Translations under genes and position numbers: made by a program | Source: an uncultured archaeon | GTDB lineage: Archaea > Iainarchaeota > Iainarchaeia > Iainarchaeales > 1-14-0-10-31-34 | Length of the DNA stretch: 64,000 bases | Reading direction: 5' to 3' | Assembly (NCBI GenBank): GCA_964608675.1 | Contig: CAZSOZ010000003.1 | Location: forward strand, 32,001 to 96,000 | Shown here: in pieces, positions 1 to 64,000 of the stretch | Position numbering within the stretch: position 1 is the first letter of the stretch | Layout: every line of letters starts with the position of its first letter | Notes under the pieces: model-generated | What the model was told of the DNA's origin: nothing | The model's database searches: none | Seen by the model: the letters and a program-made list of their open reading frames with translations, nothing else

Positions 1-2
1 AA

Positions 3-464
3 ATTCATTATTTAAAAGATTCACTTGAATCTAATTCAGGGAATTCAGGAAGAGGATTATATTATATTATGGACATAAAGAAAGCTGAAGGAAATGAAAT
101 GAATAAAATGATTTTTGCTTTGGCTCCAAGGAAAACTCCTGAACAGTTTATGGCTGCTGCTTCTTTTGACACTGAAGCAGACATAAAATTTTTTGATTTT
201 CAAGAATTAACCAGCAATAACTGTGATGAATTTAATGCTCCTGCTTGTTCTTCAATTAATCTTTATGATTCAAATATTTTGCTTGACCCTCAGGCTTTGC
301 TTCCATCTAATGCATACGTTCTATTAAAAGAAGTTGTGTCAGGAGAAACAACTGTTTATGTTATTCCCTGCAGTAACAGGCAGGGTTCTGATTGCAGGGT
401 GCTGTTTGAAAGAGCAGGCAATAAAATTCGTGAAGAGGGATTTAATTGTTCTTATGCAGATTGA
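3..464 (+). CDS. 5'-truncated hypothetical protein, first gene of a pilin-like cluster
   Basis: Frame is open from base 3 (IHYLKDSLESNSGNSGRGLYYIMD...), so the gene starts upstream of the window. Paired Cys suggest an extracellular protein. Its TGA overlaps the TTG of the next gene. Confidence 0.6.
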   Translation: MHYLKDSLESNSGNSGRGLYYIMDIKKAEGNEMNKMIFALAPRKTPEQFMAAASFDTEADIKFFDFQELTSNNCDEFNAPACSSINLYDSNILLDPQALLPSNAYVLLKEVVSGETTVYVIPCSNRQGSDCRVLFERAGNKIREEGFNCSYAD

Positions 465-946
465 ACCAGAAAGCATATCTTGGCCCGATTGGAGATGACC
501 TTCCTTCTTTGATTCCTTTAATGTTTGCTTTGGTGATTTTCTTTTCTTCTTTTTATTCTGCAGTAAATGTTTATAATGACAGGACAGTTGATTTTGAAAA
601 CGATATCGCGGTCGTGCAAATTTCTGCTTCTTTAAGGGGAACAGGATTAGTTTCTTCTTTGGAGCAGTTTCATAATTCCTGCAATGCATTAAATGTCAGA
701 CAGCCTTATTTTTCTGCGGGCTTAATTGACTTAAACAAAGATGTTAATATATTTGATTTAAGGGAAAATTATTTGTTTGAAGGCAGTGAATTATATGAAT
801 GTTCTAATGTTGTTCCTGAAAAAATTTTAACCAAAGAAAAAGTCCTTCAGCCTAATTCAAAGGTTGTTGTAAGAACTTATCCGTTAATTCTTCAAAGAAA
901 CGAAGTTTCTTTGCCTGTAAAGCTGGTGGTTGTTGCATGGGAATAA
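461..946 (+). CDS. Pilin-like protein with probable class III signal peptide
   Basis: TTG at 461 overlaps the upstream stop (TTGA). N-terminus MNQKA/YLGPIGDDLPSLIPLMFALVIFFSSF is a short basic leader plus hydrophobic helix. Ends in a beta-strand (VKLVVVAWE). Confidence 0.6.
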   Translation: MNQKAYLGPIGDDLPSLIPLMFALVIFFSSFYSAVNVYNDRTVDFENDIAVVQISASLRGTGLVSSLEQFHNSCNALNVRQPYFSAGLIDLNKDVNIFDLRENYLFEGSELYECSNVVPEKILTKEKVLQPNSKVVVRTYPLILQRNEVSLPVKLVVVAWE

Positions 947-1656
947 TGAATTCAAGAGGACAGGCTGCAATAACTGATGCATTGTTTTTTTTGGTTATTG
1001 TAATGTCTTTGGTTGTATTTCTTTTCTTTTTTACTTCTCAGTACGGCAGAAGTGTAGGGGAATATTCTGATTCAAAGTATAGCTCTGATTATGCTTCCAG
1101 TGCACTGAAAACTGTTTTATATTCTTCTTTTGCAAGAGACGGTCTTCCTTTGTGTATTGAAGAAAGCTGTTCAAAGGAAGTCGATTTTTTGATTGCTGCA
1201 ATTAAAGAAGATTATGCTGACGACAAAAACATTAATTATTTTAAGGATGAATTAACTGAATCAATTAAATTGGTTATGAAGCCTGTAAGAAATTCTTTTG
1301 ATTTCATGCTGTTCATTAAAATTTCTTCTGATTCTGTTCCTAAATACCCTTATTTTTTTATTTCAAGAAAAGAGTTTTCTTATCAGGATCAAGGGCCTTT
1401 TGTTTCTGATGTTCAGTCTGAAGAAAAAAATTATTACTGTAATGTTTCTCAGAGTTCTTCTTTTAATCAAAATAAAATAGATGAATTTATTGTTTTTACC
1501 GGAGTAAAAGGACTGGCTGTTTCTTCTTTGTGGTTTCCTTTGGTTAATACAATCGAATACGATAAAGGAGAAATTGATTTGATTTTATGGAATCCCAAAG
1601 ATTTTAATGAAAGCCAAAAAGTGTTTAAAGAATTGGACTGCCAGCTGATTGAATAA
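946..1656 (+). CDS. Archaeal type IV pilin-like protein (class III signal peptide)
   Basis: ATG at 946 (TAATG overlap). MNSRG/QAAITDALFFLVIVMSLVVFLFFF fits the [KR]G/Q-x-x-x-[DE]-like prepilin motif followed by a hydrophobic helix. Confidence 0.75.
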   Translation: MNSRGQAAITDALFFLVIVMSLVVFLFFFTSQYGRSVGEYSDSKYSSDYASSALKTVLYSSFARDGLPLCIEESCSKEVDFLIAAIKEDYADDKNINYFKDELTESIKLVMKPVRNSFDFMLFIKISSDSVPKYPYFFISRKEFSYQDQGPFVSDVQSEEKNYYCNVSQSSSFNQNKIDEFIVFTGVKGLAVSSLWFPLVNTIEYDKGEIDLILWNPKDFNESQKVFKELDCQLIE

Positions 1657-2457
1657 TTATTTTTTGGTTACGTGTCCGCAGTGAGGACACAAATATTTTG
1701 TTTTGTTTCCTTCTTTGTGTTTTATTTTTGTGCATTTGTCGCAGTAAGCGTTTCCGCATTTGGAGCAAAAAATCAGTTCATTAAATTGCTGTCCGCAGTT
1801 AATGCATTTTCCTTTTTCTTTTTTTTCTGTTTCTTTTTGTGATTCAATGGTTTTTTTTTGAATTCCTTTTTTTTCTTCACTTAAATCCAAATCTAATTTA
1901 AATCCTTCAATTTCTTTTTTTTTCAGTTTCCCTGTTTTTGCTGGTTTTGTTTCTCCAAGCAAATCTTTGATGTTTGTTCCTTTCATTTCCGGAAACTCAA
2001 TTTCATTTTTTTCTTCTGTTTTTTCTTTTCTTTTTCTTTCTGTTTCTTTTTTTGTTTCTTCTTTTTTGTTTTCTTTTTTTTCTGTTTCTGTTTTTTTAGG
2101 TTCTTCTTTGATTTCTTTTCTTTCTTTTAGTCTTTCCATTCTTCTTTTTTTCCATAAAGGAATTTCTTCTTTTCCTTCTTTTTTTCCTGCAATTTTTTTT
2201 GATATTTCTTCTGCTTTCTTTTTTTTCTTGTTCTTTTTTTCCTGTTTTTTTTGTTTTTTTTCTTGTTCTTTTCTTTTCATTTGTTCAAATATTGTTTCAG
2301 CTATTTTTTCCGGTTTCTCTTTTTGTATTTTAAGTTTTTCATTAAAATCTTTTTGTTTTTTTTTGGAAAGACTTTTAAGATTTTCAGATAACTTTTTTTC
2401 TTTTATATTTTTTTTCCTGTGAAATCTTTTAAGCCTTCGGGGTATTTTTTCTGCCAT
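1657..2457 (-). CDS. Lys/Glu-rich low-complexity protein with C-terminal 8-Cys zinc finger
   Basis: About 200 aa rich in K/E, then CINC..CSKC..CDKC..CPHC. Confidence 0.7.
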   Translation of the reverse strand: MAEKIPRRLKRFHRKKNIKEKKLSENLKSLSKKKQKDFNEKLKIQKEKPEKIAETIFEQMKRKEQEKKQKKQEKKNKKKKKAEEISKKIAGKKEGKEEIPLWKKRRMERLKERKEIKEEPKKTETEKKENKKEETKKETERKRKEKTEEKNEIEFPEMKGTNIKDLLGETKPAKTGKLKKKEIEGFKLDLDLSEEKKGIQKKTIESQKETEKKEKGKCINCGQQFNELIFCSKCGNAYCDKCTKIKHKEGNKTKYLCPHCGHVTKK

Positions 2458-2511
2458 ACATTAAATTAAAGCATTAGTTATTTATATTAGTTTTCTCTTA
2501 TTTTTCCTGTT

Positions 2512-3048
2512 ATGCCTAATAATTTTTTTATTGACTTGCTGGTATCTGTTTTTGATTTCCTTAGAGGAGCCTTTCTGCTTTCGGTTGTTATTTTTTTTCT
2601 TTTTTTAATCGGCTATTTTTTTTCCAGAAAAATTTTGGAAAAAAAATTTAATTTAAGCTGGATGCAGAAAACTTTTTTGAGCAGTTTTTTTGTTTTTGTT
2701 TTGCTTTTACTGGTTTTTTTTGTTTGGCCTGTAATTGAAGCTTTTTTGGCTGTTGATTTAGGTGTTGTCCCTGAACCTTTGAAGATGACTTTGCCTGAAT
2801 TTTTTTATTTAATTGTCTCTCTTTTAGTTAAGCTTATTGTCGCTTCTTTTATTTTTTCTTTGCTTGTTTTGCCTTTGGCTTTTTTTGGGGTTTTTGTTTT
2901 TGATTTTATTTCCAAAAGGTTTAACTGGAATACGTTCATTAATTTCTTTTTAGCATGTTTTGCTTCAACCATTTTAGGGTATTTTTTGGTTTTGTTTTTG
3001 TTTCCATGGATTATTGCAGGAGCATTGTATTTGGTGTATTTTGGGTGA
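2512..3048 (+). CDS. Hypothetical polytopic membrane protein
   Basis: 4-5 hydrophobic segments. Ends 4 nt before the large surface protein gene. Confidence 0.7.
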   Translation: MPNNFFIDLLVSVFDFLRGAFLLSVVIFFLFLIGYFFSRKILEKKFNLSWMQKTFLSSFFVFVLLLLVFFVWPVIEAFLAVDLGVVPEPLKMTLPEFFYLIVSLLVKLIVASFIFSLLVLPLAFFGVFVFDFISKRFNWNTFINFFLACFASTILGYFLVLFLFPWIIAGALYLVYFG

Positions 3049-3052
3049 ATGA

Positions 3053-6000
3053 ATGAATAAAGTAAACGTTTTTTGGTCGGCATTTATTATTTCTTTGCTG
3101 TTGAATGTTCCGTTGTTTTATGCTGTAAGTTCAAATGAATTTTATTTTCAGGATGAATCTGAATTAATTGAAGAACCAGTTAACACTTTTTCTTGTTCTC
3201 AGAGTTCTCTTTCTCCTGAAGAAATTCAGGCTTTTCAGGAAAACATTCTTGAAACAGGTTTTTCGGGAGAAAATCTTTCTGCAGGCTCACAGCCTTTAAA
3301 GGATCGTGAAACACTTGAAAATAATACTGCTTTGCTTGTTTCTCCTGATTCAAATATTGCACAAAAAGTTGAGCTTCCTAATCAGGAGATTTCAGCTGAA
3401 GAAGTTTCTTATCTTTTAAATAATCGTTATGATGGAGCTTATTCTTTTGGTTTGCTTTTGAATGATTCTCTTAGATTAGGCCAGTGCAGGGATAATTCAG
3501 CTGACTGTCCTTTAATGGGAAACAATTTAACTTATAGAACTGATGGAGAGGGATTTAAAGAAGATTTTGTTTCTGTTTGGGGGGATTTAAAGGGAGTGGT
3601 TAATGACTGGTTTGGAAGCAAAAAAGATGTTCCTGGCGAACAGCTTCCTGAAGAAACAAAACAAAGGATTAAGGATTATTTTGAAGCTGGAGCTGAAGAA
3701 GATGTTGAAGGAACAATTGTTAAAAAAGTTCCCGGCGAATACATGTCTAACAGTGTTTTAACTGATGAATTCACTGCTTCTATGGGAACAACATGCAGGG
3801 ATTCTTCTTGTACTATTTCTTTGTATTCTTTTTTTGATAAGCATTTCAATCAATGGTTTTCTTCTAATATGGTGGTTCAGACTGCAGGTCCTACTTTGTT
3901 GTTTGGAGCAAAAAAATTGTTTGGCTTGAGTGCAAGAAGAGGTTTGTTTGGAGCCCAGTTTATTGATGTTGAAAACACTAATTTAGTTAAGAATATGAGA
4001 ATGAAAATTTGGGGTCCTGATTCTTTTTTTTCAGAAAAACTTGGTTCAAGGATTATTCAGCAAAAAAACAAGTATGATGGTTTTCCAGAGTTCTATAAAG
4101 AGTTTGTTCAGAATTCTCTTTATGAAAAAGGAATGGCTGACAGCGACGACACTTCAAGGATTCTTGCTAAATTTCTTGACCCTAAAACTTCTCCTTTGTA
4201 TACTAATGGAACGATTTCAATTGAAAAAAAGAAGGCTTTTGTGCAGTTAGCAAAAGACCTTAAAAGATATACTACTACTGCGGATTGGTATGGTCAGGCA
4301 GCAAAAAGGGAAATGGATGACATAATTGAAGTTTTTGGAAGAGAGTCTCCTCAGGGAATTGAAGCAAGAAGATTATATGGAGCAAAAATGTCCAGATTGT
4401 ATGGAAAGTTTGATGATGATTTGGATGCAGATTTCCCTAATATGATTGCAATGCAGGAAAGGCTTGGATTATGGAATAAAGGATTAAAGAATGCCAGAAC
4501 AGGAAACGTTCAAACTATTGCTGCTGACAGCGATGTATGGAACAACATAATGAAATGGTTTGGTGGACACGGAAAATATGATTTTTCTTTAAGGGATGTA
4601 ACTGATTTTGAGCCCGGAACTTTTGCTAATGCTGCAAGGCACTGGCATGTAAGAGGAGATGATTTAGTTTATTATAAACTTAAACCTACTTTGACTTCTG
4701 ATGTTATTCCAAGAGGAGACTTAAAGGCATGGGTTGCAAAATCAAAGACTGATGATCTTTATGCTAATATTCCTGGTCATGGATTTATTGAAATAAGGGA
4801 TAATACAAAAGATTTTATTTTAGAGCAGGTTCCCGGGGACGTAAGAATTTATAAAGGTTCTTGGTCTGAAGCTGGAGCTCTTAAACCTGAACAAATGGGT
4901 GACCTTCTTGCAGATAAACCGACTAAAAGGCTTCAGAAGGCTTCTGCTATGAATGAACAGTTATGGGGGGCTTTAAGAGAAAAAAATTGGGCTGAAAGAA
5001 AATACTTTAATGCTATGGATAAAATTTTTGCTAATGAAGAAAGGCTGGCTAATGCTTATTTTAGGAGTGTTGGAGGAGCAGCAAAATATACTGTGGTTCC
5101 TTATATTTACTGGCAGGCAAAAAGAGGTTTTGGTGTTGATGAATTAAGTGCTTATATGCTTCCTGAAACATGGAGGACAGTGCATTATTCTTCTGGAGAA
5201 GACAAATTGTATGACGATGCTTTTATTGATTTTTTTGCTAATTCAGGTTCTGATGACGGAGACCTGTTTATTAGGGTAATTGACAATCTTCCATGGAAAT
5301 ATGTTTTGAATACTTTGTCTGAAAAATTTAATCTTGTTAAACAACAGTATGACCGTTATACTAAACCTAATGGAGGGCTTAGAACTGAAGTGGGAAACAT
5401 TGCAGTTTATTCTAATACTTCTGAGAACTGTATTGGATGTGGCATTACTTTGAATTCTTCTTCTGCAAATGATTTTCTTGCTTTATTTAAGTCTGGAAGC
5501 AGGACTTCTTCTATTGTTTTAGAGGATACTCCGAAAGACGAGCAAAAGAATGGTGCAGTATTAATTAATTATGCTCATCATCTTGATTTGCAGGGAAAAA
5601 CTCCTGAAGGAGTCCCTGAAAAAATTAATTTAAGTGAATCAGTTTCTGAAAATAATACTTGTCAGGATGCAATAGAGGAAGCAGGTTATGGAGTTGGATT
5701 TGCAAACAAACATGGAATTAATCCTGGTTTTTATTTGGCTTCAGCTGAAGCTGCTTCTTATCTTATTTTTGGAATGGGAGGAGCAATTGTTACTGCTGTC
5801 CAGCAGTTTGTTGTTGCATCAAAATTGCAGGGTTGTGTTGATTCAAGTGAAGGTTATTATACTCATTTTTTTGTTCCTGCTTTTGAAGAAGAAGAACCTC
5901 CTAAAGAAAACACTGTTGAGTATTCAACTCAAAAGGTTTCTAATTTAATTGATGATGCTTCTTCTCAATTAGAATCTTTTTTTACTGGAACAGGAACTTT

Positions 6001-7525
6001 AACTCAGGATGCAGTTGATAATGTTAAAAGAGAACTTGATTCTCTTTCAAGAGGAGCAAAGAGCTCTGATTTAGTTCAGGCAACTTATGATACTTATGGT
6101 TTTTCCAGAGGCATGATGTCTGGAATAAGATTGTTTTATTTTTGGGTTGCTGGAGGCACAAACATTGAGCCTGCAGAATATAAAACTAAAGGAAAAACTG
6201 TAATTGAAGGAGTAAACGGGCAGACTGCTGTTTCAGACAACGAAAAAGGAAATTTGGTTGTTGATGGAAAAGAAGTGTTGAATTCTGAAGATCATGTTAG
6301 AATGGCTTCAACTGATTTAGCAATTCCTGCGACTGCTTATCCTAATGATTTGAGTATGACAAGATTTTCAGGGAATCCTTCTCAATTGGTTTTTGAATTA
6401 AAGATGTCTCCTTTGGGGGATTCAGCTGACATTGTTGTTCAAGATAAAGATTTATTGGATTGTATTAAGGAAGGAGTTTTAAAGCAGACAGGCTTGTCTT
6501 TGAATTCAGCTAATTTAAGTGAAGCTTTTGGTAAATTCAAAGAATTAAAGACTTCAACTCATTCAAGTGTTTTTGTGCAGGATGGAAAAATTGTTGCTGA
6601 AGGAATTCCAAGAAAAACTGCTTTTAATGAACCTGGTTTGGAGGTTTATGGAGACAGAAGCGTTAAATTGTTGAATTCCAAAGACGAGGATCCTGACATA
6701 GGAAAATTAACTGCAATGTATTTTGATAACGGTTATTTTATTTATAAAGAATCCACTAATGAATTTATTTTTTGGTTAAGACATCATGAAAAAGGAAAAC
6801 TAGAACAAGAAGATGTTTTTGGATTAAATGTTTCTCCTAAAATGCAGACTAATCCTGTCACTGGATGTGAAGAGTATGTGTTTGATATGAAAGTTTTAGG
6901 AGACCCTGAGTCTCCTGCTAAATCAGAGAAAGCAAGATTGTTTAATGAGTCTTTGAATAAAATGGGTCCTTTTAGTACATTTAAAACAGATAAAAAAACT
7001 TATGTTTTTTATGAAGATGAAGACTGTAAAATTCATTTAAGAATTATTGATAATGAAACAGGAAAAATTGAGTATGATGAATTAATTGATTCTTTGGATT
7101 CAACTGCTGATGGATTTAATGTAAAAACTGCTGACGGACAAAGTCATGACTTTGGTTTTTCAACTGAAAACGGAAGGCCTTTCCTTGACTATAACGGAAT
7201 AAAAGAATTATTGAGAACTGTTTCAGGACAAAATGGAAGCATGTGGTATGACCCAGAAAAAGGTTTATGGTATGCAGAAAACGCTCAGCTGTTGCCTTTG
7301 CTTGATTTGTTTAGAACTGAAGGTCTTAAGTTAACAGTTGAAGATAATGTTGCAAAAGGAGTTCCTGGAGCCAACACTATGAACATTAATTTGAATGACA
7401 AGACTGCAAACAATCCTTTTAATTTGCCTTCTTTGCCTGAATCTCTTTTGGGTTTAAGCTTGTTTTTTGTTTCTTTGATTGCATGCATGTTTTTGATTCA
7501 GTTTTCAGTTAAAAAGAAAAAGTAA
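3053..7525 (+). CDS. Large (1490 aa) secreted, C-terminally membrane-anchored protein of unknown function
   Basis: N-terminal signal peptide, paired Cys, and a C-terminal TM helix followed by KKKK. Confidence 0.85.
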   Translation: MNKVNVFWSAFIISLLLNVPLFYAVSSNEFYFQDESELIEEPVNTFSCSQSSLSPEEIQAFQENILETGFSGENLSAGSQPLKDRETLENNTALLVSPDSNIAQKVELPNQEISAEEVSYLLNNRYDGAYSFGLLLNDSLRLGQCRDNSADCPLMGNNLTYRTDGEGFKEDFVSVWGDLKGVVNDWFGSKKDVPGEQLPEETKQRIKDYFEAGAEEDVEGTIVKKVPGEYMSNSVLTDEFTASMGTTCRDSSCTISLYSFFDKHFNQWFSSNMVVQTAGPTLLFGAKKLFGLSARRGLFGAQFIDVENTNLVKNMRMKIWGPDSFFSEKLGSRIIQQKNKYDGFPEFYKEFVQNSLYEKGMADSDDTSRILAKFLDPKTSPLYTNGTISIEKKKAFVQLAKDLKRYTTTADWYGQAAKREMDDIIEVFGRESPQGIEARRLYGAKMSRLYGKFDDDLDADFPNMIAMQERLGLWNKGLKNARTGNVQTIAADSDVWNNIMKWFGGHGKYDFSLRDVTDFEPGTFANAARHWHVRGDDLVYYKLKPTLTSDVIPRGDLKAWVAKSKTDDLYANIPGHGFIEIRDNTKDFILEQVPGDVRIYKGSWSEAGALKPEQMGDLLADKPTKRLQKASAMNEQLWGALREKNWAERKYFNAMDKIFANEERLANAYFRSVGGAAKYTVVPYIYWQAKRGFGVDELSAYMLPETWRTVHYSSGEDKLYDDAFIDFFANSGSDDGDLFIRVIDNLPWKYVLNTLSEKFNLVKQQYDRYTKPNGGLRTEVGNIAVYSNTSENCIGCGITLNSSSANDFLALFKSGSRTSSIVLEDTPKDEQKNGAVLINYAHHLDLQGKTPEGVPEKINLSESVSENNTCQDAIEEAGYGVGFANKHGINPGFYLASAEAASYLIFGMGGAIVTAVQQFVVASKLQGCVDSSEGYYTHFFVPAFEEEEPPKENTVEYSTQKVSNLIDDASSQLESFFTGTGTLTQDAVDNVKRELDSLSRGAKSSDLVQATYDTYGFSRGMMSGIRLFYFWVAGGTNIEPAEYKTKGKTVIEGVNGQTAVSDNEKGNLVVDGKEVLNSEDHVRMASTDLAIPATAYPNDLSMTRFSGNPSQLVFELKMSPLGDSADIVVQDKDLLDCIKEGVLKQTGLSLNSANLSEAFGKFKELKTSTHSSVFVQDGKIVAEGIPRKTAFNEPGLEVYGDRSVKLLNSKDEDPDIGKLTAMYFDNGYFIYKESTNEFIFWLRHHEKGKLEQEDVFGLNVSPKMQTNPVTGCEEYVFDMKVLGDPESPAKSEKARLFNESLNKMGPFSTFKTDKKTYVFYEDEDCKIHLRIIDNETGKIEYDELIDSLDSTADGFNVKTADGQSHDFGFSTENGRPFLDYNGIKELLRTVSGQNGSMWYDPEKGLWYAENAQLLPLLDLFRTEGLKLTVEDNVAKGVPGANTMNINLNDKTANNPFNLPSLPESLLGLSLFFVSLIACMFLIQFSVKKKK

Positions 7526-8479
7526 TTATTTTTTTCCTGCTCTTTTTCTTAGTTGTTCAAAGTATGCTTCTCTTTTTTTTTGTATTTCTGAAAGCCTGTT
7601 TTTTGACAGCCTGTAATTTTTTTCGTGGTCTTTATGTAATTCTATTGCTTTGGTTAATGCAAGGTATTTCATTTTAGCTAAATTGCTTTTGTATTCTCTT
7701 AAATATGGAAGTCTAATGAATTCACCAGGATTTAACTTGAATCCAAATCTTTCTAATCCGGTTATTCTGCAGAATTCTTCAAATGGTTTTCCTACTTTTT
7801 CAAATAATGCTTGATAATTCATTTTGTCTGCAAATTTATTGTGGTTTTTTATCAGGTTCTGCAGGGTTCCTTCATATTTTTTTAAAAGAATTCCGTTTTC
7901 CCATGCTTTTCCTGCTTGTTTTGCTTTTTCAACTATTTCGTTCCATTTTTTTGTTCCTTTTAATTTGTTTATTCTGTCTAAATTGTTTTTGAAGGGATCT
8001 GTAGGATGAACAAAGTTTGCGTCCCCCCAGAATTCTTTTCTGAATTCAGGTGAACCTCTTAATAAAACTAAAAGCTTGTGTCTTTTTAGTGCTTCTTTTT
8101 CTGCTTGAATTCTTGCAATATTTTCGCTTACTTTTTCTCTTATTTTTTTTTCTTCTTGTTTAATTTTTCTTTCATAGTATCTTCGTGTTTCGTCTTCCAT
8201 TATTTCTTTCAAACTTAAATTTGATTTTTTTTTGATTTTTTGGGTTCCTTTTTTTTCTCCGTAAATGTGAATATGAGTACTGTCTCCTATTTTAACTTTT
8301 TTTCCAGGAATTTTTTTTCCTTTTCCGTCATCAATAATAAATTTTGAAGGCTTCTTTTTTACGTTTACTGTATCGCCTTCTACTTCCAGGTTTGTTTTCA
8401 TTCCGGGAACTTTAACTGTAGGGGTTTTTTTCTTTTTTTTTCTTTTTGGTTTGGGTCTTCTTCCTATTCCTCCAGGCGT
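7526..8479 (-). CDS. Basic orphan protein; start uncertain (ACG at 8479, or ATG at 8401)
   Basis: Frame is open upstream of the 8401 ATG as far as 8509. Shares the VPGMKTNLE(V/I)EGD motif with the upstream ORF. Confidence 0.7.
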   Translation of the reverse strand, partial: TPGGIGRRPKPKRKKKKKTPTVKVPGMKTNLEVEGDTVNVKKKPSKFIIDDGKGKKIPGKKVKIGDSTHIHIYGEKKGTQKIKKKSNLSLKEIMEDETRRYYERKIKQEEKKIREKVSENIARIQAEKEALKRHKLLVLLRGSPEFRKEFWGDANFVHPTDPFKNNLDRINKLKGTKKWNEIVEKAKQAGKAWENGILLKKYEGTLQNLIKNHNKFADKMNYQALFEKVGKPFEEFCRITGLERFGFKLNPGEFIRLPYLREYKSNLAKMKYLALTKAIELHKDHEKNYRLSKNRLSEIQKKREAYFEQLRKRAGKK

Positions 8480-8616
8480 TTTTAATCCCTTCTTTTTTAT
8501 TTTTTTCTTTTAACTATAGGTTTTTTTGGAATTTTCCCTATGTTTATTGTAATAGGTTTTCTTTGTACGTTTACTCTGTCGCCTTCTATTTCTAAGTTTG
8601 TTTTCATTCCCGGAAC
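8360..8616. repeat. Imperfect 51-nt direct repeat (8360-8410 and 8566-8616)
   Basis: 45/51 identical by manual alignment. Encodes VPGMKTNLE(V/I)EGD(T/R)VNV. Confidence 0.9.
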
Positions 8617-8721
8617 CCTTGTGTTTGGTTTTTTTCCGTTTGCCGGCGGTTTTCTTTTATGCTTTTTTACTTTAATTGGTTTCCTTTTTTTTGGAACTGG
8701 CCTTCTTCTTGGTGCTGGCAT
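8497..8721 (-). CDS. Small highly basic protein (MPAPRRRPVPKKRK...)
   Basis: GGAGG SD is well spaced from the ATG at 8721. Paralogous motif shared with the downstream ORF. Confidence 0.65.
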   Translation of the reverse strand: MPAPRRRPVPKKRKPIKVKKHKRKPPANGKKPNTRVPGMKTNLEIEGDRVNVQRKPITINIGKIPKKPIVKRKK

Positions 8722-8784
8722 AAATTTCATCCTCCTTTATTTGTTATTTATTTTATATTTTTCTTTTTTTATTAAATCTTGTTT

Positions 8785-9534
8785 TTAAGTGTACATTGGT
8801 GTTTGGCCTTCAAATTTTTCTACTTTGCTGGATGTTTTTTTTATGTTATTGAAATGTTTTAATAGTTCTTTTTCTGTTTTTTTTGCTTCGTTTAATAACG
8901 GTTTTGTGTCTACTTCCAGTGAAAGCATTTTTGAAAGTTTTTCCAGAATTCGTGCTGCTGATTTGTAGTCTGCCTGCAAATTAACGCTTCCTAAAAGGCT
9001 TATTGCTTCAAAGTTTTCTTCTTTTTTTAATTGCAGTAAAATTAATGAAGTTATTCCTGTTGTAATTCCTTCTTTTATTGGTTCAATGCCGTGTTTTTTT
9101 AGTACTTCTAATGATTTTTGGTTTGAAGCTATCCCGTAAATTTTGTTTTGTTCTTTTGCTCCTGTATTAATTCCTTCAATTGAAATAAGTCTTGCAAAAT
9201 TGTTTTCTTCAATCCATTCAACTATTGCTTTTGCCATTTTGTCTGCATAATATTTCGGCACAATTTGTTCTGAAATAATTATTGCAATTTTTTTTTCTTC
9301 GTTAACATAAATTCTTGAAGGATTAACGGGTTTTCCTTCATGGATTCTTATTATTGGAATAAAAATATTTGTTTCAATATGACCTGCTTCTTTGAAGTTC
9401 ATTTTTTCTGCTAGATATTTTGCACCTATTGTTCCAACTAATCCCATTCCGGGAAAGCCTTCAATTAATGTGTATCCTGAAAAATTTACCGGCGTTTTTT
9501 CTATAAATTCTATTTTCATTTCTTCTTTTATCAT
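8785..9534 (-). CDS. PAC2-family proteasome assembly chaperone
   Basis: LIEGFPGMGLVGTIGAKYL N-terminal motif, GITTGIT and ADYKSAA motifs. Confidence 0.9.
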   Translation of the reverse strand: MIKEEMKIEFIEKTPVNFSGYTLIEGFPGMGLVGTIGAKYLAEKMNFKEAGHIETNIFIPIIRIHEGKPVNPSRIYVNEEKKIAIIISEQIVPKYYADKMAKAIVEWIEENNFARLISIEGINTGAKEQNKIYGIASNQKSLEVLKKHGIEPIKEGITTGITSLILLQLKKEENFEAISLLGSVNLQADYKSAARILEKLSKMLSLEVDTKPLLNEAKKTEKELLKHFNNIKKTSSKVEKFEGQTPMYT

Positions 9535-9633
9535 TATAACCCCTTTTTTTAATAAAAAAGGCTTTTAGTCTTTATTAAAGTATGTTTTTTTTTCCAGCAA
9601 GTTTTTTAAAGATCTGAATTTATTATTATTCTT

Positions 9634-10281
9634 ATGCCTAAAAAACCCAGAAACCCAAAAAGAAGACTTTCTCCTGCAGGAAAAAGAAATCTTGCTAAAA
9701 GGCAAAAATTGCTTAATACAAATTTTTCTGTATTGGGAAAAAAAGCAAATTCAAGGAAAGAATATTTTCACAGATTGCAGGATTTGGCGTGGAAGCAGAT
9801 AGGAAAAGCAGATTTTTTGAGGTTGAAGAAAGGAGCAGGGCCTTTTTTGATTCCAAAAAAAGCAAATGTAAACAACTGGATTTTGAGAAAAACAATGCTG
9901 GATTTTTTTGCAAAAAATCCTAAAAAAAACATTCAGTTATTCAGGGATGCTTTTCGTTTTGAAGCAGATGAAAGTTTGAGAAAAGATGCAGTTAATTTAT
10001 TGAGGAAATCAAATGATAAAGCTTCAGCGCCGTTTATTTTAAGTGAATTAAAAAAAGAAGATAATGGATTGTATTTCAGGCTTTCTTGTGCTAAAGCTTT
10101 AAATAAACTTGGAGGAAAAAAAGAAAGAACTGAATTGCAGAGAATGCTTAAAGAAAAACATGAATTTGCTGAAACTCCTTTAATGTTCAGGCTTGCTTTG
10201 GCTTCAAGTCCTGCGGAATACAGGAAAGTTTTAAGGGAAATGAAGGAAAAAGAAATTATTTTTGATTTAAATCTGCATTAA
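9634..10281 (+). CDS. Orphan protein with basic Pro-rich N-terminus and HEAT/PBS-lyase-like repeats
   Basis: MPKKPRNPKRR start. The segments LRKDAVNLL and FRLSCAKALNKLG resemble HEAT repeats. Confidence 0.6.
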   Translation: MPKKPRNPKRRLSPAGKRNLAKRQKLLNTNFSVLGKKANSRKEYFHRLQDLAWKQIGKADFLRLKKGAGPFLIPKKANVNNWILRKTMLDFFAKNPKKNIQLFRDAFRFEADESLRKDAVNLLRKSNDKASAPFILSELKKEDNGLYFRLSCAKALNKLGGKKERTELQRMLKEKHEFAETPLMFRLALASSPAEYRKVLREMKEKEIIFDLNLH

Positions 10282-10291
10282 ATTCATTCAA

Positions 10292-11287
10292 TTATAGAAT
10301 TAATGCAAAATTATATGAAAGAATTCCTATGGGAATTAAAATCAAAGAGTAAACTAAAAATTTTTTTATTTGTCCTTCTTGGTTTGCAATAAACAGAGAA
10401 GAAATTAATGCGTATTCTATTATGTAAATTTGGTTTGCAAGCATTGAAGCAGAAATTAATTCATTTCTTTGAATTTCGTTCATTCCTAATCCGAGTTCTT
10501 CTATTCCTATGAAATTCATTTCCTGTACAAATCCTACAATTAAACCTAAAAGCATTGGGACAATTATTCCTCCTGCCAGAATTAAAGTATATTTTTGTAT
10601 GAATAAAGATGCAATTCTTTCTTTTATGATTGACTGGGTTTCAAGAATGTCTTCTGCGCTTTCTTTGAATACTTTGTTCATTTCTGCTCCTGATTTGTTT
10701 CCTTGAATTAACAAATTTAGTGCACGGGAAATTATTCTGCTTTTGCTTCTTTCTGAAATCCCTTGCAATGCTTTTTCTATTGTTTTTCCTTTTTGTATTT
10801 CGTTGAATGCTTTCCTGAATTCTTTTGAAATCAGACCGTAATCTGATTTTGAAATGTATTCAATTATTTTTATGATTGGAGTGCCTTTTGGAAAAATGCT
10901 TGCCTGAAGCAAAACATCAGGAATTATTTCTTCTTTTTCTTTTTTGTTTTTTTCAAATAAAAACAAATGATAAAAATAATGAGTTATTCCAGGAATAATA
11001 AAGCAAAAGCAAAACAGAAGAAATGAATAAAAAAAATTTAATTCTTGTAAAGAAGAAAATCCAATTGAAATTAAACCAAAAGCAAAACCTGTTCCCAAAT
11101 ACCATTTAATTATTTGTTTTGAATTCAGTGTACAGTTGTTTTCTTTTAAAATCTGAGTGAATTCATTTATTTTTTTCCATTCAAAAAAATTAATTTGGTT
11201 TTCAGGATATTTTGTTTTGTTTTTTTGTTTTAGTTTTTTGAATTCTTTTCTTGTTTTTTGAATTATTTTTTTTATTTTTTTATTCAT
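10292..11287 (-). CDS. Type II secretion system F / TadC-like membrane platform protein
   Basis: YGLISKEFRKAFNEIQKGKTIEKAL T2SSF-type domain between TM helices. Confidence 0.85.
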   Translation of the reverse strand: MNKKIKKIIQKTRKEFKKLKQKNKTKYPENQINFFEWKKINEFTQILKENNCTLNSKQIIKWYLGTGFAFGLISIGFSSLQELNFFYSFLLFCFCFIIPGITHYFYHLFLFEKNKKEKEEIIPDVLLQASIFPKGTPIIKIIEYISKSDYGLISKEFRKAFNEIQKGKTIEKALQGISERSKSRIISRALNLLIQGNKSGAEMNKVFKESAEDILETQSIIKERIASLFIQKYTLILAGGIIVPMLLGLIVGFVQEMNFIGIEELGLGMNEIQRNELISASMLANQIYIIEYALISSLFIANQEGQIKKFLVYSLILIPIGILSYNFALIL

Positions 11288-11292
11288 TTTTT

Positions 11293-12078
11293 TTATTCCT
11301 TCATAAATTCAGGAGTTTTGCTTTTTATCAGCAGAAGTATTCCTGAATTAATTAATGGAAAAAGAATTACTGTGATGAACAGAATCTGGCTTGCAGTGAA
11401 ATCCAATTCCATAAAAGTGCTTCCAATTGAAACAAACGCCTGAAAAAAAGCAGGAATTATTGCAGACAAAACTATGAACACAACTGAATACATTGTCATT
11501 TTGGATGTAAATTCTTTTGATTCTGTTTTTTGTCTGGAAAGCAGTTCTTTTGCCAGCTGTTTTATTGGTTCTCCTTTTTCGTGGGAGCCATGTTCGTAAA
11601 TGCTTATAATTTGTGAAACACTTCTTTTCAGTATTTTTGAGTCAATTCTTTCGCTTAAATTAAATAATGCTTTTTGTATTGTTGCTCCGGCTTTTATTTC
11701 TTGAACGCATTTTTTTATTTCTTCTGAAAATTCTCCGTATTCGTCAGTTAAATTTTCAAGTATTTTTTCAAAGCTTAAATTAATGTTTAATTCAACTGAC
11801 ATTGCCATTAAAGCAAAAGGCAGATGCTTTTCAATTTTTTTTGCTTTTTTTTTCTTTAAAATAAACGGGATTTTTAATGCAACAAAAATTCCTGAAAGAA
11901 AAACAAGGATTCCTGAAAACAATGCAGTTGTAAGTTTTGTAAATGCAAAAACGCTTATCAATGAAATAATTCCTGCTGTAAGGGAATACTTTACTGCTTT
12001 TTTTGTGAATTCTTTTTCAGTTAAATTTATTCCTGCTTTTTTTAAGTTTTTTTCTTTTGCCAGAAAAATTTTTTTCAT
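11293..12078 (-). CDS. Type II secretion system F / TadB-like membrane platform protein
   Basis: LPFAL...YGEFSEEIKKCVQEIKAGATIQKAL T2SSF-type domain. Confidence 0.85.
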   Translation of the reverse strand: MKKIFLAKEKNLKKAGINLTEKEFTKKAVKYSLTAGIISLISVFAFTKLTTALFSGILVFLSGIFVALKIPFILKKKKAKKIEKHLPFALMAMSVELNINLSFEKILENLTDEYGEFSEEIKKCVQEIKAGATIQKALFNLSERIDSKILKRSVSQIISIYEHGSHEKGEPIKQLAKELLSRQKTESKEFTSKMTMYSVVFIVLSAIIPAFFQAFVSIGSTFMELDFTASQILFITVILFPLINSGILLLIKSKTPEFMKE

Positions 12079-12080
12079 TT

Positions 12081-13496
12081 TTAGTTCCCTATTTTTTTAT
12101 GAAATTCTTTCATTGAAATATTTTTTCCTTTCATTTTTTCCAGGATTTTTTTTCTTTTTTTTATTTCTTTTCTGAATTCTTTTTCTGTGAACCCAAAGCA
12201 TTGTTTGATTTTGTTTTTGATTCTGATGCTTTCGTTTTTTTTAATTAATTTTTTTCGTTTGAAGTCGAATTCAAATAAAATATTCAGTTTTGTTTTTGCG
12301 TTTTCTTCTGTTATTTCTGCTGCTTCAATTACGTGCCTTTCTTCTTTTTTGATTCCTTTTTTTAAGTCAATGGAATTCCATCTTTTTTGCACTAAAACCA
12401 AGTCAATGGAATTCAAATCCATTTCCATTAATCCTAAATTTTTCATTCTGGTAATAAATTCTTTTGCGCTTAATGCGTGAACTGTTGCATAACTTCCTTT
12501 TCCTTGTCCTGCAAGCAGTGTGTCAATGAATGCTTTTGCTTCTTTTTTTTCTCTTATTTCTCCTACAATTATTCTGTCAGGGCGCATTCTCAGAGTGTTT
12601 ATAATTAATTCCTGCATTTCTATTCCAAGGTTTTCTGCTGTATTCAGTTTTATTGAATGTTCTTGGGGAAGACAGATTTCAGGAGTTTCTTCTGTAATAA
12701 TAATTCTTTCTTTGCTGTCTGCAAAAGAAAACAAGGCATTCATGGTTGTTGTTTTTCCGCTTCCTGTGTTTCCTGCTATAACAATACTTGTGTCTGTCTG
12801 AAGTGCAAGCCATAAAAATGCAGTTAATTCAACTGAAAATGTTTTGTTTTCAATTAATTCAATCGGAGTAAACGGGTTTTCGTTGAATTTTCTTATAGTT
12901 ATGTTTGGAGTTTTGGATACAGGAAGCGTTATTGCATTAATTCTTTCTCCGTTAGGCAGAACTGAATTTAATTTTGGATTCTGCAAAGTAAGTCTTCTGC
13001 CAATGGTTCTTGACATTTTGTTTGCTAAATTCACTATTTCTTCTTGTGTCTGGTAAAGCAGATTAGTTTTAATCCAGCCAAAATTTTTTTTGAATACAAA
13101 AACATTTTTGTTTTTTCCGATTATGCTGATTTCTTCAATTGAATTGTCTTTCAGCAGGAAATCCATTGCTCCAAATCCAAACACAATTGATTCAACTGCT
13201 TTTTTTATGTAAAAATTTTGTTTTTCTTCAAGTTTAATCCATTCTTTTTCGCAGTATAAATTAATTTGTTTTTGAATTTCTTCTTTTTGAATTTTTTCTT
13301 CTTTTTGTATTTCTTCAGTTATTTTTTTTACTGCTTCTTTTTCTTGTTCAGAAAAACAAGGGATTTCAGTAATCAGATAATATAGTTCTCCTTCAAAATC
13401 TTGAATTAATTCTGTTTCATTTCGTTTTTCGATTATTTTTCTTTTCTTTTTTTCAGGAAAATTTTGAACAAAAAAACCTAATGCTGTTTCAGCCAT
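12081..13496 (-). CDS. CpaF/TadA/VirB11-family secretion ATPase
   Basis: ITIRKF motif, Walker A GNTGSGKT, EETPE Asp box, LRMRPDRIIVGE Walker B, His box TVHA. Confidence 0.93.
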   Translation of the reverse strand: MAETALGFFVQNFPEKKKRKIIEKRNETELIQDFEGELYYLITEIPCFSEQEKEAVKKITEEIQKEEKIQKEEIQKQINLYCEKEWIKLEEKQNFYIKKAVESIVFGFGAMDFLLKDNSIEEISIIGKNKNVFVFKKNFGWIKTNLLYQTQEEIVNLANKMSRTIGRRLTLQNPKLNSVLPNGERINAITLPVSKTPNITIRKFNENPFTPIELIENKTFSVELTAFLWLALQTDTSIVIAGNTGSGKTTTMNALFSFADSKERIIITEETPEICLPQEHSIKLNTAENLGIEMQELIINTLRMRPDRIIVGEIREKKEAKAFIDTLLAGQGKGSYATVHALSAKEFITRMKNLGLMEMDLNSIDLVLVQKRWNSIDLKKGIKKEERHVIEAAEITEENAKTKLNILFEFDFKRKKLIKKNESIRIKNKIKQCFGFTEKEFRKEIKKRKKILEKMKGKNISMKEFHKKIGN

Positions 13497-13618
13497 GCAT
13501 TAATTCAAATTCAAGAGAATTAAAATGGCTTTATTTCGTTAATCCACGAAAAAATTTCAAAGAATATAAACCTTTCTGTTATGTAGCATTTATATTGTTT
13601 TTTTCTTGGATTTTATTT

Positions 13619-14014
13619 ATGGCTTCAGTTTTTTTTAATTATTTTTTGGAGCAGTTTAATTTCTGGCTTTGGATGCTTATTGCAGTAATTATTTTTTTGA
13701 CTCTTGCAAACAATAAAGGCTGGAAGAAAGCCTATTTTTTGGTGATAATTATTGGTTTTCTTGTTTTGGGCAAGCTTATTAATGACTGGTTTGTTTCTAC
13801 TGCTTTAATTGCTGGCTGGCTTTTGATTTTTAATTTGGATTTTTTTGTTTCTAAAGCTGTTTTGTTTTCTGCTATGATTGCCCTTGTTTTTTTAGGTGTG
13901 TCAAGTCCTTTATTTTATTTAATTGTTTTTGTTTTATGGATTATAATAATGTGGTTTTTTATTAGTTCAACTTTTAGTGCTTTTTATTCTGAACAAACCA
14001 CAAAAAAAAAATAA
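13619..14014 (+). CDS. Small hypothetical membrane protein
   Basis: ATG at 13619 (MASVFFNYF) avoids overlap with the ATPase gene. 4-5 TM segments. Confidence 0.65.
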   Translation: MASVFFNYFLEQFNFWLWMLIAVIIFLTLANNKGWKKAYFLVIIIGFLVLGKLINDWFVSTALIAGWLLIFNLDFFVSKAVLFSAMIALVFLGVSSPLFYLIVFVLWIIIMWFFISSTFSAFYSEQTTKKK

Positions 14015-14097
14015 ATAAGGATTGCTAAGTTTTTTTGATTGTTTTTGTTTGGATTCCAAACAACGAAAAGTTATTAAAGGAAAAAGCTCTATTTTAA

Positions 14098-14181
14098 GTC
14101 GGGTATATCACCCCGGATTCTGCAAAGGAAGACAACAAAAGGCAAAGGAGGAAAGTTTTAAACTTTCCTCTTTCTTTTTTT
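14098..14181 (+). ncRNA. Candidate small structured RNA
   Basis: BRE/TATA (CGAAAAG TTATTAAA, 14064-14078) lies ~27 nt upstream of GC-richer paired segments and a GCAA tetraloop. Ends in a hairpin plus U-run. Sits between convergent genes. Confidence 0.45.
14148..14181 (+). terminator. Hairpin plus T-tract terminator-like element
   Basis: GAGGAAAGTTT-T-AAACTTTCCTC perfect inverted repeat followed by TTTCTTTTTTT. Confidence 0.7.
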
Positions 14182-14192
14182 AATCAGTTTTT

Positions 14193-14552
14193 TTATGAAA
14201 ATTCTTGCCATTCTAATTCGTCATTTAATTCAATTTTTTTTCCAATTGTTCCTGCAAGAAATTCAATGAAATACTTTGAAGGAGTTTTTGGAGTGTAATT
14301 TAAGCTCCAAGGCATAAAATTGTATTTGATGTCAACTACTTTTTTGTTTGAATCAAGGTAAACTACATCGATTGAATAAAAAACAAACAGCATGTGAATG
14401 CTTGCATTTAGTTTCCCTTCTTTTTCCAGTTCAAAAATAAGTGCATAATCAGGTTTTTTTGAAAACATTAATCCTTTAAAACGTTTAAAAAAAGAATCTG
14501 CAATTTTTGTTTTTTTTATTACTTTTAATTTTTTTGTTTTATTGAACAACAT
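14193..14552 (-). CDS. DUF192 family protein
   Basis: ADSFFKRFKGLMF and IHMLFVFYSIDVVYLD signature motifs. Confidence 0.9.
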   Translation of the reverse strand: MLFNKTKKLKVIKKTKIADSFFKRFKGLMFSKKPDYALIFELEKEGKLNASIHMLFVFYSIDVVYLDSNKKVVDIKYNFMPWSLNYTPKTPSKYFIEFLAGTIGKKIELNDELEWQEFS

Positions 14553-14557
14553 TAAAA

Positions 14558-14773
14558 TCAGTCGTCTTCTAGTGCCTCTAAGGTTGGAACTTTTAATTCT
14601 TCTAGTTTGTGTTTGGTTTTTTCTGCTTCTGAATAAATTTTTTCAGGGCTTTCTTTGATTTTGGATGCACTGGTTTTTAGTTTGTGCATTTCTTTTCTGG
14701 ATATAGTTAATTCTTCCAGTTTTTTTATTATTTCTTTTGCTTTTTTTTCATTTATTTCTTCCAGTTCTTTCAT
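14558..14773 (-). CDS. Small coiled-coil hypothetical protein
   Basis: 71-aa ORF ending 5 nt before DUF192, same strand. Confidence 0.55.
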   Translation of the reverse strand: MKELEEINEKKAKEIIKKLEELTISRKEMHKLKTSASKIKESPEKIYSEAEKTKHKLEELKVPTLEALEDD

Positions 14774-14901
14774 GTTTTTTATATTGTTTTTTTTATTATT
14801 TAAAGAGATAGGTTTAAATTTAATTAATTCCTATAATATTCATTTAAAATGTTTTTTACTAGAAATAATTAATCAAATCGTATTTGAAAAAGGTATTTTT
14901 T

Positions 14902-15594
14902 ATGTTGAATTCTGTTGCTTTTATTCCTGATGGAAACAGAAGGTATGCTTTGTCAAACAATATTCCTTTATTTCAGTCTTATCAAATGGGAACCAGAAAA
15001 GCATGGGATGTAATTGACTGGCTTAAATCTTATCCAAAAATTAAGGTTGGAACTTTTTATACTCTTTCTTTGGAAAATTTAACCAGAAATAAAGCTGAAT
15101 TAAAGATTTTGTTTTCAATTTTTGAAAGAGAATTAGATAAAGTAATTAACACAAACTATCTTCAGGAAAATGAAATAAAATTAAAGTTTGTAGGACGCCT
15201 TAACGATTTTCCTGAAAAAATAAGAAACAAGATTTTTAAGGCAGAGAAATCAACTGAAAACAATAAAGGAAAAACAATTAATTTGGCTTTGGGTTATAAT
15301 GGTCAGACAGAAATAGTTGATGCAGCAAAAAAAATTGCTTTGGCTCATAAAAATGGACTTGACTTGAATTCTTTGAATGAAAAAGAATTCAAAAAATATT
15401 TGTATTCTGATTTTGCTGACCCTGATTTAATTGTAAGAACTTCAGGAACTCAAAGGCTTTCAGGTTTTTTGACTTATCAAAGCAGTTATTCTGAATTATA
15501 TTTTTCTAAAAAATTTTGGCCTGAATTTTCAAAACAAGAATTAGCTTCTGCAGTAAATGAATACGAGCAAAGGCAAAGACGTTTCGGTAAATAG
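14902..15594 (+). CDS. uppS: cis-prenyltransferase (polyprenyl diphosphate synthase)
   Basis: IPDGNRR, SLEN, YNGQTEI and PDLIVRTSGTQRLSGFL motifs. ATG at 14902. Confidence 0.95.
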   Translation: MLNSVAFIPDGNRRYALSNNIPLFQSYQMGTRKAWDVIDWLKSYPKIKVGTFYTLSLENLTRNKAELKILFSIFERELDKVINTNYLQENEIKLKFVGRLNDFPEKIRNKIFKAEKSTENNKGKTINLALGYNGQTEIVDAAKKIALAHKNGLDLNSLNEKEFKKYLYSDFADPDLIVRTSGTQRLSGFLTYQSSYSELYFSKKFWPEFSKQELASAVNEYEQRQRRFGK

Positions 15595-15627
15595 GCTTTT
15601 ATGTTAAGCATGCATGCCAATAAATCT

Positions 15628-15652
15628 AGCTATTTCGTTTCACTCAATAGCT
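15628..15652. repeat. Short REP-like hairpin AGCTATT-TCGTTTCACTC-AATAGCT
   Basis: 7-bp perfect inverted repeat between uppS and the tRNA. Confidence 0.5.
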
Positions 15653-15695
15653 TATTAATATTTAATTGTTTTTTTTATTAGTTATTATTCTTGTT

Positions 15696-15768
15696 AGCCC
15701 CGTAGTCTAGTGGCCAAGGATGCGAGGTTCTGGACCTTGTGACAGGAGTTCGAATCTCCTCGGGGCTA
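15696..15768 (+). tRNA. tRNA-Gln(CTG)
   Basis: Acceptor stem AGCCCCG/CGGGGCT (A1:U72), anticodon arm CGAGG-TT CTG GA-CCTTG, T-loop GTTCGAATC. No encoded CCA and no intron. Confidence 0.97.
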
Positions 15769-15793
15769 TTAATTTTTTTAAAAAGGAAAATTT

Positions 15794-16275
15794 ATGTTTT
15801 TCAAAAAGTATTCAAAAGAGATTCAGCAGTGTTTTCAATGAATTTATAAAAAAGCCATGGATTGCGGTTGTTTCATTTTTGATATTTATTTTTTTTATTA
15901 TTCCTTTATTAAACCTGTTTTTGTCTAAACAACTTCTTGATTTTATGTTTGGATTTTCTGTTTTAGTTATCCTTGTTTCAATAGTGTTTACTTTTTCTTC
16001 TTATAAACAGAACACTATAAAGAATTCTTTGGTATTTAAAGGAGATTATTATTTGTCTTCTGTTGACGTGTCAGCTGGCTTAATGCAGTATCAGGAATAA
16101 GCATTTTAATAATTTTTTTTGCTACTGTTTTTTCTATTTTAATTGACTTGGCTGTATTGTGTTTTAACATTTTGTTGCTTTTTGGGGGCTTTTATTTGAT
16201 ATTATTGCAAAATTTGTTCAGATGCAGAAAAAAATTTAATCCGCTTAATTTATTTCACTTGTATATTTTGTCATG
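15794..16275 (+). pseudogene. Frameshifted remnant of a multi-TM membrane protein
   Basis: ATG at 15794 joins the hydrophobic frame only if one T is removed from the following T5 run. A further hydrophobic segment continues in a different frame from ~16067. Confidence 0.5.
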
Positions 16276-16512
16276 ATGGTCATAATCTTCTATTACAATA
16301 GTTTTTTCTTTGATAGAATAAATCAAAACAAAAGACCCAAATGTATGGACTCTTCTTTTATTTTGCATTGGTTTTTTTAAAGGTTTAAACACAAAAGGAT
16401 TTTCTAAAATTTGTTTTATTTTCTTTTTTACGGCTTTTTCTTGTGTTGGGTCTCTTTTTGCAATTTTTTCTAAAGTTTTTTCTACATGTTTTCTGATTTC
16501 AAGTTTGTACAA
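16255..16512 (-). CDS. relE: RelE/ParE-family toxin
   Basis: 85 aa, basic: MYKLE..., ENPFVFKPLK, RRVHTFGSFVLIYSI, DYDHHDKIYK. TTG start, directly downstream of an antitoxin. Confidence 0.85.
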   Translation of the reverse strand: MYKLEIRKHVEKTLEKIAKRDPTQEKAVKKKIKQILENPFVFKPLKKPMQNKRRVHTFGSFVLIYSIKEKTIVIEDYDHHDKIYK

Positions 16513-16518
16513 TGAGAA

Positions 16519-16761
16519 TCATCTCTTGCGCAGTTTTTCAAAATATTGATCGATATTTTTTACTTTAATTGTTTTTTCTTTTTCAATTTTTTTGAGCTTT
16601 TCAAGGTATTCTGGTCTAAGCTCTGGTTCAAGCAACTCTTTTTCGTATTCTTCAGCCATTTTATTTATTGCTTCACTTTTATCTCTTAAATCGTATTTTG
16701 CTTTGATAATGTTAATTACATGATTAGCTTTTTCATTTATTTTTACTATTGCAGTAGGCAT
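16519..16761 (-). CDS. Antitoxin, DUF2683-like
   Basis: INIIKAKYDLRDKSEAIN...EPELRPEY motif, located directly upstream of the RelE gene. Confidence 0.8.
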   Translation of the reverse strand: MPTAIVKINEKANHVINIIKAKYDLRDKSEAINKMAEEYEKELLEPELRPEYLEKLKKIEKEKTIKVKNIDQYFEKLRKR

Positions 16762-16770
16762 ATTATCACC

Positions 16771-16791
16771 ATATTAATATAGTATTAATAT
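16771..16791. promoter_or_regulatory. Candidate TA operator (ATATTAATA-tag-TATTAATAT)
   Basis: 9-bp inverted repeat just upstream of the antitoxin SD. AT-only, so weak support. Confidence 0.4.
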
Positions 16792-16810
16792 TGTATTAAA
16801 AAACTTTCTT

Positions 16811-17950
16811 TTAAGAAAAAGCAAACTTTAAACCGGTTGGAATCAAACTCCATTTGCTTGGAGACCACATCATTTTTCCGATAAATTTTGATGGAAAATC
16901 CATGTCTCCGTGTTTTTCTAAAAATTCTTCCATTTTGGCTTTTTTAAATTTTAAAAACAAGTCATTTATTTGTTTGTCATTTAATGAATTAAAGTATTTT
17001 CTGATTTTCCAGTGCATTTCAAGTTCTTTATTTAATTCACTTAAATTTTTCCAGTAATCTGTTAAAGGTTTTTTGTGTTTTAAATGGTTTGAAATAGTTT
17101 TAACTAAAATGTCTGATGCCATGCTTCCTGTTATTATTCCTCCGCCTGTTGTTGCTTTGGTTTGATATGCTGCATCTCCTACTAAAAACAAATTATTTTT
17201 TTGTATTTCTTTTGAAGGTTTGGTTATTGGAATAACAAAAGCTGATTCACTTAATACTTCTATGTCCATGTTTGAAATAAATTTTTGAAGGGCTTCCCGT
17301 GCATTAATTTTTCCGTTTACTCCTAATCCTATTCTTGCAGTTGATTTGTTTTCCGGAATAACCCATGCAAAAAATCCTTTGCAGAATTCTCCTAAGTGAA
17401 CTTCAACTAATTTGTTTTGAAATGAACCTTTTGCTTTTATTTGGTATGTTCTTACAAAACCTTTTGGGTTAATTTTGTCCATTACCAGCCTTCTTGTTTT
17501 TGATGCTGCTCCGTCTGCTCCAATCACGAATTTTGTTTTTAGCATTTCTCCTCTGTTTTCATGCTGAACAAAAACTGTTTCTTTTCTTGAATCAATTAAT
17601 CTCGTGTTTTTTTTTATTTCTATTCCTTTGCTTTCAGCTTTTTTTTCAAGGCTTTTATCTAATTCTTTTCTGTCAATTAAGTAAGCTACTGGTTCTTTTC
17701 TTTCAATTTGTATTTTTGTTTTGTCTGGAGAAAAAATTTTTGCTCCATAAATCTTGTTTATTGTTACATTTGAAACATCTATTTTGTTTCTTTTTAACCC
17801 GCTGGAGCTTAATAATCCTGAACAGTTTTCAGGAACGCCAACTTCTTTGTGGTCTTCTATTACTGTTACATCCCAGCCTTGGTCTTTTAATCCTGTTGCT
17901 GTTCTTAAGCCAATGGGGCCTGCTCCTACTACAGTAATCATTTTTTCCAT
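16811..17950 (-). CDS. Geranylgeranyl reductase-family FAD oxidoreductase
   Basis: GAGPIG Rossmann motif, ENCSG, DRKELD, GADG, FAWVIP, LVGDAA..TGGGI. Confidence 0.9.
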   Translation of the reverse strand: MEKMITVVGAGPIGLRTATGLKDQGWDVTVIEDHKEVGVPENCSGLLSSSGLKRNKIDVSNVTINKIYGAKIFSPDKTKIQIERKEPVAYLIDRKELDKSLEKKAESKGIEIKKNTRLIDSRKETVFVQHENRGEMLKTKFVIGADGAASKTRRLVMDKINPKGFVRTYQIKAKGSFQNKLVEVHLGEFCKGFFAWVIPENKSTARIGLGVNGKINAREALQKFISNMDIEVLSESAFVIPITKPSKEIQKNNLFLVGDAAYQTKATTGGGIITGSMASDILVKTISNHLKHKKPLTDYWKNLSELNKELEMHWKIRKYFNSLNDKQINDLFLKFKKAKMEEFLEKHGDMDFPSKFIGKMMWSPSKWSLIPTGLKFAFS

Positions 17951-18052
17951 TTAAATCACTTTTATTAATATTATTAAACTGTTTTTTTTAATGCTTTGTT
18001 TTCTTTTTTTTCCTGGGAACTTTTAAAAATAGTTTCTATTTATTAATATTTC

Positions 18053-18433
18053 ATGCCTTTGATTGAATTGGTTTTTGGTTTAATTGCATTGTTTTTGGTT
18101 ATTACTTTGCCCGGCTATTTTTTGTCTTTGGGTTTTTTTCCAAACAAAAATGAAATTGATTCAATTGAAAGATTTACTTTTTCTTTGGTTTTTTCTATTG
18201 CTTTTCTGCCTTTGATTGTTTTGATTGAAAACATGGTTTTTGGAATTCCAATTAATTTTACTTCAAGTATTGCGTCTGTTTTGCTGTTAATTATTTTTGG
18301 TTTAATTTCTTGGATGATTAGAACGCAGAAAATTTCTGTTCCTGAACCACTTTATTTTGTTTTTCCTAAAATTGAAAAACAAAATTCAGTTGACTTATTT
18401 TTTGTTTCTTTTTTTAAAAGAAAAAAAAGTTAA
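18053..18433 (+). CDS. DUF1616-like membrane protein
   Basis: LPGYFLSLGFFP...ERFTFSLVFS motif. Confidence 0.75.
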   Translation: MPLIELVFGLIALFLVITLPGYFLSLGFFPNKNEIDSIERFTFSLVFSIAFLPLIVLIENMVFGIPINFTSSIASVLLLIIFGLISWMIRTQKISVPEPLYFVFPKIEKQNSVDLFFVSFFKRKKS

Positions 18434-18439
18434 GGAGAT

Positions 18440-21400
18440 TTAATTTTCTCTGTATGCAAATCTTCCGCCTTCTTCTTCACTGTTTAAGGGATTAACTGTT
18501 TTTTTTGGTTTTTCGTTTTCTCTTAAAGTTCTTTTTTTCCTGAAGAAATTTTGGTTGTATGCTGATGCAAGTCCTGCTGGTTCATCTTCTTTTTTTGAAT
18601 CAAAATTTATTCTGTTTGATTTAACAAACATAATCACTGCAAGTAATGCAATAATTATTATTGCCCCTAAACCTATTGGCAGAAGTCCTTCCAATAAAAG
18701 AAATCCTGTTGCAGGAATAAAGTTTTCGTTTTCTATTTTTGTTTTTTGGTCTAATATTATTGGATTTCCTTCAAAGTTTATTTGGCTTTCAAGTATTTGA
18801 TCTGCTTTTTCTTTGGTTAATTTTTCGTTTAAAGAGTAAACAATTTCTTTGGTTTCTCCTGCTTCAAGTTCGGTTTCCCATTTTATTACTGGATCAGATT
18901 CTATTATTGTGAACTTGTAATTGCTTAAAATCATTTCTGCTGATTCAATTATTTCTTTTGGAATAACTTCTATTATTTGTATTTTTCTTGTTTTGTCCGC
19001 AGTGTTTTCAAATTTTAAAATAAAATTTTGCTGGTAGTATGTTTCTCCGTCATGAATTATTTCAATTAACTGCATTTCTCTGATTGGATTGACTTGTTCT
19101 TTTAATTTTTGGTTTTCGTTTTCCAGGTTTGCGCTTAAATTTATTTCAGTGCTGGAATTCATTGTTTCAATACTGTATTCTTTTATTTCGGTTTGAATGA
19201 ATTCATCAAACTTTTGTTTTGCTTTTTCTGCATCTTTAATGCATTCATTTAATTGGTTTTCTTGGATTTCTTGTTCTGCTTTTTTTAACAGGTTGTTTCC
19301 TTCAATTATTTTTTCGTCTGAAGAAAAATTTAAATTAAATTTTTTCCAGTAATTCATTAAATCTATTGCTTCGTTTTTGCTTTGTTTTGCTTTTTCTATT
19401 GTTTTTTCTGCAAGACTCAAATTTTGGTCTTTGTTTTGATCTGAATTTATTCTTAATGCTGTTAAATCTCTTTCAAGTTTTATTTTAATTGTTTTTGAAT
19501 TAATGTTTCCTGGTTTATCTCTTGCTAAAACTTTTAAATCGTATTCTCCGTTTTCGAGTCTGCTTGTATTCCATATTACTGTTTTGGTTCCGTTCAAAAT
19601 GTTTTGCTGAAAGCTGTCAATTGAATTAAATGATGTTTCAGAACTTTTTTTGTAAGTAAAGCTTACGAAAGCCAGAGTTGAAGTGTCTGAGATATATGCT
19701 TTTAGTGTTATGTTCATGTCTTTTAATGTTTCTCCTTCTTTTGGTTCTCTCCATGAAACTGAAGGCGCAATTGAATCCCCTGAATAATTATTGTTGTTGT
19801 TTTCTGAATCAGAGGGAATTGTTATTTGTCTTTCGTTGCTTAAACTTAAATCTGATTCCTGATCTAAATTGTCTGTTGCTGTAATTTTATAGTAGTATGT
19901 TGTTCCCTGGCTTCTTCCTGTGTCAGTATAATTTGTATTTGTTTTTCCGTCAATTGATGCAATTGAAGAATAGCTTTCGGAGTTTGTTTTTCTGTAAATT
20001 TTGTATCCTTTTATTCCTGAATTGGATGAAGAAGGATTGTCTGTTGATTCTGTCCAGCTTAAGTTTACTTCTCCGTTTGAGTTTGCTCCAGGAGAATTCA
20101 ATGAAGGAGCATTTGGAGCACTTTTATCTATTTTTATTGTTGCAGTGTTATGTGTTCCTTCATTTTCATGGGTGTCTGTTGCCCAGAATTCCAGTGAATT
20201 TTCTCCTTCTGATGAAACATCAAATGATTGAGGGTTTGTTGTTGTTTCGTATTCTGTTCCGTTTATTTTGTAGTATAATTTTTCAAAATCTAATGCAGTG
20301 CAGGTTAAAGTTATTGTTTGTGTTTGTTTGTGCCAGTTTGAATTTGCTCCCTGTATGCTGACAGCAGGTCCGGTTGTATCTATTGCTCTTGCGTTTGCAT
20401 CATTGGATGAATTTGAATCGTTTCCTGCATTATCAACTGCTTTCACATAATAAATATAGGTTGTATTGTGGTCTGTGTTTGTATCTGCATAAGAGTTTGT
20501 TGTTGAAGCCGCGTATTCTGTTGAATTCCTGTAAATTTTGTATTCTTTTATTCCTGATCCATTAATGTCAGTTGAAGCAGTCCAGTTTAAGTTAATTGTT
20601 AATCCGTTTGCTGTTGCATTTAAGTCTGCTGGAGTACTTGGATTAATTGAATCAATTTTAATTGAATAAGTTGTTGAGTTTTCATTTAAATCTGTGTTGT
20701 CTGTTGAATAAACTTCAATTGAATGAATTCCTTCTTCGCTTACATTCAGAGTGTTTCCTGTCATGCAGTTCCATCCTGTTTGATTTAAATTGTAGAATGT
20801 TTTATTGCACCCTGAACCTGAATCAGTGCATTCAAATAATATAGTTAATGGATTTAAGTTAGTCCATTCTTCGTCAGTGAATCCTGAAATAGTTGTTTTT
20901 GGAGGGGTTTCATCTAAAGGACTTGCGTTTGCTTGGTTTGATTCATTTGATAAATTGCCTGCATTATCAATTGCTTTAATTTTGTAGTAATAAGTTGTTC
21001 CGAATGAAATATTTGAATCTGTATAATTTGTTTCTGTTGTACTTGCAATTAAATTTCCTTCCCCTGCAATGAAGCCGTCTGTAATGCTTCTGTAAACATT
21101 GTATTCTTGTAAGTCATCTGAATTTGATGCATTCCAAATTAAATTTATTTGCATGTCTCCTGCTGTTGCATTTAAGTCTGCTGGATCCATAGGAGCATTT
21201 TTGTCTACTAAAAATTCTTCTGAGTATTTTGATGAATTCTGGTTTCCATCTGTGGTTTCAATAAAAATGTAATAGCTTCCATCTCTTATTCCTGTGGTAT
21301 TCCATGTATATGTGTTTGTTCCGTTTACTGTTGAGTGAACGGAAATTATTTCTGTTTTTTCTGTTGAATTAGTATCTTCATCATAATATATTGCTGAAGT

Positions 21401-21565
21401 CAGTGAATTATTTTCGTCGTATGAAACACTAAAAATAATATCAAAATCAGTTGTTAAAGAATTTATTTTTGTAGAAGCGTTTGGAGCTGAAATTTCTTCA
21501 ACTGTTAAAGCTGAAGCAGTTGAAACTAAAAAAACTGCAAGTAAAATAAAAAATTTTGAATTCAA
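18440..21565 (-). CDS. Surface glycoprotein with fibronectin type III / Ig-like repeats and C-terminal TM anchor
   Basis: TTG start after a GGGGG SD. Signal peptide, three FnIII-type units (Y.D....GTTYYYKI.A.D) and many N-x-S/T sequons. A 25-nt exact repeat occurs at 20609-20633 and 21161-21185. Confidence 0.88.
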   Translation of the reverse strand: MNSKFFILLAVFLVSTASALTVEEISAPNASTKINSLTTDFDIIFSVSYDENNSLTSAIYYDEDTNSTEKTEIISVHSTVNGTNTYTWNTTGIRDGSYYIFIETTDGNQNSSKYSEEFLVDKNAPMDPADLNATAGDMQINLIWNASNSDDLQEYNVYRSITDGFIAGEGNLIASTTETNYTDSNISFGTTYYYKIKAIDNAGNLSNESNQANASPLDETPPKTTISGFTDEEWTNLNPLTILFECTDSGSGCNKTFYNLNQTGWNCMTGNTLNVSEEGIHSIEVYSTDNTDLNENSTTYSIKIDSINPSTPADLNATANGLTINLNWTASTDINGSGIKEYKIYRNSTEYAASTTNSYADTNTDHNTTYIYYVKAVDNAGNDSNSSNDANARAIDTTGPAVSIQGANSNWHKQTQTITLTCTALDFEKLYYKINGTEYETTTNPQSFDVSSEGENSLEFWATDTHENEGTHNTATIKIDKSAPNAPSLNSPGANSNGEVNLSWTESTDNPSSSNSGIKGYKIYRKTNSESYSSIASIDGKTNTNYTDTGRSQGTTYYYKITATDNLDQESDLSLSNERQITIPSDSENNNNNYSGDSIAPSVSWREPKEGETLKDMNITLKAYISDTSTLAFVSFTYKKSSETSFNSIDSFQQNILNGTKTVIWNTSRLENGEYDLKVLARDKPGNINSKTIKIKLERDLTALRINSDQNKDQNLSLAEKTIEKAKQSKNEAIDLMNYWKKFNLNFSSDEKIIEGNNLLKKAEQEIQENQLNECIKDAEKAKQKFDEFIQTEIKEYSIETMNSSTEINLSANLENENQKLKEQVNPIREMQLIEIIHDGETYYQQNFILKFENTADKTRKIQIIEVIPKEIIESAEMILSNYKFTIIESDPVIKWETELEAGETKEIVYSLNEKLTKEKADQILESQINFEGNPIILDQKTKIENENFIPATGFLLLEGLLPIGLGAIIIIALLAVIMFVKSNRINFDSKKEDEPAGLASAYNQNFFRKKRTLRENEKPKKTVNPLNSEEEGGRFAYREN

Positions 21566-21656
21566 TTTATCCCCCCGGAACAAAAATTTTTGTTTTAAGT
21601 AAAGAATTAGTAGAATATTCTGATTGAAAATGTTTTTTAATGCTTTTATTTTTTTG

Positions 21657-22559
21657 TCAGCATTTCTTTTCTTTTGATTTTTTGTTTTTCCTGAAATTAT
21701 GCATTATCCAAATTAAGGCAATTCCCAGAAAAAAGACTGTTAAAAGAATTAAGGTTGTCTGCAAATTCCATTCTGGTGTTTGTTCTGCAATTCTTTTGAA
21801 TGGAACTAAAAGGCTTCCTATAACCAATCCCAGCAAAACATATAATGTTTTACATCTGTTTTTTTGAAACAAAAAATTTATTGCTCTTGAAATAAAGAAC
21901 ATTCCAATTAATGCTCCTGAAGCTGAAACCAAAAAATAATCTATTTTTTTTGGCAAATCAGAAAAAATATCTATCATGAATTCCCATAAACCCATTATCA
22001 GCAGAATAAATGAACCTGAAATTCCCGGCAGAAACATTGCACTTACTGCAAAAAAACCTCCTAAAAAAACATATAAATAGGAAGGAGCAGCATTAACCGG
22101 AACAAGAAATGCAAGTGATGCGCCTAATAAAAATCCTATTCCTCCAAATAAAATGTTTTGTTTTGAATGACTTTTAATGTCATCAAAAATTATTTTTGAT
22201 GAAGCAATAATTAATCCAGCAAAAAAAGAAACAGTTAAAGTAAAATAATTTTTTACTAAAAATTTGATTCCTTTTGAACCTAAAAATATTGCTGTTGCAA
22301 TTCCTAATCCTAAAGCCAACAAAAAAAATACATCGAGTTCTTTTAGGTTTTTTTTGAGTTCTTTTTTTGTTTCAGGGTTTTTGTTTGTAATGTATTTGAC
22401 TGCATTAAAAAAAAGTTTTGGAGAAATATTTGAAATGGATTTAATCATTTTATCGTAGATTCCTGTAATGAATGCAATTGTGCCTCCTGAAATCCCTGGA
22501 ATTAAATCACATATTCCCATTAAAAGTCCTTTAAAATATAATTTTATTTTTTCGTTCAT
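21657..22559 (-). CDS. DUF368 family membrane protein
   Basis: GICDLIPGISGGTIAFITGIY and AMFLPGISGSFILL repeats. Confidence 0.93.
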   Translation of the reverse strand: MNEKIKLYFKGLLMGICDLIPGISGGTIAFITGIYDKMIKSISNISPKLFFNAVKYITNKNPETKKELKKNLKELDVFFLLALGLGIATAIFLGSKGIKFLVKNYFTLTVSFFAGLIIASSKIIFDDIKSHSKQNILFGGIGFLLGASLAFLVPVNAAPSYLYVFLGGFFAVSAMFLPGISGSFILLIMGLWEFMIDIFSDLPKKIDYFLVSASGALIGMFFISRAINFLFQKNRCKTLYVLLGLVIGSLLVPFKRIAEQTPEWNLQTTLILLTVFFLGIALIWIMHNFRKNKKSKEKKC

Positions 22560-24152
22560 TTAAATCAGTTTTCCTAACCCTAAAAGAGATAAAATTACTC
22601 CTGTGAATCCTTCGCCTGCAATTAATCCTGCTGCAATAAGCCTTCCTTTTTCTGTCAGCTTTTTTTTGTCTGCAATTAATCTTATTATTCCTCCGATAAA
22701 CAAAGGAAAACTTAATTCTATTGGTACATATACTCCTATTCCGAATGCTGCAATAATTATTGCTGACTCAAAAAAAGATATAATTAATGCAAGGATTCCT
22801 CCAATTAAAATTCCAAGCAGTAAATTTCCGCTTAAAGTGTCTGCTTTAATTATTTCGCTTAATGCTACTGCTTGAGGTGCAGGAAGTTCAGGCCCTCCAA
22901 AAGAATAAGTTTGATTTAATGCAAGCAGTATTATTCCGATTACCATTCCTCCTATTATTACTCCGATTAATTGTGCAATAAACTGGTTTTTTGGTTTTGT
23001 TCCTAAAATAAATCCTGTTTTTAAGTCCTGCAGAGTGTCTCCTGCTATTCCTGCTGAAATACAGACTACTGTAGCAATTATTACAAGGAAAACTGCGTTG
23101 AATCCAAAAACAATTTTTGCAGCAATCAATACAATCATTGCAAATAATTCCATTGGATCAACATTCATTTCTCCTGTTATTCTTCCTCCAATGTATGCCA
23201 TTACAAATGCTCCGAGAATTGCAATTACTGCCAGAATCAAATTCATTTCTGTTATGATTGTGATTGTTCCTGTTAACACAATTAAAATTAATCCAATTAA
23301 TTTTCTGTTTTCTTTGAATGCTTCCTTCCAGTCAGAAAAAATGTTTTTTAATGCAGGAATTCCTTTAAGCAGAAAATACATTATTGCTGTTCCAATCACT
23401 ATTCCTATTCCTAATGGTTTAGTTAACTGGATTCCTGCAGTAATTTTGTCTGAAAAAATTCCGTTTGCTATAACATAAGGCAGAATAAAAAAATATGAAG
23501 TCACTGCTCCTAAAAACCATATTCCTGTAAATTTTGGTCCAATCAAGTATCCTCCGGAAAAAGGAATTAATGAAATGCTTGAACCCAAAGAAAACAGTTT
23601 TGAAAAAGAAACTTTCAGTGAATCCAAATTAATAAAAGATGGAATTATTTTCAGGTAATCCCGCAAAAAAGAAAAAATTATTCCTAAACCAAACATTCCT
23701 GCAAGAACTTTTATTTTTTTTCCTTTTTGGTCTCCTGCTAAAATAATTGATGCTGCTGCTTTTCCGTCTGCATACTCTAATTGTTCTTTTTCTATCATTT
23801 GTTTTCTTAACGGAACAGAAAAAATTACTCCTGTTATTCCTCCAACCAAAGAAATTATTGTAATGTCAGTTAAAGAAATCTGCATTCCGATTATATACAA
23901 AGCCGGAACAGTAAAAATTATTCCTGCTGCAAGAAGACCTCCTGCAGAAGCAATTGTTTGCGCTACATTAACTTCGTTTTTGTTTGTGTTTCCAAGCAAA
24001 TTTAAAATTCCTAAAGCCATTATTGATGCAGTTGTAATAGGCCAGTAAACTCCTCCTATTTTGAGTCCGGCAAAAGCAGAATACATGGTAACAATTACTG
24101 CCAGAACGCTTCCGATTAACACTGCTCTTAAACTGAGTTCTTTCATTTGCAT
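22560..24152 (-). CDS. OPT-family oligopeptide transporter
   Basis: [30 protein letters not shown] and AAGLIAGEG motifs. Confidence 0.92.
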
Positions 24153-24214
24153 TAAATGTTCAACAATACCTTTTTTATTTTATTTCTTTCAGTTTTAATG
24201 CAGGAGGTTTATTT

Positions 24215-24766
24215 ATGCTTGAATGGATTGCATTAATTTTAGTTATAGTTCTTTTGGGTTTTCTTGTTTTAATTTACAACGGTTTAATTGTAAAAAGAAA
24301 CAGAGTGGATAATGCTTGGAGCCAGATTGATGTTCAATTAAAAAAGAGAGCAGATTTAGTTCCTAATTTGGTTGAAACAGTTAAAGGTTATGCAAGGCAC
24401 GAAAAACAGGTTTTTGAAAACGTTACAAAAGCAAGAACTCAGGTAATGAAAGCAGGAGACAACGTCCAAAAAAAAGCTGAAGCAGAAAACATGTTAACCG
24501 GAGCACTAAAATCTTTGTTTGCTGTAGCTGAAGCTTATCCTGACTTGAAGGCAAACGAAAACTTTAAGCTTTTGCAGGAACAACTTGATGGAATTGAATC
24601 CAAGATTGCTTATGCAAGGCAGTTTTACAATGATTCTGTTTTGGATTACAATAATTCAATTCAGGTTTTTCCAAACAATGTTTTGGCAGGAATGTTTGGC
24701 TTTAAAGAAAAAGAATTTTTTGAAGTGGAAGAATCAGCTAGAACTGCACCAAAAGTCAGTTTCTGA
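24215..24766 (+). CDS. lemA: LemA family protein
   Basis: [42 protein letters not shown]. Confidence 0.96.
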
Positions 24767-24844
24767 CTTTCTTCTTTTTTCTTTTTTTTTTATTTTTTGT
24801 TGTCAAATTTAAATATATTTCTTTTCAGTATTATTTGTGGTTTA

Positions 24845-25738
24845 ATGATTTATGACAGAATTGCAGTAAACAAAAGAAACTCAATTTTATTGTTTGCATT
24901 TTTTTTTATTTTCATTTTATTTTTAGGATGGATTTTTGGAGAAATTTTTGGCTGGGGATTGTTTGGATTAATTTTTGCTTTTCTTTTGGCTTTATTTTTG
25001 ATTTTTATTTCTTATTATAAAAGTGATTCTTTGGTTTTGTCTGTTTCTAAAGCAAAACCGGTTAAAGAAAAAGAATGGCCTCATTTATATCATTCAGTTG
25101 AAGGCCTTGCAATTGCTGCAGGCATTCCCAAGCCAAAACTGTATATGATTGATGACACTGCAATTAATGCTTTTGCTACCGGTCGTGACCCTGAACACGC
25201 GGTGATTGTTGTAACTAAAGGAGCAGCAACAAGGCTGGATAGACTTGAATTAGAGGGAGTTATTGCTCATGAAATGTCTCACATAAAAAATTATGATATA
25301 AGGTTCATGATGCTTGTCACTGTAATGGTTGGAACTGCTGCTTTGTTAAGCAATATTATTTTGAGGAGTTTTTTGTGGGGAGGTCATTCCGGAAATAGGA
25401 GAGGTGGAGGAGGAGCTCAATTGGCATTAATTGCTTTAGGTTTAATTTTTGCTGTATTAACTCCTTTTATTGCTCAGGCAATTAAGTTTGCTATTTCAAG
25501 GAAAAGGGAATTTCTTGCAGATGCAGACGGAGCATTATTAACTCGTTATCCAAAAGGGCTGGCTGATGCTTTAAGGAAAATTAATGCTGATGCAGAACCA
25601 TTAGAGGTAGCGAATGAGGCAACAGAAAATTTGTATATTTCTAATCCCTTCAAGAAAAAACATAAATCTTGGTTTAAGGGAATGTTTAACACTCATCCTC
25701 CTTTAGAAGACAGAATAGCAGCTTTGGATAAAATGTGA
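24845..25738 (+). CDS. htpX: HtpX-like M48 zinc metalloprotease
   Basis: NAFATG, HEMSH, SRKREFLAD, THPP. ATG at 24845. Confidence 0.94.
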   Translation: MIYDRIAVNKRNSILLFAFFFIFILFLGWIFGEIFGWGLFGLIFAFLLALFLIFISYYKSDSLVLSVSKAKPVKEKEWPHLYHSVEGLAIAAGIPKPKLYMIDDTAINAFATGRDPEHAVIVVTKGAATRLDRLELEGVIAHEMSHIKNYDIRFMMLVTVMVGTAALLSNIILRSFLWGGHSGNRRGGGGAQLALIALGLIFAVLTPFIAQAIKFAISRKREFLADADGALLTRYPKGLADALRKINADAEPLEVANEATENLYISNPFKKKHKSWFKGMFNTHPPLEDRIAALDKM

Positions 25739-25774
25739 AGAATAAATACTTTTTCTTTTTATTAATTTGTTTGT

Positions 25775-26437
25775 ATGAATAAACCTTTTCTTTTTGGAGT
25801 TTCAACAGCCAACAGAGGTTTTTTACAGGATTTTTTTCGGGTTATTCACGAAAAAAATATTTCAGTTAAAGATAATATCGGAGTTGAATACACTCGTTAT
25901 CATTATGACAGCCTGCCAAGAACCCAACAGGATTTTTTTTGGAAAGGGGTTATTGATTCTCTTAAAAGAAAGGGGTTCAAGGAAATTGTTTTTCTTGACG
26001 ACCATAAAACAAGAATGCAAATTGATGCAGTTCATGAAAAAGGCCGTCCTTTAACTGAAAAAGAAGCAGAACTTGTTTTTGAAAGAGAAAAAATTTTTAA
26101 ACAAAGGTTTTCTGATTGCAGGGCAGGAATTTTAGGTGCAGCACATGCATTAAATTTAAAGCAGGACCTTAAAGCCAATGTTTATTTGGATTCTATTTCT
26201 TTTTTAATGCATTCAAAAAATTTGATTCCTCTTAATGCAATTGATTTGCTTGATAAAAGAAAAAGTCTTGCAAGATATTTTGTTGTGCAGGATATTTTGT
26301 CTGGAAAAATCAGGCTTCAAAAAGGTTTTGTTAAAGTGACTAAAATAAAAACAAAAAAGAAATCCACAAAAAAAAAATTTAAGAGAAGAAGAAAGCCGGC
26401 AAAAACTATTTTAAATCAGAGAAGAAAACCTAAATAA
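25775..26437 (+). CDS. Orphan protein with very basic C-terminal tail
   Basis: 220-aa ORF ending KKKSTKKKFKRRRKPAKTILNQRRKPK. Confidence 0.65.
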   Translation: MNKPFLFGVSTANRGFLQDFFRVIHEKNISVKDNIGVEYTRYHYDSLPRTQQDFFWKGVIDSLKRKGFKEIVFLDDHKTRMQIDAVHEKGRPLTEKEAELVFEREKIFKQRFSDCRAGILGAAHALNLKQDLKANVYLDSISFLMHSKNLIPLNAIDLLDKRKSLARYFVVQDILSGKIRLQKGFVKVTKIKTKKKSTKKKFKRRRKPAKTILNQRRKPK

Positions 26438-27206
26438 AAGCGTTTTTTAGTGCGTGCCTGCATTCACAGTCTTTTTGTGTGTCTATTATTGGAACAACTT
26501 TTTTGATTAATTGCTTTAATTTTTTACTGTTTTCTTTCATTATTTTGAGAACGCTTTCCACGTTTACAGGAGTTTTTTTCCATACATCATAATCGGTTAT
26601 TGTTGCAATTGAAGCATAACAAATTTCTGCTTCTCTTGCCAGAACTGTTTCTGGAACCAAAGTCATTCCAATTACATCTGCATTCCATTTTCTAAAAAGC
26701 ATGCTTTCTGCTTTGGTTGAAAACCTTGGGCCTTCAATTACAATGCAGGTTCCTTTTTCATGAAAACCAAATTTTAGTTCTTTTGCTGATTGAATCAATT
26801 TTTTTCTTAAATCAGAGCAGAATGGTTCTGCAACAGAAATATGACATACTTTGTTTTTGTCGTAAAAAGTCTGCTGTCTTTTTGTGGTTTTGTCTATGAA
26901 TTGGTCAACAAAAACAAATTCTCCTGGCTTAAATTTTTCTTTCAGGCTTCCTACTGCTGATGAAGCCAGAATTTTTTTTGCTCCAATTTCTTTTAGTGCT
27001 TTAATGTTTGCACGATAATTCACGTTTGTGGGGTTGATTGTATGTTTTGTTCCGTGCCTTGAAAGCAATGCAACTTTTTTTCCTGATATTTCTCCGATTT
27101 TAATTGTGCTTGAAGGTTCGCCGAATTCAGTTGAAATTTTTTTTTCTTCTTTTAATTTAAATAAATCAGGGTCTTCAAATCCTGTTCCACCTATTAATCC
27201 AATCAT
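26430..27206 (-). CDS. mtnP: 5'-methylthioadenosine phosphorylase
   Basis: IGGTG, SRHG, NYRANI, SAVGSL, EGPRFSTKAES, GMT..PE, TDYD. Confidence 0.95.
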   Translation of the reverse strand: MIGLIGGTGFEDPDLFKLKEEKKISTEFGEPSSTIKIGEISGKKVALLSRHGTKHTINPTNVNYRANIKALKEIGAKKILASSAVGSLKEKFKPGEFVFVDQFIDKTTKRQQTFYDKNKVCHISVAEPFCSDLRKKLIQSAKELKFGFHEKGTCIVIEGPRFSTKAESMLFRKWNADVIGMTLVPETVLAREAEICYASIATITDYDVWKKTPVNVESVLKIMKENSKKLKQLIKKVVPIIDTQKDCECRHALKNAFI

Positions 27207-27213
27207 TTTTTTT

Positions 27214-27735
27214 TCACTCTGAACTGTAATTAATTAAAGAAAAAACTTTGTAGGGCTTTAATTTTTTTCTTCCTTTCAAAAAACTTAATTCAATTAAAAA
27301 ACAAAATCCAATTATTTTTCCGCCGGCTTTTTCAATTAATTCTGCTGTTGCTTTTGCTGTGCCTCCTGTTGCCAGCAAATCATCTACAATTAAAACGTTC
27401 TCGTTTTTTTTTACTGCATCCAAATGCATTTCAAGTTTGTCTTTTCCATATTCTTTTTGATAGCTTGCTTTTTGTGTTTTAAAAGGAAGTTTTCCAGGTT
27501 TTCTTATTGGAATAAAAGATGCATTTAATTTGTATGCAATTATTGCTCCAAAAATGAATCCTCTTGCTTCTGTTCCTGCCACTACATTAATTTTTTTGTT
27601 TTTGAAGGGCTCCAGCATTCCTTGAACTGCTTTTTTTACTGCTTTTGGGTCTTGAAGCAATGTTGTTATGTCTTTGAATATTATTCCTTTTTTTGGAAAA
27701 TTTGGAATGCTTCTGATTTTTTCTTTTAAGTACAT
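27214..27735 (-). CDS. apt: Adenine phosphoribosyltransferase
   Basis: FPKKGIIFKDIT, EARGF, RKPGKLP, VDDLLATGGT. Confidence 0.96.
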   Translation of the reverse strand: MYLKEKIRSIPNFPKKGIIFKDITTLLQDPKAVKKAVQGMLEPFKNKKINVVAGTEARGFIFGAIIAYKLNASFIPIRKPGKLPFKTQKASYQKEYGKDKLEMHLDAVKKNENVLIVDDLLATGGTAKATAELIEKAGGKIIGFCFLIELSFLKGRKKLKPYKVFSLINYSSE

Positions 27736-27750
27736 TAACTCACTTTTTTT

Positions 27751-28713
27751 TTATTGTTTTATTTTTTTTCTCCAGTAATCAAGCAAATCCTGCATTGTTT
27801 TTTCAAAGGGAATTTCAGGTTTCCATCCTGTTTGTTTTCTGAATTTAGTTGAATCTCCTAATAAAATTTGCACGTCTGACGGCCTTAATCTTTTGGGGTC
27901 TTGTTTTACTTCAAATTCTATTTTGCTTATTTTTTGGAGTATGTCAACTATTATTTGTATTTTGTATGCTTTTCCTGAAGCAATATTGTATACTTCTCCG
28001 GGAATTCCTTTTTCTGTTGCAAGCCAGTATGCTTTAACCATGTCTCTTACGTCTGTGTAATCTCTTTTTGCTTCAAGGTTTCCTACTTTTAATACAGGTT
28101 CTTGTTCTCCTGTTTCCATTAATGCAACTTGTTTTGCAAAATTGCTTGTAACGTATTGTTCTCCTCTTCTGGGGCCTTCATGATTAAAGGCTCTTGTTCT
28201 GATGATTTTTAATCCATAGCTTTTATTGTACTGGTAGCCAAGCAAATCCATTGCCACTTTGCTTACCCCATAAGGACTTAATGGCCTTAATGGATTGTCT
28301 TCTGTTATTGGAACTTCGTTTTCTTTTACTAATCCGTATTCTTCGCTTGAGCCTGCAATTTGAATTCTTATCTCTTTGTTGTGTTTTTTTATTGCTTCAA
28401 AAATATTTAATGGCCCGAAAATGTTTGCGTTCATTGTTTCTATTGGAGATTTCCATGAACTTGGCACAAAAGCCTGTGCAGCTAAATGAAAAATGTATTC
28501 AGGGCTGATTTCTTCTATTGTTTTGTCTACTCCATATGAATCAGTTATGTCGCATTCTACTAAATTTATTTTTTTGTTTATTTCTTTGATGTTTGATAAG
28601 TCTTCGTTTTTTCTGTAGGTTCCGTATATTTCTCCTAATTTGTTTTCCAGAATATATTCGCTTAAATGGCTTCCTACAAAACCATTTATTCCTGTTATTA
28701 ATACTTTTTTCAT
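27751..28713 (-). CDS. GDP-mannose 4,6-dehydratase / GDP-4-keto-6-deoxymannose reductase family SDR
   Basis: GINGFVG, SSEEYG, SPYGVSK, FNHEGPRR, GNLEAKRD. Lacks the GQDG typical of Gmd, so it may be Rmd-like. Confidence 0.85.
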   Translation of the reverse strand: MKKVLITGINGFVGSHLSEYILENKLGEIYGTYRKNEDLSNIKEINKKINLVECDITDSYGVDKTIEEISPEYIFHLAAQAFVPSSWKSPIETMNANIFGPLNIFEAIKKHNKEIRIQIAGSSEEYGLVKENEVPITEDNPLRPLSPYGVSKVAMDLLGYQYNKSYGLKIIRTRAFNHEGPRRGEQYVTSNFAKQVALMETGEQEPVLKVGNLEAKRDYTDVRDMVKAYWLATEKGIPGEVYNIASGKAYKIQIIVDILQKISKIEFEVKQDPKRLRPSDVQILLGDSTKFRKQTGWKPEIPFEKTMQDLLDYWRKKIKQ

Positions 28714-28731
28714 TCAACCACCTTTAAAAAA

Positions 28732-29577
28732 TTAAATTATTCCTTTCCATTTATTTTTTGCTTTTTCGTATCTTTCTATGGTGTCTGTGGGAAACCATTG
28801 CCCGTTGTAAACATATCCGTATAATTTTCCTTCTTCGCTTAATTTTGGAAAAACTGCTTCTTCAATTAAAGAGTATCCTTTTGGAAGCATGTCAATTACT
28901 TCGGGTTTTAGAATATATGTCCCTGAATTAATTAAATTTGATTCTGGTTTAACTGGTTTTTCTATGAATCTTTTTATTTGGTTTCCTTGCAATTCAATTA
29001 CTCCAAAGTTTTTGGGGTCTTTAACTGAAGTTAATGCAATTGTTGCATATGCATTATTTTTTTTGTGGAATGTGTGCATGTCATTCAGGTTAATGTTTGT
29101 TAGGTTGTCTCCGTTGAACATAAGAAATTCGTCAAGAAGCAAATTTTTTGCAAGCCTTAACGGCCCGCCTGTTCCTAATGGTTTTTTTTCTATAACGTAT
29201 TCAATGTTCATATCCCATTTTTCTCCTGTTCCAAAGTATTCTTTGATTTGTTCTGCTTTATATCCTAAAGCCATAACTGCGTTTTTTACATGATATTTTG
29301 AAAGCAGTTCAATTACGTATTCTAAAATAGGTTTTCCTTTTATTCCAATCATTGGTTTTGGCGTATTGTTTGTCAAAGGCCTTAATCTTGTTCCTTTTCC
29401 TCCTGCTAGAATAAATGCTGTTGACAAATCAGCGCTTTGAATTGCTTTTCTTACAAGATATTCGACTGCATGGCTTCGGTTTCTGATTTTTTGTCCGTCA
29501 ATTTTTTTGTCTATTGCGTTTAGAACTCCGGAATCAATATTAATAGTAACCCTTTCCTTTTCATTTTTTTTGTTCAT
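28732..29577 (-). CDS. NikR/CopG-type ribbon-helix-helix fused to an intact sugar-phosphate nucleotidyltransferase
   Basis: ERVTINID...IRNRSHAVEYLV RHH, then LAGGKGTRLRPLT..PKPM, LGTGG, NGD, FIEKP. Confidence 0.9.
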   Translation of the reverse strand: MNKKNEKERVTINIDSGVLNAIDKKIDGQKIRNRSHAVEYLVRKAIQSADLSTAFILAGGKGTRLRPLTNNTPKPMIGIKGKPILEYVIELLSKYHVKNAVMALGYKAEQIKEYFGTGEKWDMNIEYVIEKKPLGTGGPLRLAKNLLLDEFLMFNGDNLTNINLNDMHTFHKKNNAYATIALTSVKDPKNFGVIELQGNQIKRFIEKPVKPESNLINSGTYILKPEVIDMLPKGYSLIEEAVFPKLSEEGKLYGYVYNGQWFPTDTIERYEKAKNKWKGII

Positions 29578-29598
29578 AATTTTTCATATTATTTATGA
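29574..29598. promoter_or_regulatory. Candidate RHH operator TCATA-N5-TCATA-N5-TATGA (copy 1)
   Basis: Half-sites at 29574, 29584 and 29594. Same architecture as 31265-31289. Confidence 0.65.
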
Positions 29599-29652
29599 TT
29601 ACATTCCTTTTAAAAATTAACCGTTGTTTTATTTTTTTTAGGTTTTTTTTGC

Positions 29653-30465
29653 ATGCTTGGAATAAGTTCTAGTTATTTTGCTTCAAGGGGTTTTTCTGTT
29701 TATGATTCAGTTCAGCAGGCGTATTCTTTGGGTTTTAAGGCAATTGAATTAGGTGCAGCGCATTCTTTTGAAGAAAATTTAAATGAAACAATCCAAAAAA
29801 TTCATGACGATTTTGATGTGTTTTTTACTTTGCATGGATTGTTTCCCCCAAGAAAAGAAAAAGTCTGGTTTAATCCTTCTTTGGGTTTAACTCAAACAAA
29901 TAAAGAAATTATTGATTCTTTTTTTGTTTTTGCTGAACTGGCCGGCGCAAAACTTATTGGCTTTCATCCAGGTTTTTTGTTTGAAGTTTCTTATGTTGAA
30001 AAACAGGGTTTTGGGGAAACCAAAAATTTAAGGCCTTTGGAAAAAACTGTTTCCTGGAATAATTTGTTTGATGTAATGAATTATTTTAAAGAAAAAAACA
30101 GCAATAAATTTTTTCTTGCAATTGAAAATATTACTTCAACTGAAGAAAAAGCTTTGGTTTACGGAAAAAATTTTGAGAAAGTTTTCAGTAAATTTCCTTT
30201 TTTTGGTTTGCTTTTTGATTTAGGGCATTCTATTACAGACAAAACTTATTCTGATTTAATGGAATTCAAAGACAAAATACAGGAAATTCATTTGCATAAA
30301 CCTGAAGGAAAAAAAATCCATCTGCCTGTTTCTGAAAAAGACCTTGAACTGCTTAAGCCAATAAAGCAAATCAATTCAATTCCTGTTATAATTGAGCATT
30401 TTAAGGGAATAACAGAAAAACAAATCCTTGAAGAAAAAGAATTGTTTGAATCTTTTTTTGGTTAA
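29653..30465 (+). CDS. Xylose-isomerase-like / AP endonuclease 2 TIM-barrel (sugar phosphate isomerase/epimerase)
   Basis: LHG, GFHPG, IENI, FDLGHS, EIHLH and IIEH metal-binding motifs. Confidence 0.8.
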   Translation: MLGISSSYFASRGFSVYDSVQQAYSLGFKAIELGAAHSFEENLNETIQKIHDDFDVFFTLHGLFPPRKEKVWFNPSLGLTQTNKEIIDSFFVFAELAGAKLIGFHPGFLFEVSYVEKQGFGETKNLRPLEKTVSWNNLFDVMNYFKEKNSNKFFLAIENITSTEEKALVYGKNFEKVFSKFPFFGLLFDLGHSITDKTYSDLMEFKDKIQEIHLHKPEGKKIHLPVSEKDLELLKPIKQINSIPVIIEHFKGITEKQILEEKELFESFFG

Positions 30466-31268
30466 ATCATTTTTTTGGCTTTTTCGTAGTCTTTTTTTGT
30501 GTTAATGTTTAAGTAGATTCCTTGGAAAGGGTATCCTGTTAGAAGTCCTTTTTTTGCAAGTTTTGGGAATAAGTCGTTTGAAATGCTTTTCATGTTTCTT
30601 GAAATGTATTTGAATATTTCAGGTTCAAAAATATAGTAGCCTGCATTAATCAGATAACTTGAAGCTTCTGTTTTTGGTTTTTCTTTGAATTCAGTTATTT
30701 TTTTTCCTTGTAATACTGCTACTCCGTAATCTTTTGGGTTGTTTACGGTTGTTAATGCAATTGTTGCAGTTGATTTGTTTGCCTGATGAAATGAAAGCAT
30801 TTCATTTAAATTAAGACTGCATAATGTGTCTCCGTTTGCCACCAGAAAAGTGTCTTTTAGCTGGTTTTTCATTCTCAGCAAAGGCTCTATTGTTCCTGAT
30901 GCTTTTTCTAATTCAAGAAATTCTGCATCAATCTTTTTTTGGTTTATTTCTTGAATTATTTCTTCTTTTTCTGCATCCATGCTGACAGTAATTTTTCCTG
31001 CATTGAATTCCTGTAAATAGTTTATTACTCTTTCAATTAATGTTTTATTATTTAATTCCAGAAGAAACCTGCTTTTTTTTCCTGTTCCTTTAATGAAATC
31101 TTTTCCTCCTGCTAAAACAATTGAATTTTTTATTTTGTAGTCTGAAAGTGTTTTGGATAAAAGGTATTCTACTGCCTGGCTTCTGCTTCTGATGCTTAAT
31201 CCGTCCACTATTCTGTCTACCTGCTTTAATATATCGTCTTTTATTGTAATTGTAATTCGTTCTCTCAT
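30462..31268 (-). CDS. Ribbon-helix-helix fused to a degenerate nucleotidyltransferase (probable pseudoenzyme regulator)
   Basis: ERITITIK...IRSRSQAVEYLL RHH. LAGGKDFIKGTGKKSRFL replaces GGxGTR..PK; NGD and EKP are retained. Confidence 0.85.
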   Translation of the reverse strand: MRERITITIKDDILKQVDRIVDGLSIRSRSQAVEYLLSKTLSDYKIKNSIVLAGGKDFIKGTGKKSRFLLELNNKTLIERVINYLQEFNAGKITVSMDAEKEEIIQEINQKKIDAEFLELEKASGTIEPLLRMKNQLKDTFLVANGDTLCSLNLNEMLSFHQANKSTATIALTTVNNPKDYGVAVLQGKKITEFKEKPKTEASSYLINAGYYIFEPEIFKYISRNMKSISNDLFPKLAKKGLLTGYPFQGIYLNINTKKDYEKAKKMI

Positions 31269-31289
31269 ACTTTCTCATACTATGTATGA
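31265..31289. promoter_or_regulatory. Candidate RHH operator TCATA-N5-TCATA-N5-TATGA (copy 2)
   Basis: CTCATAC direct repeat plus CTCATAC-tat-GTATGAG inverted repeat over the start codon. Confidence 0.7.
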
Positions 31290-31359
31290 GTCATTCTTAT
31301 TTTAAAATCTTTTTATGCCATTTTACTTTATTGTTTATTTTTTTTGGGAAGTGATTTTT

Positions 31360-32625
31360 TTGAAGATTTCTGTTATTGGAACAGGTTATGTTGGACTAAT
31401 TTCAGGCACAGGTCTTGCTTTGAATGGCCATCAAATTGTCTGTATTGACAGCAATAAAGAAAAAGTTGATTTAATTAACAGTAAAGTTCCTCCTATTTTT
31501 GAAAAAGGCCTTAAGGAAGCCTTGAATAAAATTGTTCCTGACAGGCTTTCTGCTTCATCTGATTTAAAAAAAGCTGTTTTGGATTCTGATGTTTCTTTTG
31601 TTTGTGTTGGAACTCCGTGCAGTAAAGAAGGAAAATGCGATTTGACTGCAGTTGAATCTGTTGTAAAGGAAATTGCTTTGGCTTTAAAGGAAAAGACTTC
31701 TTTTCATACAATTGTAATTAAGAGCACTGTTGTTCCTTCCACTACTGAAAAACTTGTTTTGCCTTTGCTTGAAGAATTTTCAGGAAAAAAGCTGGGAGAG
31801 TTTGGCTTGTGTATGAATCCTGAAACTTTAAGGGAAGGTTTTGCTTTAGAGGATTTTTTGAATCCTGACAGAATTATTCTTGGAATTCAGGATGATAAAA
31901 CCAGAAAAGCAATGAAGGAAGTTTATTCTTCTTTTTCTTCTCCTAAATTTTTTTGCGGTTTTTCTGAAGCTGAAATGATTAAATATGCTTCCAATTCCTT
32001 GCTTGCAGCAAAAATTTCTTTTATTAATGAAATCGGAAACATCTGCAAGAAACTTGAAATAAATACTTATACTGTTGCTGAAGGAGTTGGATTAGACAAA
32101 AGGATTTCCCCTCATTTTTTGAATGCAGGAATAGGTTTTGGCGGAAGCTGTTTTCCTAAAGATGTTTCTGCTTTGATTGCAAAAGGAAATGAACTTAATA
32201 TTGAAACTTTTTTGTTGGATTCTGTAATGAAAGTGAATGATTTTCAGCCTAAAATTTTTTTGGATTTAATTAAATCTAAAACAGAATTAAAAGAAAAAAA
32301 AGTTGGTGTTTTGGGGCTTGCGTTTAAGGCAGGAACTGATGATATAAGGGAAAGTCGTTCTATTCCTGTAATTAAAATGCTTTTGGATGAAGAAGCAGAA
32401 ATTCTGGCTTTTGATCCTCAGGCTGAAGAAAACATGAAAAAAGAGTTTCCTGAAATTTCTTATTTTGATTCTGCTCAAAAAACAGTTGATGAAAGCGATT
32501 TAGTTTTGATTTTAACTGAATGGAGCGAATTTTCTTTTCTTGAATTTAAAAACAAGCCGGTTTTTGATGCAAGAAACATTTTTAAGAATAATAAACCCAA
32601 AAACTATGAAGGGCTGTCTTGGTGA
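31360..32625 (+). CDS. ugd: UDP-glucose 6-dehydrogenase
   Basis: GTGYVG, VGTP, KSTV, NPETLREG, GFGGSCFPKD, DDIRES. TTG start at 31360. Confidence 0.93.
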   Translation: MKISVIGTGYVGLISGTGLALNGHQIVCIDSNKEKVDLINSKVPPIFEKGLKEALNKIVPDRLSASSDLKKAVLDSDVSFVCVGTPCSKEGKCDLTAVESVVKEIALALKEKTSFHTIVIKSTVVPSTTEKLVLPLLEEFSGKKLGEFGLCMNPETLREGFALEDFLNPDRIILGIQDDKTRKAMKEVYSSFSSPKFFCGFSEAEMIKYASNSLLAAKISFINEIGNICKKLEINTYTVAEGVGLDKRISPHFLNAGIGFGGSCFPKDVSALIAKGNELNIETFLLDSVMKVNDFQPKIFLDLIKSKTELKEKKVGVLGLAFKAGTDDIRESRSIPVIKMLLDEEAEILAFDPQAEENMKKEFPEISYFDSAQKTVDESDLVLILTEWSEFSFLEFKNKPVFDARNIFKNNKPKNYEGLSW

Positions 32626-32632
32626 TGTTTGA

Positions 32633-33517
32633 ATGAGTGAAGAAATTAAACCTGTAAAAAAAGCTGTTATTCCTGCTGCAGGGCTTGGAACAAGGTTTCT
32701 GCCTGCAAGCAAGGCTGTTCCAAAGGAAATGTTTCCTGTTGTTGACAAGCCTGCAATCCAGTATATTATTGAAGAAGCAGTTGATTCAGGAATAGAAGAC
32801 ATTATTATTGTGACAGGAAAAGACAAAACTGCTATTGAAGATCATTTTGACAGAGTTCCTGAATTGTATTCAAAGCTTGAAGAAAAAGGAAAGAAAGACT
32901 GGCTTTTAATGCTTGAAAAAATTGATGGTTTGGCTGACATTCATTTTATCCGTCAGAAAGAGCCTTTGGGTTTGGGTCATGCAGTTTTGTGTGCCAAAAA
33001 ACATATTGGAAACGAGCCTTTTGCTGTGCTTCTTGGAGACGATTTAATTTTGTCTGATAAACCTGCTTTAAAGAAATTAATTAATATTTATGAAAAAAAT
33101 GATTCTTCTGTTTTGTGTGTTCAAAATGTTCCCAAAAAAGAAATTCCTTTGTATGGAGTAATTAAATACAAAAAAGTTAACGGACAAATTGTTGTTGAAA
33201 ACATGGTTGAAAAACCTCCTATAAGCAAGGCTCCTTCAAGTCTGGCTATTGTTGGAAGATATTTATTGAAGCCTGAAATTTTTGGGATTCTTGAAGAAAT
33301 TCCTTTTGGCAAAGGAAAGGAACTTCAGTTAACTGATGCTTTAAGGATTTTGAATGAAATTGACAAACTAATGGCTTATGAAATTGATGACGGAAAATGG
33401 CTTACTGTTGGAGACAAAACAAGTTATTTGAAGGCCAACTTAGAGTTTGCTTTAAAGAGAGCTGAAATGAGAAAGGACATTCTTTTGTTTATTAAGGAAA
33501 TAAACAAGAGAGTTTAA
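32633..33517 (+). CDS. galU: UTP-glucose-1-phosphate uridylyltransferase
   Basis: AAGLGTRFLPASKAVPKEM, RQKEPLGLGHAV, LLGDD, ELQLTDA. Confidence 0.95.
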   Translation: MSEEIKPVKKAVIPAAGLGTRFLPASKAVPKEMFPVVDKPAIQYIIEEAVDSGIEDIIIVTGKDKTAIEDHFDRVPELYSKLEEKGKKDWLLMLEKIDGLADIHFIRQKEPLGLGHAVLCAKKHIGNEPFAVLLGDDLILSDKPALKKLINIYEKNDSSVLCVQNVPKKEIPLYGVIKYKKVNGQIVVENMVEKPPISKAPSSLAIVGRYLLKPEIFGILEEIPFGKGKELQLTDALRILNEIDKLMAYEIDDGKWLTVGDKTSYLKANLEFALKRAEMRKDILLFIKEINKRV

Positions 33518-33532
33518 TTAAGGTTTTTTTTT

Positions 33533-34465
33533 ATGATTAAAGTTTTGGTTTCCGGTGGAGCAGGTTTTATTGGAAGCCATTTATGTGACAAATTAATTGA
33601 AGAAAAAAAAGAAGTTTTTTGTATTGACAGTCTTGTTTCAGGAACAAAAAAAAACATTCAGCATTTAATGAAAAACAGTAATTTTCATTTTTTAGAACAA
33701 GATGTAAACAAACTTGTTTTTGAAGAAAAAGTTAATGAAGTTTTTCATTTGGCTTCTTTGGCTTCTCCTGCTGACTATTTTTCTAAGCCAATTGACACAA
33801 TGCTTGTGGGTTCAATTGGAACAAAAAATTTGTTGGATTTGGCTTTGAAGAACAAAGCAAAATTTTTGTTTACTTCTACTTCTGAAGTTTACGGAGATCC
33901 TTTGGTTCATCCTCAAAAAGAATCTTATTGGGGGAACGTTAATCCGATTGGAAAGCGTTCTTGTTATGATGAATCAAAGCGTTTTTCTGAAGCTTTAATT
34001 AAGGCTTTTGAAAGAGAATTTGAATTCAAGGGAAAAATTGTAAGAATTTTTAATACTTACGGCTCAAGAATGAGAATAAACGATGGAAGAATTGTCCCTA
34101 ATTTTATTAATCAGGCTTTAAACAATAAGCCTTTGACTGTTTATGGTTCAGGAAAGCAGACAAGAAGTTTTTGTTTTGTTTCTGACATGATTGACGGAAT
34201 AATTAAAATGATGAATTCTAATTTAACTGGTCCAATTAATCTTGGAAACCCTGAAGAGTATTCTGTTTTGGAGTTTGCAGAAAAAATTAAGAAAGCAAGC
34301 GGAAAAGAACTTGAAATAAAATTTTTGTCTGCTTTGGAGGATGACCCTAAACAAAGAAAACCTGATATTTCTCTTGCAAGAAAAAAACTTAATTGGAATC
34401 CTGAATTTTCTTTGGATGAAGGATTAAAAATTACTTTGGATTATTTCCGTAAGGCTAATCTTTAA
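33533..34465 (+). CDS. UDP-glucuronate decarboxylase (UDP-xylose synthase)
   Basis: HLASLASP, STSEVYGDP..HPQ.E.YWGNVNPIG.RSCYDE.KR, RIFNTYG, DDPKQRKPDI. Confidence 0.92.
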   Translation: MIKVLVSGGAGFIGSHLCDKLIEEKKEVFCIDSLVSGTKKNIQHLMKNSNFHFLEQDVNKLVFEEKVNEVFHLASLASPADYFSKPIDTMLVGSIGTKNLLDLALKNKAKFLFTSTSEVYGDPLVHPQKESYWGNVNPIGKRSCYDESKRFSEALIKAFEREFEFKGKIVRIFNTYGSRMRINDGRIVPNFINQALNNKPLTVYGSGKQTRSFCFVSDMIDGIIKMMNSNLTGPINLGNPEEYSVLEFAEKIKKASGKELEIKFLSALEDDPKQRKPDISLARKKLNWNPEFSLDEGLKITLDYFRKANL

Positions 34466-34498
34466 TTGTGTTTTGTTAATTATTTTTATTGATTAAAA

Positions 34499-34963
34499 AT
34501 GATTGAAGGAATTAAAATAAAAAAATTAAAGAGAATTGATGACGAAAGAGGTTATTTAATGGAAATTTTAAGGAATGATGACGAAATTTTTGAGGAATTT
34601 GGTCAGGCTTACATTACTTGTGTTAAGCCTGATTACGTTAAAGGCTGGCATATGCATGAACATCAGACAGACCATTTTGTGTGTGTTAAAGGAAACGCAA
34701 GAGTTGTTTTGTGCGATAAAAGAGAAAACTCAAAAACTTTTAATGAAGTAAATGAATTCATTTTAGGAGAAAAAGAAGAAAACAGAATTTTATTAAAGAT
34801 TCCAAAAAAAGTAATGCATGGCTTTGAGTCTGCTGACAGCAAAGAAGCTTTGATTTTAAATTTTCCAACCAAAACATATAATTATGATGACCCTGATGAA
34901 ATAAGGCTTCCTTTTAATTCAAAAGAAATTGATTTTGAATGGAAAGCAAAAAAAGGCGGTTGA
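34499..34963 (+). CDS. rmlC: dTDP-4-dehydrorhamnose 3,5-epimerase (cupin)
   Basis: DERG, KGWHMH, HGF motifs. Precedes rmlB. Confidence 0.85.
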   Translation: MIEGIKIKKLKRIDDERGYLMEILRNDDEIFEEFGQAYITCVKPDYVKGWHMHEHQTDHFVCVKGNARVVLCDKRENSKTFNEVNEFILGEKEENRILLKIPKKVMHGFESADSKEALILNFPTKTYNYDDPDEIRLPFNSKEIDFEWKAKKGG

Positions 34964-35920
34964 ATGAATTTACTTGTAACAGGCGGAGCAGGATTCATTG
35001 GAAGCAATTTCATTAAACGCTTTATTGAATTTTATCCTGAAGCAAGAATAGTTAATTTAGATAAATTAACTTATGCCGGCAGGCTTGAAAACTTAAAAGA
35101 ACTTGAAGGCAACAAAAATTACAAGTTCATTAAAGGAGACATTTGCAATAAAAAAACAGTTCAAAAAGCAGTTAAAGGAATTGATATAATAATTAATTTT
35201 GCTGCTGAATCTCATGTTGACCGTTCAATTGTTTCTCCTGAAGACTTCATTAAAACAGATGTTTTTGGAACTTTTGTTTTATTAGAGGAAGCAAGAAAAA
35301 ATGATTTGCAGGTAATTCAGATTTCAACAGATGAAGTTTATGGAAGCATCGAAAACGGTTTTTTTACTGAAGAAAGCCCTTTAATGCCTTCTTCTCCTTA
35401 TTCTGCTTCCAAGGCTGGAGCAGACAGACTGTGTTTTTCTTATTTCAAAACTTATGGTTTGAATGTAAAAATAACCCGTTCTTCCAATAATTTTGGTTCA
35501 AACCAGTTTCCAGAAAAATTAATTCCTTTATTTATTACAAACCTTTTGGAAGAAAAAAAAGTTCCGGTGTATGGAGACGGAAAAAATGTAAGGGACTGGA
35601 TTTTTGTTAAAGACAACTGTGATGCAATAATTAAAGTAATGAATAAAGGAGAAAAAGGGGAAACTTATAATATTGGGGGCGAAAACGAAAAAACTAATTT
35701 AGAAATAACTGAATTCATTTTAAATGAATTAGGAAAAGGAAATGAATTCATTGAATTTGTTGAAGACAGAAAAGGACATGATTTAAGGTATGCTTTGGAT
35801 TGCACTAAAATAAAAAAACTTGGCTTTAAGCCAAATCATTCTTTTGATGATGCGTTAAAGGAAACAATTAATTGGTATAAAAATAATTTTTGGTGGTGGA
35901 AGCCATTAAAGAAAAACTGA
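34964..35920 (+). CDS. rmlB: dTDP-glucose 4,6-dehydratase
   Basis: DKLTYAG, AAESHVDRS, STDEVYG, YSASK, RKGHDLRY. Confidence 0.96.
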   Translation: MNLLVTGGAGFIGSNFIKRFIEFYPEARIVNLDKLTYAGRLENLKELEGNKNYKFIKGDICNKKTVQKAVKGIDIIINFAAESHVDRSIVSPEDFIKTDVFGTFVLLEEARKNDLQVIQISTDEVYGSIENGFFTEESPLMPSSPYSASKAGADRLCFSYFKTYGLNVKITRSSNNFGSNQFPEKLIPLFITNLLEEKKVPVYGDGKNVRDWIFVKDNCDAIIKVMNKGEKGETYNIGGENEKTNLEITEFILNELGKGNEFIEFVEDRKGHDLRYALDCTKIKKLGFKPNHSFDDALKETINWYKNNFWWWKPLKKN

Positions 35921-36771
35921 TTTTTTTAATCGGCAAAGGTTTTCTTGGAACAAAAATTGTTTCTGTTTTCAAAGAAAAAGGAATCAAAGTTATTACTGCA
36001 GGCCTTGAAGAAAAAAATGATTATTCTTTGGATATAACTGACGAACAATCTTTGATTTATTTGTTTAAAGACTTGAATCCTGATATTGTTTTGTTGCCTG
36101 CTGGAATAACAAATGTTGACTATTGTGAAGCAGAACAAGAAAAAGCAATAGAAGTCAATATTGAGGGAACAAGAAATGTTGTTGATGCATGCCGTGCTTT
36201 TAATTCAAAATTAGTTTTTTTTTCAACTGATTATGTTTTTGACGGAAAAAAAGGAAATTACACAGAAAAAAACAAAGTTAATCCAATTAATTTTTACGGC
36301 AAAACAAAAGTTAAAGGAGAACAGTTTGTTAAAGGATTAGAAGATTATTTGATTGCAAGAGTTTCTGCTTTATATGGCTTTAATTCAAATAAAGACAAAA
36401 ACACTTTTGTAAGATATGCAGTTAATGAATTAAAGCAGGGAAACCAAATTACTGCAGTTAAATTAATTAACTGCCCTACTTTAATTGATGATGTTGCTGA
36501 AGCAGTTTTTTTTATGCTTGAAAAAAATTTTTCTGGATTATTTCATGTTGCAGGATGTGATTCTTGCTCCAAATATGATTTGCTTAAAAAAATCTGCAAG
36601 GTTTACGGTTTTGATTCATGCCAAATAAAAGAAGTTTTGTCGATTCCTAAATGGAAAGCTCAAAGGCCTGAAAACACTTCTCTTGATACAACTAAAATTC
36701 AACTGCAAGGAATTAAAATGAGTTCGGTGGAAGAAGGTTTATTGAAAATGAAGGAGCAAATGAAATTATGA
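35893..36771 (+). CDS. rmlD: dTDP-4-dehydrorhamnose reductase
   Basis: TNVDYCE, STDYVFDG, YGKTK, RPENTSLD. Start (GTG) is approximate. Confidence 0.9.
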   Translation: MVEAIKEKLIFLIGKGFLGTKIVSVFKEKGIKVITAGLEEKNDYSLDITDEQSLIYLFKDLNPDIVLLPAGITNVDYCEAEQEKAIEVNIEGTRNVVDACRAFNSKLVFFSTDYVFDGKKGNYTEKNKVNPINFYGKTKVKGEQFVKGLEDYLIARVSALYGFNSNKDKNTFVRYAVNELKQGNQITAVKLINCPTLIDDVAEAVFFMLEKNFSGLFHVAGCDSCSKYDLLKKICKVYGFDSCQIKEVLSIPKWKAQRPENTSLDTTKIQLQGIKMSSVEEGLLKMKEQMKL

Positions 36772-37490
36772 AAGGAGTAATTCTTGCTGGAGGAACCGGT
36801 TCAAGGCTTTTTCCTTTAACTAAAATTACAAACAAGCATTTGCTTCCAGTTTATAGTAAACCTATGATTTATTTTCCTATTGAAACTTTGCTTGATGCAG
36901 GAATAAAAGATATTTTGATTGTTTCAGGAAAAGAGCATGCAGGAGATTTTTTGAAGCTTTTGGGTTCAGGGAAAGAATTTAATGCAAGATTTACTTATGA
37001 AGTGCAGGAGGAAGCCGGAGGAATAGCCCAAGCATTGTCTTTGGCTGAAGATTTTGCTGACAAAGAAAAAATTGTTGTTGTTTTAGGAGACAACATTATT
37101 GAAGATTCAATAAAGGAACAAGCAAAAGAATTCCAGAAAACTGATTCTGCTTTCATTTTTTTAAAAGAAGTCTCTGATGCACAAAGATTTGGTGTTCCTG
37201 AATTAAATGGAAAAAAAGTTCTTTCAATTGAAGAAAAACCCAAAAAACCTAAGAGCAGTTTTGCTGTCACAGGAATTTACATGTATCCTCCTGAAGTGTT
37301 TAAAGTAATCAAAAATTTGAAGCCGTCTGCAAGAGGAGAATTTGAAATAACTGATGTAAATAATTATTTTATTAGGAAAGGAAAACTTAAAGCAAATTTT
37401 TTGCAGGGTTTTTGGACTGATGCAGGAACATTTGAATCCCTGTTTCGTGCAACAAAACTAGTTAAAGAAAAACTTCATAACTCTGAGTAA
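36768..37490 (+). CDS. rmlA: Glucose-1-phosphate thymidylyltransferase (short form)
   Basis: LAGGTGSRLFPLT..NKHLLPVY.KPMI, LGDN, SARGEFEITD, WTDAGT. Confidence 0.93.
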   Translation: MKGVILAGGTGSRLFPLTKITNKHLLPVYSKPMIYFPIETLLDAGIKDILIVSGKEHAGDFLKLLGSGKEFNARFTYEVQEEAGGIAQALSLAEDFADKEKIVVVLGDNIIEDSIKEQAKEFQKTDSAFIFLKEVSDAQRFGVPELNGKKVLSIEEKPKKPKSSFAVTGIYMYPPEVFKVIKNLKPSARGEFEITDVNNYFIRKGKLKANFLQGFWTDAGTFESLFRATKLVKEKLHNSE

Positions 37491-38572
37491 ACTTTCAAGT
37501 ATTTTTTCATTACTTTTTCTTTGCTGAACAATTCAGCTCTTTTTTTTGAAACTTGAACTGCTTTCTCATAAAATTTTTTGTTTGTTAAAATTTTTTCAAG
37601 CAATTCACTTAGTTTTTCTGTATTTCCTCTTTCAACTATTAATTCTTGTTCTTGTTTTATTCCTTTTGGGGATCCAATTGAATCAGTGCATACAACAGGT
37701 TTTCCTAAAACTACTGCTTCCATTAAACTTAATCCGAATGCATCTCCATGCAATGCAGGCACAACAACAGCTTCGCTTTGGCAGTAAAGCTTGTTTAATT
37801 CTTCATCTGAAACAAATCCTTTTATTTCAGTGATTTCCTGCATTCCTTTTTCCTTTATTTTTTCCTTTAATTTTTCTTTTTCATATGCAGGGCCAACAAA
37901 AACCAGTTTTGCGTTAACTTTGTCTTTTATTTTTTCGAATGCTTCCAGCAAAACATATATTCCTTTGCTTTTATCTATTCTTCCTACAAATAAAATTATT
38001 TTTTGTTCAGGTTTGTCGCAAGAAATTTTTTTGAATTTTTTTTCCGCCCATCCTTGCAAGGTAGTAATGTTTTTTTCTTTGAAGTATTTTTCTTTGAAGT
38101 GTTTTTCTAAATTCCAAGTATATGTTGTGGTTTTGTCTGCTTTCTTTAATGAATTCAATAAAAAGAATTTTTTTATTGGATTAGAAAAATTTTTTTCTAA
38201 TTGTTCTCTTCCAAAAAAAGTTATTACTGATTTTCCTTTCATTTTTTTTGCTAATTGTATTGTTGCAAGCAATGGAGGCATTGTATAGAATCCGTGATAA
38301 ACATCATATTTTTCTAATTTTTTTCCTGCTTTAATGTAATCGTTTATTCTTTGCATTGGTTTTGTTTTATGTATTTCGTGTGTTTTGAATCTGTAAATTC
38401 TTACTCCTTTTGTTTCTTCTTTTTCTTTTAAGTTGTTCCAGTTAGGTGTAAGAATGTCTGTTTTGATTCCTTGTTTGTTTAACCATTGCGCGGCGCCAAA
38501 AACCAGTCTTTCTGTTCCTGCTTTGACAGGAAAAGCAAAATCTGAAATCAGCAGAATTTTTTTTGGTTGCAT
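37475..38572 (-). CDS. GT4 glycosyltransferase
   Basis: FVGRIDKSKG, DAFGLSLMEA. Confidence 0.9.
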   Translation of the reverse strand: MQPKKILLISDFAFPVKAGTERLVFGAAQWLNKQGIKTDILTPNWNNLKEKEETKGVRIYRFKTHEIHKTKPMQRINDYIKAGKKLEKYDVYHGFYTMPPLLATIQLAKKMKGKSVITFFGREQLEKNFSNPIKKFFLLNSLKKADKTTTYTWNLEKHFKEKYFKEKNITTLQGWAEKKFKKISCDKPEQKIILFVGRIDKSKGIYVLLEAFEKIKDKVNAKLVFVGPAYEKEKLKEKIKEKGMQEITEIKGFVSDEELNKLYCQSEAVVVPALHGDAFGLSLMEAVVLGKPVVCTDSIGSPKGIKQEQELIVERGNTEKLSELLEKILTNKKFYEKAVQVSKKRAELFSKEKVMKKYLKVYSEL

Positions 38573-39835
38573 TTAATCTTTTCCTATTATTTTGAATTCA
38601 GGCAAAGGAACAATAAATTTTCCGCCTTTTTCAAAGAATTCTTTTTCTCTTTCTTTGAATTCCTTTAAGAAGTGCCATGGGAGAATTAAAAAATAATCTG
38701 GGTGCTCTTTTCTTGCTTGTTCTTCTGAAATAATGGGAATCATTGTTCCAATTGTTTTTTTTCCAAATTTGTCTGAATTTCTTTCTGCTGCAGCAGAAAT
38801 CAGTTTGTTGTCTAATCCAAAAAACTGAAGCAGAGTGTTTCCTTTTGTTGATGCTCCGTACACATAAACTTTTTTTCCTTTTTTTGTTTCTTCTTGGATG
38901 AATTCTTTTACTTCTTTTTTTATTTTGTTTACTCTTTCTGCAAAATCTTTGTAAGGCTTTTTTGTTTCTAATTCAAGTTTTTTTTCTTTTTCTCTTAATT
39001 CTTCTAATTTTTTCTTTTCTTTTTCTGAAGCTTCAATTTGACTTCCTTTATGCTTAATGTAAATTCTGTAGCTTCCTCCGTTAACGTTATTTAATTCTGC
39101 TCCAATTGCTTGCATTTCATGTCTTTCCAGTAAGTTTTTAAGCGATGTCATTGAATAATATTCTAAATGCTCATGACATATGTTGTCAAATGCATTTTGT
39201 TCTAACATTAAGGGCAGATAACTCATTTGAATTATCCATAAACCGTTTTCGTCTAAAACTTTTTTTACATCTGCAACAAATGCATTAGGATCATCTAAAT
39301 CATAAAACATTGCAATGCTTGTAATCACTTTTGCTTTCTTTTCTCCAAACTCTTTTTTAAATGCTTGTGCATTAAAAAAATCATTAATTATTTTTGTTGT
39401 TCCTTTCTTTGAATATTTCAGTAAATTTTTTGCGGGATCAAATCCAATTAATTTTATTCCTGCTGTTTCATAGCTTCTTAATAATGTTCCGTCATTGCAC
39501 CCAATATCCAAAACTAAGTCTTCTTCTTTTAATTTAATTATTTCTTCTGCTTTTTTTGTTATATTCCCTAAAGCTTCAGTCATTGTTTTGTTCATTCCTG
39601 AACGATACCAGTAATTATGATACATTAATCCTGAAGGAGTAGTATGTTTTAATTGCAGTAAACCGCATCCTTCTGAACTCACATCACATAAATTGAGTTC
39701 TAAGGGAATTTTTGTTTGCTGTTCTTCTGGTGAATCAACAAAATTTGACACGTATTGGTTTCCTAATGAAAGTATTTTAATTAATTTTTGGTTTCCGCAA
39801 ACCCTGCATTTTTGTATTTCTTTTGCTTTTTCCAT
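38573..39835 (-). CDS. NDP-sugar C3-methyltransferase (Zn-binding, SAM-dependent)
   Basis: CRVCG...C..C Zn site, YWYRS, DIGCNDG, HEHLEYYS, YGASTKGNTLL, FIVPLP. Confidence 0.9.
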   Translation of the reverse strand: MEKAKEIQKCRVCGNQKLIKILSLGNQYVSNFVDSPEEQQTKIPLELNLCDVSSEGCGLLQLKHTTPSGLMYHNYWYRSGMNKTMTEALGNITKKAEEIIKLKEEDLVLDIGCNDGTLLRSYETAGIKLIGFDPAKNLLKYSKKGTTKIINDFFNAQAFKKEFGEKKAKVITSIAMFYDLDDPNAFVADVKKVLDENGLWIIQMSYLPLMLEQNAFDNICHEHLEYYSMTSLKNLLERHEMQAIGAELNNVNGGSYRIYIKHKGSQIEASEKEKKKLEELREKEKKLELETKKPYKDFAERVNKIKKEVKEFIQEETKKGKKVYVYGASTKGNTLLQFFGLDNKLISAAAERNSDKFGKKTIGTMIPIISEEQARKEHPDYFLILPWHFLKEFKEREKEFFEKGGKFIVPLPEFKIIGKD

Positions 39836-39904
39836 TAAACCACTAAAATCAATTTTATCATATTATTCTTGCAACAATTTAAATAAGTTAATTTTTTAAT
39901 CCAG

Positions 39905-39930
39905 TTTTGTACCAAAAACCGCTTTAATAA
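39905..39930 (+). promoter_or_regulatory. TTTTGTACCAAAA motif plus TATA box upstream of the flippase gene
   Basis: Motif at 39905-39917, TTTAATAA at 39923. Confidence 0.65.
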
Positions 39931-40007
39931 AAGAACTTAAAATGAAAAAGTATTTAATTAAGTTCATTGGATTTTATTTAGTTAGTCACTTTTTTTTGGT
40001 TTATTTT

Positions 40008-41477
40008 ATGAGTACAATAAGGACAATAGGAAAAAACGTTTGTTTTTTAAGTGCAGGGAATTTAATTCAAAAACTGCTTTCTTTGGCAATGGTAATTTAT
40101 TTAGCACAAAAGCTTGGAGTAGGGGATTTTGGCGTTTATTCTTTTGCTTTTTCTTTTGTTTTAATGTTTACTGTTTTTGGCGATTTAGGGGTTGGAACAT
40201 ATATTTTGAGGGAAATAGCTAAAGACAAAATTAGGGCTTCAAGGCTTCTTGGAGATGCATTTATAGTTAAACTCGGCTTGTTTTTATTTGTTCTTTTAGC
40301 AATTTTTCTTTCAATACTTGCTTTTCATTTTTTTTCTCCAAATGAATACCCTTTTGTAGTGGTGTTTTTTGTTTTGCTTGCAGGCATTTCTTTATTGTTA
40401 GATTCAATGGCCGGATTGTTTAGAATGATTTTTTTTGCTTTCCAGGAAATGCAGTATGAATTTTTTGCCAACACCTTCTATAAACTTCTTTTAGTGATTT
40501 TGACTGCCGGAGTATTGTTTTTGGGTTTTGGATTAAAGGAAGTCTTTTTTGTTGCATTGTTTTCTAGTTTGGTTAATTTTGTTTTAAGTTTTGTTTTAGT
40601 ACTAAAAAAATTTACTGTTCCAAAAATCCAAATAAATTTTTCTAGATACAAGAAATTAATTATTGCCGGCCTGCCTTTTTGTTTTTTGGCTGTTTTCATG
40701 TCTTTTTATGCTAATATGGATTCTATTATGCTTTCTTTTTTTAAGGGAAATATTAGTGTTGGTTATTATTCTGCTGCAATGCGTTTAATTAATACGTTGT
40801 CTTTTATTCCTGCTGCTTTTATGTCAGCTATTTTTCCTATTATGGCTTCTTTTTTTGCTGGATCAAATAAATCCCTTAATTTGGTTATTTCAAAGTCATT
40901 CAAGTATTTATTGATTGTTGTTTTGCCTGTTGCTTTTGCTACTACTCTTCTCTCTGGAAGAATAATTGAATTAATTTATCCTACAATTCAAGGAAACGAT
41001 TTTTCGCCTGCTGCTTCTGCTTTAACTATTTTAATTTGGTTTTCTGTTTTGAATTTCTTGAATTTGATTTTTTTAAATTCTTTGGCTTCAACTGCATTTG
41101 AAAAAAAAGCTTTAATTATTGTTGGTGTTTCTTTGTTTTTTAATTTTTTTCTTAATCTTTTTTTGATTCCTTTATTTGATTTTCAAGGAGCTGCTTTTGC
41201 CAGTGTTTTGTCTCAAATTGTTTTCTTTTTGCTTGGAGCATATTTTGTTTCAAAGTATTTCTTTGGTTTTCTTTCTTTTTTTAAACTAATTTTTAAAACA
41301 GCAGTTAAGCCTTTGATTTCAAGTTTAATTGTTTTTGGTTTTATTTACTTTTTTTTTTATTTGAATTTTTTCATTTTGATTGTGATTTCTTTAGTTCTTT
41401 ATTTGATTGCATTGTATTTAATTAAAGGTTTTGATGAAAAAGATATTTCTTTTTTCAGAAAACTGATTAACAAATAG
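40008..41477 (+). CDS. Wzx/AglR-like MOP-family flippase
   Basis: LG..DFGVYSFA, DLG, VGYYSAA, LNLFLIP...GAAFAS. About 14 TM segments. ATG at 40008. Confidence 0.92.
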   Translation: MSTIRTIGKNVCFLSAGNLIQKLLSLAMVIYLAQKLGVGDFGVYSFAFSFVLMFTVFGDLGVGTYILREIAKDKIRASRLLGDAFIVKLGLFLFVLLAIFLSILAFHFFSPNEYPFVVVFFVLLAGISLLLDSMAGLFRMIFFAFQEMQYEFFANTFYKLLLVILTAGVLFLGFGLKEVFFVALFSSLVNFVLSFVLVLKKFTVPKIQINFSRYKKLIIAGLPFCFLAVFMSFYANMDSIMLSFFKGNISVGYYSAAMRLINTLSFIPAAFMSAIFPIMASFFAGSNKSLNLVISKSFKYLLIVVLPVAFATTLLSGRIIELIYPTIQGNDFSPAASALTILIWFSVLNFLNLIFLNSLASTAFEKKALIIVGVSLFFNFFLNLFLIPLFDFQGAAFASVLSQIVFFLLGAYFVSKYFFGFLSFFKLIFKTAVKPLISSLIVFGFIYFFFYLNFFILIVISLVLYLIALYLIKGFDEKDISFFRKLINK

Positions 41478-41478
41478 T

Positions 41479-42123
41479 TTATTTGAATGCAACTAAAACT
41501 ATTGTATTGTTTGTTATGCCAATTAAACCCAAAAATTTTTGTATTGATATAACATGTTTTGTTTTTAGTATTCCTTTTCTTATCAGCCAGCCGAATCCTC
41601 TGATGCTTTTGCTTTCATGTTCAACAGAAAAATTTCTGAATCCTGCATCAAATGCCACTTGCTTTAATGACTGTTTTGTAAAAGGCCTCACATGCGTGTA
41701 ATCGTCATAAAAGCTGCTGTGTTTTTTGTCATGCGTCCTAATCCAGTCATTTGTCATTACAACAAGTTTCCCGTTTTTTTTAAGGATTCTTCTCAATTCT
41801 TTGACCATAAATAAAGGATTTTGAATGTGTTCTATTACATAAGAAGAAAACACTGCATCAAATTCTTCGTTTTTGAATGAAAGTTTTTTTGTTAAATCCA
41901 TTTGCATTGCATTCAATCCTTTTTCTTTGCAGATTTTAATTGATTCTTCATCAAAATCTATTCCCTGAATTTGTTTTGGAGCAAGTGCAAGAAATGACCC
42001 GACACTGCATCCTGCTTCAAGGATTTTTCCTTTTACATCAGAAAAATAAGTTTGAAACAAAACACTTGTTTTTGCTGTATCAAAATTTTTTTTAGTAAAC
42101 TGTTTTTCTGTGTAATAACTCAT
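41479..42123 (-). CDS. Class I SAM-dependent methyltransferase
   Basis: LEAGCSVG, FDAV..VIEH, DDYTHVRPFT. Confidence 0.88.
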   Translation of the reverse strand: MSYYTEKQFTKKNFDTAKTSVLFQTYFSDVKGKILEAGCSVGSFLALAPKQIQGIDFDEESIKICKEKGLNAMQMDLTKKLSFKNEEFDAVFSSYVIEHIQNPLFMVKELRRILKKNGKLVVMTNDWIRTHDKKHSSFYDDYTHVRPFTKQSLKQVAFDAGFRNFSVEHESKSIRGFGWLIRKGILKTKHVISIQKFLGLIGITNNTIVLVAFK

Positions 42124-42186
42124 TTAATCACTTTTTTATATATTAAATCAAAACAACTATTTTAATCTTTCTTTTTTAATTCATTC

Positions 42187-42208
42187 TTGTACCAAAATAG
42201 TTTATTAA
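42187..42208 (+). promoter_or_regulatory. TTGTACCAAAA motif plus TATA box upstream of the formyltransferase operon
   Basis: Motif at 42187-42197, TTTATTAA at 42201. Confidence 0.6.
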
Positions 42209-42293
42209 TCCCTTTTCTTTTTTTATCAGAAAGCTTTAAAATCATTTTAAGACAGGTTTACTTCAATAATCTTTTGGTGAATATGGTGAATAT

Positions 42294-43040
42294 ATGAATA
42301 ATCCGAAAATTGTTGTAATGGGAAAAAATAAGATTGCCTGGGAATGCAGCAAGTTTTTACTAGAGCAAAAAGAAAATATTGTGGGGGTTGTTGTTGGCGG
42401 AAAAGCGTGGCAGGAAAGCCTTGAAACTTTTGCGAAAGAAAATAATCTTCCTTATTGGAATTTTGAAAAAATTAATTCCCCTGAGGCTGTTCAGAAGTTA
42501 AAGGAATTAGAGCCTGACTTCATTTTTTCTTTTCAGTTTGACCAGATTCTTAAAAAACAGGTAATTGAAATCCCAAACAAAGGCTGTATTAACCTTCATT
42601 TTGCTTTTCTTCCTAATTACAGGGGCTGTCATACTATAGCAAAGGCAATGCTGAACAAAGAACAATTTCATGGAGTTACTTTGCATTATATGGTTGAAGG
42701 CATTGATTCAGGGAATATTATTTCACAAAAAAAAGTTAAGATTGAAAAACAATGGACTGCAAGGAACTTATACGATAAACTAACAGAAGAAGGAGTTAAC
42801 TTGTTTAAGGAAACATGGCCTTTGCTTAAAGAAGAAAAAATTGAACCAAAAACTCAAGGAAAAAATTTTTCTTATTATGACCAAAATTCAGTCAACTACA
42901 AAGAGTTAGCTAAACTTGACCTAAACAAATTTGATTCATGGCAGATTAAGGCAATGATTTTTCCGCCTTTTCAGTATCCTTACTTTGAATTAGATGGACT
43001 GAAGTTTTTTATTACTAAAGTGGAAAAGAAAAAGGAGTGA
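42294..43040 (+). CDS. Sugar N-formyltransferase (Fmt/ArnA-like)
   Basis: INLHFAFLPNYRG and GVTLHYM..GIDSG catalytic motifs. Short, without the tRNA-binding domain; lies next to a sugar aminotransferase. Confidence 0.85.
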   Translation: MNNPKIVVMGKNKIAWECSKFLLEQKENIVGVVVGGKAWQESLETFAKENNLPYWNFEKINSPEAVQKLKELEPDFIFSFQFDQILKKQVIEIPNKGCINLHFAFLPNYRGCHTIAKAMLNKEQFHGVTLHYMVEGIDSGNIISQKKVKIEKQWTARNLYDKLTEEGVNLFKETWPLLKEEKIEPKTQGKNFSYYDQNSVNYKELAKLDLNKFDSWQIKAMIFPPFQYPYFELDGLKFFITKVEKKKE

Positions 43041-43044
43041 AAAA

Positions 43045-44148
43045 ATGAAAGTAAATTTTGTTGATTTAAAAAAAATGCATGAACCCATAAGAAATGAAAT
43101 TGATTTTGCAATAAAAGAAATAGTAGACAATACTGCGTTTGTTTTAGGCAAGCCGGTTGAATTATTTGAAGAAAATTTTGCTTCTTATTGTCAGGCAAAG
43201 TTTGGTGTAGGAGTCAGTTCAGGAACTGCTGCATTGCATTTGTCTTTTCTTTCTTTGGGAATAGGAAAAGGAGATGAAGTGATTACTGTTCCAAACACTT
43301 TTTTTGCTACAGTAGAAGCAATTTTGTACACTGGAGCTAAACCTGTTTTTGTTGATGTACAGGAAGATTCATTTAATTTGGATGCAGAAAAACTTGAAGA
43401 AAAAATTTCAGATAAAACTAAAGCAATAATTCCAGTGCATTTATATGGTCAGCCTGCAGACATGAAGCCAATTCAAGAAATTGCAGAAAAACACGATTTA
43501 AAGATTGTTGAAGATGCCTGTCAGGCTCATGGGGCAGAATACAACGGAAAAAAAGCAGGTTCTTTAGCGGACCTTTCTTGTTTTAGTTTTTATCCTGCAA
43601 AAAATTTAGGTGCTTTTGGCGAAGGCGGAATGATTACAGGAAACAATGAAGAATTAATTGAAAAAGCCCGAACTTTAAGAGCCCATGGAGAAAAACCAAA
43701 AAACACTCACAACATTGTAGGATTTAATTATCGTTTAGAGGCATTGCAGGCTTCAGTTTTGAATGTTAAATTAAAGAAATTAGATGAATGGAATTCAATG
43801 AGAAGGAATGCTGCAAAAAATTACAATGAAGCCTTGAATGGATTTGAAGGAGTAATTCTTCCAAAACAAATGCCTTATGCAAAGCATGTTTATCATTTGT
43901 TTGTTGCAAGAGTAAAAGAAAGAGAGAAAATACAGAATTTATTGAAACAAAATGAAATTTTTACTGGCATCCATTATCCTATTCCTGTTCATTTACAGCC
44001 GGCTCTTTCTGATTTCTCTTATAATAAAGGAGATTTCCCTGTTGCAGAAAAATTAATGAGTGAAATAATTTCTTTGCCAATGCATCCTTTTTTAACTGAA
44101 GAAGAAATTGGTTTTGTAGGAGAAAAATTGAAAGAGGTAATAAAATGA
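43045..44148 (+). CDS. DegT/DnrJ/EryC1/StrS PLP sugar aminotransferase
   Basis: SGTAAL, VHLYGQ, EDACQAHG, SFYPAKNLGAFGEGG. Confidence 0.95.
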   Translation: MKVNFVDLKKMHEPIRNEIDFAIKEIVDNTAFVLGKPVELFEENFASYCQAKFGVGVSSGTAALHLSFLSLGIGKGDEVITVPNTFFATVEAILYTGAKPVFVDVQEDSFNLDAEKLEEKISDKTKAIIPVHLYGQPADMKPIQEIAEKHDLKIVEDACQAHGAEYNGKKAGSLADLSCFSFYPAKNLGAFGEGGMITGNNEELIEKARTLRAHGEKPKNTHNIVGFNYRLEALQASVLNVKLKKLDEWNSMRRNAAKNYNEALNGFEGVILPKQMPYAKHVYHLFVARVKEREKIQNLLKQNEIFTGIHYPIPVHLQPALSDFSYNKGDFPVAEKLMSEIISLPMHPFLTEEEIGFVGEKLKEVIK

Positions 44149-45080
44149 AAGTTGGGGTTATTGGAGCAGGCTATTTTGGAAAAAACCATGTAAGAGAATA
44201 TGTTAATTCAGGGTGTGATGTTACAGTATGCGATTTAAAAGAAGAAAACCTTAATGCAGTGAAAGAAAAACATAAAGTGAACACAACAAAAGACTTGAAT
44301 GAGTTATTGAATGATTCTGAATTAAAGGCTGTAAGCGTTTGTACTCAGAATTCAACTCATTTTGATATAGCAAAAAAGTTTTTGGAAAAAGGAAAGCATG
44401 TTTTATTGGAAAAACCAATGACTTTGGATTCAAAACAGGCTTTTGAGTTGGTTGAATTAGCAGAAAAAAGCAGGGTAATTTTAAGTATTGGTCATATTTT
44501 TCGTTATAATAATGGTTTAAGAAAATTAAAGGAAATGATTTCTGAAGGAGAATTAGGCGAAATTTTTTTGGCAAGATTGGTTTGGACTAATTTGAATCCT
44601 CCTTTTGAAGACAACAGGGACATTTATTTTGATTTAGGGCCTCATGCTTTGGATATAATTTATTTTATTTTAGGAAAGCTTCCAAATAAAGTTTCGTGCA
44701 GGGGAATTCCTTCAAGGGAAAACGCTTCACAGGATGAAACTGCTTTCATTAATTGTGTTGCAGGAAACACTTTGATTAACATTGATGTAAGCTGGGTTAC
44801 TCCAGAAAAAAAGAGAACTGTTTTTGTAGTTGGTTCAAAAAAGTCTGCTTTAATTGACTGTATGACACAGCAAATCACTTTAATTAATAATTCTGATATG
44901 AGCGAAAAAGAAATTTTTGTTCAGGCAAGCAATCCTTTAGTTGAAGAAATATTTGACTTCCTTAACGCAGTAAAACAGAATAGCAAAACTGTTTCAGAAG
45001 GAAAAGTTGGGGCAGAAATAGTGAAATTAATTGAATTATGCCATAAATCAATTAAAGAACAAAAAACAGTTTCTTTTTAG
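44145..45080 (+). CDS. Gfo/Idh/MocA oxidoreductase (WbpB/WlbA-like NDP-sugar dehydrogenase)
   Basis: GAGYFG, EKPM, GHIFRYN, DLGPHALD. Confidence 0.88.
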   Translation: MKVGVIGAGYFGKNHVREYVNSGCDVTVCDLKEENLNAVKEKHKVNTTKDLNELLNDSELKAVSVCTQNSTHFDIAKKFLEKGKHVLLEKPMTLDSKQAFELVELAEKSRVILSIGHIFRYNNGLRKLKEMISEGELGEIFLARLVWTNLNPPFEDNRDIYFDLGPHALDIIYFILGKLPNKVSCRGIPSRENASQDETAFINCVAGNTLINIDVSWVTPEKKRTVFVVGSKKSALIDCMTQQITLINNSDMSEKEIFVQASNPLVEEIFDFLNAVKQNSKTVSEGKVGAEIVKLIELCHKSIKEQKTVSF

Positions 45081-45088
45081 GTTAAAAA

Positions 45089-46003
45089 ATGAAAGTCTGT
45101 GTTATAATCCCAACTTTAAACGAAGAAGAGTTTATTGGAAAACTAATTGATTCAATTAATTCAAATTCTTATAAAAAAATAGAAGTAATTGTAGTTGATG
45201 ACGGTTCAACAGACAAAACAGTTGAAATAGCCAAAAGCAAAGGAGCAAAAGTTTTTGTTAATTCTCCTGGAAGAAGGGGTCCTTCCTTTGGATGGAATTT
45301 TGCTGCAAAAAATACTACTGCAGAGATTTTATGCATTCTAGGAGCGGATTTCTTTATTTCAGATAAAGATTTCATCAAAAAAGCAGTTCAGGCATTTGAT
45401 GAAAACACTGTTGCAGTTTACACTTCTTACACTACAATTCAGGATACTTTTATTGAAAGAATTGCTACAAAAAAAATAGGAGTTTCATTTGAGCCAAGGT
45501 TTATCAGAAAAGATGTTTTTCTTAAATTAGGGGGTTTTCCTTTGATTGGTTTTGGCGAAGACCAAATTTTTTCTTATAAACTCAAAAAGTTTATTAAAGA
45601 AAACAATTTAAAAGAAAAAATAGTTAAAGACGCATTTTTTTCAGGTCACGGAGTGCATTCTTTAAGTGAAATGTACAAGCAGGCTGAATGGTATGGAAAA
45701 ACTTCAATTCCTTTCATTAAATTGGTTCCAAATGAATTCAAATTAAAGCAATTCACTTCAGTTTTTTTGCGCCCATTTTATTTCCTTTCTTTTATTTTTT
45801 CACTTCTTTCAGTTTACTTTTTTCCTTTAATTGTTTTTTCAATTCCATTTTTTTTGATTTACTTTAAAATAATTTTTGAGTCAATTAAAGCAAAAAACTT
45901 TTTTGTTTTAGGAAAAACTTTTACTTTCCTGTTTTTTGGGATGGGAATGTTACATGGATTGTTTCTTTATTTAAGTGGAATAAACAGAAAAACAGGCCAT
46001 TAA
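45089..46003 (+). CDS. GT2 glycosyltransferase with C-terminal TM helices
   Basis: IIPTLNEE, VDDGSTD, GED. Confidence 0.9.
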   Translation: MKVCVIIPTLNEEEFIGKLIDSINSNSYKKIEVIVVDDGSTDKTVEIAKSKGAKVFVNSPGRRGPSFGWNFAAKNTTAEILCILGADFFISDKDFIKKAVQAFDENTVAVYTSYTTIQDTFIERIATKKIGVSFEPRFIRKDVFLKLGGFPLIGFGEDQIFSYKLKKFIKENNLKEKIVKDAFFSGHGVHSLSEMYKQAEWYGKTSIPFIKLVPNEFKLKQFTSVFLRPFYFLSFIFSLLSVYFFPLIVFSIPFFLIYFKIIFESIKAKNFFVLGKTFTFLFFGMGMLHGLFLYLSGINRKTGH

Positions 46004-46629
46004 TTTTTTTTGCAGAATAAAATGCAGTTATGTAGAGAGCAAAATCCAAAGAAAAAATTTGCAATAATCCTGAAAAAGTATTTTGGCGGAAAAAAGCTTA
46101 ATCCAACCCAGTACAATTCTGTTTTAAATCCAAATAATTCACTGAAACTTGCTTCATCTAAAGGAGAAGGAGGAAGCTTGTGTGTTCTGTCTTTCCAGTA
46201 CTCTATTCCAGATAAATTCATTACATTAGGAAAAGCAATTATTAATGTTCCATTTTTGTTTAATATTTCACTGCATCTTTTAATGAATTTTTCTCTTTCC
46301 TGTATTTCTATATGTTCATACACATGGTTTGCTATTATTACATCAAATTTTTCTTTTGTATTCCAGAAATCCATATAAAAATTATTTGTTTTCAGCCATT
46401 CAACGCTTTTAGAATCAATGTCGTATCCAAAATATTTTCCTTTGTCTTTCAAAGTTTTTTTGTAAAAAAAGCTTTCTTTTAAGCATCCAAAATCAAGTAT
46501 TTTTCCTTTGAATTTAATTTTTTTGTCAATAAATTTTAATGGTTCAAAAGGAAAAAAAATTTTTTTCGGATTAATTTTTCCTTTTTTTCTTCTTTCAAAA
46601 ATTTTAGAATAATCGTTTCTTTCTTTCAT
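46000..46629 (-). CDS. Class I SAM-dependent methyltransferase
   Basis: ILDFGC, GYDID, FDVI..HVYEH, WKDRTH. Confidence 0.82.
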   Translation of the reverse strand: MKERNDYSKIFERRKKGKINPKKIFFPFEPLKFIDKKIKFKGKILDFGCLKESFFYKKTLKDKGKYFGYDIDSKSVEWLKTNNFYMDFWNTKEKFDVIIANHVYEHIEIQEREKFIKRCSEILNKNGTLIIAFPNVMNLSGIEYWKDRTHKLPPSPLDEASFSELFGFKTELYWVGLSFFPPKYFFRIIANFFFGFCSLHNCILFCKKN

Positions 46630-46633
46630 TGAA

Positions 46634-47710
46634 TCACTTTCTTAAAACATTTTCATACACTTCAAGAGTTTCTTTTGCGGTTTTTTTCCAGGAAAATTTG
46701 TTTGCCTGCTTTAATCCTTTTTTTTTCAGTGAATTTTGTAAGGATTTGTTCTCTAAAACTGTTTTTATTTTTTCTCTTATTGTATTTTCATTAATTTTTT
46801 CAATTATTGCAGGCATTTTTCCTGTTATTTCAGGAATGCTTGCATGGTTTGTTGTTAATACAGGGCATCCGCACGCCATTGCTTCAAGTATTGGTAAACC
46901 AAATCCTTCATAGCTTGACGGAAAAACACTTAAGTTAACTGCATTGTAATAATCTGCCAGCTTTTCTTCTGAAACATTTTTTTCATAAAAAACATTTTCA
47001 ATGTTTTCTTTTTCAATAACTTTTCTTGTTTTTTTCCTTTGTTCTCCGATTCTGATTAATTCTGCATTCATGTCTTTAACTGCTTTAATTAATTCTGTTG
47101 TGTTTTTTCTTTTTTCTTCGGATCCTACATTAAGCAGATAAATTTTGTTTTCATTTAATCCAAGTTTTTGTCTGGCTTTTTTTTTGTTTGTTTCTCTGAA
47201 AATTTTTTTATCATAACCTAAATAAATTGTTTTTATTTTTTCTTTTTTTATTCCAAATTTTTTGATTAATTCTTGTTTAGTGAAATCTGAAATAGAAATT
47301 ATTTGGTTTGCTTTTTTCATGGATTTCATTGATTTTTCAAGGAAAACTCTCATTGCAAAAGGATAATCTTTTTTTAATGCTGAAGGAATTATGTCCATAC
47401 AGCTTACAATTGAAGGAGAATTGTATTCTGTTATTCCTGCAATAAACTGATTGCTTGCATGAAATAAATTGTATTCTTTTGGAATTTTTTTTGGATAAAA
47501 GTAATGCGAATTAAGGGTTTTTTTGAGTACCGGAAAATTTATTCCTGTTCCCAAACTTTTTATTTTGTTTTTTTCTTCGGTGTTTCCCAAAAAAATCATT
47601 TCAATGTCAATTTTGTTTTTTAATTCTTGAAATAAACTGAAAGCATATTTTCCTATTCCTGTTTCTTTTGGGTAATCATTTATTAATGCAGTTTTTGTAG
47701 ATTTTTTCAA
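46634..47710 (-). CDS. GT4 glycosyltransferase (mannosyltransferase-like)
   Basis: RKN, YEGFGLPILEAMACG. Confidence 0.92.
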   Translation of the reverse strand: MKKSTKTALINDYPKETGIGKYAFSLFQELKNKIDIEMIFLGNTEEKNKIKSLGTGINFPVLKKTLNSHYFYPKKIPKEYNLFHASNQFIAGITEYNSPSIVSCMDIIPSALKKDYPFAMRVFLEKSMKSMKKANQIISISDFTKQELIKKFGIKKEKIKTIYLGYDKKIFRETNKKKARQKLGLNENKIYLLNVGSEEKRKNTTELIKAVKDMNAELIRIGEQRKKTRKVIEKENIENVFYEKNVSEEKLADYYNAVNLSVFPSSYEGFGLPILEAMACGCPVLTTNHASIPEITGKMPAIIEKINENTIREKIKTVLENKSLQNSLKKKGLKQANKFSWKKTAKETLEVYENVLRK

Positions 47711-48767
47711 TTTCTTTCACCTTTTTTTTCCATCCAAATTTTTTTGCTTCTTGCAGGCAATTTTTTGAAACCTTGTTTAATTCTGTTTCTTTTTTTTCAA
47801 AGATTTTTGTTAAAGAATTTTTTTCTTTAAAGTCAATCAAATAGCCGGTTTTATTGTTTTTAATGAGTTCTCTGAATGCCTGAATGTTGTTCACTACGGG
47901 AATTGTTCCTGAGGCCATTCCTTCTATTACTGCAATTCCAAATCCTTCGTATTCTGAAGCAGAAAGATTAAATCCTGCCTGCTTTACTTTTTTTATTAAT
48001 TTTTTTTCATTTATTTTTCCAGTAAAAAAAATTTTTTTTTCCAGTTTTTTTTCTTTTATTTTTTCTTTTAATTCTTTTGTTATTCTATGAAAATCTTCTC
48101 CTATTATTTCAAGGCTTTTTTTTGGAAACTGTTTGTTTGCTTCTGCAAATCTTTTAATCAGTAAATCTATTCTTTTGTTTTTTGAAATTCTTCCGACAAA
48201 AACGGTTTTGTTGAAATCTTTTTTTCCTTTGAATTCAAATTTTTTTGTGTTAACTGCATTCTGGACAAAAACAACTTTATCTGAAACTTTTTTAAATTGT
48301 TCAAAATCGTTTCTGCTGTCTGCAATAATTTTGTCTGCTTTTTTTAAATGATGTTTAAGCCAGTAATCATTATATAATTTTTTCAGCAGACTTTTTTTGT
48401 TTGTATGAAAGATTCCTCCGTGAGTGGAAATTAAAACTGGTTTTTTGTGTTCATTTTTTTTTGCTAAAATGAAATCAGAGAAAAACCCTATTCCATGGAC
48501 ATGTACTAAATCAAAGTTTTTTATGAATTCAATTACTTTTGGCGCAATTTTGTATATCCTTAAATCCCAGAATGGAATCCTGTTCACTTTGATTCCTTTG
48601 ATTGTTTCTTTTTCTTTTAATTTTTTTTTTCCTTTACTGCATTTATTTAAGCAAACTAATTCTGTTTGAATTCCTGTTTTTTTTAATTCAAGGCATAAAT
48701 CCAGTGTATATTTTTCTGTTCCTCCTGTGCACGGCCAAAAATGGTGCGAAACATGCAGTACTTTCAT
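47676..48767 (-). CDS. GT4 glycosyltransferase
   Basis: GGTE, THGGIFHT, YEGFGIAVIEGMASG. Confidence 0.92.
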   Translation of the reverse strand: MKVLHVSHHFWPCTGGTEKYTLDLCLELKKTGIQTELVCLNKCSKGKKKLKEKETIKGIKVNRIPFWDLRIYKIAPKVIEFIKNFDLVHVHGIGFFSDFILAKKNEHKKPVLISTHGGIFHTNKKSLLKKLYNDYWLKHHLKKADKIIADSRNDFEQFKKVSDKVVFVQNAVNTKKFEFKGKKDFNKTVFVGRISKNKRIDLLIKRFAEANKQFPKKSLEIIGEDFHRITKELKEKIKEKKLEKKIFFTGKINEKKLIKKVKQAGFNLSASEYEGFGIAVIEGMASGTIPVVNNIQAFRELIKNNKTGYLIDFKEKNSLTKIFEKKETELNKVSKNCLQEAKKFGWKKKVKEIEKIYKNCINK

Positions 48768-49792
48768 TTTTTCACCTTAATGCTTGTTCCGATTATTCCT
48801 GAAATCAATCCTGTACAGAAAGCAAGAGTTCTGAAGAAAATGAAAGCAGGAGAAATAATTCCGTGAATTAAATTTTTTTTAGCTGACTTTATTGCAAAAG
48901 GAGTCATTGAAACTAAAAACATTAGAACACTTATCAAAATCATTAAAGTTAATGCAGAATTAATTGAATTGCTGATTATTTGATTGAATTGAAGAATTGA
49001 ATTAAAAGCCAGTAAACTTATTTCTGTTATTAATGCATATATTAAAAGTATCTGGAATTTAATTGTTTGTGGGGTATAAGAATCTTTTATTATTTTATCT
49101 TTGTGTTCTTTGTACATTAAAATTCTCCAATAACCTCTCCAAAATTTTATTTTCAGGTAATTTAAAAAATTTTCAGGATGTAAATGATAAACTACTGCTT
49201 TTGGATTAAAAACCAGTTTTAATCCTTTTTTTTCCATTCTGTAGCTTAGTTCAGGGTCTTCTCCTGAAGCACTCGGAAAATTTTCGTTGAATCCATTAAA
49301 ATCAAGAAAAACTTTTTTTTTGTATCCTGCAGAATAGCTTCCAATAAAATCAATTGAATTTTTTTTTTGCATTGATTTTTTCATTAAATCATATCTATCT
49401 TCTATTTCTGTCTGCACGAATTTTGCTGTAAGCGCTTTTTGTTTTGTTTTGTAGGCTCCCTGCACTCCTGCAATTTCAGGTTCTTCAAACGGGTTAAGCA
49501 TTTCTTCAATCCAGTTTTTTTTTGCAATACAATCAGAGTCAGTAAATAAAATTATTTCTCCTTCAGCATTTTTTGCCCCCAAATTTCTTGCTTTCGCAGG
49601 ACCTGAATTTTTTTTTTGTTGAATTAATTTTATTTTATTGAATTTTTTTATTTTTTTGATTGTGTTGTCTGTTGAACAGTCGTCAACTATAATTAATTCA
49701 AATTTTTTTTTAGTTTTTTGAGTTAAAATTGATTGAATTGTTTGTTGAATTGTTTTTTCGCAGTTGAATGCAGGGATAATTACTGAAATCAT
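48764..49792 (-). CDS. GT2 glycosyltransferase with C-terminal TM helices
   Basis: DDCSTD, GPAKARN, TDSDC, GED. Confidence 0.92.
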   Translation of the reverse strand: MISVIIPAFNCEKTIQQTIQSILTQKTKKKFELIIVDDCSTDNTIKKIKKFNKIKLIQQKKNSGPAKARNLGAKNAEGEIILFTDSDCIAKKNWIEEMLNPFEEPEIAGVQGAYKTKQKALTAKFVQTEIEDRYDLMKKSMQKKNSIDFIGSYSAGYKKKVFLDFNGFNENFPSASGEDPELSYRMEKKGLKLVFNPKAVVYHLHPENFLNYLKIKFWRGYWRILMYKEHKDKIIKDSYTPQTIKFQILLIYALITEISLLAFNSILQFNQIISNSINSALTLMILISVLMFLVSMTPFAIKSAKKNLIHGIISPAFIFFRTLAFCTGLISGIIGTSIKVKK

Positions 49793-51282
49793 TTTTTCAC
49801 TTTTGTGTTTCCTGAAAAAACAGATTTTCCAAGGTGTTTAATTAATTCTTTTCCGCCTTTAAAAATTCGTATTCCTTCTTTTGGATTTTTTGCAATTTGT
49901 TTCAGCATTTTCAGCCAGTATTTTGGGTTTTTCGCATAAAATTCTATTCTTGCTTTATTGCACCATTTAACTAGTTCTTCTGCGCTTAATTCAGGCCTTG
50001 AAACAACAGTATTATGCAGTCCTTCTTCTGTAATCCATTTAGAAAAATCTTCTGTTGAAATAAAACCTTGTTTTTTTGCCCATGAATATGCATGTGTTCC
50101 TGGATAAACCATTAAAGGATAAAATTGAGCAGTGTTTGGATTAAGGTATTTTGCAAATTCAATTGTTGCTTTCATGGTTTCAGGAGTATCATGAGGCAAA
50201 CCTAAAATAAAGCATCCGTTTACAAGAATTCCTGCTTTGTCTGCTCTGTCTTTGAATTCAACCTGCATGCTTTTTGTTTGGCCTTTCAGAATGCTGTTTA
50301 AGACTTTTTGGTTTGGGGTTTCAAATCCCACGCACACTAATCTGCAACCTGCTTCCTTCATTTTTTTGAGAGTTTCAAAATCAGTGTTAACTCTTGCATT
50401 AGTGCTCCAAACTAAATTTATTTTGTTTTTAATTATTGCGTTGCATAACTGAATTGTTCTTTGCTTGTCTGCTGCAAAAGTGTCGTCTTCAAACATTAAT
50501 TCATTCAAAAAAGGCATGTTTTTCTGGATAAACTTCAGTTCTTCAATTACATTTTCAATACTTCTTGCCCTGTAAGATTTTTTCATTGGAATATTGCAGA
50601 AACTGCATGAATTAGGGCATCCTCTTGCTGTAAGAATTTGAATTTCAGGCCAGTTAATTGAAGCATAAAAGTATTCTTTAATCAGTTTTTCTCCGAAATG
50701 CCTTAAATAAATTTCAGAAACAAAAGGAAGATCATCTAAATTTTCAACAAGCTTCCCTTGTCCATTATGTATAAATTTTCCTTTTTTTTTGAATGCAATT
50801 CCTTGAATTCTTTCAATGCTTTTTTTTTCATTTAATGCTTCTGCAAGAAAAACAACTGTATTATCAAATTCTCCAATACAGATTGAATCAATTGCGTTGC
50901 TTTGATTTAATGTCCATTCAGGAAGATTGCTTACATGTGTGTTTACCATTGTTATATGGCTGTCCGGAAGCACTTCTTTTATTTTTTCTGCAATTTTTAT
51001 GTCATTAAAAATGCTTGGAGTGCTTGTATCAATTACAATTAAATCAAATTTTTCTTTTTTTGCGTAATCAACTGTTTCTTTTTTAGTCCATTTTCTTGCA
51101 ACTGCGTCAATTAATTTTGGGGCAAACCCTTTTTTTTCAAGTGCTCCTGTTGCGTAAGCCAGATAATATGGATAATATAGTGTTCTGCTTTTTGTTACAC
51201 ACGGCGACCTGCTTTGCCTTGAATAATATTTTTTGAACGGCGGATTCAACATTAAAATTTTAAATTCAGATTTTTTTTTCAT
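49789..51282 (-). CDS. Cobalamin-binding radical SAM enzyme (HpnJ-like)
   Basis: N-terminal B12-binding-type domain (LNPP...YP..LAY, TSTPS, GEFD), RGCPNSCSFC motif, FEDDTF, YPGT. Confidence 0.88.
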   Translation of the reverse strand: MKKKSEFKILMLNPPFKKYYSRQSRSPCVTKSRTLYYPYYLAYATGALEKKGFAPKLIDAVARKWTKKETVDYAKKEKFDLIVIDTSTPSIFNDIKIAEKIKEVLPDSHITMVNTHVSNLPEWTLNQSNAIDSICIGEFDNTVVFLAEALNEKKSIERIQGIAFKKKGKFIHNGQGKLVENLDDLPFVSEIYLRHFGEKLIKEYFYASINWPEIQILTARGCPNSCSFCNIPMKKSYRARSIENVIEELKFIQKNMPFLNELMFEDDTFAADKQRTIQLCNAIIKNKINLVWSTNARVNTDFETLKKMKEAGCRLVCVGFETPNQKVLNSILKGQTKSMQVEFKDRADKAGILVNGCFILGLPHDTPETMKATIEFAKYLNPNTAQFYPLMVYPGTHAYSWAKKQGFISTEDFSKWITEEGLHNTVVSRPELSAEELVKWCNKARIEFYAKNPKYWLKMLKQIAKNPKEGIRIFKGGKELIKHLGKSVFSGNTKVKK

Positions 51283-51293
51283 TTTTTTTCACC

Positions 51294-52172
51294 TTAAATT
51301 AATAGCCTGCCAAATTTAATGCTTGCATATAATCTCATTAATTTAACTGCAAGCACATAACTTATTCCTCCTAAAAAAATAATTATTGAATGAATTAAAC
51401 TTTTGTTTTCCATAAAAATAATTCCTCTTGGAGAACTTAAATTCATTTTTCCTTTTTTATGCCATAAGCCTGTCGCTGCCTTAAAATCATTTAATGGGTT
51501 GACAATAAAACCGAATTTGATGTCTAAAAACTTTTTTGTTCTTTCAGGATTCTTTTTATACAATAAAACATCATTTTTGTGGTTTTTAATTCTCTTCCAT
51601 GAATGCCTTAAAAATTCAATGAAATTTTTTGGTTTTTCCATTTTGTGGTCATGAAAATATTTTGCGTTAACCTGCTTTACTTCAAATCCTTCATCTAAAA
51701 TTCTGAAAACTAAATCAGTGTCTTCTCTGTAATAAAAGTAGTCTTCGTCATATAATCCTGTTTTTTTTAATGCTTTTTTACTGAAGCCAGTGGATGTGCC
51801 TCCATGCAAGGAATACCCTGAAACCATTCCAGTTTTCTCTGAATTAAATCCTTGCATCATGTCTTTCAGCCAGTTTTTTTCCGGAATGCAGTCGTCATCC
51901 ATTATTATAATGTAATCGTTTTTTGCTTTTTTTATTCCCTGATTTCTTGCTTTGCATGGTCCTTTTTCTTTTTCATTGTTAATTATTATTACTTTTTTTT
52001 GATTTTCAAATTTTTCGAGAACTTTTTTTGTTTTGTCTCTGCTTCCATCATTTACTACAATTATTTCGTATGCGTTTTCAGGATAATTTAATTCAAGCAT
52101 TCCTTGAATTGTTTTTCCAATTACTTCCTGCCTGTTAAAAGTCAGAATCACTATGCTGGCTTTTTTTACCAT
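51294..52172 (-). CDS. GT2 glycosyltransferase
   Basis: NDGSRD, ARNQG, MDDDC, REDTD. Confidence 0.9.
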   Translation of the reverse strand: MVKKASIVILTFNRQEVIGKTIQGMLELNYPENAYEIIVVNDGSRDKTKKVLEKFENQKKVIIINNEKEKGPCKARNQGIKKAKNDYIIIMDDDCIPEKNWLKDMMQGFNSEKTGMVSGYSLHGGTSTGFSKKALKKTGLYDEDYFYYREDTDLVFRILDEGFEVKQVNAKYFHDHKMEKPKNFIEFLRHSWKRIKNHKNDVLLYKKNPERTKKFLDIKFGFIVNPLNDFKAATGLWHKKGKMNLSSPRGIIFMENKSLIHSIIIFLGGISYVLAVKLMRLYASIKFGRLLI

Positions 52173-53554
52173 TCAATCCCGCCTTTTGTCCAGAAATCTT
52201 TTTTGCTTAATTCCAGTCTTTCATGTTCAAATAATTCAAATAATTCTTCTTTTTCTGTTATTTTTTTTGTTATTGAAACCATTTTTTTTGAAACATTTCT
52301 TCCATATAATTTTTTTCTTTCCTTCATTTTTTTGTTTAAGTTCTTGTTTTCCATTACTTCTCTGATTATCTTCAATGCAATTTCTTTTTTGATTGGCGGG
52401 GCAATTAAATTGCTTCCTTCAAATACTGCTTCTGGTCTGTCAGAATTAAATCTTAAAACTATTCCTGGAATTCCTAATGAATTTGTTTCTTCCTGAATTG
52501 AACCTGAATCTGTTGCAACTGCAGTGCATTTTTGCATTGCTGCAATTACATCAGTGTATTGAGGCCATACACTGGAATAAATAAAATTTTTGTATTTTTT
52601 TGTGAGTTTTTCAGTTTTGTTTTTTAATCCGTATTCTTGTAATGCTTTTTCTGTTGCTCCCAAAGAAATAAATAAAACATTTTTTTCTTCTTTGATTAAT
52701 TCAATCATTGAATCATACAAAACTTTAAACCTGTGTTTTGATGAAATATTTTCTCTTCTATGAATGCAGAACCTGACTAAATTGCCTTCTTCCAATACAG
52801 GGTATTTTTCAAAAATTGAACTTTCTTTTATTCTTTTTTCTGCAAATTCCAGTGCATCAACAACCGGATTTCCTACAGTAAAAATCCTGTTTTTTTCGTA
52901 TCCTTCGTTTTCGAGGTGTTCAGCATTTAATTCGGTTGGAGCAAAATGGATTCCTGCACTTGGAGCGCTTCCCCGGGTATCAAATTGTTCAGGATAAGGT
53001 TCATAGGAACCTTTAGTCCAGCCTTCAGGGTTCATCGCTTTTTCATAGTATTTTTCTGTTTCAAATTCATTCATTAAATAATCAAATATTTTTTTGGATG
53101 GAGTCATTGTCCTTAATCCTGCTTCAACATGTGCTACTCCGTTTTTTAATGCAAAGCATGCAATTCCTCCTGCTAAAGCAGTTGTTGTGTCTCCGTAAGT
53201 GTATGGAATAACTTTTTTTCCTATTTTTTCCAAGACTATTCCTAAACGGTTTATTATCTGGCTTTGCTGTTCAAACAATTTTCCTTTTACATTTAAATTA
53301 ATATCAGGATTAATTCCAAATTCTTGTTCCATTCCTTTTGATAAATTCCATGAATGATGCTGTCCTGAATGAACAACCAAAACAAACTCGTTTTCTTTTT
53401 TTAATTCCAAAATTAATGGAGCTTGTTTGATTATATCAGGTTTTGTTGCTATTAACACTAAATGAACGGGATTTTTTTCGTTTTTTATTTCTTCAAAAAG
53501 CCTTTTTCTTACTGTTATTTCGCCTTTTTCTTCTAACAAAATTTTTTCATTCAT
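52166..53554 (-). CDS. wecB: UDP-GlcNAc 2-epimerase (non-hydrolysing)
   Basis: TKPDIIK, SGQH, GDTTT, HVEAGLRT, HRREN, DSGSIQEE, DRPEA. Confidence 0.9.
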   Translation of the reverse strand: MNEKILLEEKGEITVRKRLFEEIKNEKNPVHLVLIATKPDIIKQAPLILELKKENEFVLVVHSGQHHSWNLSKGMEQEFGINPDINLNVKGKLFEQQSQIINRLGIVLEKIGKKVIPYTYGDTTTALAGGIACFALKNGVAHVEAGLRTMTPSKKIFDYLMNEFETEKYYEKAMNPEGWTKGSYEPYPEQFDTRGSAPSAGIHFAPTELNAEHLENEGYEKNRIFTVGNPVVDALEFAEKRIKESSIFEKYPVLEEGNLVRFCIHRRENISSKHRFKVLYDSMIELIKEEKNVLFISLGATEKALQEYGLKNKTEKLTKKYKNFIYSSVWPQYTDVIAAMQKCTAVATDSGSIQEETNSLGIPGIVLRFNSDRPEAVFEGSNLIAPPIKKEIALKIIREVMENKNLNKKMKERKKLYGRNVSKKMVSITKKITEKEELFELFEHERLELSKKDFWTKGGIEW

Positions 53555-53626
53555 AAAAAACCATTTTTAAAAAATCAGTTAATATTTCTATTTTAAATTC
53601 TCTTTTTTAATATAATTGATTTTGCT

Positions 53627-53652
53627 TTAATAAAGGGTTTTTTGGTACAAAA
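53627..53652 (-). promoter_or_regulatory. TTTTGTACCAAAA motif plus TATA box upstream of the wecB operon
   Basis: Minus strand reads TTTTGTACCAAAAAACCCTTTATTAA. Confidence 0.65.
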
Positions 53653-53659
53653 GTCAGTT

Positions 53660-54685
53660 TTAAAAAAGATTTAATTTTTTTATTTCTTTTTGGTTTTCTT
53701 TAATCCAGTCAGCCACAATTTTAATTCCTTTTTTTGAATCAGTTTCCGGAACCCATCCAAAAACTTTTTTTGCTTTTGAAATATCTGAAACAAAAACTTT
53801 TTGGTCGCCTGGTCTTTCCTTACTAAAAGAATAATTGATTTTTTTTTCTAAGATTTCTTCTATTAAAGAAATCGCTTCAAGCAGAGAAACAGTGTTTTTT
53901 GGCCCTCCGCCTATATTGAATACTTTGCCTTTTGTTTTCTTTATTTTTTTTTCTGCAAGATAATATGCTTTGCTTAAATCTTCGACATACAATACGTCCC
54001 TTACTTGTTTTCCGTTTCCATAAACAGTTAATTTTTTGCCTAAAAGAACTGCAATAATAAACCATGCAATCCATCCTTGATCTTCTATTCCAAATTGTCT
54101 TTTGCCGTAAATACAGCTTTGCCTGAACACAACTGAATTCAAGCCGTAAATCCTTGAATAATCTCTTGTGTATTGGTCTGCTGAACCTTTACTGCATCCA
54201 TAAGGAGAAAAAAAATCCAGACAAGTTTCTTCATTTATTCCTTTAATGTTTTTGTATTCAAATCTTGTTTTTTTTTTTATTAAACGAATTTGTTCAAGTT
54301 TTCCGTATACTTTGTTTGTTGAAGAAAAAATTAATACAGGGTTGTTTTTATTTTTTCTGACTGCTTCCAGAACATTTAAAGTGCCTTTTGCATTAATTTC
54401 AAAATCTTTTTTTGGGTTTTTTATTGATTGAGTTACTGCTGTTTGACCAGCTAAATGATAAACTGCTTCTGCTTGGCTTAAATTTTTTTCCAATGCTTTA
54501 TTTCTGCTTATATCACATTTAATTATTTTAAGTTTTTTTGAATACTTTTTTTCCAGGTATTTTTTGTTTTCTTTTGTTCCTTTTCTTGAAAAATCATCAA
54601 GTATCAAAATTTCTTCGTTTTTTTTAAGAAAGTATTCAGCTAAATTTGTTCCAATAAATCCTGCTCCTCCTGTTATTACTTTCAT
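53660..54685 (-). CDS. CDP-tyvelose/paratose 2-epimerase-like SDR
   Basis: HLAGQTAVT, STNKVYG, SPYGCSKGSADQY, RQSCIYG.RQFG.EDQGW. Confidence 0.88.
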   Translation of the reverse strand: MKVITGGAGFIGTNLAEYFLKKNEEILILDDFSRKGTKENKKYLEKKYSKKLKIIKCDISRNKALEKNLSQAEAVYHLAGQTAVTQSIKNPKKDFEINAKGTLNVLEAVRKNKNNPVLIFSSTNKVYGKLEQIRLIKKKTRFEYKNIKGINEETCLDFFSPYGCSKGSADQYTRDYSRIYGLNSVVFRQSCIYGKRQFGIEDQGWIAWFIIAVLLGKKLTVYGNGKQVRDVLYVEDLSKAYYLAEKKIKKTKGKVFNIGGGPKNTVSLLEAISLIEEILEKKINYSFSKERPGDQKVFVSDISKAKKVFGWVPETDSKKGIKIVADWIKENQKEIKKLNLF

Positions 54686-54759
54686 TTTTAATCAAAAAAG
54701 ATTGTTTTTCCAACTCTTTTTAAATAAATTGTTTTCTTGATTATTTAAAGGTAATTAAA

Positions 54760-55674
54760 TTGGGCAGAATTTCTTTGTATGCATTTCATTTATTTTTGTT
54801 TTCTTTTGTTCTGCATTTTATTGGATTAATTAATCTTTATTTTAATCCTTTTGTTTTCAATGAATTTTTTTTTTATGGTTTGCTTCTTGATTTAATTTTT
54901 GTTTTTGCAGTTTTTTTTGATTTAGGGATTCCTATTCTATTTTTTACTGAAAATAATAAATTCAAGTTCAATCCAATAAATCTTCAAGTTTCTGTAGGAA
55001 TGACTGCATACAATGACGAAAAAGCAATTGGTCCTTCAGTAAAACAGTTCAAAGAATTAAAGGAAGTTGTTTCTGTTGTTGTTGTAGACAATAACTGCAT
55101 TGATAATACGGCTTTGGAGGCAAAAAAAGCAGGCGCTCAAGTGGTAAAGGAACCAGTTCAGGGTTATGGTTCTGCCTGCATGCGTGCATTAAAGGAAGCA
55201 AGAAAAACAGGAAACTTAATTTGTTTAGTTGAAGGCGACATGACTTTTTCTGCTTCAGATTTAAAGAAATTAACTGCTTATATTGAAAACGCAGACATGG
55301 TTTTAGGTACAAGAACTACAGCAGAAATAATTGATTCTGATTCTCAAGTCACTTGGTTCATGCGTTATGGAAACTTGTTTATAGCAAAACTTCTTCAACT
55401 GCGTTTTTGGGCAAAAGTAAGATTAACTGATGTAGGTTGCACATATAGAATAATCAGACCTGAAGCTTTAAATAAAATAATTGACAAGCTTTACGTTAAA
55501 GGTCATTATTTTTCTCCTCATATGATTTTAATTGCATTAGAAAACGATTTGAAGGTAATTGAGGTTCCTGTTACCTTGAAGAAAAGAGTAGGGGAAAGCA
55601 AGGGAGTTGGAGATGACACCGTAAAGGGTCTGATTACAGGATTTAAAATGTGGTGGATGATTTTAACTCAGTAA
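54760..55674 (+). CDS. GT2 (polyprenol-phosphate glycosyltransferase-like) with N-terminal TM helices
   Basis: AYNDE, VDNN, QGYG, EGDMT, LTDVGCTYR, RVGESK. Confidence 0.85.
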   Translation: MGRISLYAFHLFLFSFVLHFIGLINLYFNPFVFNEFFFYGLLLDLIFVFAVFFDLGIPILFFTENNKFKFNPINLQVSVGMTAYNDEKAIGPSVKQFKELKEVVSVVVVDNNCIDNTALEAKKAGAQVVKEPVQGYGSACMRALKEARKTGNLICLVEGDMTFSASDLKKLTAYIENADMVLGTRTTAEIIDSDSQVTWFMRYGNLFIAKLLQLRFWAKVRLTDVGCTYRIIRPEALNKIIDKLYVKGHYFSPHMILIALENDLKVIEVPVTLKKRVGESKGVGDDTVKGLITGFKMWWMILTQ

Positions 55675-57379
55675 TTTTTTTTAATATAATCAAAAAAACA
55701 ATAATTGAAATAATGCTTATTGTGATTCCAATCCAGTCAATCAAGGTTTTTTCGTATTTTAATTCAATTAATCCTTTTTTTGTGTTCAGTATTTTTATTC
55801 CGGGTTTGTTGTCTTCTAATTCAAGTTTTTTTTCTTTTTGGTATGCATTCCATCTAGGAAAAAAACTTTGTTTTAATAAAACATTTCCTCCAAATGATTC
55901 AATTAAAATTTTTTCATTTGAAAATTTAATTATTTTTCCATTTTCAATCAAAGAAGAAAATTCTTCGTAAACATAAAGTTTTGGAAAAGTTTTTTTTCCT
56001 GCAGTTTGGGTTAACCCGCATTTTTTTATGTATTCTTCTGCATTTTCATCTAATATGATCCAGTAATTAACTGCAGTTTTTTGGATTCCTTCAATGAATT
56101 CATTGCATTCAAGTTCCATTGAAATCATTTTTTCTCCTGTTTTATGGCTTTCTTTTAAAGTATAAGCATTATACCCCCATCCGTTTAATGAAAGTTTTTT
56201 TTGTTTGACTGCAATAAAAGAATGAATCACAGGATTGTATGGAAGCAATTCATACCTTGAATTATTAGGAATTTTCTCAGCCAGTCCGCTGATTTCATTT
56301 ATTTTGTATTCTTTCAGCCTTGGTTCTTCAAATAAATACTGTCTTTCCACAACAGGAAAAAATAAAATTACTGCAGACAAAAAAATTGCGGTTAATGCAA
56401 TTAAATGATTTTTTTTAATTAAATTTTCTTTTATCATTGCAAGAAAAGCAAGCAAAATTACAAAAATAAAAAAAGCATGATATGAATGTGCAAAAGGTTT
56501 TTCTATTATGGGAACCAAAGGAAAAACCAGTGAAATAACTGAAAGCAGAAAACTTCCTGTTAAAAGCCTGTTAATTTTTGAATATTTTTGCTTTAATTTT
56601 CTAAACAAAAACAAAGATACAACTAATGCAATTGCAAGAAAAATCCCTGATGCAAGAATTCCAGTTGAATTTAAAAGCATGCCTTTTTGTTCTTGAACAA
56701 CACTTAAATTTAAAAAAGAAAAAAATGGAATTAACCAAAAAGAAACAATTCCTGCACTAATCAATCCAGTCAATAAAAGTTTTTTTAATTCGTTTTTTGA
56801 TTCAATTAAAAAAACAAAACTTAATCCAACAAAAATTAATGCACCTAAATGAGACAAAGCAGTAAGGCAGACAAACAATATACTTAAAAAAAAGTATTTT
56901 TTTGAAAATTTTTTTTCTTTTAAAAAACTGTAAAATGAAGCAAAAGCCATAACAAAAAAGAGCCATGCAGTGAATTCATAAAATCTGTTAAAAAACTTGA
57001 ATAAAATTGGATTAAAAACAAAAAGTATTCCTGAAAGAAAAGAAAATCTTTTGCTGAACCCAAATTGTTTTCCTAAAAAAATAAAAGCAAAAGGAAAAAC
57101 CAGCCTTATAATTAGAATAGAAACAGTTAAAGGAAGAGTAAAGCTTCCAATTCCAAGGAATTTAATAAGGAGGGGAAGCAGTCCAGGCAGAATTAAATCG
57201 TATGTTCCTACAGGAATCCCCAAATGCTGTTCTTGAAGCCAGTTTTCAGAAAAAGAATTATATCTTAATGCATAGCCCGCATAATCAAAGCCTAAATCAT
57301 CAAAAAAAAATTGAGTGGAAACAACAATCATTAAAACATACAATAAAATAATTCCTGCATCAAAAATTTTTTTTTGCAT
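55643..57379 (-). CDS. Polytopic membrane protein, GT-C/YfhO-like
   Basis: About 11 TM segments with an acidic first loop (DDLGFD). YfhO-like C-terminus (QSFFPRWNAY...IELKYEKT..DWIG). Confidence 0.65.
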   Translation of the reverse strand: MQKKIFDAGIILLYVLMIVVSTQFFFDDLGFDYAGYALRYNSFSENWLQEQHLGIPVGTYDLILPGLLPLLIKFLGIGSFTLPLTVSILIIRLVFPFAFIFLGKQFGFSKRFSFLSGILFVFNPILFKFFNRFYEFTAWLFFVMAFASFYSFLKEKKFSKKYFFLSILFVCLTALSHLGALIFVGLSFVFLIESKNELKKLLLTGLISAGIVSFWLIPFFSFLNLSVVQEQKGMLLNSTGILASGIFLAIALVVSLFLFRKLKQKYSKINRLLTGSFLLSVISLVFPLVPIIEKPFAHSYHAFFIFVILLAFLAMIKENLIKKNHLIALTAIFLSAVILFFPVVERQYLFEEPRLKEYKINEISGLAEKIPNNSRYELLPYNPVIHSFIAVKQKKLSLNGWGYNAYTLKESHKTGEKMISMELECNEFIEGIQKTAVNYWIILDENAEEYIKKCGLTQTAGKKTFPKLYVYEEFSSLIENGKIIKFSNEKILIESFGGNVLLKQSFFPRWNAYQKEKKLELEDNKPGIKILNTKKGLIELKYEKTLIDWIGITISIISIIVFLIILKKITELKSSTTF

Positions 57380-58365
57380 TATTTTCCTCTGATTTTGTTT
57401 TTAATTTCAATAAAATTTATTTTTGAAATATTTTTAAATGAAATATTAAGTTTTTTAACTGAAATAATTCCAAAAACAATAATAACTATAGTTTGAATTA
57501 AATGAATTATTACTGCAAGAGAAACAGCTGAATTCTGATTTAATCCAAACGCCATAAAAAAAATAATGAATCCTGCTTCAAATGTTCCCAGATAGCTCGG
57601 CGCACTAGGAATCATTACTGCAAAACCTGTAATTACAATTAACAAAAAAACCTGAAATAAACTCAATGGAATTCCTATTGCTGAAGCAGAAAAATAAAAA
57701 ACCATGCTTTCAGTAAGCCAGACTAAAGATGAATAAAAAATTATTAAAATAAAATTTTTTTCTGCGCGGAAAATTTTTCCTGCTTCTTTCATTTCATAAA
57801 AAACATATTTTATTTTGTCTTTAAGAGAAGGAAAAATTTTGGCTGTAATTCTTCCAAGAAACCTGAATTTATCGGGCTTAAAAAAGAAAAAGAATGCAAG
57901 CAAAAAAAGCAGCGCAGGCACTATTATGATTGACTTGAATTCTTTGGGAATTTCAATAAAAAATAATGAGACTGCAAAGAAACCAAATAAAGTCAGTCCG
58001 TCAATTATTCTGTCAACCATTACTGTAGAAAAACTTTTTATTTTTCCAATGCTTTTTTTCTTTGATAAAATGTATGCTCTTGCAATTTCTCCTGCTCTTG
58101 CAGGAAGCAATGCATTAACAAAAAATCCAGTGTTTGTAATAAAAAAAGATTCTTTAAATGAAATTTTAGTTAAAGGCCGGACAACATATTTCCATCTTAA
58201 TCCTCTGAATACAAAAACAAGAGAGTATAATAAAATTAAAAACAAAAAATTTTGCAGCCCGATTTTACTTATTTCTTTTAAAACCTGATTTAAATCTATA
58301 ACTGAAAAAATTAATGCAATTAAAATCAGGCTAAACAGATAAGAAAAAATTATTTCTTTTTTCAT
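57379..58365 (-). CDS. LPG-synthase-TM / UPF0104 (AglD-associated flippase-like) membrane protein
   Basis: RGLRW, LPARAGEIAR, DRIID, PSAPSYLGTFE. Confidence 0.9.
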   Translation of the reverse strand: MKKEIIFSYLFSLILIALIFSVIDLNQVLKEISKIGLQNFLFLILLYSLVFVFRGLRWKYVVRPLTKISFKESFFITNTGFFVNALLPARAGEIARAYILSKKKSIGKIKSFSTVMVDRIIDGLTLFGFFAVSLFFIEIPKEFKSIIIVPALLFLLAFFFFFKPDKFRFLGRITAKIFPSLKDKIKYVFYEMKEAGKIFRAEKNFILIIFYSSLVWLTESMVFYFSASAIGIPLSLFQVFLLIVITGFAVMIPSAPSYLGTFEAGFIIFFMAFGLNQNSAVSLAVIIHLIQTIVIIVFGIISVKKLNISFKNISKINFIEIKNKIRGK

Positions 58366-58371
58366 TTTTTT

Positions 58372-58836
58372 TCATCCTTCCAAAAAAAATTTAATTTCCT
58401 TTATTATTTCAGTGTTATTTTGTTTTACTTCAACAAAATTTCTTGCTTTTTTTATTGCATTTCCTAAATTTTTCACAGTTTTTTCCATTACAGCTTTGTT
58501 TTCTTTTTCTAATGCTTTAGCCAAATCAATTTGATGGTTGTTAACGTGTTCTTTGAATTTTTTTTCTCTAGGCACAATCACAATAGGCTTTCTGTTTTTT
58601 AATGAATTAATTATTGAACCTGCGCCTCCATGAGTTATTACAAGACTGCTTTCTTTTATTTTTTTTTCCATTTCTTGTGGAAAAAAAAATTTTTTCCATT
58701 TACAGTTTTTTGGTTTTATTTTAGAGTTTCCTGTTTGAATCAAAAAATTTTCTTCAAAACTTTCTGCCAGTTTATCTATTGCTTTAATTAACCTGTCAAA
58801 TCCCTGATTATGTGTTCCTGTTAAAACTAAAATCAA
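58372..58836 (-). CDS. Alg13/PssE(CpsG)-like GT28 catalytic subunit
   Basis: TGTH..FDRL, QTG, THGGAGS, PR...EHVNNHQ. Confidence 0.9.
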   Translation of the reverse strand: MILVLTGTHNQGFDRLIKAIDKLAESFEENFLIQTGNSKIKPKNCKWKKFFFPQEMEKKIKESSLVITHGGAGSIINSLKNRKPIVIVPREKKFKEHVNNHQIDLAKALEKENKAVMEKTVKNLGNAIKKARNFVEVKQNNTEIIKEIKFFLEG

Positions 58837-59279
58837 AAAACCGCCCCTTTAAATTTTGCTTTGGGATAAAACTTTAAGTTTTCTTTCCATTGAACTAAAA
58901 ACAAGTCAGCAAACTTGTATGCAATTTTTCCTGAAAAAGAAGGTTTTTTTATTCTGCAAAAGCTTTCAATAAAAACAGTTTTTTTTCCCATTAATTTTGC
59001 AATAAATAATGCAGGCAAAGCTATTCCTGCTCCGGTTGAAATAATTGCATCAGGTTTTTCTTTTAATAAAATTTTAAGGCTTTGAAAAAAATTCCATGCA
59101 AACTTGAACGGATTCCTTTTAGGGTCAACTACAAAATAAACTTTGTTTTTTTCTGCTAATTCAATTGAATCAAATCTTTTAAAAGTAATAAAAAAATGTT
59201 CATGTTTTTTGTAGTATTCTTCAATCTGCTTTATTTCAGTTAAATGTCCTCCTGCAGAACACGCAATGCACAACTTCAT
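58833..59279 (-). CDS. Alg14/PssD(CpsF)-like GT subunit
   Basis: SAGGHL, STGAGIA, FIESFCR..PS.SG, VQW. Confidence 0.9.
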   Translation of the reverse strand: MKLCIACSAGGHLTEIKQIEEYYKKHEHFFITFKRFDSIELAEKNKVYFVVDPKRNPFKFAWNFFQSLKILLKEKPDAIISTGAGIALPALFIAKLMGKKTVFIESFCRIKKPSFSGKIAYKFADLFLVQWKENLKFYPKAKFKGAVF

Positions 59280-60271
59280 ATTAACCCTGTATTAATTAAA
59301 ATAATTGTTATAATACAAATTACTGTCTGACTTCCTAAAATGATTCCTACAACTTGTTTTTCTGTAAAACTTCCTTGTTTCATTATCCACTGAGTTAATG
59401 AACCGCCTTCAGGCCTTGGCTTTAATTTTCCGTTTTCCTGTGGGATTCCAAAACAATGGCTTTGAAATTTATGTTTTGCTTTGAATCCTAATTCAACAAA
59501 AAACAATGCCATTAAAATTACTCCGATTTTTTCAATGTTTCCCACAATAACTGAAGCTGCAACTGTTGCTCCAAGCATTAAAGTTAATGAATCCCCTGGA
59601 AAAATTTTTGCCTGAAACCAATTGAATTTCAAGAAAGCTAAAATTGCTCCAAGCATTGCAATCAAGAAAAAAATCACTTCAATATTTCCTGAAATAAAAG
59701 CAAAATAAAGCAAAGTAGAAATTATTAATGTGCCTAAACCTGCTTCTAATCCATTCATTCCTGCCAGCATATTGAATGCATTTGATGCTCCTGTAATTCC
59801 CAAAGGAATCATTACAAGAGAATAAAAAATGCCTAAATCTACTATTATTATAAATGGAATTGACATATAACTGTCTCCAACTGAAACTGCCATTAAAGGA
59901 AGTGCAGCAAAAACCGGAAACAATGCATGTTGCCACTGTCTTATTCCTTTTCTCCATCCAATTAAATCATCCACTAATCCAATAAATCCAATTAATAAAA
60001 CAGTCATAAACATTGCAAGAAAAGCAGTTAAATTAATTTTAATTAATTCAAGGTAAGTGGAAATAAAAATTGTTAGTATTATTCCTGTACTGAAACCAAA
60101 AATAACGCTTATGCCTCCCATTTCTGCTACCTGTGGTTTATTGAATTTGTTCATGTCTTTTCCTGTAAGGTTTCGCATATGCATTCTTTTGATTATAAAA
60201 GGAGTAATAATAAAACTTACTCCAAAAGACGCAGTAAAAATCAAAATAAAAGAAAGCAATTCAAACAACAT
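59276..60271 (-). CDS. aglH: UDP-GlcNAc:polyprenol-phosphate GlcNAc-1-P transferase (Alg7/AglH, MraY-like)
   Basis: GKDMNK...VAEMGG, GLVDD, NAFNMLAGMNGLEAG, FNW..AKIFPGDS. Confidence 0.88.
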   Translation of the reverse strand: MLFELLSFILIFTASFGVSFIITPFIIKRMHMRNLTGKDMNKFNKPQVAEMGGISVIFGFSTGIILTIFISTYLELIKINLTAFLAMFMTVLLIGFIGLVDDLIGWRKGIRQWQHALFPVFAALPLMAVSVGDSYMSIPFIIIVDLGIFYSLVMIPLGITGASNAFNMLAGMNGLEAGLGTLIISTLLYFAFISGNIEVIFFLIAMLGAILAFLKFNWFQAKIFPGDSLTLMLGATVAASVIVGNIEKIGVILMALFFVELGFKAKHKFQSHCFGIPQENGKLKPRPEGGSLTQWIMKQGSFTEKQVVGIILGSQTVICIITIILINTGLI

Positions 60272-60319
60272 TCATTTCACTTTTTTAATAATTGAAATAA
60301 AAAAAATTAATGGATTTCT

Positions 60320-60345
60320 TTTTTAAATAAAAAATTGGTACAAAA
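60320..60345 (-). promoter_or_regulatory. TTTTGTACCAA motif plus TATA box upstream of the aglH operon
   Basis: Minus strand reads TTTTGTACCAATTTTTTATTTAAAAA. Confidence 0.6.
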
Positions 60346-60360
60346 CTAGTTTTAAAGTCT

Positions 60361-62325
60361 TTATTTTACTTTAAAGATTTTGACTCCTGTGTTTTCATAC
60401 ACTACAGGAAAATAATCAATTGTTGGGTCTTCAAACCAAATCTTTACAATCATTGTTTTGTTTGCCGGAGCATTAAACATGTAAAGCCTTGTATTGTCTT
60501 TGTCTCTGTAAATAAATCCAGGAACAGTTTCGCTGAACATAGTGTTCGGCTGACTAACATAATGAGTAGGCAGTGAATTCATTTGCTGCTGGCTTAAAGT
60601 GTTTGACCCGCAGGAATACGTTATTGCTCCGCTTAATTTATCCTGAGTTGAAGAACAATTAAATTCTCTTCCAAAATAACTTCCCAGAAACTGATTCTTT
60701 TTTTCAGGTTCATCTAAATAAGCATAAACTACCATTGAATTCTGTTTTGTAAGCAAATCAGACCCAAAAATAATGTAATCAGAATCATATTGTTTTACTA
60801 TTTCATATGCTTTGTTTTCGTCTTGGCTTAAAATAAATTTTGCTACCTGAATGTCTGCATTTAAGTCAAGGTTTCTGTTGTCAATTAATGCAGGTCTTTC
60901 TCCAATAAAAGTAATCCAGTGCCCTTCATCCCACCAATTAAACATTTTTGAGTTTTCAGGAGTATTTTCGCTTAACCATTTTAATGCAGGCTTCCAGCCG
61001 TAAGTGTATTCAATGTTTGGTGCATTCTGAGTCATAAAAAAAGTTCCTGAAGCAATTCCAATCAGCAAAAGAAATCCAAAAGCAACAGCAACAACTTTTT
61101 TTTCAAACAAAGTCCTTGATTTCATGAATTCAAAAACATGATATGCAGTAAGCCCTGCTCCGACTGCAACAGCTAAACCAAAAGTATAAGTAAATTTTAG
61201 TTTGCTCGAAGCCATAAACAAAGTTATTGCAACCCAGTAAAATATAATGAAAGCAAAATAATCAGATGAATTCCATTCCCTTTTTTCTTTTAAATTAAAA
61301 ACAAAATTCAGTATTGGAAAAACAATAAATCTCCATAAAACAAGAATTAATGCAAGAATTGGAAAAATAATTAAGGCATTATATTTTGTTCCAAAAAACT
61401 GTATTCCTGTATTTTCTTCTCCTACAGTCATTCCGAATATTCCTTCTCTTCCTCCTTCTCCTGTAAATCTTTCAATATTTTCTTGATTAATTGGAATATA
61501 TTTTACAATATATTCAATGTCTCTTTTAATCCATTGACCGTTATCTTTTGCTGTTGCAATAACTCCAAACAAAACAAAAACAATAACAAAAATTTTTCCT
61601 AAATGCATTATTTTTTTTGATTCAATTTTATTGAACCACATTAAAACAATTGTTGTAATTATATAAAACACTAAAATAAGCGGAATCAGCATAAACATTT
61701 CCCATGTCCAAGCCATTATTCCAAAAAATAATGCAGACAAAACTGCATTTTTAATTGAATTCCTATTAAAATTCATTTCTTTTACTGCTTTAACAAAAAA
61801 ATAGAATCCGATTACCATCCATAAAAATCCAAGTGCATCATCTTCAAATTGTCCTGCCATTGTCCTGTAAACAAATGCAGGAGTAACAGCAGCAATAAAA
61901 GCTGCAATATAACCGGTTTTCCTGTTATAAATTTCTTTGAAAAAAAAATACATTGCAACAGAAATTAATGCTCCATAAAATGCAGGCAAAAATTTAACGA
62001 ATGCAATCCATAATTCTTTATCATACCCTATTAACCCTAAAGTAAAAATTGAATAAAATGCTGTAGACAAAAACCAGAATACTGGTGCAATTTTCCAGCC
62101 AATATTTGATCCTTCCATTTGATAGTAAGCTAAAGGATCTTTGTCAGGAACTCCTTCTCCCTGCAAAATATAGCTTCCGACTCTTGCATGCCAGTAAGTG
62201 TCAAATTCAAAAAACAATTCGTATTTCATTAAATTAGCTCTTATTCCAAAAGCTAACAAAAACAATAAAATCAAAATAAACAAGTGTTTTTTGTTTATGG
62301 AAGAAATTTTTTCTCTTAAATCCAT
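60361..62325 (-). CDS. aglB: STT3/AglB oligosaccharyltransferase
   Basis: EFDTYWH, RTMAGQFEDD, TVGEE, about 13 TM segments, WWDEGHWI in the C-terminal domain, VKIFKV end. Confidence 0.93.
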   Translation of the reverse strand: MDLREKISSINKKHLFILILLFLLAFGIRANLMKYELFFEFDTYWHARVGSYILQGEGVPDKDPLAYYQMEGSNIGWKIAPVFWFLSTAFYSIFTLGLIGYDKELWIAFVKFLPAFYGALISVAMYFFFKEIYNRKTGYIAAFIAAVTPAFVYRTMAGQFEDDALGFLWMVIGFYFFVKAVKEMNFNRNSIKNAVLSALFFGIMAWTWEMFMLIPLILVFYIITTIVLMWFNKIESKKIMHLGKIFVIVFVLFGVIATAKDNGQWIKRDIEYIVKYIPINQENIERFTGEGGREGIFGMTVGEENTGIQFFGTKYNALIIFPILALILVLWRFIVFPILNFVFNLKEKREWNSSDYFAFIIFYWVAITLFMASSKLKFTYTFGLAVAVGAGLTAYHVFEFMKSRTLFEKKVVAVAFGFLLLIGIASGTFFMTQNAPNIEYTYGWKPALKWLSENTPENSKMFNWWDEGHWITFIGERPALIDNRNLDLNADIQVAKFILSQDENKAYEIVKQYDSDYIIFGSDLLTKQNSMVVYAYLDEPEKKNQFLGSYFGREFNCSSTQDKLSGAITYSCGSNTLSQQQMNSLPTHYVSQPNTMFSETVPGFIYRDKDNTRLYMFNAPANKTMIVKIWFEDPTIDYFPVVYENTGVKIFKVK

Positions 62326-62408
62326 CTGTACCTATAAAAGAAAATTAAGCAAATGATTTAAATATACGTTTTTTTTATAAGGGAATTTTAAAAATAAAAA
62401 AAACAAAG

Positions 62409-63368
62409 TCATTTAACATAACTTTTTTGGCTTTGCTTTAATCCTTTGCTTTTCATCCATTCAATTGTTTTCTTTAATCCTTCATCAAGTTCAATTTTTG
62501 TTTTAAATCCCAGTTCTTTTTCTGACATACTTGTATCTGCAATAATTGAATCAATTTCTCCTGTTGCGGTTTCTCCGTGTTCAGGTTCAATTTTTTTTCC
62601 CAATACTTGGTTGATTTTTTCAATTAATTCATTCAAATTAATGCCTTTTCCAGTTCCTATATTGTATGATTTTCCTTTTGCTTTTTCTCCTGCTTTCATT
62701 GCTTTAATTAATCCGTCTGCTATGTCTTCAACAAAAACAAAATCTCTTGACTGCTTTCCGTCACCGCTTACATAAGGTTGTTTATTTTGCATAATCAAAT
62801 TAGCAAAAATTGACAAAACCCTGCTCTGCATTCTTGGGCCGTAAGCATTAAAAATTCTTAAACAAACTGTATCCAGTTCATGTACTTCAGTAAAAAACCT
62901 GCAGTAAAATTCTCCAACTTGTTTTGTTAAGCCATAAGGAGTATTTGGTTTTAACGGCAGTGATTCAGGGATAGGGATTTTTTGTGCTTTGCCGTAAACC
63001 ACACAACTGCTTGGAAAAATAACTCTTTTAACTGAATTTTCTTTTGCAGACTTTAATACATTCAAAGTTCCATCAATATTATTTTTATTGTATTCTGCAG
63101 GCTTTTTTATTGATTCTCCGACATAACTGAATGCAGCTAAATGAAAAACATAGTCAGCTTCTTTTAATGCTTCACTTGTTTCCTGCAGATTGCATATGTT
63201 CCCTTGGATTACTTTAATTTTGTTTTTTACATTCTCTAAGTTTTCTTTGAAGCCGGTTGAAAAATCATCAAAAACAGTTATTTCATAATTTTTTTCTTCA
63301 AGCAGTTTTTCAATCAAAGTTGATCCAATGAATCCTGCTCCTCCTGTAATCAGAATTCTTTCATTCAT
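62409..63368 (-). CDS. NAD-dependent epimerase/dehydratase (UDP-glucose 4-epimerase-like)
   Basis: GGAGFIG, HLAA, YGLTK, FNAYGP, QSRDFVFV. Confidence 0.88.
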   Translation of the reverse strand: MNERILITGGAGFIGSTLIEKLLEEKNYEITVFDDFSTGFKENLENVKNKIKVIQGNICNLQETSEALKEADYVFHLAAFSYVGESIKKPAEYNKNNIDGTLNVLKSAKENSVKRVIFPSSCVVYGKAQKIPIPESLPLKPNTPYGLTKQVGEFYCRFFTEVHELDTVCLRIFNAYGPRMQSRVLSIFANLIMQNKQPYVSGDGKQSRDFVFVEDIADGLIKAMKAGEKAKGKSYNIGTGKGINLNELIEKINQVLGKKIEPEHGETATGEIDSIIADTSMSEKELGFKTKIELDEGLKKTIEWMKSKGLKQSQKSYVK

Positions 63369-63449
63369 AGAAAAAGATTTCTTTCTGAAAATATTTTTAA
63401 AGTGTTGTCTGCTAGTTTTTTCTTAGAGCTGATTATTTAAAGGGATTAA

Positions 63450-64000
63450 ATGTATTTTAAAGTTAAAGAATGCAGGGTTTGCGGTTCAAAAGAATTAGAA
63501 AAATATTTGAGTTTAGGAAGCATTCCTTTGGCAAACAATTTAGTTAAAGCAGACAAAACTGATTCAGATTTATTTTTTCCTTTAGAAGTACTTTTATGCA
63601 AGAAATGTTTTTTGTCTCAGTTAAGTGTTGTAATTGACCCAAAACTCTTGTTTTCTGATTATGCTTACAGGACTTCAATTTCTTCCACTTTTCAAAAACA
63701 TTTTGCTTTAATGGCAAAATTCATTGAAAAAAATTTTCCTCACACAAAAAATTCTCTTGTAATAGATATTGCCAGCAACGACGGATGCATGCTTCAGCAA
63801 TTCAAAAAACAAGGTTTTAATGTACTTGGAATTGATCCGGCAGTAAATTTAGCTAAAATTGCTGAAGAACAGGGAATTCCAACTTTAATTGAATTCTGGA
63901 ACAAGCAGACAGCAGAAAAAATTGTTTCAGAACAAGGAAAAGCAAAAATAGTTGCAGCTTCAAATGTTTTTGCACATGTTCATGACATACATCATTTTTT
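63450..64000 (+). CDS. Second NDP-sugar C-methyltransferase, 3'-truncated by the window edge
   Basis: ATG at 63450: MYFKVKECRVCGS...PLAN...PLEVLLCKKCFLSQL...YAYRTS...DIASNDG...NVFAHV. Absent from the supplied ORF track because it has no stop in the window. Confidence 0.9.
   Translation, partial: MYFKVKECRVCGSKELEKYLSLGSIPLANNLVKADKTDSDLFFPLEVLLCKKCFLSQLSVVIDPKLLFSDYAYRTSISSTFQKHFALMAKFIEKNFPHTKNSLVIDIASNDGCMLQQFKKQGFNVLGIDPAVNLAKIAEEQGIPTLIEFWNKQTAEKIVSEQGKAKIVAASNVFAHVHDIHHF

Follow-up and report, generated by a model that had tools for sequence, protein, structure and literature searches.

The sequence of a small archaeal window (here the whole 64 kb stretch of DNA that was analysed) raises the question of whether two identical groups of short repeats, lying over the start codons of two related genes, are the operators of the proteins that these same genes encode. 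The two proteins, P0001 and P0002, are paralogues that are 37% identical and encoded 1.7 kb apart, each having an N-terminal ribbon-helix-helix (RHH) head joined to a sugar-1-phosphate nucleotidyltransferase. The features concerned are listed below in order of position; both TATA-like boxes were called by sequence alone.

27751-28713, minus strand: NDP-sugar 4,6-dehydratase-like gene, 19 nt downstream of P0001
28732-29577, minus strand: P0001, 281 aa; RHH head at about residues 8-47 (about 29437-29556), NTP_transferase domain at residues 54-276
29574-29578, 29584-29588 and 29594-29598, minus strand: the three half-sites of site 1, kept in the loci L001 and L002
29608-29615, no strand assigned: TATA-like box TTTTAAAA, at -38 to -31 from the P0001 ATG and at -45 from the TIM-barrel ATG
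29653-30465, plus strand: xylose-isomerase-like TIM barrel, divergent from P0001; possible second target of site 1
30462-31268, minus strand: P0002, 268 aa; RHH head at about residues 3-42 (about 31143-31262), NTP_transferase domain
31265-31269, 31275-31279 and 31285-31289, minus strand: the three half-sites of site 2, in the layout of site 1, over the P0002 ATG
31295-31299, no strand assigned: possible degenerate fourth half-site TCTTA, weak, from a one-mismatch pair at 31285
31300-31307, no strand assigned: TATA-like box TTTTAAAA, at -39 to -32 from the P0002 ATG
31360-37490, plus strand: sugar-nucleotide operon, divergent from P0002

Sequence, position and rarity of the arrays

The motif TCATA-N5-TCATA-N5-TATGA was found to have exactly two matches in the 64 kb window, at 29574-29598 (TCATAATTTTTCATATTATTTATGA) and 31265-31289 (TCATACTTTCTCATACTATGTATGA), as the initial annotation had reported. 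Allowing one mismatch added no further match of the full motif in the window, and none of 100 dinucleotide shuffles of the window gave any match. The annotation had also placed the half-sites one helical turn apart, the first of them over the ATG, with a TATA-like box about 10 nt beyond each site. All of this was confirmed: the half-site centres are 10 bp apart, the ATG codons (read as CAT) lie at 29575-29577 inside site 1 for P0001 and at 31266-31268 inside site 2 for P0002, and the box is 9 nt past site 1 and 10 nt past site 2. Read along the gene, site 1 runs TCATA (-21) N5 TATGA (-11) N5 TATGA (-1, containing the P0001 ATG). The inner pair of site 2 is part of a perfect palindrome, TCATAC-TAT-GTATGA, and TCTTA follows one turn beyond this site, towards the TATA-like box. 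The further claim that the spacers had diverged stood in part, as 6 of the 10 spacer bases are the same in both sites. The upstream regions, half-sites and TATA box excepted, are 37% identical. In the comparison of the two promoters this value contrasts with an identity of 100% in the half-sites and 78% in the TATA box, and equals that of the proteins themselves.

The window contains four pairs of half-sites (TCATA or TATGA, in any combination) separated by 5 nt, every one of them within sites 1 and 2, against about 0.08 per orientation expected by Markov simulation; spacers of 0-4 or 6-12 nt gave no pair in the window. When one mismatch per pair was allowed, only three more matches appeared, two within ORFs and one extending site 2. 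Neither the exact nor the one-mismatch pair scan revealed additional regulon members in the window, and a pair was present at 0 of its 27 other promoter-bearing genes. It may be noted that three of the five letters of the ATG-overlapping half-site are dictated by the start codon, and that TATGA also starts 9 of the 61 genes of the window.

The RHH heads and the enzyme domains

Pfam did not pick up the RHH domain, a strand-helix-helix module of about 45 aa, in full-length P0001 or P0002 at E<=0.01. With the heads isolated, P0002 scored 21.2 bits, above the cut-off of 20.5 bits, and P0001 15.6 bits, below it; since the P0001 match is weak, a family profile search was needed for a solid call. RHH_1 (Pfam) was matched by 28 of 29 heads at E<=0.1, and the head family profile matched E. 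coli NikR (1q5v, E 1.7e-7), P. horikoshii NikR (5e-4) and CopG (0.015), NikR (PDB 1q5v, 2hzv, 2bj1) being the closest solved relative of the head. The strand RVTITLD is common to the head and E. coli NikR. The NCBIfam NikR model matched P0002 at residues 3-47 only, with 22.6 bits versus a cut-off of 83.

A structure search with P0001 returned no match for the head, its results being dominated by the enzyme domain. In the AlphaFold monomer of P0001 the head has a pLDDT of 50-69 and its strand is unformed, as would be expected of a domain that depends on a partner chain; the monomer is thus uninformative on the head fold. Two copies of the head folded together gave a score of 0.45 (best of three controls 0.00), with contacts agreeing by at least 89% between runs and a partner pLDDT of at least 74. 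This passes a mark that was attained by 20 of 30 proteins whose solved structures are pairs, as against 1 of 23 whose solved structures are single chains. In the predicted pair, residue 11 lies with residue 11 and residue 13 with residue 9, which corresponds to an antiparallel ribbon. The head is therefore predicted to dimerise through an antiparallel two-stranded ribbon, a result that may reflect nothing more than likeness to solved RHH dimers.

For the enzyme domain we used as criterion a PF00483 match together with the N-terminal signature G-x-G-T-R-L-x-P-x-T...P-K. P0001 has both, with PF00483 NTP_transferase at 153 bits and the signature GGKGTRLRPLTNNTPKP intact (GGKGTRLRPLT..PKP), and is a predicted sugar-1-phosphate nucleotidyltransferase. 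The best structural match of its enzyme domain is GDP-mannose pyrophosphorylase (7d72, E 1e-23, 34% identity). P0002 matches PF00483 at 86 bits with a degenerate signature (GGKD--FIKGTGKKSRF, and GTIEP in place of GTGGP), and its orthologue in L002 retains the signature GGKDSRMFPLTKNKPK.

Conservation of the arrays across orthologous loci

Conservation of the motif upstream of orthologues had been set beforehand as the refutation test. The motif withstood it, and the half-sites were found to be kept in both L001 and L002. In the two nearest orthologues of P0001 the array is still TCATA-N5-TATGA-N5-TATGA at -21/-11/-1, with spacers that differ; L001, at 84% protein identity, is not distant enough from the window to serve as an independent case. 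Upstream of the P0002 orthologues the central and ATG half-sites are kept and the distal one has a single mismatch (GCATA or TAATA). When a footprint was made from six clade promoters (the two of the window and four from L001 and L002), the number of sequences, out of six, that carried the majority base averaged 5.75 for the half-site columns, 5.0 for those of the TATA box and 3.57 for the remainder.

On the wider scale 80 loci were fetched, 24 with an RHH fusion and 56 without. Among 27 more upstream regions of RHH fusions, a 5-nt-spaced pair was present within 120 nt in 11 by the strict words or in 13 if TCAYA is accepted, compared with a mean of 0.06 and a maximum of 2 in the shuffle control; 14 of the 27 regions have no such pair even as TCAYA (12 if pairs at -192 and -237 are counted). 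The pairs at -192 and -237 are the two remaining strict pairs of the fusion loci and are likewise upstream of the fusion gene. All 16 strict pairs of the 24 fusion loci precede a fusion gene by no more than 240 nt, and the 56 fusion-free loci (441,111 nt) have none. On dividing the genes by their head strand, a pair was found within 240 nt in 17 of 22 genes with R-x-T-x-T/N and in 0 of 7 with an altered strand (Fisher p = 5e-4, for classes defined after seeing the data and with shared ancestry uncorrected). L010 and L012 have a palindrome of the GTATTAC type. Array and fusion gene occur together in different archaeal lineages and also in bacteria of candidate phyla (L027, L031).

The initial annotation had taken the arrays for the cognate operators of the fusion proteins, and this finds support in silico from the conservation upstream of orthologues, the exclusive association of the pairs with fusion genes, and the coincidence of a NikR-like head with a NikR half-site. 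On this basis both arrays are probably cognate operators, recognised by the NikR-like RHH heads that the nucleotidyltransferase paralogues carry.

Position relative to the TATA-like box and the divergent genes

The TTTTAAAA octamer is frequent, with 18 copies in the window, and because it is palindromic its direction is not fixed by its sequence. A TATA-like box is present at -37 to -39 in all six clade promoters (at -38/-39 in the two window promoters, where the half-sites extend from -21 to +4). The first half-site begins 16-18 nt downstream of the box start in the five clade promoters scored by the exact-match scan; in the sixth, L001_g2, the half-sites are all one-mismatch. In 8 Woese/Nano-type loci the proximal half-site lies instead on the other side of the fusion gene's TATA-like box, beginning 17-19 nt upstream of it. 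The array keeps a set distance to the TATA-like box, upstream or downstream by clade. Its location between the box and the ATG suggests autorepression in the clade of the window, a reading that does not generalise, because in other clades the array is upstream of the TATA box.

The DNA-contact residues of NikR are Arg3, Thr5 and Thr7. If the arrays are cognate operators, each RHH head would pair with a second chain to form the two-stranded ribbon, from which positions 9, 11 and 13 of P0001 (R-T-N; R-T-T in P0002) would read one ATCATAC-type half-site. Three dimers would lie on one face of the DNA, one helical turn apart, and would cover it from the start codon back to 17 nt downstream of the TATA-like box start, a stretch that includes the expected transcription start (about -8) if the box is a TATA box. 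Since the array spans this expected start, proteins bound there would obstruct the polymerase and silence the gene that encodes them. How far the array is occupied would probably depend on the enzyme domain and its response to the levels of sugar-1-phosphate, NTP or NDP-sugar, as in other enzymes with a second role as regulators. Of this scheme, the binding, the occupation of a site by three dimers, the repressive effect, the nature of the ligand and any cross-talk of the paralogues are inferred.

As the annotation had claimed, both sites are in divergent promoter regions, shared with the TIM-barrel gene (also present in L001) and with the run of sugar-nucleotide genes, respectively. The latter comprises a UDP-glucose dehydrogenase, a nucleotidyltransferase, an epimerase/dehydratase, RmlC-, RmlB- and RmlD-like proteins and a second, RmlA-like nucleotidyltransferase. 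Its first gene likely starts at TTG 31360 and not at ATG 31315, as the Pfam match begins at residue 17 of the 31315 ORF. On the other side, the NDP-sugar 4,6-dehydratase-like gene is probably co-transcribed with P0001; it follows the P0001 orthologue in L001 and L002 too.

This arrangement makes it possible, though we hold it to be doubtful, that the fused heads do use the arrays as operators, but mainly to control the divergent genes (the TIM barrel; ugd-rml), or to activate instead of repress. From the side of the divergent genes the array immediately precedes the palindromic TATA-like box that both directions share, with the nearest half-site starting 14-15 nt before it, and this is the geometry of the 8 Woese/Nano-type relatives. 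The relatives' arrays also occupy intergenic regions shared with divergent genes, namely a glpX-type FBPase (L016, L017, L018, L021), PFK (L019) or a PPDK-like gene (L030). However, the clade arrays are locked to the fusion ATG (-21/-11/-1 in the 5 of 6 promoters scored) whereas they lie anywhere from 75 to 92 nt from the divergent start; the sign of the regulation is not readable from the sequence.

Comparison with known systems

A total of 53 half-sites gave the extended half-site A(27/53)-TCA[T/C]A-C(32/53), whose form ATCATAC is the enterobacterial NikR half-site as published in PMC545781, where the operator is GTATGAT-N13/14-ATCATAC. For E. coli NikR the operator is GTATGA-N16-TCATAC (PMC7055735). 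The proteins are alike in that an N-terminal RHH head is followed by a C-terminal domain that could set the DNA affinity. This domain is a PF00483 nucleotidyltransferase in P0001 and P0002 and a nickel-binding (ACT-like) tetramerisation domain in NikR, and the candidate targets here are sugar-nucleotide genes whereas those of NikR are for nickel uptake. The half-sites of the window are 10 bp apart (N5) and of mixed orientation, unlike the two inverted half-sites at N13-16 in the published NikR operators.

The common half-site, and the window being only 64 kb of the genome, could be taken to favour an outside factor (a genuine NikR, or a small RHH protein without a fused domain) that binds the sites in place of the fused heads. 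We regard this as quite improbable. The order in NikR operators is TATGA...TCATA with N13-16, whereas the outer pair in the window is TCATA-N15-TATGA and adjacent half-sites are 10 bp apart. The array follows the fusion gene, also into L027 and L031, and is absent from the fusion-free loci; there are no nickel genes near the arrays, and no other RHH of the head's type was found in the window (947 six-frame ORFs) or, outside the fusions, in the 80 loci. Least credible of all is that there is no regulator and the words are duplication leftovers or core promoter or start-context elements, for which the closeness of the paralogues, the common TATGA start context and the partly alike spacers would speak, but the duplication is older than the split from L002 (both paralogues being present there), proteins and flanks have diverged to 37% identity yet the half-sites not at all, the words with the 5-nt spacer reappear upstream of distant orthologues, at different positions, and at no other place in the roughly 640 kb of loci, and the other promoter-bearing genes of the window lack a pair.

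For the probable cognate operators, other RHH proteins offer partial parallels. Arc, MetJ and CopG are grouped with Omega as comparable RHH proteins. With Omega/ParB of pSM19035 (PMC9499535), one RHH dimer binds each short non-palindromic repeat WATCACW; binding is weak on a single repeat and strong when two dimers occupy promoter-overlapping repeats in direct or inverted order. The mixed arrow pattern recurs in the window arrays, whose core (ATCAYA) is similar. Omega differs in its contiguous repeats with a 7-bp period, compared with 10 bp in the window arrays, and in being a small stand-alone protein to which the head showed no detected sequence relation in the searches run.

In PutA, BirA and NadR a metabolic enzyme carries a DNA-binding head and regulates its own expression. 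PutA, whose head is an N-terminal RHH, acts from an intergenic region between divergent genes; NadR contains a nucleotidyltransferase. Their enzymes and half-sites are different, all three are bacterial, and no homology past the RHH fold is implied. GMPPA is the inactive sensor paralogue of GDP-mannose pyrophosphorylase. The GMPPA/GMPPB pair (PDB 7d72) resembles the present one in that an active enzyme is paired with a paralogue lacking catalytic motifs, and differs in having no DNA-binding head and in its regulation being allosteric, not transcriptional. In the entries and abstracts of the literature collection searched we found no paper on an RHH-nucleotidyltransferase fusion; the papers returned dealt only with toxin-antitoxin systems or CdrS/CdrL.

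Wider reading

DPANN archaea have tiny genomes with few recognisable regulators, and we know of no DPANN regulator with a defined binding site. Here the regulator, its likely DNA word, the array geometry and the candidate targets can all be read from sequence. A tentative and rather speculative extension is that the fusions form an undescribed family of regulator-enzymes in DPANN archaea and candidate-phyla bacteria, in which a NikR-type head with the NikR half-site is placed on a GDP-mannose-pyrophosphorylase-like enzyme, so that the sugar-nucleotide status would set the transcription of its own operon and of neighbouring genes for hexose-phosphate supply (glpX FBPase, PFK) or of glycan genes. 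The move of the array across the TATA box would then flip or change the logic, and P0002 would be a pure sensor-repressor, a transcriptional counterpart of GMPPA. A NikR-type head that keeps its DNA specificity while serving another sensor domain would be a clean case of modular regulator evolution, and the relocated array a natural experiment on how the position of a site with respect to the TATA box sets archaeal regulatory logic. The candidate targets are surface-glycan and sugar-nucleotide genes. As a separate observation, an AglB-type N-glycosylation island adjoins the surface-glycan and sugar-nucleotide genes.

Arrays at the starts of the two fusion genes

A pattern scan of the 64-kb window found TCATA-N5-TCATA-N5-TATGA in two copies, each at the start of a gene (P0001, P0002) in which a ribbon-helix-helix (RHH) head is fused to a sugar-1-phosphate nucleotidyltransferase.

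28732-29577, minus strand: P0001, 281 aa
19 nt downstream of P0001: NDP-sugar 4,6-dehydratase-like gene
29574-29598: site 1
Divergent from P0001: xylose-isomerase-like TIM barrel
30462-31268, minus strand: P0002, 268 aa
31265-31289: site 2
31295-31299: weak fourth half-site prolonging site 2 (one-mismatch pair)
Divergent from P0002: sugar-nucleotide gene run, UDP-glucose dehydrogenase first

The initial annotation had placed an identical three-half-site pattern at exactly these coordinates, and it is unique to them, as no third copy exists in the window even with one mismatch tolerated and 100 dinucleotide-preserving shuffles of the window gave no match. Single half-sites are frequent (48 TCATA and 72 TATGA), and half-site pairs in any combination with a 5-nt spacer number 4 (about 0.08 per orientation expected from first-order Markov simulations), all of them within sites 1 and 2, with none in the window at spacers of 0-4 or 6-12 nt. 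Allowing one mismatch per pair adds just 3 matches, 2 of which are inside ORFs. As had been described, the CAT of the first half-site is the ATG of the minus-strand gene in both cases, and both sites lie in divergent promoter regions. The TATA-like box TTTTAAAA, said to be about 10 nt beyond each site, is found 9 nt past site 1 and 10 nt past site 2; the octamer is nonetheless common, with 18 copies across the window. The spacers were said to have diverged, and differences are present, but 6 of the 10 spacer bases are identical, so the divergence is only partial.

Conservation upstream of orthologues

Of 80 loci obtained from a search of genome contigs, 24 code for the fusion of head and enzyme. 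L001 and L002 have the same arrangement as the window, with orthologues 84% and 69% identical to P0001 and 76% and 64% identical to P0002. Phylogenetic footprinting of the six promoters of this close clade, as proposed in the initial annotation, showed half-sites kept and spacers changed, with the limit that L001 is too near to the window to carry much weight. All 3 P0001-type promoters have TCATA-N5-TATGA-N5-TATGA at -21, -11 and -1 relative to the ATG with differing spacers, and P0002-type promoters have TCATA, GCATA or TAATA at -21, TATGA at -11 and TATGA or TATGC at -1. The majority base is common to 5.75 of 6 promoters in half-site columns, 5.0 in the TATA-like box and 3.57 elsewhere, and P0001 and P0002 promoters are identical at 100%, 78% and 37% of these positions, respectively. 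Therefore, the half-sites stand out against a diverged background.

A further 27 upstream regions (120 nt plus 5 each) were taken from the 24 loci and the second paralogues of L001, L002 and L010. A 5-nt-spaced pair is present in 11 of the 27 when strict and in 13 when TCAYA is allowed; in shuffles, 0.06 regions have one on average and at most 2. The remaining 195,861 nt of fusion loci hold two strict pairs, in L015 (-192) and L016 (-237), both upstream of the fusion gene and each followed by a TATA-like box. Strict pairs are absent from the 56 loci with a head-less nucleotidyltransferase (441,111 nt, including 11 archaeal loci with visible upstream sequence), where relaxed pairs number 3. The motif is thus associated with fusion orthologues, 16 of 16 strict pairs in ~640 kb of loci being upstream of fusion genes. 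No 5-nt-spaced pair was found for L001b, L003, L005, L006, L008, L009, L010, L010b, L011, L012, L026 and L028 (b, second paralogue); L001b has just one-mismatch versions, and L008 has TCATA-N15-TCATA instead. Two candidate-phyla bacteria of Patescibacteria type carry the same three-arrow layout at -62 of the fusion gene (L027, 2391-2415) or a pair at -111 (L031, 3887-3901), so it seems that fusion gene and array have crossed between domains together. It may be added that the repeat-plus-TATA module of L015 (49-240) and L016 (3761-3997) lies 190-240 nt before the ORF, and that the L015 gap has three tandem ~20-nt hairpin-like units (CAAAAATCAAAGATTTTTG-like), which could point to an inserted element or to a long leader.

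The head, the enzyme domain and the NikR word

P0001 and P0002 are paralogues (37% identical) with PF00483 NTP_transferase C-terminal to a head of ~45 residues. The isolated heads match Pfam RHH_1 weakly (cut-off 20.5 bits), P0001 at 15.6 bits falling below it and P0002 reaching 21.2; RHH_1 is matched by 28 of 29 fusion heads. With a profile built from these 29 heads (alignment A2), the best solved relative is E. coli NikR (1q5v, E 1.7e-7), sharing the strand RVTITLD and the helix start NRS.AI, followed by P. horikoshii NikR (5e-4) and CopG (0.015). The predicted head homodimer scores 0.45 (best of 3 controls 0.00), with contact agreement between runs of at least 89% and partner pLDDT of at least 74. 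It passes the mark of the method; among proteins of solved structure, 20 of 30 pairs and 1 of 23 single chains do so. Since RHH dimers are already solved, this pass may be mere likeness. The model pairs residue 11 with 11 and 13 with 9, the antiparallel ribbon of RHH dimers.

For the P0001 enzyme domain the structure model has high confidence (mean pLDDT 86.9) and most resembles GDP-mannose pyrophosphorylases (7d72_E, E 1e-23, 34% identity), then MurU and RmlA; the domain keeps the GGKGTRLRPLT...PKP signature. In P0002 the signature has decayed to GGKD--FIKGTGKKSRF with a 2-aa deletion, and GTIEP replaces GTGGP. It is also lost in the L001 orthologue (L001:2176-2982), intermediate in that of L002 (L002:1674-2489) and more decayed still in the second paralogue of L010 (L010:2897-3667). 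Judged from this loss, P0002 may be a sensor instead of an enzyme, perhaps catalytically dead, and its place beside P0001 recalls GMPPA beside GMPPB.

Arg3, Thr5 and Thr7 are the base-reading residues of NikR, and they align with P0001 positions 9, 11 and 13. When the 29 genes were sorted by these positions, a pair within 240 nt was present in 17 of 22 R-T-T/N genes and in 0 of 7 with other combinations (Q-T-T, K-T-T, R-S-T in three, K-S-T, E-R-N), giving a Fisher p of 5e-4 that is uncorrected for ancestry and uses classes set post hoc, after the data were seen. Over 53 half-sites the extended word is A(27/53)-TCA-T/C-A-C(32/53), i.e. ATCATAC. The published E. coli NikR operator is GTATGA-N16-TCATAC (PMC7055735), and the enterobacterial consensus is GTATGAT-N13/14-ATCATAC (PMC545781); a head bearing NikR's strand therefore adjoins NikR's half-site here. 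In two R-S-T genes with the strand RISLTID (Ser for Thr), TCATA pairs are replaced by a palindrome close to the start, GTATTAC-N3-GTAATAC (L010:3950-3992, L012:215-255), resembling the delta-proteobacterial NikR half-site GTGTTAC/GTAACAC (PMC545781). The fusion is not itself a NikR: the head is homologous, but NikR's nickel domain and an operator with N16 spacing are both missing.

Promoter geometry and regulatory sign

A TATA-like box stands at -37 to -39 in all six close-clade promoters (-31 to -45 for other window genes), and an exact-match scan scored half-sites at -21, -11 and -1 in 5 of 6; L001_g2 has one-mismatch half-sites at the same positions and L002_g2 lacks an exact distal half-site. 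Archaeal transcripts usually start ~26-27 nt from the TATA centre, so a start is expected near -8, within the central half-site, leaving a very short leader. A protein array over -21 to +4 would exclude polymerase, and autorepression, read from this layout, is the sign that we somewhat prefer for the close clade. The fusion would work like known RHH autoregulators and like such enzyme-repressors as PutA, BirA and NadR. It may be noted that a 62-aa ORF (31090-31278, minus strand) begins at an ATG within site 2, in its central half-site and not in the P0002 frame, and that site 1 has a comparable 8-codon frame; with a start near -8 both would fall outside the mRNA, and they are probably meaningless.

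Eight loci of Woese/Nano type have a canonical TTTAWATA box ~22 nt from the ATG and, ending 12-14 nt before the box, two direct repeats, hence the array is upstream of the promoter core. This geometry would be compatible equally well with activation and with BRE occlusion. Either may likewise apply to the window's divergent genes, for which the array lies upstream of the palindromic box. L018 (3899-3953) and L030 (3907-3951) have two pairs each, 40 and 30 nt apart respectively and in helical phase, a spacing suggestive of looping or of cooperative binding over a longer stretch. The RHH protein omega binds single repeats weakly and direct or inverted repeat pairs strongly (PMC9499535), and is a documented precedent for half-sites of mixed orientation that would each take one dimer. 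We consider it quite probable that the arrays serve as cognate operators for the fused heads. The literature searched, at abstract level, did not describe a fusion of RHH and sugar nucleotidyltransferase or an operator for one.

Gene neighbours

In 10 distant loci (L004, L006, L007, L009-L013, L018, L030) a phosphoglucomutase/phosphomannomutase gene comes after the fusion gene. Among distant loci the gene divergent from the fusion is often a fructose-1,6-bisphosphatase of glpX type (L005, L016, L017, L018, L021), or else encodes phosphofructokinase (L019) or a PPDK-like protein (L030), with TCATA repeats in the shared intergenic region. These neighbours suggest a coupling of hexose-phosphate supply to sugar-nucleotide synthesis. 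The host of the window is a low-GC (~30%) DPANN archaeon, and a glycan-synthesis island with many glycosyltransferases, Alg13/14-like genes and an AglB/STT3 oligosaccharyltransferase runs from ~26 kb to the window end. No further head of the P0001/P0002 type is present among 947 six-frame ORFs of the window. The UDP-glucose dehydrogenase ORF is listed from ATG 31315, its Pfam match beginning at residue 17 after 15 extra residues of hydrophobic filler, and the true start is most likely TTG 31360 (MKISVIGTGYVG). Elsewhere, at E<=1e-6 Pfam gives nothing for a 1490-aa ORF (3053-7525) and several neighbours (1-3048, 7526-8401); nearby, 10292-13496 holds two T2SSF-like membrane genes and a type IV pilus/archaellum-like ATPase, and a 1047-aa fn3 protein is encoded at 18440-21583.

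Follow-up and report, generated by a model that had tools for sequence, protein, structure and literature searches.

ORF A and ORF B are paralogous open reading frames of the window, i.e. the whole 64-kb stretch of DNA from a small DPANN archaeon analyzed here, and both join an N-terminal ribbon-helix-helix (RHH) domain of the NikR type to a short sugar-1-phosphate nucleotidyltransferase (NTase) domain. A conserved palindrome is situated in the promoter of each open reading frame, thus A and B probably act as switches of sugar-nucleotide synthesis that regulate themselves. On balance, the sequence evidence leads us to favor the reading that both are autoregulating RHH repressors, with B acting as a pseudoenzyme sensor and A as a bifunctional enzyme-regulator. 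A regulatory role had been proposed in the first-pass annotation, and the operator-like palindrome, conserved in both promoters, gives this idea strong in-silico support.

ORF A (281 aa) is found on the minus strand at 28732..29577, with the RHH at approximately amino acid positions 6–47 and the NTase domain at positions 53–281. ORF B (268 aa), also on the minus strand (30462..31268), carries the RHH at positions 1–45 followed by a degenerate NTase domain. The two share a 37% identity over their full length (99/269, E-value = 8e-58). A Pfam scan shows PF00483 (NTP_transferase) in A with an E-value = 1.1e-44 (153.3 bits) and in B with an E-value = 2.9e-24 (86.4 bits), the cut-off being 21.2 bits. 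The only Pfam match beyond PF00483 at E ≤ 0.01 is NTP_transf_3, thus neither protein has a left-handed beta-helix. Neither A nor B attains an NCBIfam equivalog cut-off; for A the highest-scoring model is Man-1-P guanylyltransferase, with 189.8 bits vs a cut-off of 440. The AF2 monomer models of both proteins display an extended N-terminus, two helices and then the NTase fold (pLDDT 88.6 and 91.7). The coordinates and the Pfam results, together with the RHH scores and the NikR profile match described below, confirm the initial description of two RHH-NTase paralogues without a beta-helix.

The RHH domain of A (29437..29577, minus strand) has the strand sequence KERVTINID and, in the AF2 model, helices at aa 16–24 and 34–47. 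That of B (31134..31268, minus strand) has the strand sequence RERITITIK and helices at aa 11–20 and 29–40. When the N-termini are scanned alone, B gives 21.2 bits with RHH_1 (E-value = 2.7e-4), above the cut-off of 20.5, and A gives 15.7 bits (E-value = 0.015), below it. The NCBIfam NikR model matches B over residues 3–47 only (E-value = 8e-5, 22.6 bits vs a cut-off of 83). A profile of 19 N-termini, searched against the PDB, finds the E. coli NikR RHH (1q5v_A) with an E-value = 9.7e-5, P. horikoshii NikR with 0.018 and CopG with 0.44. PF01402 is precomputed on several relatives. In the AF2 models the N-terminal strand receives no beta assignment, and in the monomer model of B, where the RHH has about 70–76 pLDDT, it is not formed; this is expected for a monomer. 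A complex prediction with two copies of B gave a score of 0.02 (mark 0.42), which is no evidence for or against a dimer. The sequence matches support the assignment of both N-termini to the NikR-type RHH, as had been suggested.

A chance similarity to RHH can be ruled out since the segment is conserved throughout the best A and B matches. It is kept in 118 of the best 120 A matches by regex (120/120 by reading) and in 118 of the best 120 B matches, where the other two are a fragment and a frameshifted sequence. A search of the whole 94%-complete genome with the RHH profile, to E 10, showed A and B as the sole matches. The RHH-NTase architecture is widespread in DPANN archaea. Full-text searches, covering the main text of papers in non-subscription journals, yielded no paper on an RHH with a sugar-nucleotidyltransferase, and the first-pass annotation likewise knew of no characterized example; the papers found that pair RHH with a nucleotidyltransferase deal with MNT/HEPN toxin-antitoxin modules.

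The motif strings quoted in the first-pass annotation are all present in the translations, GGKGTRLRPLTNNTPKPM in A, GGKDFIKGTGKKSRF in B and NGD and EKP in both, and the contrast of one intact with one degenerate G-loop holds. The nucleotide loop of A conforms to GGKGTRLRPLT..PKP and reads GGKGTRLRPLTNNTPKP. Residues G59, G60, G62, R64, P67, T69 and K74 are invariant across the A family. The A NTase is non-canonical at the metal site, where it reads WFPTDT, the Asp being displaced by two positions. In an alignment of relatives, 40/55 sequences have a WFDTGT-like site and 13/55 (the A sequence of the window counted) have the WFPTDT variant, or 15/55 with two S-T-D variants. Thus the catalytic activity of A is uncertain.

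A and B face sugar genes divergently, as had been noted. A faces a xylose-isomerase-like TIM-barrel gene (PF01261; 29653..30465, plus strand), which is convergent with B. B faces a plus-strand operon whose head (31360..34465) consists of UDP-glucose 6-dehydrogenase (UGDH; it probably starts with a TTG at 31360, and its open reading frame has the first ATG at 31315), GalU (32633–33517) and a UXS-like SDR (33533–34465), followed by RmlC/B/D/A to position 37490. ORF A itself heads a minus-strand operon with downstream genes at 26430..28713 and gaps of 7–18 nt. These genes are a GMD-like 4,6-dehydratase-family SDR (27751–28713, 18 nt from A), a phosphoribosyltransferase (27214–27735) and a PNP/MTAP-like phosphorylase (26430–27206).

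The 15-bp sequence TCATA-N5-TATGA lies between the TATA box and the ATG of both A and B. The candidate operator of A (29584..29598) is the palindrome TCATATTATTTATGA, 6 nt upstream of the A ATG; a TATA-like box, TTTTAAAAATTA, recognized from sequence at 29608..29619 within the 75-nt A/TIM-barrel intergenic region, is possibly common to both divergent genes. The candidate operator of B (31275..31289) is TCATAC-TAT-GTATGA, also 6 nt upstream of its ATG. The B/UGDH intergenic region, of roughly 91 nt, contains a putative TATA-like box, TTATTTTAAAA (31298..31308), at a distance of 8 nt from the B operator; this box probably serves both divergent transcripts. The operators of A and B differ at position 6. 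A possible third half-site, TCATAC at 31265..31270, overlaps the B start codon, 10 nt from the neighboring half-site, and forms a direct repeat (TCTCATACT x2). Exactly two copies of TCATA-N5-TATGA are present in the window, each before A or B, with 0.05 expected and two or more copies in 0/100 shuffles; this statistic is post hoc because the motif was defined after both promoters had been viewed. Control of the whole glycosylation island, as originally put forward, is not borne out, since in the window only the A and B promoters carry the site. Control of the precursor operons is thus the more likely scope.

GDP-mannose pyrophosphorylases are the best fold matches, with VTC1 and GMPPB at the top in Foldseek (for B, E-value about 1e-19) as well as by sequence, and GMPPA also matches. 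The nucleotide loop G-x-G-T-R-(L/M)-x-P-x-T...K, whose Arg and Lys have a role known from RmlA work, is absent from B, which reads GGKDFIKGTGKKSRF. The intact GxGxR(L/M) loop is missing in 118 of the best 120 B matches vs 1 of the best 120 A matches; of the 120 B matches, 4 keep the loop Arg (GG...R(L/M)) and 2 have an intact loop. The metal-binding Asp of W-x-D-x-G is replaced in B by Asn254, which aligns with the D of GMPPB WMDIG, and the position is Asn in 55/55 aligned B-family members. This figure is taken from a 55-sequence alignment; a C-terminal regex count was dropped as it was confounded by an earlier motif. On the sugar-phosphate side, B-family members all share K197/P198 and nearly all share D147. 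In the RHH, which is the most conserved part of B, residues R2, R4, R27, R29, S30, A32 and E34 are invariant. The degenerate loop is not a private defect of the source genome, as the degeneracy is clade-wide. Other RHH proteins are found to carry still more degenerate NTase-like domains.

From these substitutions B is inferred to be a pseudoenzyme. An alternative, unlikely in our judgement yet the strongest of those considered, is that A and B are autoregulated enzymes without sensing, in which the RHH only sets expression, DNA binding is ligand-independent, and B has an unusual nucleotide loop but continues to work as an enzyme, perhaps with another substrate or chemistry. The operator evidence is compatible with this, as it speaks for an association of the proteins with their own promoters and is silent on ligands. 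B also retains GD, EKP and many pocket residues, and the loop Arg or intact loop kept in a few relatives leaves room for residual or altered catalysis. However, Asn at the metal site throughout the alignment and a G-loop that varies in length and sequence across the clade suggest that catalytic constraint has been relaxed, whereas conservation of the fold and of the RHH is strong; the more degenerate RHH-NTase-like proteins point in the same direction.

GMPPA, which senses GDP-mannose, and GalF (a name that occurs in NCBIfam) are examples of a catalytically impaired sugar-1-phosphate NTase paralogue used for regulation, as proposed here for B. They differ in acting protein-to-protein on an active enzyme and in having no DNA-binding domain. 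The likeness to GMPPA drawn in the initial annotation is therefore kept for the idea of a dead paralogue and not for the domain structure, as B is without the beta-helix domain. An A-type NTase with an intact loop is found 0.04–5 kb from B in the 13 other genomes examined, and it may be asked whether B modulates this neighbor (A or an RHH-less orthologue) allosterically, as in the GMPPA/GMPPB or GalF/GalU pairs, with DNA binding secondary. The presence of GMPPA and GMPPB among the fold matches agrees with such a pair. However, the beta-helix domain mediates GMPPA/GMPPB contacts; it is C-terminal in those chains (360–420 aa), whereas A and B end after the NTase domain, and the RHH being the best conserved segment of B also speaks against the idea, which is improbable. 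B orthologues are mostly situated beside RHH-less NTases, an RHH-bearing A being found beside B only in their own family (f1), and A-type RHH-NTases are widespread without B. These distributions, and the difference between the two operators at position 6, lend no support to the heteromer put forward in the first-pass annotation. An RHH-mediated A-B heterodimer was rejected as a general model, because outside this family the neighbor of B has no RHH.

The independent part of the palindrome evidence consists of its conservation in orthologues and its presence or absence together with the RHH. The conservation set consisted of the window and 13 orthologous loci (271,730 nt), in which 26 sites with at most one mismatch are found, 19 of them in promoters of RHH genes (17 found by scan; L042:10002 and L045:8649 placed by hand). 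RHH-bearing A orthologues have the site in 6/6 cases, always with a 6-nt gap, and RHH-less A-type orthologues in 0/6. UGDH, at the head of the UGDH-GalU-UXS-like operon, divergently adjoins B in all 14 readable loci (the B gene of the 14th, L045, was placed by hand) and the TATA/operator layout is the same in most. A site with at most one mismatch is present in 13/14 B-UGDH intergenic regions, and L037 has two mismatches. Spacing is uneven, the gap being 26–55 nt in L040, L041 and L046, and the site of L042 lies 128 nt upstream.

The hexamer sequence varies with the residues of the RHH strand. R-T-T strands go with TCATAC-type hexamers in the 14 B loci and in 8/22 distant A-family loci, the latter having a pair of direct hexamers at a spacing of exactly 10 nt. 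TCATAA/T hexamers accompany R-T-N strands (6 A loci), and TATTAC-N3-GTAATA accompanies R-S-T strands (L054, L061). The hexamers of the distant relatives form direct repeats and precede the TATA box; 10/22 loci of the wider A family show no recognizable repeated hexamer. The best sequence-profile match, NikR, has the strand QRVTITLD, which displays the same R-T-T pattern as RERITITIK of B. The operator of E. coli NikR is given as GTATGA-N16-TCATAC (PMC7055735, PMC545781), and its hexamers GTATGA/TCATAC (PMC7055735) are identical to the B half-sites. A spacer of 16 bp separates the NikR half-sites, which have the opposite relative orientation; in A and B the spacer is 3 bp. A and B have a NikR-like layout with the ligand-binding or NTase domain C-terminal to the RHH, but the nickel-binding, tetramerizing C-terminal domain of NikR is replaced by the NTase fold.

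The same type of palindrome is found at five other sites of the genome, four of the A-related type (upstream of GAPDH, transketolase-N, a Glu/Leu-type dehydrogenase and Dxr) and one of the B type (upstream of NadA), and these are conserved upstream of some orthologues. Thus a different, global factor may be the binder, or the regulon may extend beyond sugar-nucleotide synthesis. The former case, in which the palindrome is bound by a different transcription factor or is an element of promoter architecture and the fused N-terminus is only an oligomerization module, draws on these five unrelated metabolic genes, but we consider it very improbable. The site follows the RHH among A-type orthologues, the hexamer is a NikR half-site accompanied by matching reading residues, strand residues and hexamer covary, and no other protein of the genome matches the RHH profile. 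That the palindrome works at the RNA level, as a 5′-UTR hairpin acting on translation or stability, is scarcely credible, for although an inverted repeat does lie close to the start codon, a hairpin built from its AT-rich arms of 5–6 bp would be weak, the TATA-like box ends ~8–9 nt before the repeat so that transcription, which in archaeal promoters starts ~25 nt downstream of the TATA box center, would start inside or after it, and distant relatives have direct repeats upstream of the box instead.

In the autoregulatory reading, A and B would be one-component regulators, each binding through a pair of RHH dimers that occupy one hexamer apiece, with centers 9 bp apart. The predicted targets are TCATAC-N3-GTATGA for B and TCATAA/T-N3-T/ATATGA for A, each between the TATA box of the gene and its start codon. 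Since a site in this position would overlap the transcription start, binding is expected to block RNA polymerase recruitment and cause autorepression. The divergent intergenic region is short, and ~8 nt separate the palindrome from its AT-symmetric TATA box, so that B probably controls the UGDH-GalU-UXS-like operon as well, and A the TIM-barrel gene. The NTase fold of B would most likely sense a nucleotide sugar, with a UDP-sugar of the adjoining pathway as a plausible ligand, and ligand binding would alter the DNA affinity of B. The near-intact NTase of A would feed the adjoining GMD-like dehydratase, and A would set the expression of its own operon.

Proteins that combine a DNA-binding domain and a pathway enzyme in one polypeptide are known: PutA consists of an RHH and a proline catabolic enzyme, and BirA and NadR of an HTH and adenylyl-transferring enzymes. 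A fits these trigger enzymes, to which RbkR also belongs. RbkR (wHTH plus riboflavin kinase; PMC5397151) shows the principle of an enzyme-fused regulator in Archaea. None of the four has a sugar-1-phosphate NTase fold, and B differs further in that it seems to have lost catalysis. RmlA, HddC, MurU and G1P cytidylyltransferase have the same single-domain fold without a beta-helix, and A shares their signature loop, but these enzymes carry no RHH, and B is without the loop Arg and the metal-site Asp.

To our knowledge, hardly any transcription factor has been described that responds to the pools of nucleotide sugars, and for the synthesis of glycan precursors in Archaea, uncultured DPANN in particular, we know of essentially no characterized regulators. 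The source genome is 1.2 Mb in size and has very few regulators. The analysis defines a protein family together with its 15-bp candidate operator, points to the UGDH-GalU-UXS-like genes as a conserved, probable target operon and presents a natural pair of paralogues, one apparently active and one inactive; the covariation of hexamer and strand residues can be read as a small recognition code of this RHH subfamily. The protein family, the operator, the operon and the paralogue pair lend themselves to assays with recombinant protein and short DNA fragments, with no need to culture the organism. A broader proposal, which we regard as possible but less than probable, is that RHH-(pseudo)nucleotidyltransferases are widespread, uncharacterized nucleotide-sugar-responsive transcription factors of DPANN and other archaea, B being a dead UDP-sugar sensor that feedback-controls the UDP-glucuronate/UDP-xylose operon through a NikR-type operator by a shared bidirectional TATA box, and A an active enzyme-repressor. 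If true, the related sites before GAPDH, transketolase, the Glu/Leu-type dehydrogenase, Dxr and NadA would couple central carbon and NAD metabolism to the pools of nucleotide sugars. The family would also offer a clear example of a pseudoenzyme in which the fold of a metabolic enzyme has become the sensor domain of a NikR-like scaffold, the relatives showing graded degeneration.

The window belongs to contig C3 of a genome that is 1.2 Mb in size, 94% complete and approximately 30% G+C. The nearest named relatives of its proteins are found in DPANN MAGs labelled Micrarchaeota, Diapherotrites or 'archaeon'. Two paralogous minus-strand open reading frames, ORF A (28732..29577, 281 aa) and ORF B (30462..31268, 268 aa), each carry a ribbon-helix-helix (RHH) N-terminus fused to a sugar-1-P nucleotidyltransferase (NTase) domain; the location and domain content described in the first-pass annotation were confirmed on the sequence. 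A and B share a 37% identity over their full length (E-value = 8e-58). Both match Pfam NTP_transferase (A, 1.1e-44; B, 2.9e-24) and both stop after this domain, thus neither has a beta-helix. Among solved structures, GDP-mannose pyrophosphorylases (GMPPB, VTC1 and the Leishmania enzyme) are the best matches in both sequence and fold, with GMPPA and the short enzymes RmlA, HddC and G1P cytidylyltransferase ranking lower. Neither A nor B reaches any NCBIfam equivalog cut-off.

The N-termini, annotated earlier as NikR/CopG-like, are NikR-type RHH domains by profile match. When scanned alone, B residues 1–49 give an RHH_1 score of 21.2 bits, above the Pfam cut-off of 20.5, and the A N-terminus scores 15.7 bits, under the same cut-off. 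The NCBIfam NikR model also matches B at residues 3–47. A profile made from an alignment of 19 orthologous N-termini hits the E. coli NikR RHH (E-value = 9.7e-5) and P. horikoshii NikR (0.018) among solved structures, and CopG and CcdA weakly. Over the window's own genome, searched to an E-value of 10, this profile matches A and B alone; PF01402 finds B and two sub-threshold small frames. The B family shows no variation at RHH residues R2, R4, R27, R29, S30, A32 and E34. AlphaFold2 models built on 55-sequence alignments are confident (pLDDT 88.6 for B and 91.7 for A) and predict that the N-terminal segment is extended, that two helices come next and that a short linker leads into the NTase fold; the ribbon could form only in a dimer.

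The two NTase domains differ in their catalytic motifs. The G-loop of A reads GGKGTRLRPLT..PKP, and G59, G60, G62, R64, P67, T69, K74, D157 and E206-K207-P208 are invariant in the A family. The corresponding B loop reads GGKDFIKGTGKKSRF. The loop is intact in 119 of the 120 best matches to A; an intact GxGxR(L/M) loop is absent from 118 of the 120 best matches to B and present in two, and four of the 118 keep a partial GG...R(L/M). G-loop length is also variable in the B family. B Asn254 occupies the column of the Asp in the GMPPB 'WMDIG' motif and is Asn in all 55 aligned B-family members, and B retains GD (D147) and EKP (K197, P198). The loop Arg/Lys and the two Asp residues are presumed to act in catalysis as they do in RmlA-type enzymes. 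The earlier pairing of an active-looking with a degenerate loop holds: the loop of A is intact, B has lost it and keeps GD and EKP. Conservation of the loop defect, of Asn254, of GD/EKP and of the RHH thus places B, on alignment, in a conserved clade that has lost the catalytic motifs but is under constraint in its fold, sugar-phosphate side and DNA-binding domain. The C-terminus of A (28735–28800) displays WFPTD(T/N) versus the canonical WFDTGT. The variant is found in 13 of 55 aligned A-family sequences (the window's A and 12 of 54 relatives), which form a sub-clade in which the Asp is apparently shifted by two residues; the count rises to 15 when two S-T-D variants are added, and 40 of 55 are WFDTGT-like. 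Thus A is near-intact rather than textbook.

A 15-bp palindrome, a candidate operator, is situated 6 nt before the ATG of A (TCATATTATTTATGA, 29584–29598) and likewise 6 nt before that of B (TCATACTATGTATGA, 31275–31289). The pattern TCATA-N5-TATGA occurs twice in the 64-kb window, only at these two starts (0.05 copies expected), and at least two copies were found in 0 of 100 shuffled windows. The whole genome contains seven copies and none of the reversed control pattern. Five of the seven lie in non-ORF sequence (174 kb by a crude ORF mask), where a first-order Markov model expects 0.125 and five were reached in 0 of 200 simulations. The motif was defined post hoc, thus the comparative tests are the independent ones.

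For these, the B-orthologue loci of 13 other genomes of the same order were combined with the window (271,730 nt). At one mismatch or fewer, 26 sites are present. Automated flagging placed 17 of them upstream of an RHH-NTase gene, 14 with a gap of exactly 6 nt, and two more were placed by hand in B-UGDH intergenic regions (UGDH being the UDP-glucose 6-dehydrogenase gene divergent from B): the first, L042:10002, is located 128 nt upstream of B, and for the second, L045:8649, the 6-nt gap is seen in L017. The palindrome is found at 13 of 14 B orthologues (the remaining locus, L037, has two mismatches) and at 6 of 6 RHH-bearing A orthologues, and at none of six RHH-less A orthologues. Wherever the gap is 6 nt, the palindrome is preceded by a TATA-like TTTAAA(A/T) box that ends 8–9 nt upstream of it. 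Archaeal promoter geometry would put the transcript start within or just past the palindrome, so that recruitment of the polymerase would be blocked by a protein on this site.

The five further exact sites in the genome are at C1:234225, C1:266876, C2:31824, C2:152092 and C7:37467, and the genes downstream are Dxr, GAPDH, NadA, a Glu/Leu/Phe/Val-type dehydrogenase and transketolase-N. Same-type sites are also present in other genomes: G001 has them before GAPDH and transketolase, G003 before GAPDH and the dehydrogenase, and G005 before transketolase and the NadA orthologue. The NadA site of the window's genome, TCATACAAAGTATGA, is B-type. The five sites may represent a wider regulon or may be binding sites of another factor. 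The Dxr is a complete DXP reductoisomerase (C1:232978-234138) with three Pfam Dxr domains (E-values of ~1e-39 to 1e-43); the mevalonate route is the usual one in Archaea.

The E. coli NikR operator is given as GTATGA-N16-TCATAC in section 2.1 of PMC7055735, and the enterobacterial consensus as GTATGAT-N13/14-ATCATAC in PMC545781. Compared with the operator as given there, the B palindrome TCATAC-N3-GTATGA has identical hexamers, but nearer together and in the opposite relative orientation. The B strand R-E-R-I-T-I-T-I-K and the NikR strand Q-R-V-T-I-T-L-D have an R/T/T pattern in common. Since NikR places one RHH dimer on each hexamer, the 9-bp distance between the hexamer centres would suit two adjacent RHH dimers; such adjacent dimers are known from Arc, MetJ, CopG and omega.

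Across the loci compared, the hexamer changes together with the predicted strand pattern. In A orthologues, the strands are R-T-N and the sites have A/T in place of C/G at position 6 (TCATAA..TTATGA). A more distant set consists of 22 full-length RHH-NTase loci from Woesearchaeota, Nanoarchaeota, Altiarchaeota, Parvarchaeota and two bacterial-labelled contigs. In eight of these, two TCA(T/C)A(C/T) hexamers in direct orientation, spaced by exactly 10 nt, immediately precede the TATA box, and the strands of all eight are R-T-T. L054 and L061, the two loci whose strands are R-S-T, display instead a TATTAC-N3-GTAATA palindrome at −20, and no recognisable repeat is present upstream in 10 of the 22. 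Hexamer density in the distant loci is 12.5 per kb in the 110 nt upstream versus 1.8 per kb elsewhere, with 6 of the 32 upstream matches being trivial start-codon overlaps. The bacterial-labelled contigs, which include CPR, are L067 (Microgenomates) and L068 ('bacterium'); their full-length fusions share 43–46% identity with A, matching from residue 6.

A sample of 215 genomes from the phylum contains B orthologues (E-value ≤ 1e-60) in 32, including 19 of the 58 high-quality genomes. All 32 belong to one order, and B is present once in each, except in G002, which has a second truncated match. By source names, Aenigmarchaeota also carry B-like proteins. Of 1.84 billion cluster representatives, 606 match the RHH profile at E ≤ 1e-3, and 153 do so at E ≤ 1e-10. 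Among the best 150 matches, 53 are 236–300 aa and 27 are 196–235 aa in length; of the 82 that are 196 aa or longer, only 6 show an intact G-loop (regex), a figure from a profile weighted towards B and not an unbiased census. RHH proteins of ~200–217 aa give a weak NTP_transferase match or none, with NTase-like segments kept by eye. In P0246, P0279, P0328, P0331, P0364, P0377 and P0381 of this size group, the C-terminal part is an even more degenerate NTase-like sequence or has no Pfam match. P0333 joins the RHH to a HATPase_c domain. This suggests that a decaying NTase fold has repeatedly been used as the C-terminal module of this RHH type.

UGDH divergently adjoins B in the window and in 13 of 13 other loci (in L045 B was placed by hand, the ORF having been missed by the ORF filter). 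The window UGDH scores above cut-off for the NDP-sugar dehydrogenase subfamily, with AglM as its closest member. Across the loci, UGDH usually has GalU or another NTase after it, along with a UXS-like SDR; the window GalU clears its equivalog cut-off. B-UGDH intergenic regions mostly span 63–139 nt, the one in L042 being 253 nt, and typically contain one AT-symmetric TATA box; on the UGDH side a Shine-Dalgarno-like GGAGTGAT/GGTGAT often precedes the start. As orthologues align from residue 16, the first ATG of the UGDH open reading frame (31315) is probably not the real start, which would be TTG at 31360; this TTG is preceded by a Shine-Dalgarno-like GGGAAGTGA. An effect of B on transcription in both directions is plausible, as no obvious TATA box is present other than the one next to the palindrome.

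In the window genome's own family (f1), a TIM-barrel gene and then A lie on the other side of B, and A is followed by a GMD-like dehydratase, a phosphoribosyltransferase and a PNP/MTAP-like phosphorylase. More distant genomes have an RHH-less A-type NTase in place of this arrangement, directly downstream of B in L044 and L047. A, the GMD-like SDR, the APRT-like phosphoribosyltransferase and the phosphorylase form a tight same-strand cluster (26430–29577, minus strand), kept in most of the 13 related loci whether or not the NTase bears an RHH; purine-salvage genes here travel with a sugar-nucleotide pair. The region from 27.7 to ~58 kb is a glycan-synthesis island with RmlABCD, glycosyltransferases, methyltransferases, a flippase, an aminotransferase, a formyltransferase, a radical-SAM/B12 protein and a 2-epimerase. 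Past the operon, 36768–58365 contains RmlA, GT4 and GT2 glycosyltransferases, a C-methyltransferase with a zinc-binding domain, the flippase, a formyltransferase with a DegT aminotransferase and a GFO/IDH oxidoreductase, a B12-binding radical-SAM protein, a UDP-GlcNAc 2-epimerase and an LPG-synthase-TM protein. Beyond A and B, the palindrome was found at no other island promoter.

The A-B heteromer proposed in the first-pass annotation lacks support from distribution, as B is mostly found beside RHH-less NTases and A-type fusions mostly occur without B, and from the operators, as the A and B sites have diverged. The reading with the best support takes A and B as RHH repressors that regulate their own genes. 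B would be a pseudoenzyme with the NTase fold as sensor of a presumed ligand, the sign of which is likewise presumptive, and A a bifunctional enzyme-regulator with a putative enzyme activity; the oligomeric state of both is also putative. No description of the RHH-NTase architecture was found in a full-text literature search covering the main texts of openly accessible papers. Enzyme-fused regulators, e.g. PutA, BirA, NadR and archaeal RbkR, are among the closest known systems. NikR has the RHH type and the hexamer in common with A and B but differs in sensor domain and site geometry, and GMPPA and GalF are NTase pseudoenzymes without a DNA-binding domain. The putative RHH-NTase regulators offer good prospects for direct biochemical testing.

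Follow-up and report, generated by a model that had tools for sequence, protein, structure and literature searches.

Activator sites described in archaea, such as those of EarA, TFB-RF1, Ptr2 and Tar and the ara-box, are located upstream of BRE/TATA, and many of the promoters concerned have a weak BRE, as presented in parts of PMC5512572 and PMC6737238. A factor site beside BRE/TATA is a well-known kind of element. For the agl genes of Haloferax volcanii, a transcriptional analysis exists (cited in a section of PMC3871713), and the choice of pathway depends on salinity (excerpt of PMC3892788).

Here, we examined a window of 64 kb of DNA from an uncultured AT-rich archaeon, in which a compact dyad recurs upstream of glycan-assembly genes. 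To our knowledge, the transcriptional control of archaeal N-glycosylation and surface-glycan islands is largely unknown, and no operator or factor for agl genes or for archaeal N-glycosylation and surface-glycan clusters was found in the literature that we searched. A short defined sequence at four assembly operons would serve as a probe for the factor and as a pattern for the rest of the regulon, and the motif could help to find out if the surface glycan of uncultured archaea with small genomes is switched as one block.

A dyad that recurs in four promoter regions within the glycan island

Intergenic DNA, which makes up 3.5-3.9% of the window, is divided into 24 regions, 10 in the glycan island and 14 outside it. 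The 9-mer TTGTACCAA, picked as the motif after the sites had been seen, has exactly four matches in the window, all of them intergenic: 39907-39915 and 42187-42195 on the plus strand, and 53642-53650 and 60335-60343 on the minus strand. This exact-match search confirmed the coordinates given for the four copies by the first-pass annotation. The expectation from dinucleotide shuffles was 0.62 copies, and four copies were reached in 1 of 100 shuffles. When the search was widened to any 9-mer with at least 3 G/C common to at least four of the 24 intergenic regions, such a word arose in 2 of 500 shuffles. Drawn from the four window sites alone, these recurrence statistics (1/100 and 2/500) are moderate.

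The full element spans 13 bp and forms an imperfect dyad, T(T/C)TTGTACCAA(A/T)(A/T). It had been called a palindrome, which it is not in the strict sense, as its 5-nt arms TTTTG and CAAAA flank a TAC centre that lacks symmetry. Two of the four sites have perfect arms, the exceptions being TCTTG at site 2 and CAATT at site 4. The copies, with their weight-matrix scores, are:

39905..39917, plus strand: copy 1, TTTTGTACCAAAA, in front of the flippase gene; 31.6 bits; 13/13 identical in the relative L070
42185..42197, plus strand: copy 2, TCTTGTACCAAAA, in front of the formyltransferase operon; 30.3 bits
53640..53652, minus strand: copy 3, TTTTGTACCAAAA, before wecB; 31.1 bits
60333..60345, minus strand: copy 4, TTTTGTACCAATT, before the GT4 (AglH-like) gene; 26.1 bits

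A weight-matrix scan of the window yielded no weaker copies, the four sites scoring 26-32 bits and the next best match, in coding DNA, 17 bits; the intergenic DNA of the window outside the four sites contains no match at up to two mismatches. The motif had not been seen in intergenic regions outside the island, and indeed none of the remaining 20 intergenic regions in the window has it; 4 of the 10 island regions carry it, against 0 of the 14 that lie elsewhere (Fisher p=0.02). Within the window, the motif is carried by four functionally linked units, assigned with Pfam and NCBIfam, that together form a coherent set of 17 glycan-assembly genes:

40008..41477, plus strand: unit 1, Wzx-type flippase (Polysacc_synt), start corrected from 39942
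42294..46003, plus strand: unit 2, predicted operon with gaps or overlaps of at most 8 nt; formyltransferase, DegT-type aminotransferase, GFO/UDP-GlcNAc 3-dehydrogenase-like oxidoreductase and GT2
46000..53554, minus strand: unit 3, predicted operon of seven genes; WecB-like 2-epimerase, GT2, B12-binding radical SAM, GT2, GT4, GT4 and methyltransferase
55643..60271, minus strand: unit 4, predicted operon of five genes; GT4-family phosphosugar transferase (AglH-like), Alg14-like and Alg13-like (PssD/PssE) proteins, a flippase-like LPG_synthase_TM protein and a 578-aa EpsG-like membrane protein

Each copy faces its downstream gene, as had been noted; this orientation is informative at sites 3 and 4 only, where the flanking genes are co-directional, the genes on either side of sites 1 and 2 being divergent. 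Copy 3 lies 8 nt past the stop codon of the co-directional upstream epimerase gene, and copy 4 lies 16 nt past the aglB stop codon. This proximity to stop codons, together with the inverted 5-nt arms, would suit a hairpin or terminator that acts at the RNA level on the genes preceding sites 3 and 4. We regard such an element as extremely improbable: predicted folding is negligible (0 to -3.4 kcal/mol, z -0.9 to +1.4 against shuffled sequence), no co-directional gene precedes site 1 or site 2, and an Rfam search gave no match for the element.

The central GTAC might itself be the functional unit, as a DNA-methylation site or another site not bound by a transcription factor, such as a recombination core. 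GTAC is under-represented in the window, with 39 occurrences observed against 57 expected from a second-order, trinucleotide-based Markov model and 175 expected from base composition; 5 of the 39 are intergenic, against 3.9% of the DNA (p=0.017), and the dyad copies occur along the island in both orientations. However, other 4-mer palindromes are depleted equally or more, the conserved stretch is 11-13 nt and not 4, and recombination between the sites would leave the promoters unmoved. No genes for a DNA methyltransferase, a restriction enzyme or a recombinase were found in the window, and we consider this explanation highly improbable.

Fixed spacing to a TATA-like octamer

At all four sites, the dyad is followed by a TATA-like octamer of the pattern TTTA[AT][AT]AA, which was fixed after inspecting the four sites:

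39923..39930, plus strand: octamer of site 1, TTTAATAA, +16 from the core start; identical in L070
42201..42208, plus strand: octamer of site 2, TTTATTAA, +14 from the core start
53627..53634, minus strand: octamer of site 3, TTTATTAA, +16 from the core start
60320..60327, minus strand: octamer of site 4, TTTAAAAA, +16 from the core start and 56 nt ahead of the ATG

The reported spacing of 14-16 nt, with three sites at 16, was reproduced, against a background of 78 of 3856 intergenic positions (2.0%). The 13-bp dyad ends 5 nt before the octamer at all sites except site 2, where it ends 3 nt before (for the 9-nt core, the gap is 7 nt and, at one site, 5 nt), and the invariant GTAC sits about 11-14 nt upstream of the octamer. 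The polarity of the centre is also constant, with TAC, never GTA, towards the octamer in L070 as well as at the four window sites. The start codon is 85, 93, 80 and 56 nt from the octamer start at sites 1-4, the first value presuming the ATG at 40008; the range given previously was 50-85 nt.

The first-pass annotation had proposed a specialised extended BRE as an alternative, with a generic BRE as the refuting case. Within the window, the 27 further TATA-like octamers in intergenic DNA all lack the motif, which argues against a generic BRE. As an extended BRE, or as a separate promoter class, the sequence would be recognised by a TFB (or TBP) paralogue itself and not by a separate regulator. 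Its fixed phasing with the octamer, its constant polarity and the purine-rich, BRE-like 3' arm CAAAA are consistent with this, as is the resemblance of CCAAAA-NN-TTTAAATAA in other archaea to an ordinary BRE/TATA. The fit is nevertheless poor. The 5-7 nt adjoining the octamer vary (AAACCGC, AATAG, AAAACCC and TTTTTTA at the four sites and AATCCTT in L070), and a BRE of 6-7 nt, the length given in a portion of PMC5512572, would not reach the invariant GTAC. In addition, the spacing at site 2 is off by 2 nt and the dyad symmetry suggests a dimer, so direct reading by such a paralogue appears very unlikely.

The assignment of the octamer as the TATA box is itself qualified by three further TATA-like elements nearer the genes at sites 1-3 (TTTAATTAA at 39952, AAGC-TTTAAAAT at 42231-42240 and TTTAAAATA at 53596), which count against it. 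The leaders implied by the +16 octamer are about 50-63 nt, and other TATA-like octamers of the window lie about 30-45 nt from start codons. Depending on which element serves as TATA, the dyad would have the geometry of an activator site, a repressor site or a distal element. A T-run also precedes the core by 14-18 nt at each site:

39889..39896, plus strand: T-run of site 1, TTTTTTAA, 18 nt before the core; a rival TATA candidate
42172-42179, plus strand: T-run of site 2, similar to TTTTTTAA
53660-53667, minus strand: T-run of site 3, similar to TTTTTTAA
60350-60357, minus strand: T-run of site 4, CTTTAAAA, similar to TTTTTTAA

These runs bear on the view that the dyad is the operator of a repressor, with the bound protein blocking TFB/TBP or RNA polymerase. 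The dyad would then either abut the BRE position or, if the T-run is the real TATA, lie between TATA and the transcription start site, an arrangement in which a TATA box about 10-25 nt upstream of the operator is expected. A T-rich TTT(T)AA element is found ahead of the core at all four sites, and archaeal repressors occlude BRE/TATA or the region downstream of TATA, as described in part of PMC5512572. The octamers TTTAATAA and TTTATTAA are nearly symmetric; at sites 1 and 2, an octamer used on the other strand would place the dyad downstream of TATA for the divergent methyltransferase genes. Sites 3 and 4, however, have no divergent gene, and taking the T-run as TATA would imply leaders of about 56-92 nt, against the 30-45 nt from octamer to ATG elsewhere in the window. 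Moreover, the run of site 1 is TTTTTTTG in L070 and not TATA-like there, whereas the downstream octamer is identical. We consider repression unlikely.

Conservation in a relative and a candidate operator

The single relative recovered, L070, allowed the comparison of one orthologous promoter, that of the flippase gene (site 1). The C-methyltransferase/flippase pair is orthologous, with 78% and 63% amino-acid identity, and third-position identity at conserved residues is 57-65%. The longest open reading frame would start the flippase at 39942, a start that was rejected since its ATG is not conserved in L070; the comparison places the start at the ATG at 40008. In the flippase intergenic region, 117 of 174 positions are identical (67%). 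The 13-mer is identical at 13 of 13 positions, with the bases on either side changed (0.67^13 = 0.005), so at this one promoter in one relative the conservation of the dyad exceeds that of the surrounding spacer.

The degree of conservation also bears on an explanation that involves no dedicated regulator, namely that the composite was left behind when a promoter cassette was copied inside the island, or recurs in part by chance in AT-rich spacer, and is kept only because it works as an ordinary promoter. Sites 1 and 3 have 51 nt in common at 73% identity, the single-window statistics are moderate, and chance dyad-plus-TATA matches in other archaea are likewise found in promoter-like positions. 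On the other hand, stretches of 40-50 nt with 71-76% similarity are common in this DNA, the likeness between the sites is limited to dyad and octamer while spacer and flanks differ, and neither the spacing (four of four sites against a 2% background) nor the conserved 13-mer agrees with it. We judge this explanation quite unlikely.

Matches beyond the window are dominated by chance. A scan of a genome collection gave at least 118 single matches in at least 118 contigs, and those listed are nearly all from unrelated organisms. Among the matches listed, the other promoter-placed archaeal ones precede unrelated genes (NUDIX, YdjM-like and EF-1alpha), including two intergenic copies before EF-1alpha at a Parvarchaeota locus. 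Beyond this lineage, then, the sequence has no particular link to glycosylation.

We favour, with modest confidence, the reading that the dyad is a lineage-specific operator of a putative transcription factor beside the core promoter, co-regulating the 17 glycan-assembly genes in the four units. If the octamer is the TATA box, the dyad would lie at about -36 to -48, upstream of and partly overlapping the BRE position. A DNA-binding protein, probably dimeric and encoded outside the window, would bind the dyad and help TFB/TBP to assemble; no BRE is recognisable at the four promoters, and their octamers are nearly symmetric. Since the factor would be shared, the four units for assembling and flipping the lipid-linked glycan would be switched together, while the nucleotide-sugar operons and aglB would keep their own promoters. 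That a protein binds, in which direction it regulates, where transcription starts and how the genes group into operons are inferences, and activation is favoured over repression only by the position of the dyad. A shared switch is the most likely reading, as a prediction based on a single 64-kb window and a single orthologous promoter.

One of the RHH fusions had been suggested as a possible factor. None was found in the window; the sole RHH-like protein is a DUF2683 antitoxin that adjoins a ParE-like toxin (16255-16761), and no regulator gene was found in the 64 kb. A bolder proposal, to which we give very little credence, is that the dyad and the fixed-phase, nearly symmetric octamer form a dedicated promoter class, in which a factor specific to glycan genes would set the polarity and switch the whole assembly set on or off together, and might respond to methylation of the depleted GTAC. 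If true, it would constitute a one-factor surface-glycan switch for a small-genome archaeon.

Comparison with described archaeal systems

The first-pass annotation had likened the position of the motif to that of archaeal activators acting just upstream of BRE/TATA. Passages of PMC5512572 and PMC6737238 give this position for archaeal activators, and the dyad would match it if the octamer is the TATA box. The operator of Tar (TK0271) in Thermococcus kodakarensis is an activator site at that position (in a section of PMC6737238), but it has the form TGGACA-N8-TGTCCA, compared with the compact 13-bp TTTTG-TAC-CAAAA here. The Tar pathway is that of aromatic amino acids and its factor has been tested, whereas the motif described here precedes glycan-assembly genes and its factor is putative.

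The EarA, ara-box, TFB-RF1 and Ptr2 sites adjoin BRE/TATA on its upstream side and are associated with weak-BRE promoters (as covered in part by PMC5512572), and the dyad is likewise found without a conserved BRE-like sequence adjoining the octamer. EarA uses repeated 6-bp boxes and Ptr2 multiple upstream sites, in contrast to one dyad per promoter at a fixed distance. These systems control no glycosylation genes, whereas the units here are glycan units for which factor binding and activation are predicted. The motif resembles a BRE in being upstream of the putative TATA box, polar and partly purine-rich (CAAAA), and differs from one in being dyad-symmetric, not adjacent to the octamer and not general (0 of 27 other octamers). 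The agl clusters of Haloferax volcanii are likewise a clustered N-glycosylation gene island, but in an organism that differs in GC content and gene content.

Glycan-biosynthesis island and motif-bearing units

The window has a G+C content of 30% and is very compact, with 3.5-3.9% intergenic DNA. Judged by its gene content, which includes AglB/STT3, PAC2, archaeal-type T2SSE/T2SSF pilus genes and one tRNA-Gln, it is of archaeal origin. A protein-atlas look-up of AglB likewise resolved to Archaea and no further; the low G+C, the 3.5% intergenic DNA and the numerous unassigned ORFs give a DPANN-like impression. A glycan-biosynthesis island runs from about 26 kb to the window end and contains nucleotide-sugar enzymes, GT2 and GT4 glycosyltransferases, methyltransferases, a Wzx-type flippase, a GT4-family (AglH-like) phosphosugar transferase with Alg14-like and Alg13-like partners, and AglB. 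The gene spacing suggests that the island comprises about 15 transcription units. The 13-mer motif, TTTTG-TAC-CAAAA with arm variants at sites 2 and 4 and TTGTACCAA as its inner 9-mer core, precedes four units comprising 17 genes, and was not found at the nucleotide-sugar operons or aglB within the island.

Motif sites (core position and strand; core extended by two bases at either end; downstream unit)
39907 (+), site 1: TTTTGTACCAAAA; flippase
42187 (+), site 2: TCTTGTACCAAAA; sugar-modification operon of formyltransferase, aminotransferase, oxidoreductase and GT2
53650 (-), site 3: TTTTGTACCAAAA; seven-gene glycosyltransferase operon, WecB first
60343 (-), site 4: TTTTGTACCAATT; operon of the initiating transferase with the Alg14/Alg13-like pair

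Directly 3' of aglB (58372-60271), a GT4-family phosphosugar transferase precedes an Alg14-like and an Alg13-like protein encoded as separate polypeptides, an order similar to the eukaryotic ALG7-ALG13/14 steps. The pair gave NCBIfam PssD/PssE matches above cut-off, and is followed by a flippase-like LPG_synthase_TM protein and then a 578-aa EpsG-like membrane protein. The B12-binding radical SAM enzyme at 49789-51282 (-), within the glycosyltransferase operon, has HpnJ as its top NCBIfam match (E 8e-114, under the family cut-off), which suggests unusual sugar C-methylation or rearrangement. A block of ORFs without a Pfam family was also observed at 69-8401.

Proteins of the block at 69-8401
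1657-2457 (-): K/E-rich 266-aa protein with paired CxxC zinc-ribbon motifs at the C-terminal end
3053-7525: 1490-aa protein preceded by three small ORFs, no Pfam
7526-8401 (-): basic 291-aa protein, no Pfam

Recurrence, spacing and conservation of the motif

The core occurs exactly four times in the window, as the first-pass annotation had reported, and all four copies are intergenic; 0.62 copies were expected, and four were reached in 1 of 100 shuffles. When the 24 intergenic regions were shuffled and all 9-mers with at least three G/C were counted, any 9-mer common to at least four regions appeared in 2 of 500 shuffles. TTGTACCA is the sole G/C-containing 8-mer that is present in four intergenic regions and absent from the rest of the window. 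In a weight-matrix scan the four sites scored 26-32 bits and the best other match, in coding DNA, 17 bits; no further intergenic 13-mer within two mismatches of the motif was found in the window. The motif is indeed confined to the island, where it is present in 4/10 intergenic regions compared with 0/14 outside (Fisher p=0.02).

The motif had been called a palindrome, but it consists of 5-nt arms, TTTTG and CAAAA, flanking an asymmetric TAC, and therefore has a direction. Its direction relative to the downstream gene is the same at 4/4 sites, as proposed, but only sites 3 and 4, with both neighbouring genes on the minus strand, make this informative; at sites 1 and 2 the neighbouring genes diverge.

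The earlier description of the spacing to a TATA-like octamer was accurate, with TTTA[AT][AT]AA beginning 16, 14, 16 and 16 nt after the core start at sites 1-4. Such an octamer lies at +14 to +16 for 78 of 3856 intergenic positions (2.0%), a background that overstates the significance of the coupling because the pattern was set after the sites had been seen; the core-octamer coupling is clear despite this. The octamers TTTAATAA and TTTATTAA are nearly symmetric. A generic BRE was rejected, as the motif was found at none of the 27 other intergenic TATA-like octamers in the window, and the 5-7 nt adjoining the octamer vary among the sites and between the window and the related archaeal locus L070. 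The BRE length is put at 6-7 nt in the relevant passage of one source (PMC5512572).

L070, with 30% G+C, carries the same divergent C-methyltransferase/flippase pair by Pfam. Amino-acid identity to the window is 78% for the C-methyltransferase and 63% for the flippase, and third-codon-position identity at conserved residues is 57-65%; by these sequence comparisons L070 is a genuine relative. The spacer between the two genes is identical at 117 of 174 positions (67%). The 13-mer of site 1 is kept 13/13 with bases changed on both sides, and the chance of a pre-specified 13-mer remaining intact at 67% per site is 0.005. The octamer of site 1, TTTAATAA, is also identical. The comparison covers site 1, as the L070 locus ends before the site-2 position.

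The alignment also bears on where the flippase begins. As a start codon, the ATG at 39942 was rejected, since L070 has a stop four codons later and indels before the conserved ATG, and this ATG and the next 22 codons (39942-40007) are not conserved. By its conservation in L070, the true start is the ATG at 40008, so that the intergenic region spans 39836-40007. An automatic pipeline would probably make the flippase gene too long and mask part of the promoter region. Elsewhere in this spacer, AACAATTTAAATA (39874-39886) is conserved 13/13 and probably serves the divergent methyltransferase-GT4 operon as its TATA box.

An alternative candidate for the TATA box is the T-run that precedes the core by 14-18 nt; this choice would place the dyad between TATA and the transcription start, the usual geometry of a repressor. 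The L070 sequence speaks against this geometry, as its T-run does not resemble a TATA box.

Genome-collection scan and other readings of the sequence

Scanning a genome collection with a perfect dyad plus a loose TATA gave at least 118 stretches in 118 different contigs, with one match each, nearly all in unrelated bacteria; flanks of 2000 nt were retrieved for 80 of them. The source contig was not among the matches listed, and the scan is uninformative on genome-wide frequency in the source organism. The matches are largely chance background. Nine of the 118 listed were archaeal, with L070 the sole relative, and seven of these nine, including L070, were in promoter-like positions. The other six precede NUDIX, YdjM-like membrane protein, EF-1alpha or unassigned genes, and four of them read CCAAAA-NN-(T/C)TTAAATAA, which looks like an ordinary BRE/TATA whose left arm was matched by chance. 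We rejected the archaeal matches other than L070 as a conserved regulon, treating them as BRE/TATA plus chance before unrelated genes. Matches to dyad plus TATA tend to fall in archaeal promoters anyway; what carries weight in the window is therefore the recurrence of the G/C-containing core, its spacing and its conservation.

A second copy of TTGTACCAA was present in 5 of the 118 loci listed. Read by eye, those in L094 and L071 look coding; of the three loci checked (L108, L094 and L071), L108, from Parvarchaeota, alone has two intergenic copies, at 120-128 and 303-311 (minus strand), 183 nt apart before EF-1alpha, the downstream copy being followed by TTTAAATAA. This pair may be due to chance, or related archaea may use the sequence at other genes; were it more than coincidence, sequences of this type would have different target genes in other lineages.

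An RNA hairpin or terminator was rejected, as the sites fold at 0 to -3.4 kcal/mol (z -0.9 to +1.4) and sites 1 and 2 have no co-directional gene upstream; an Rfam search of the window returned tRNA-Gln only, with no match at the motif sites. Nor is the motif part of a long repeat: the likeness is limited to dyad and octamer, the repeat search gave low-complexity families only, and a 51-nt similarity between sites 1 and 3 was not above background pairs. That the central GTAC serves as a methylation site, or likewise a restriction site, is a long shot. GTAC is scarce (39 observed compared with 57 expected under a second-order, trinucleotide-based Markov model; 5/39 intergenic), but depletion is equally strong for other 4-mer palindromes, and neither a methylase nor a restriction gene was found in the window. 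Against the same model, GATC stands at 0.34, TCGA 0.55, CTAG 0.57, ACGT 0.59, AGCT 0.65 and GTAC 0.68, and TATA and ATAT are likewise depleted in the window (0.76-0.78).

Another recurring sequence, TTAATCCC/GGGATTAA, in three intergenic regions, was rejected as a second operator: it is a Shine-Dalgarno-like GGGAT/GGTGAT plus spacer before ATG, found at the gene starts 8540 and 63450, and the third copy, in the site-2 spacer with no ATG after it, looks like chance. In most window genes the start is preceded, at 5-9 nt, by a Shine-Dalgarno sequence resembling GGTGAT/GGGAT. The pattern AAGC(A/T)TTAAAA, with at most one mismatch, has 37 matches (17 expected; 37 reached in 0/100 shuffles), among them 17986-17996, 21635-21645 and 42231-42241. 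This pattern may be the normal BRE+TATA of the organism, with several copies placed 46-63 nt ahead of a start codon, but most of the copies fall within minus-strand coding sequence.

Promoter reading and comparison with known systems

Taken together with the octamer, the motif reads most simply as a regulated promoter with a putative operator. A dimer-sized operator would lie at a constant one and a half helical turns ahead of the TATA box centre, and the dyad would lie at about -36 to -48 if the octamer is the TATA box. Octamer-to-start-codon distances are 85, 93, 80 and 56 nt at sites 1-4, so that the range of 50-85 nt given in the first-pass annotation holds for three sites and is exceeded at site 2; for the window's other TATA-like octamers this distance is about 30-45 nt. 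Extra TATA-like elements occur nearer the genes at sites 1-3 (39952, 42231-42240 and 53596), and the one at site 2 fits the AAGC(A/T)TTAAAA pattern.

The RHH fusions suggested as the binding factor were not found in the window, where the sole RHH-like protein is a DUF2683 antitoxin (80 aa) adjoining a ParE/RelE-like toxin (85 aa), within 16255-16810 (-). Pfam searches found no regulator gene among 66 ORFs at E<=1e-5 or, at a relaxed E<=0.5, among 15 ORFs, 13 of them earlier without assignment, and the small ORFs at 13.9-16.9 kb included no regulator. Three tandem TTAATA(C) repeats in the 49-nt toxin-antitoxin promoter region are likely an autoregulatory operator unrelated to the glycan motif.

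Archaeal activators such as EarA, the ara-box factor, TFB-RF1 and Ptr2 are described, in the passages concerned, as binding at a similar position and recruiting TBP or TFB at promoters with a weak BRE or TATA (PMC5512572). With near-symmetric octamers that lack a conserved BRE next to them, these promoters could depend on a bound factor for both recruitment and polarity. The motif is real as a sequence feature, and as a regulon operator it is plausible but unproven. Literature on archaeal glycosylation regulation, DPANN promoters and activator sites yielded no precedent, and the 9-mer as text matched only unrelated primers or sequences. As far as these searches show, novelty lies in the sequence, its target genes and the lineage. 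The general type, a factor site next to the archaeal core promoter that the operons of one pathway have in common, is already known. The closest analogue is Tar, which, in the part of the source that describes it, likewise has an activator position upstream of BRE/TATA, with a palindrome there at three operons of one pathway (PMC6737238).
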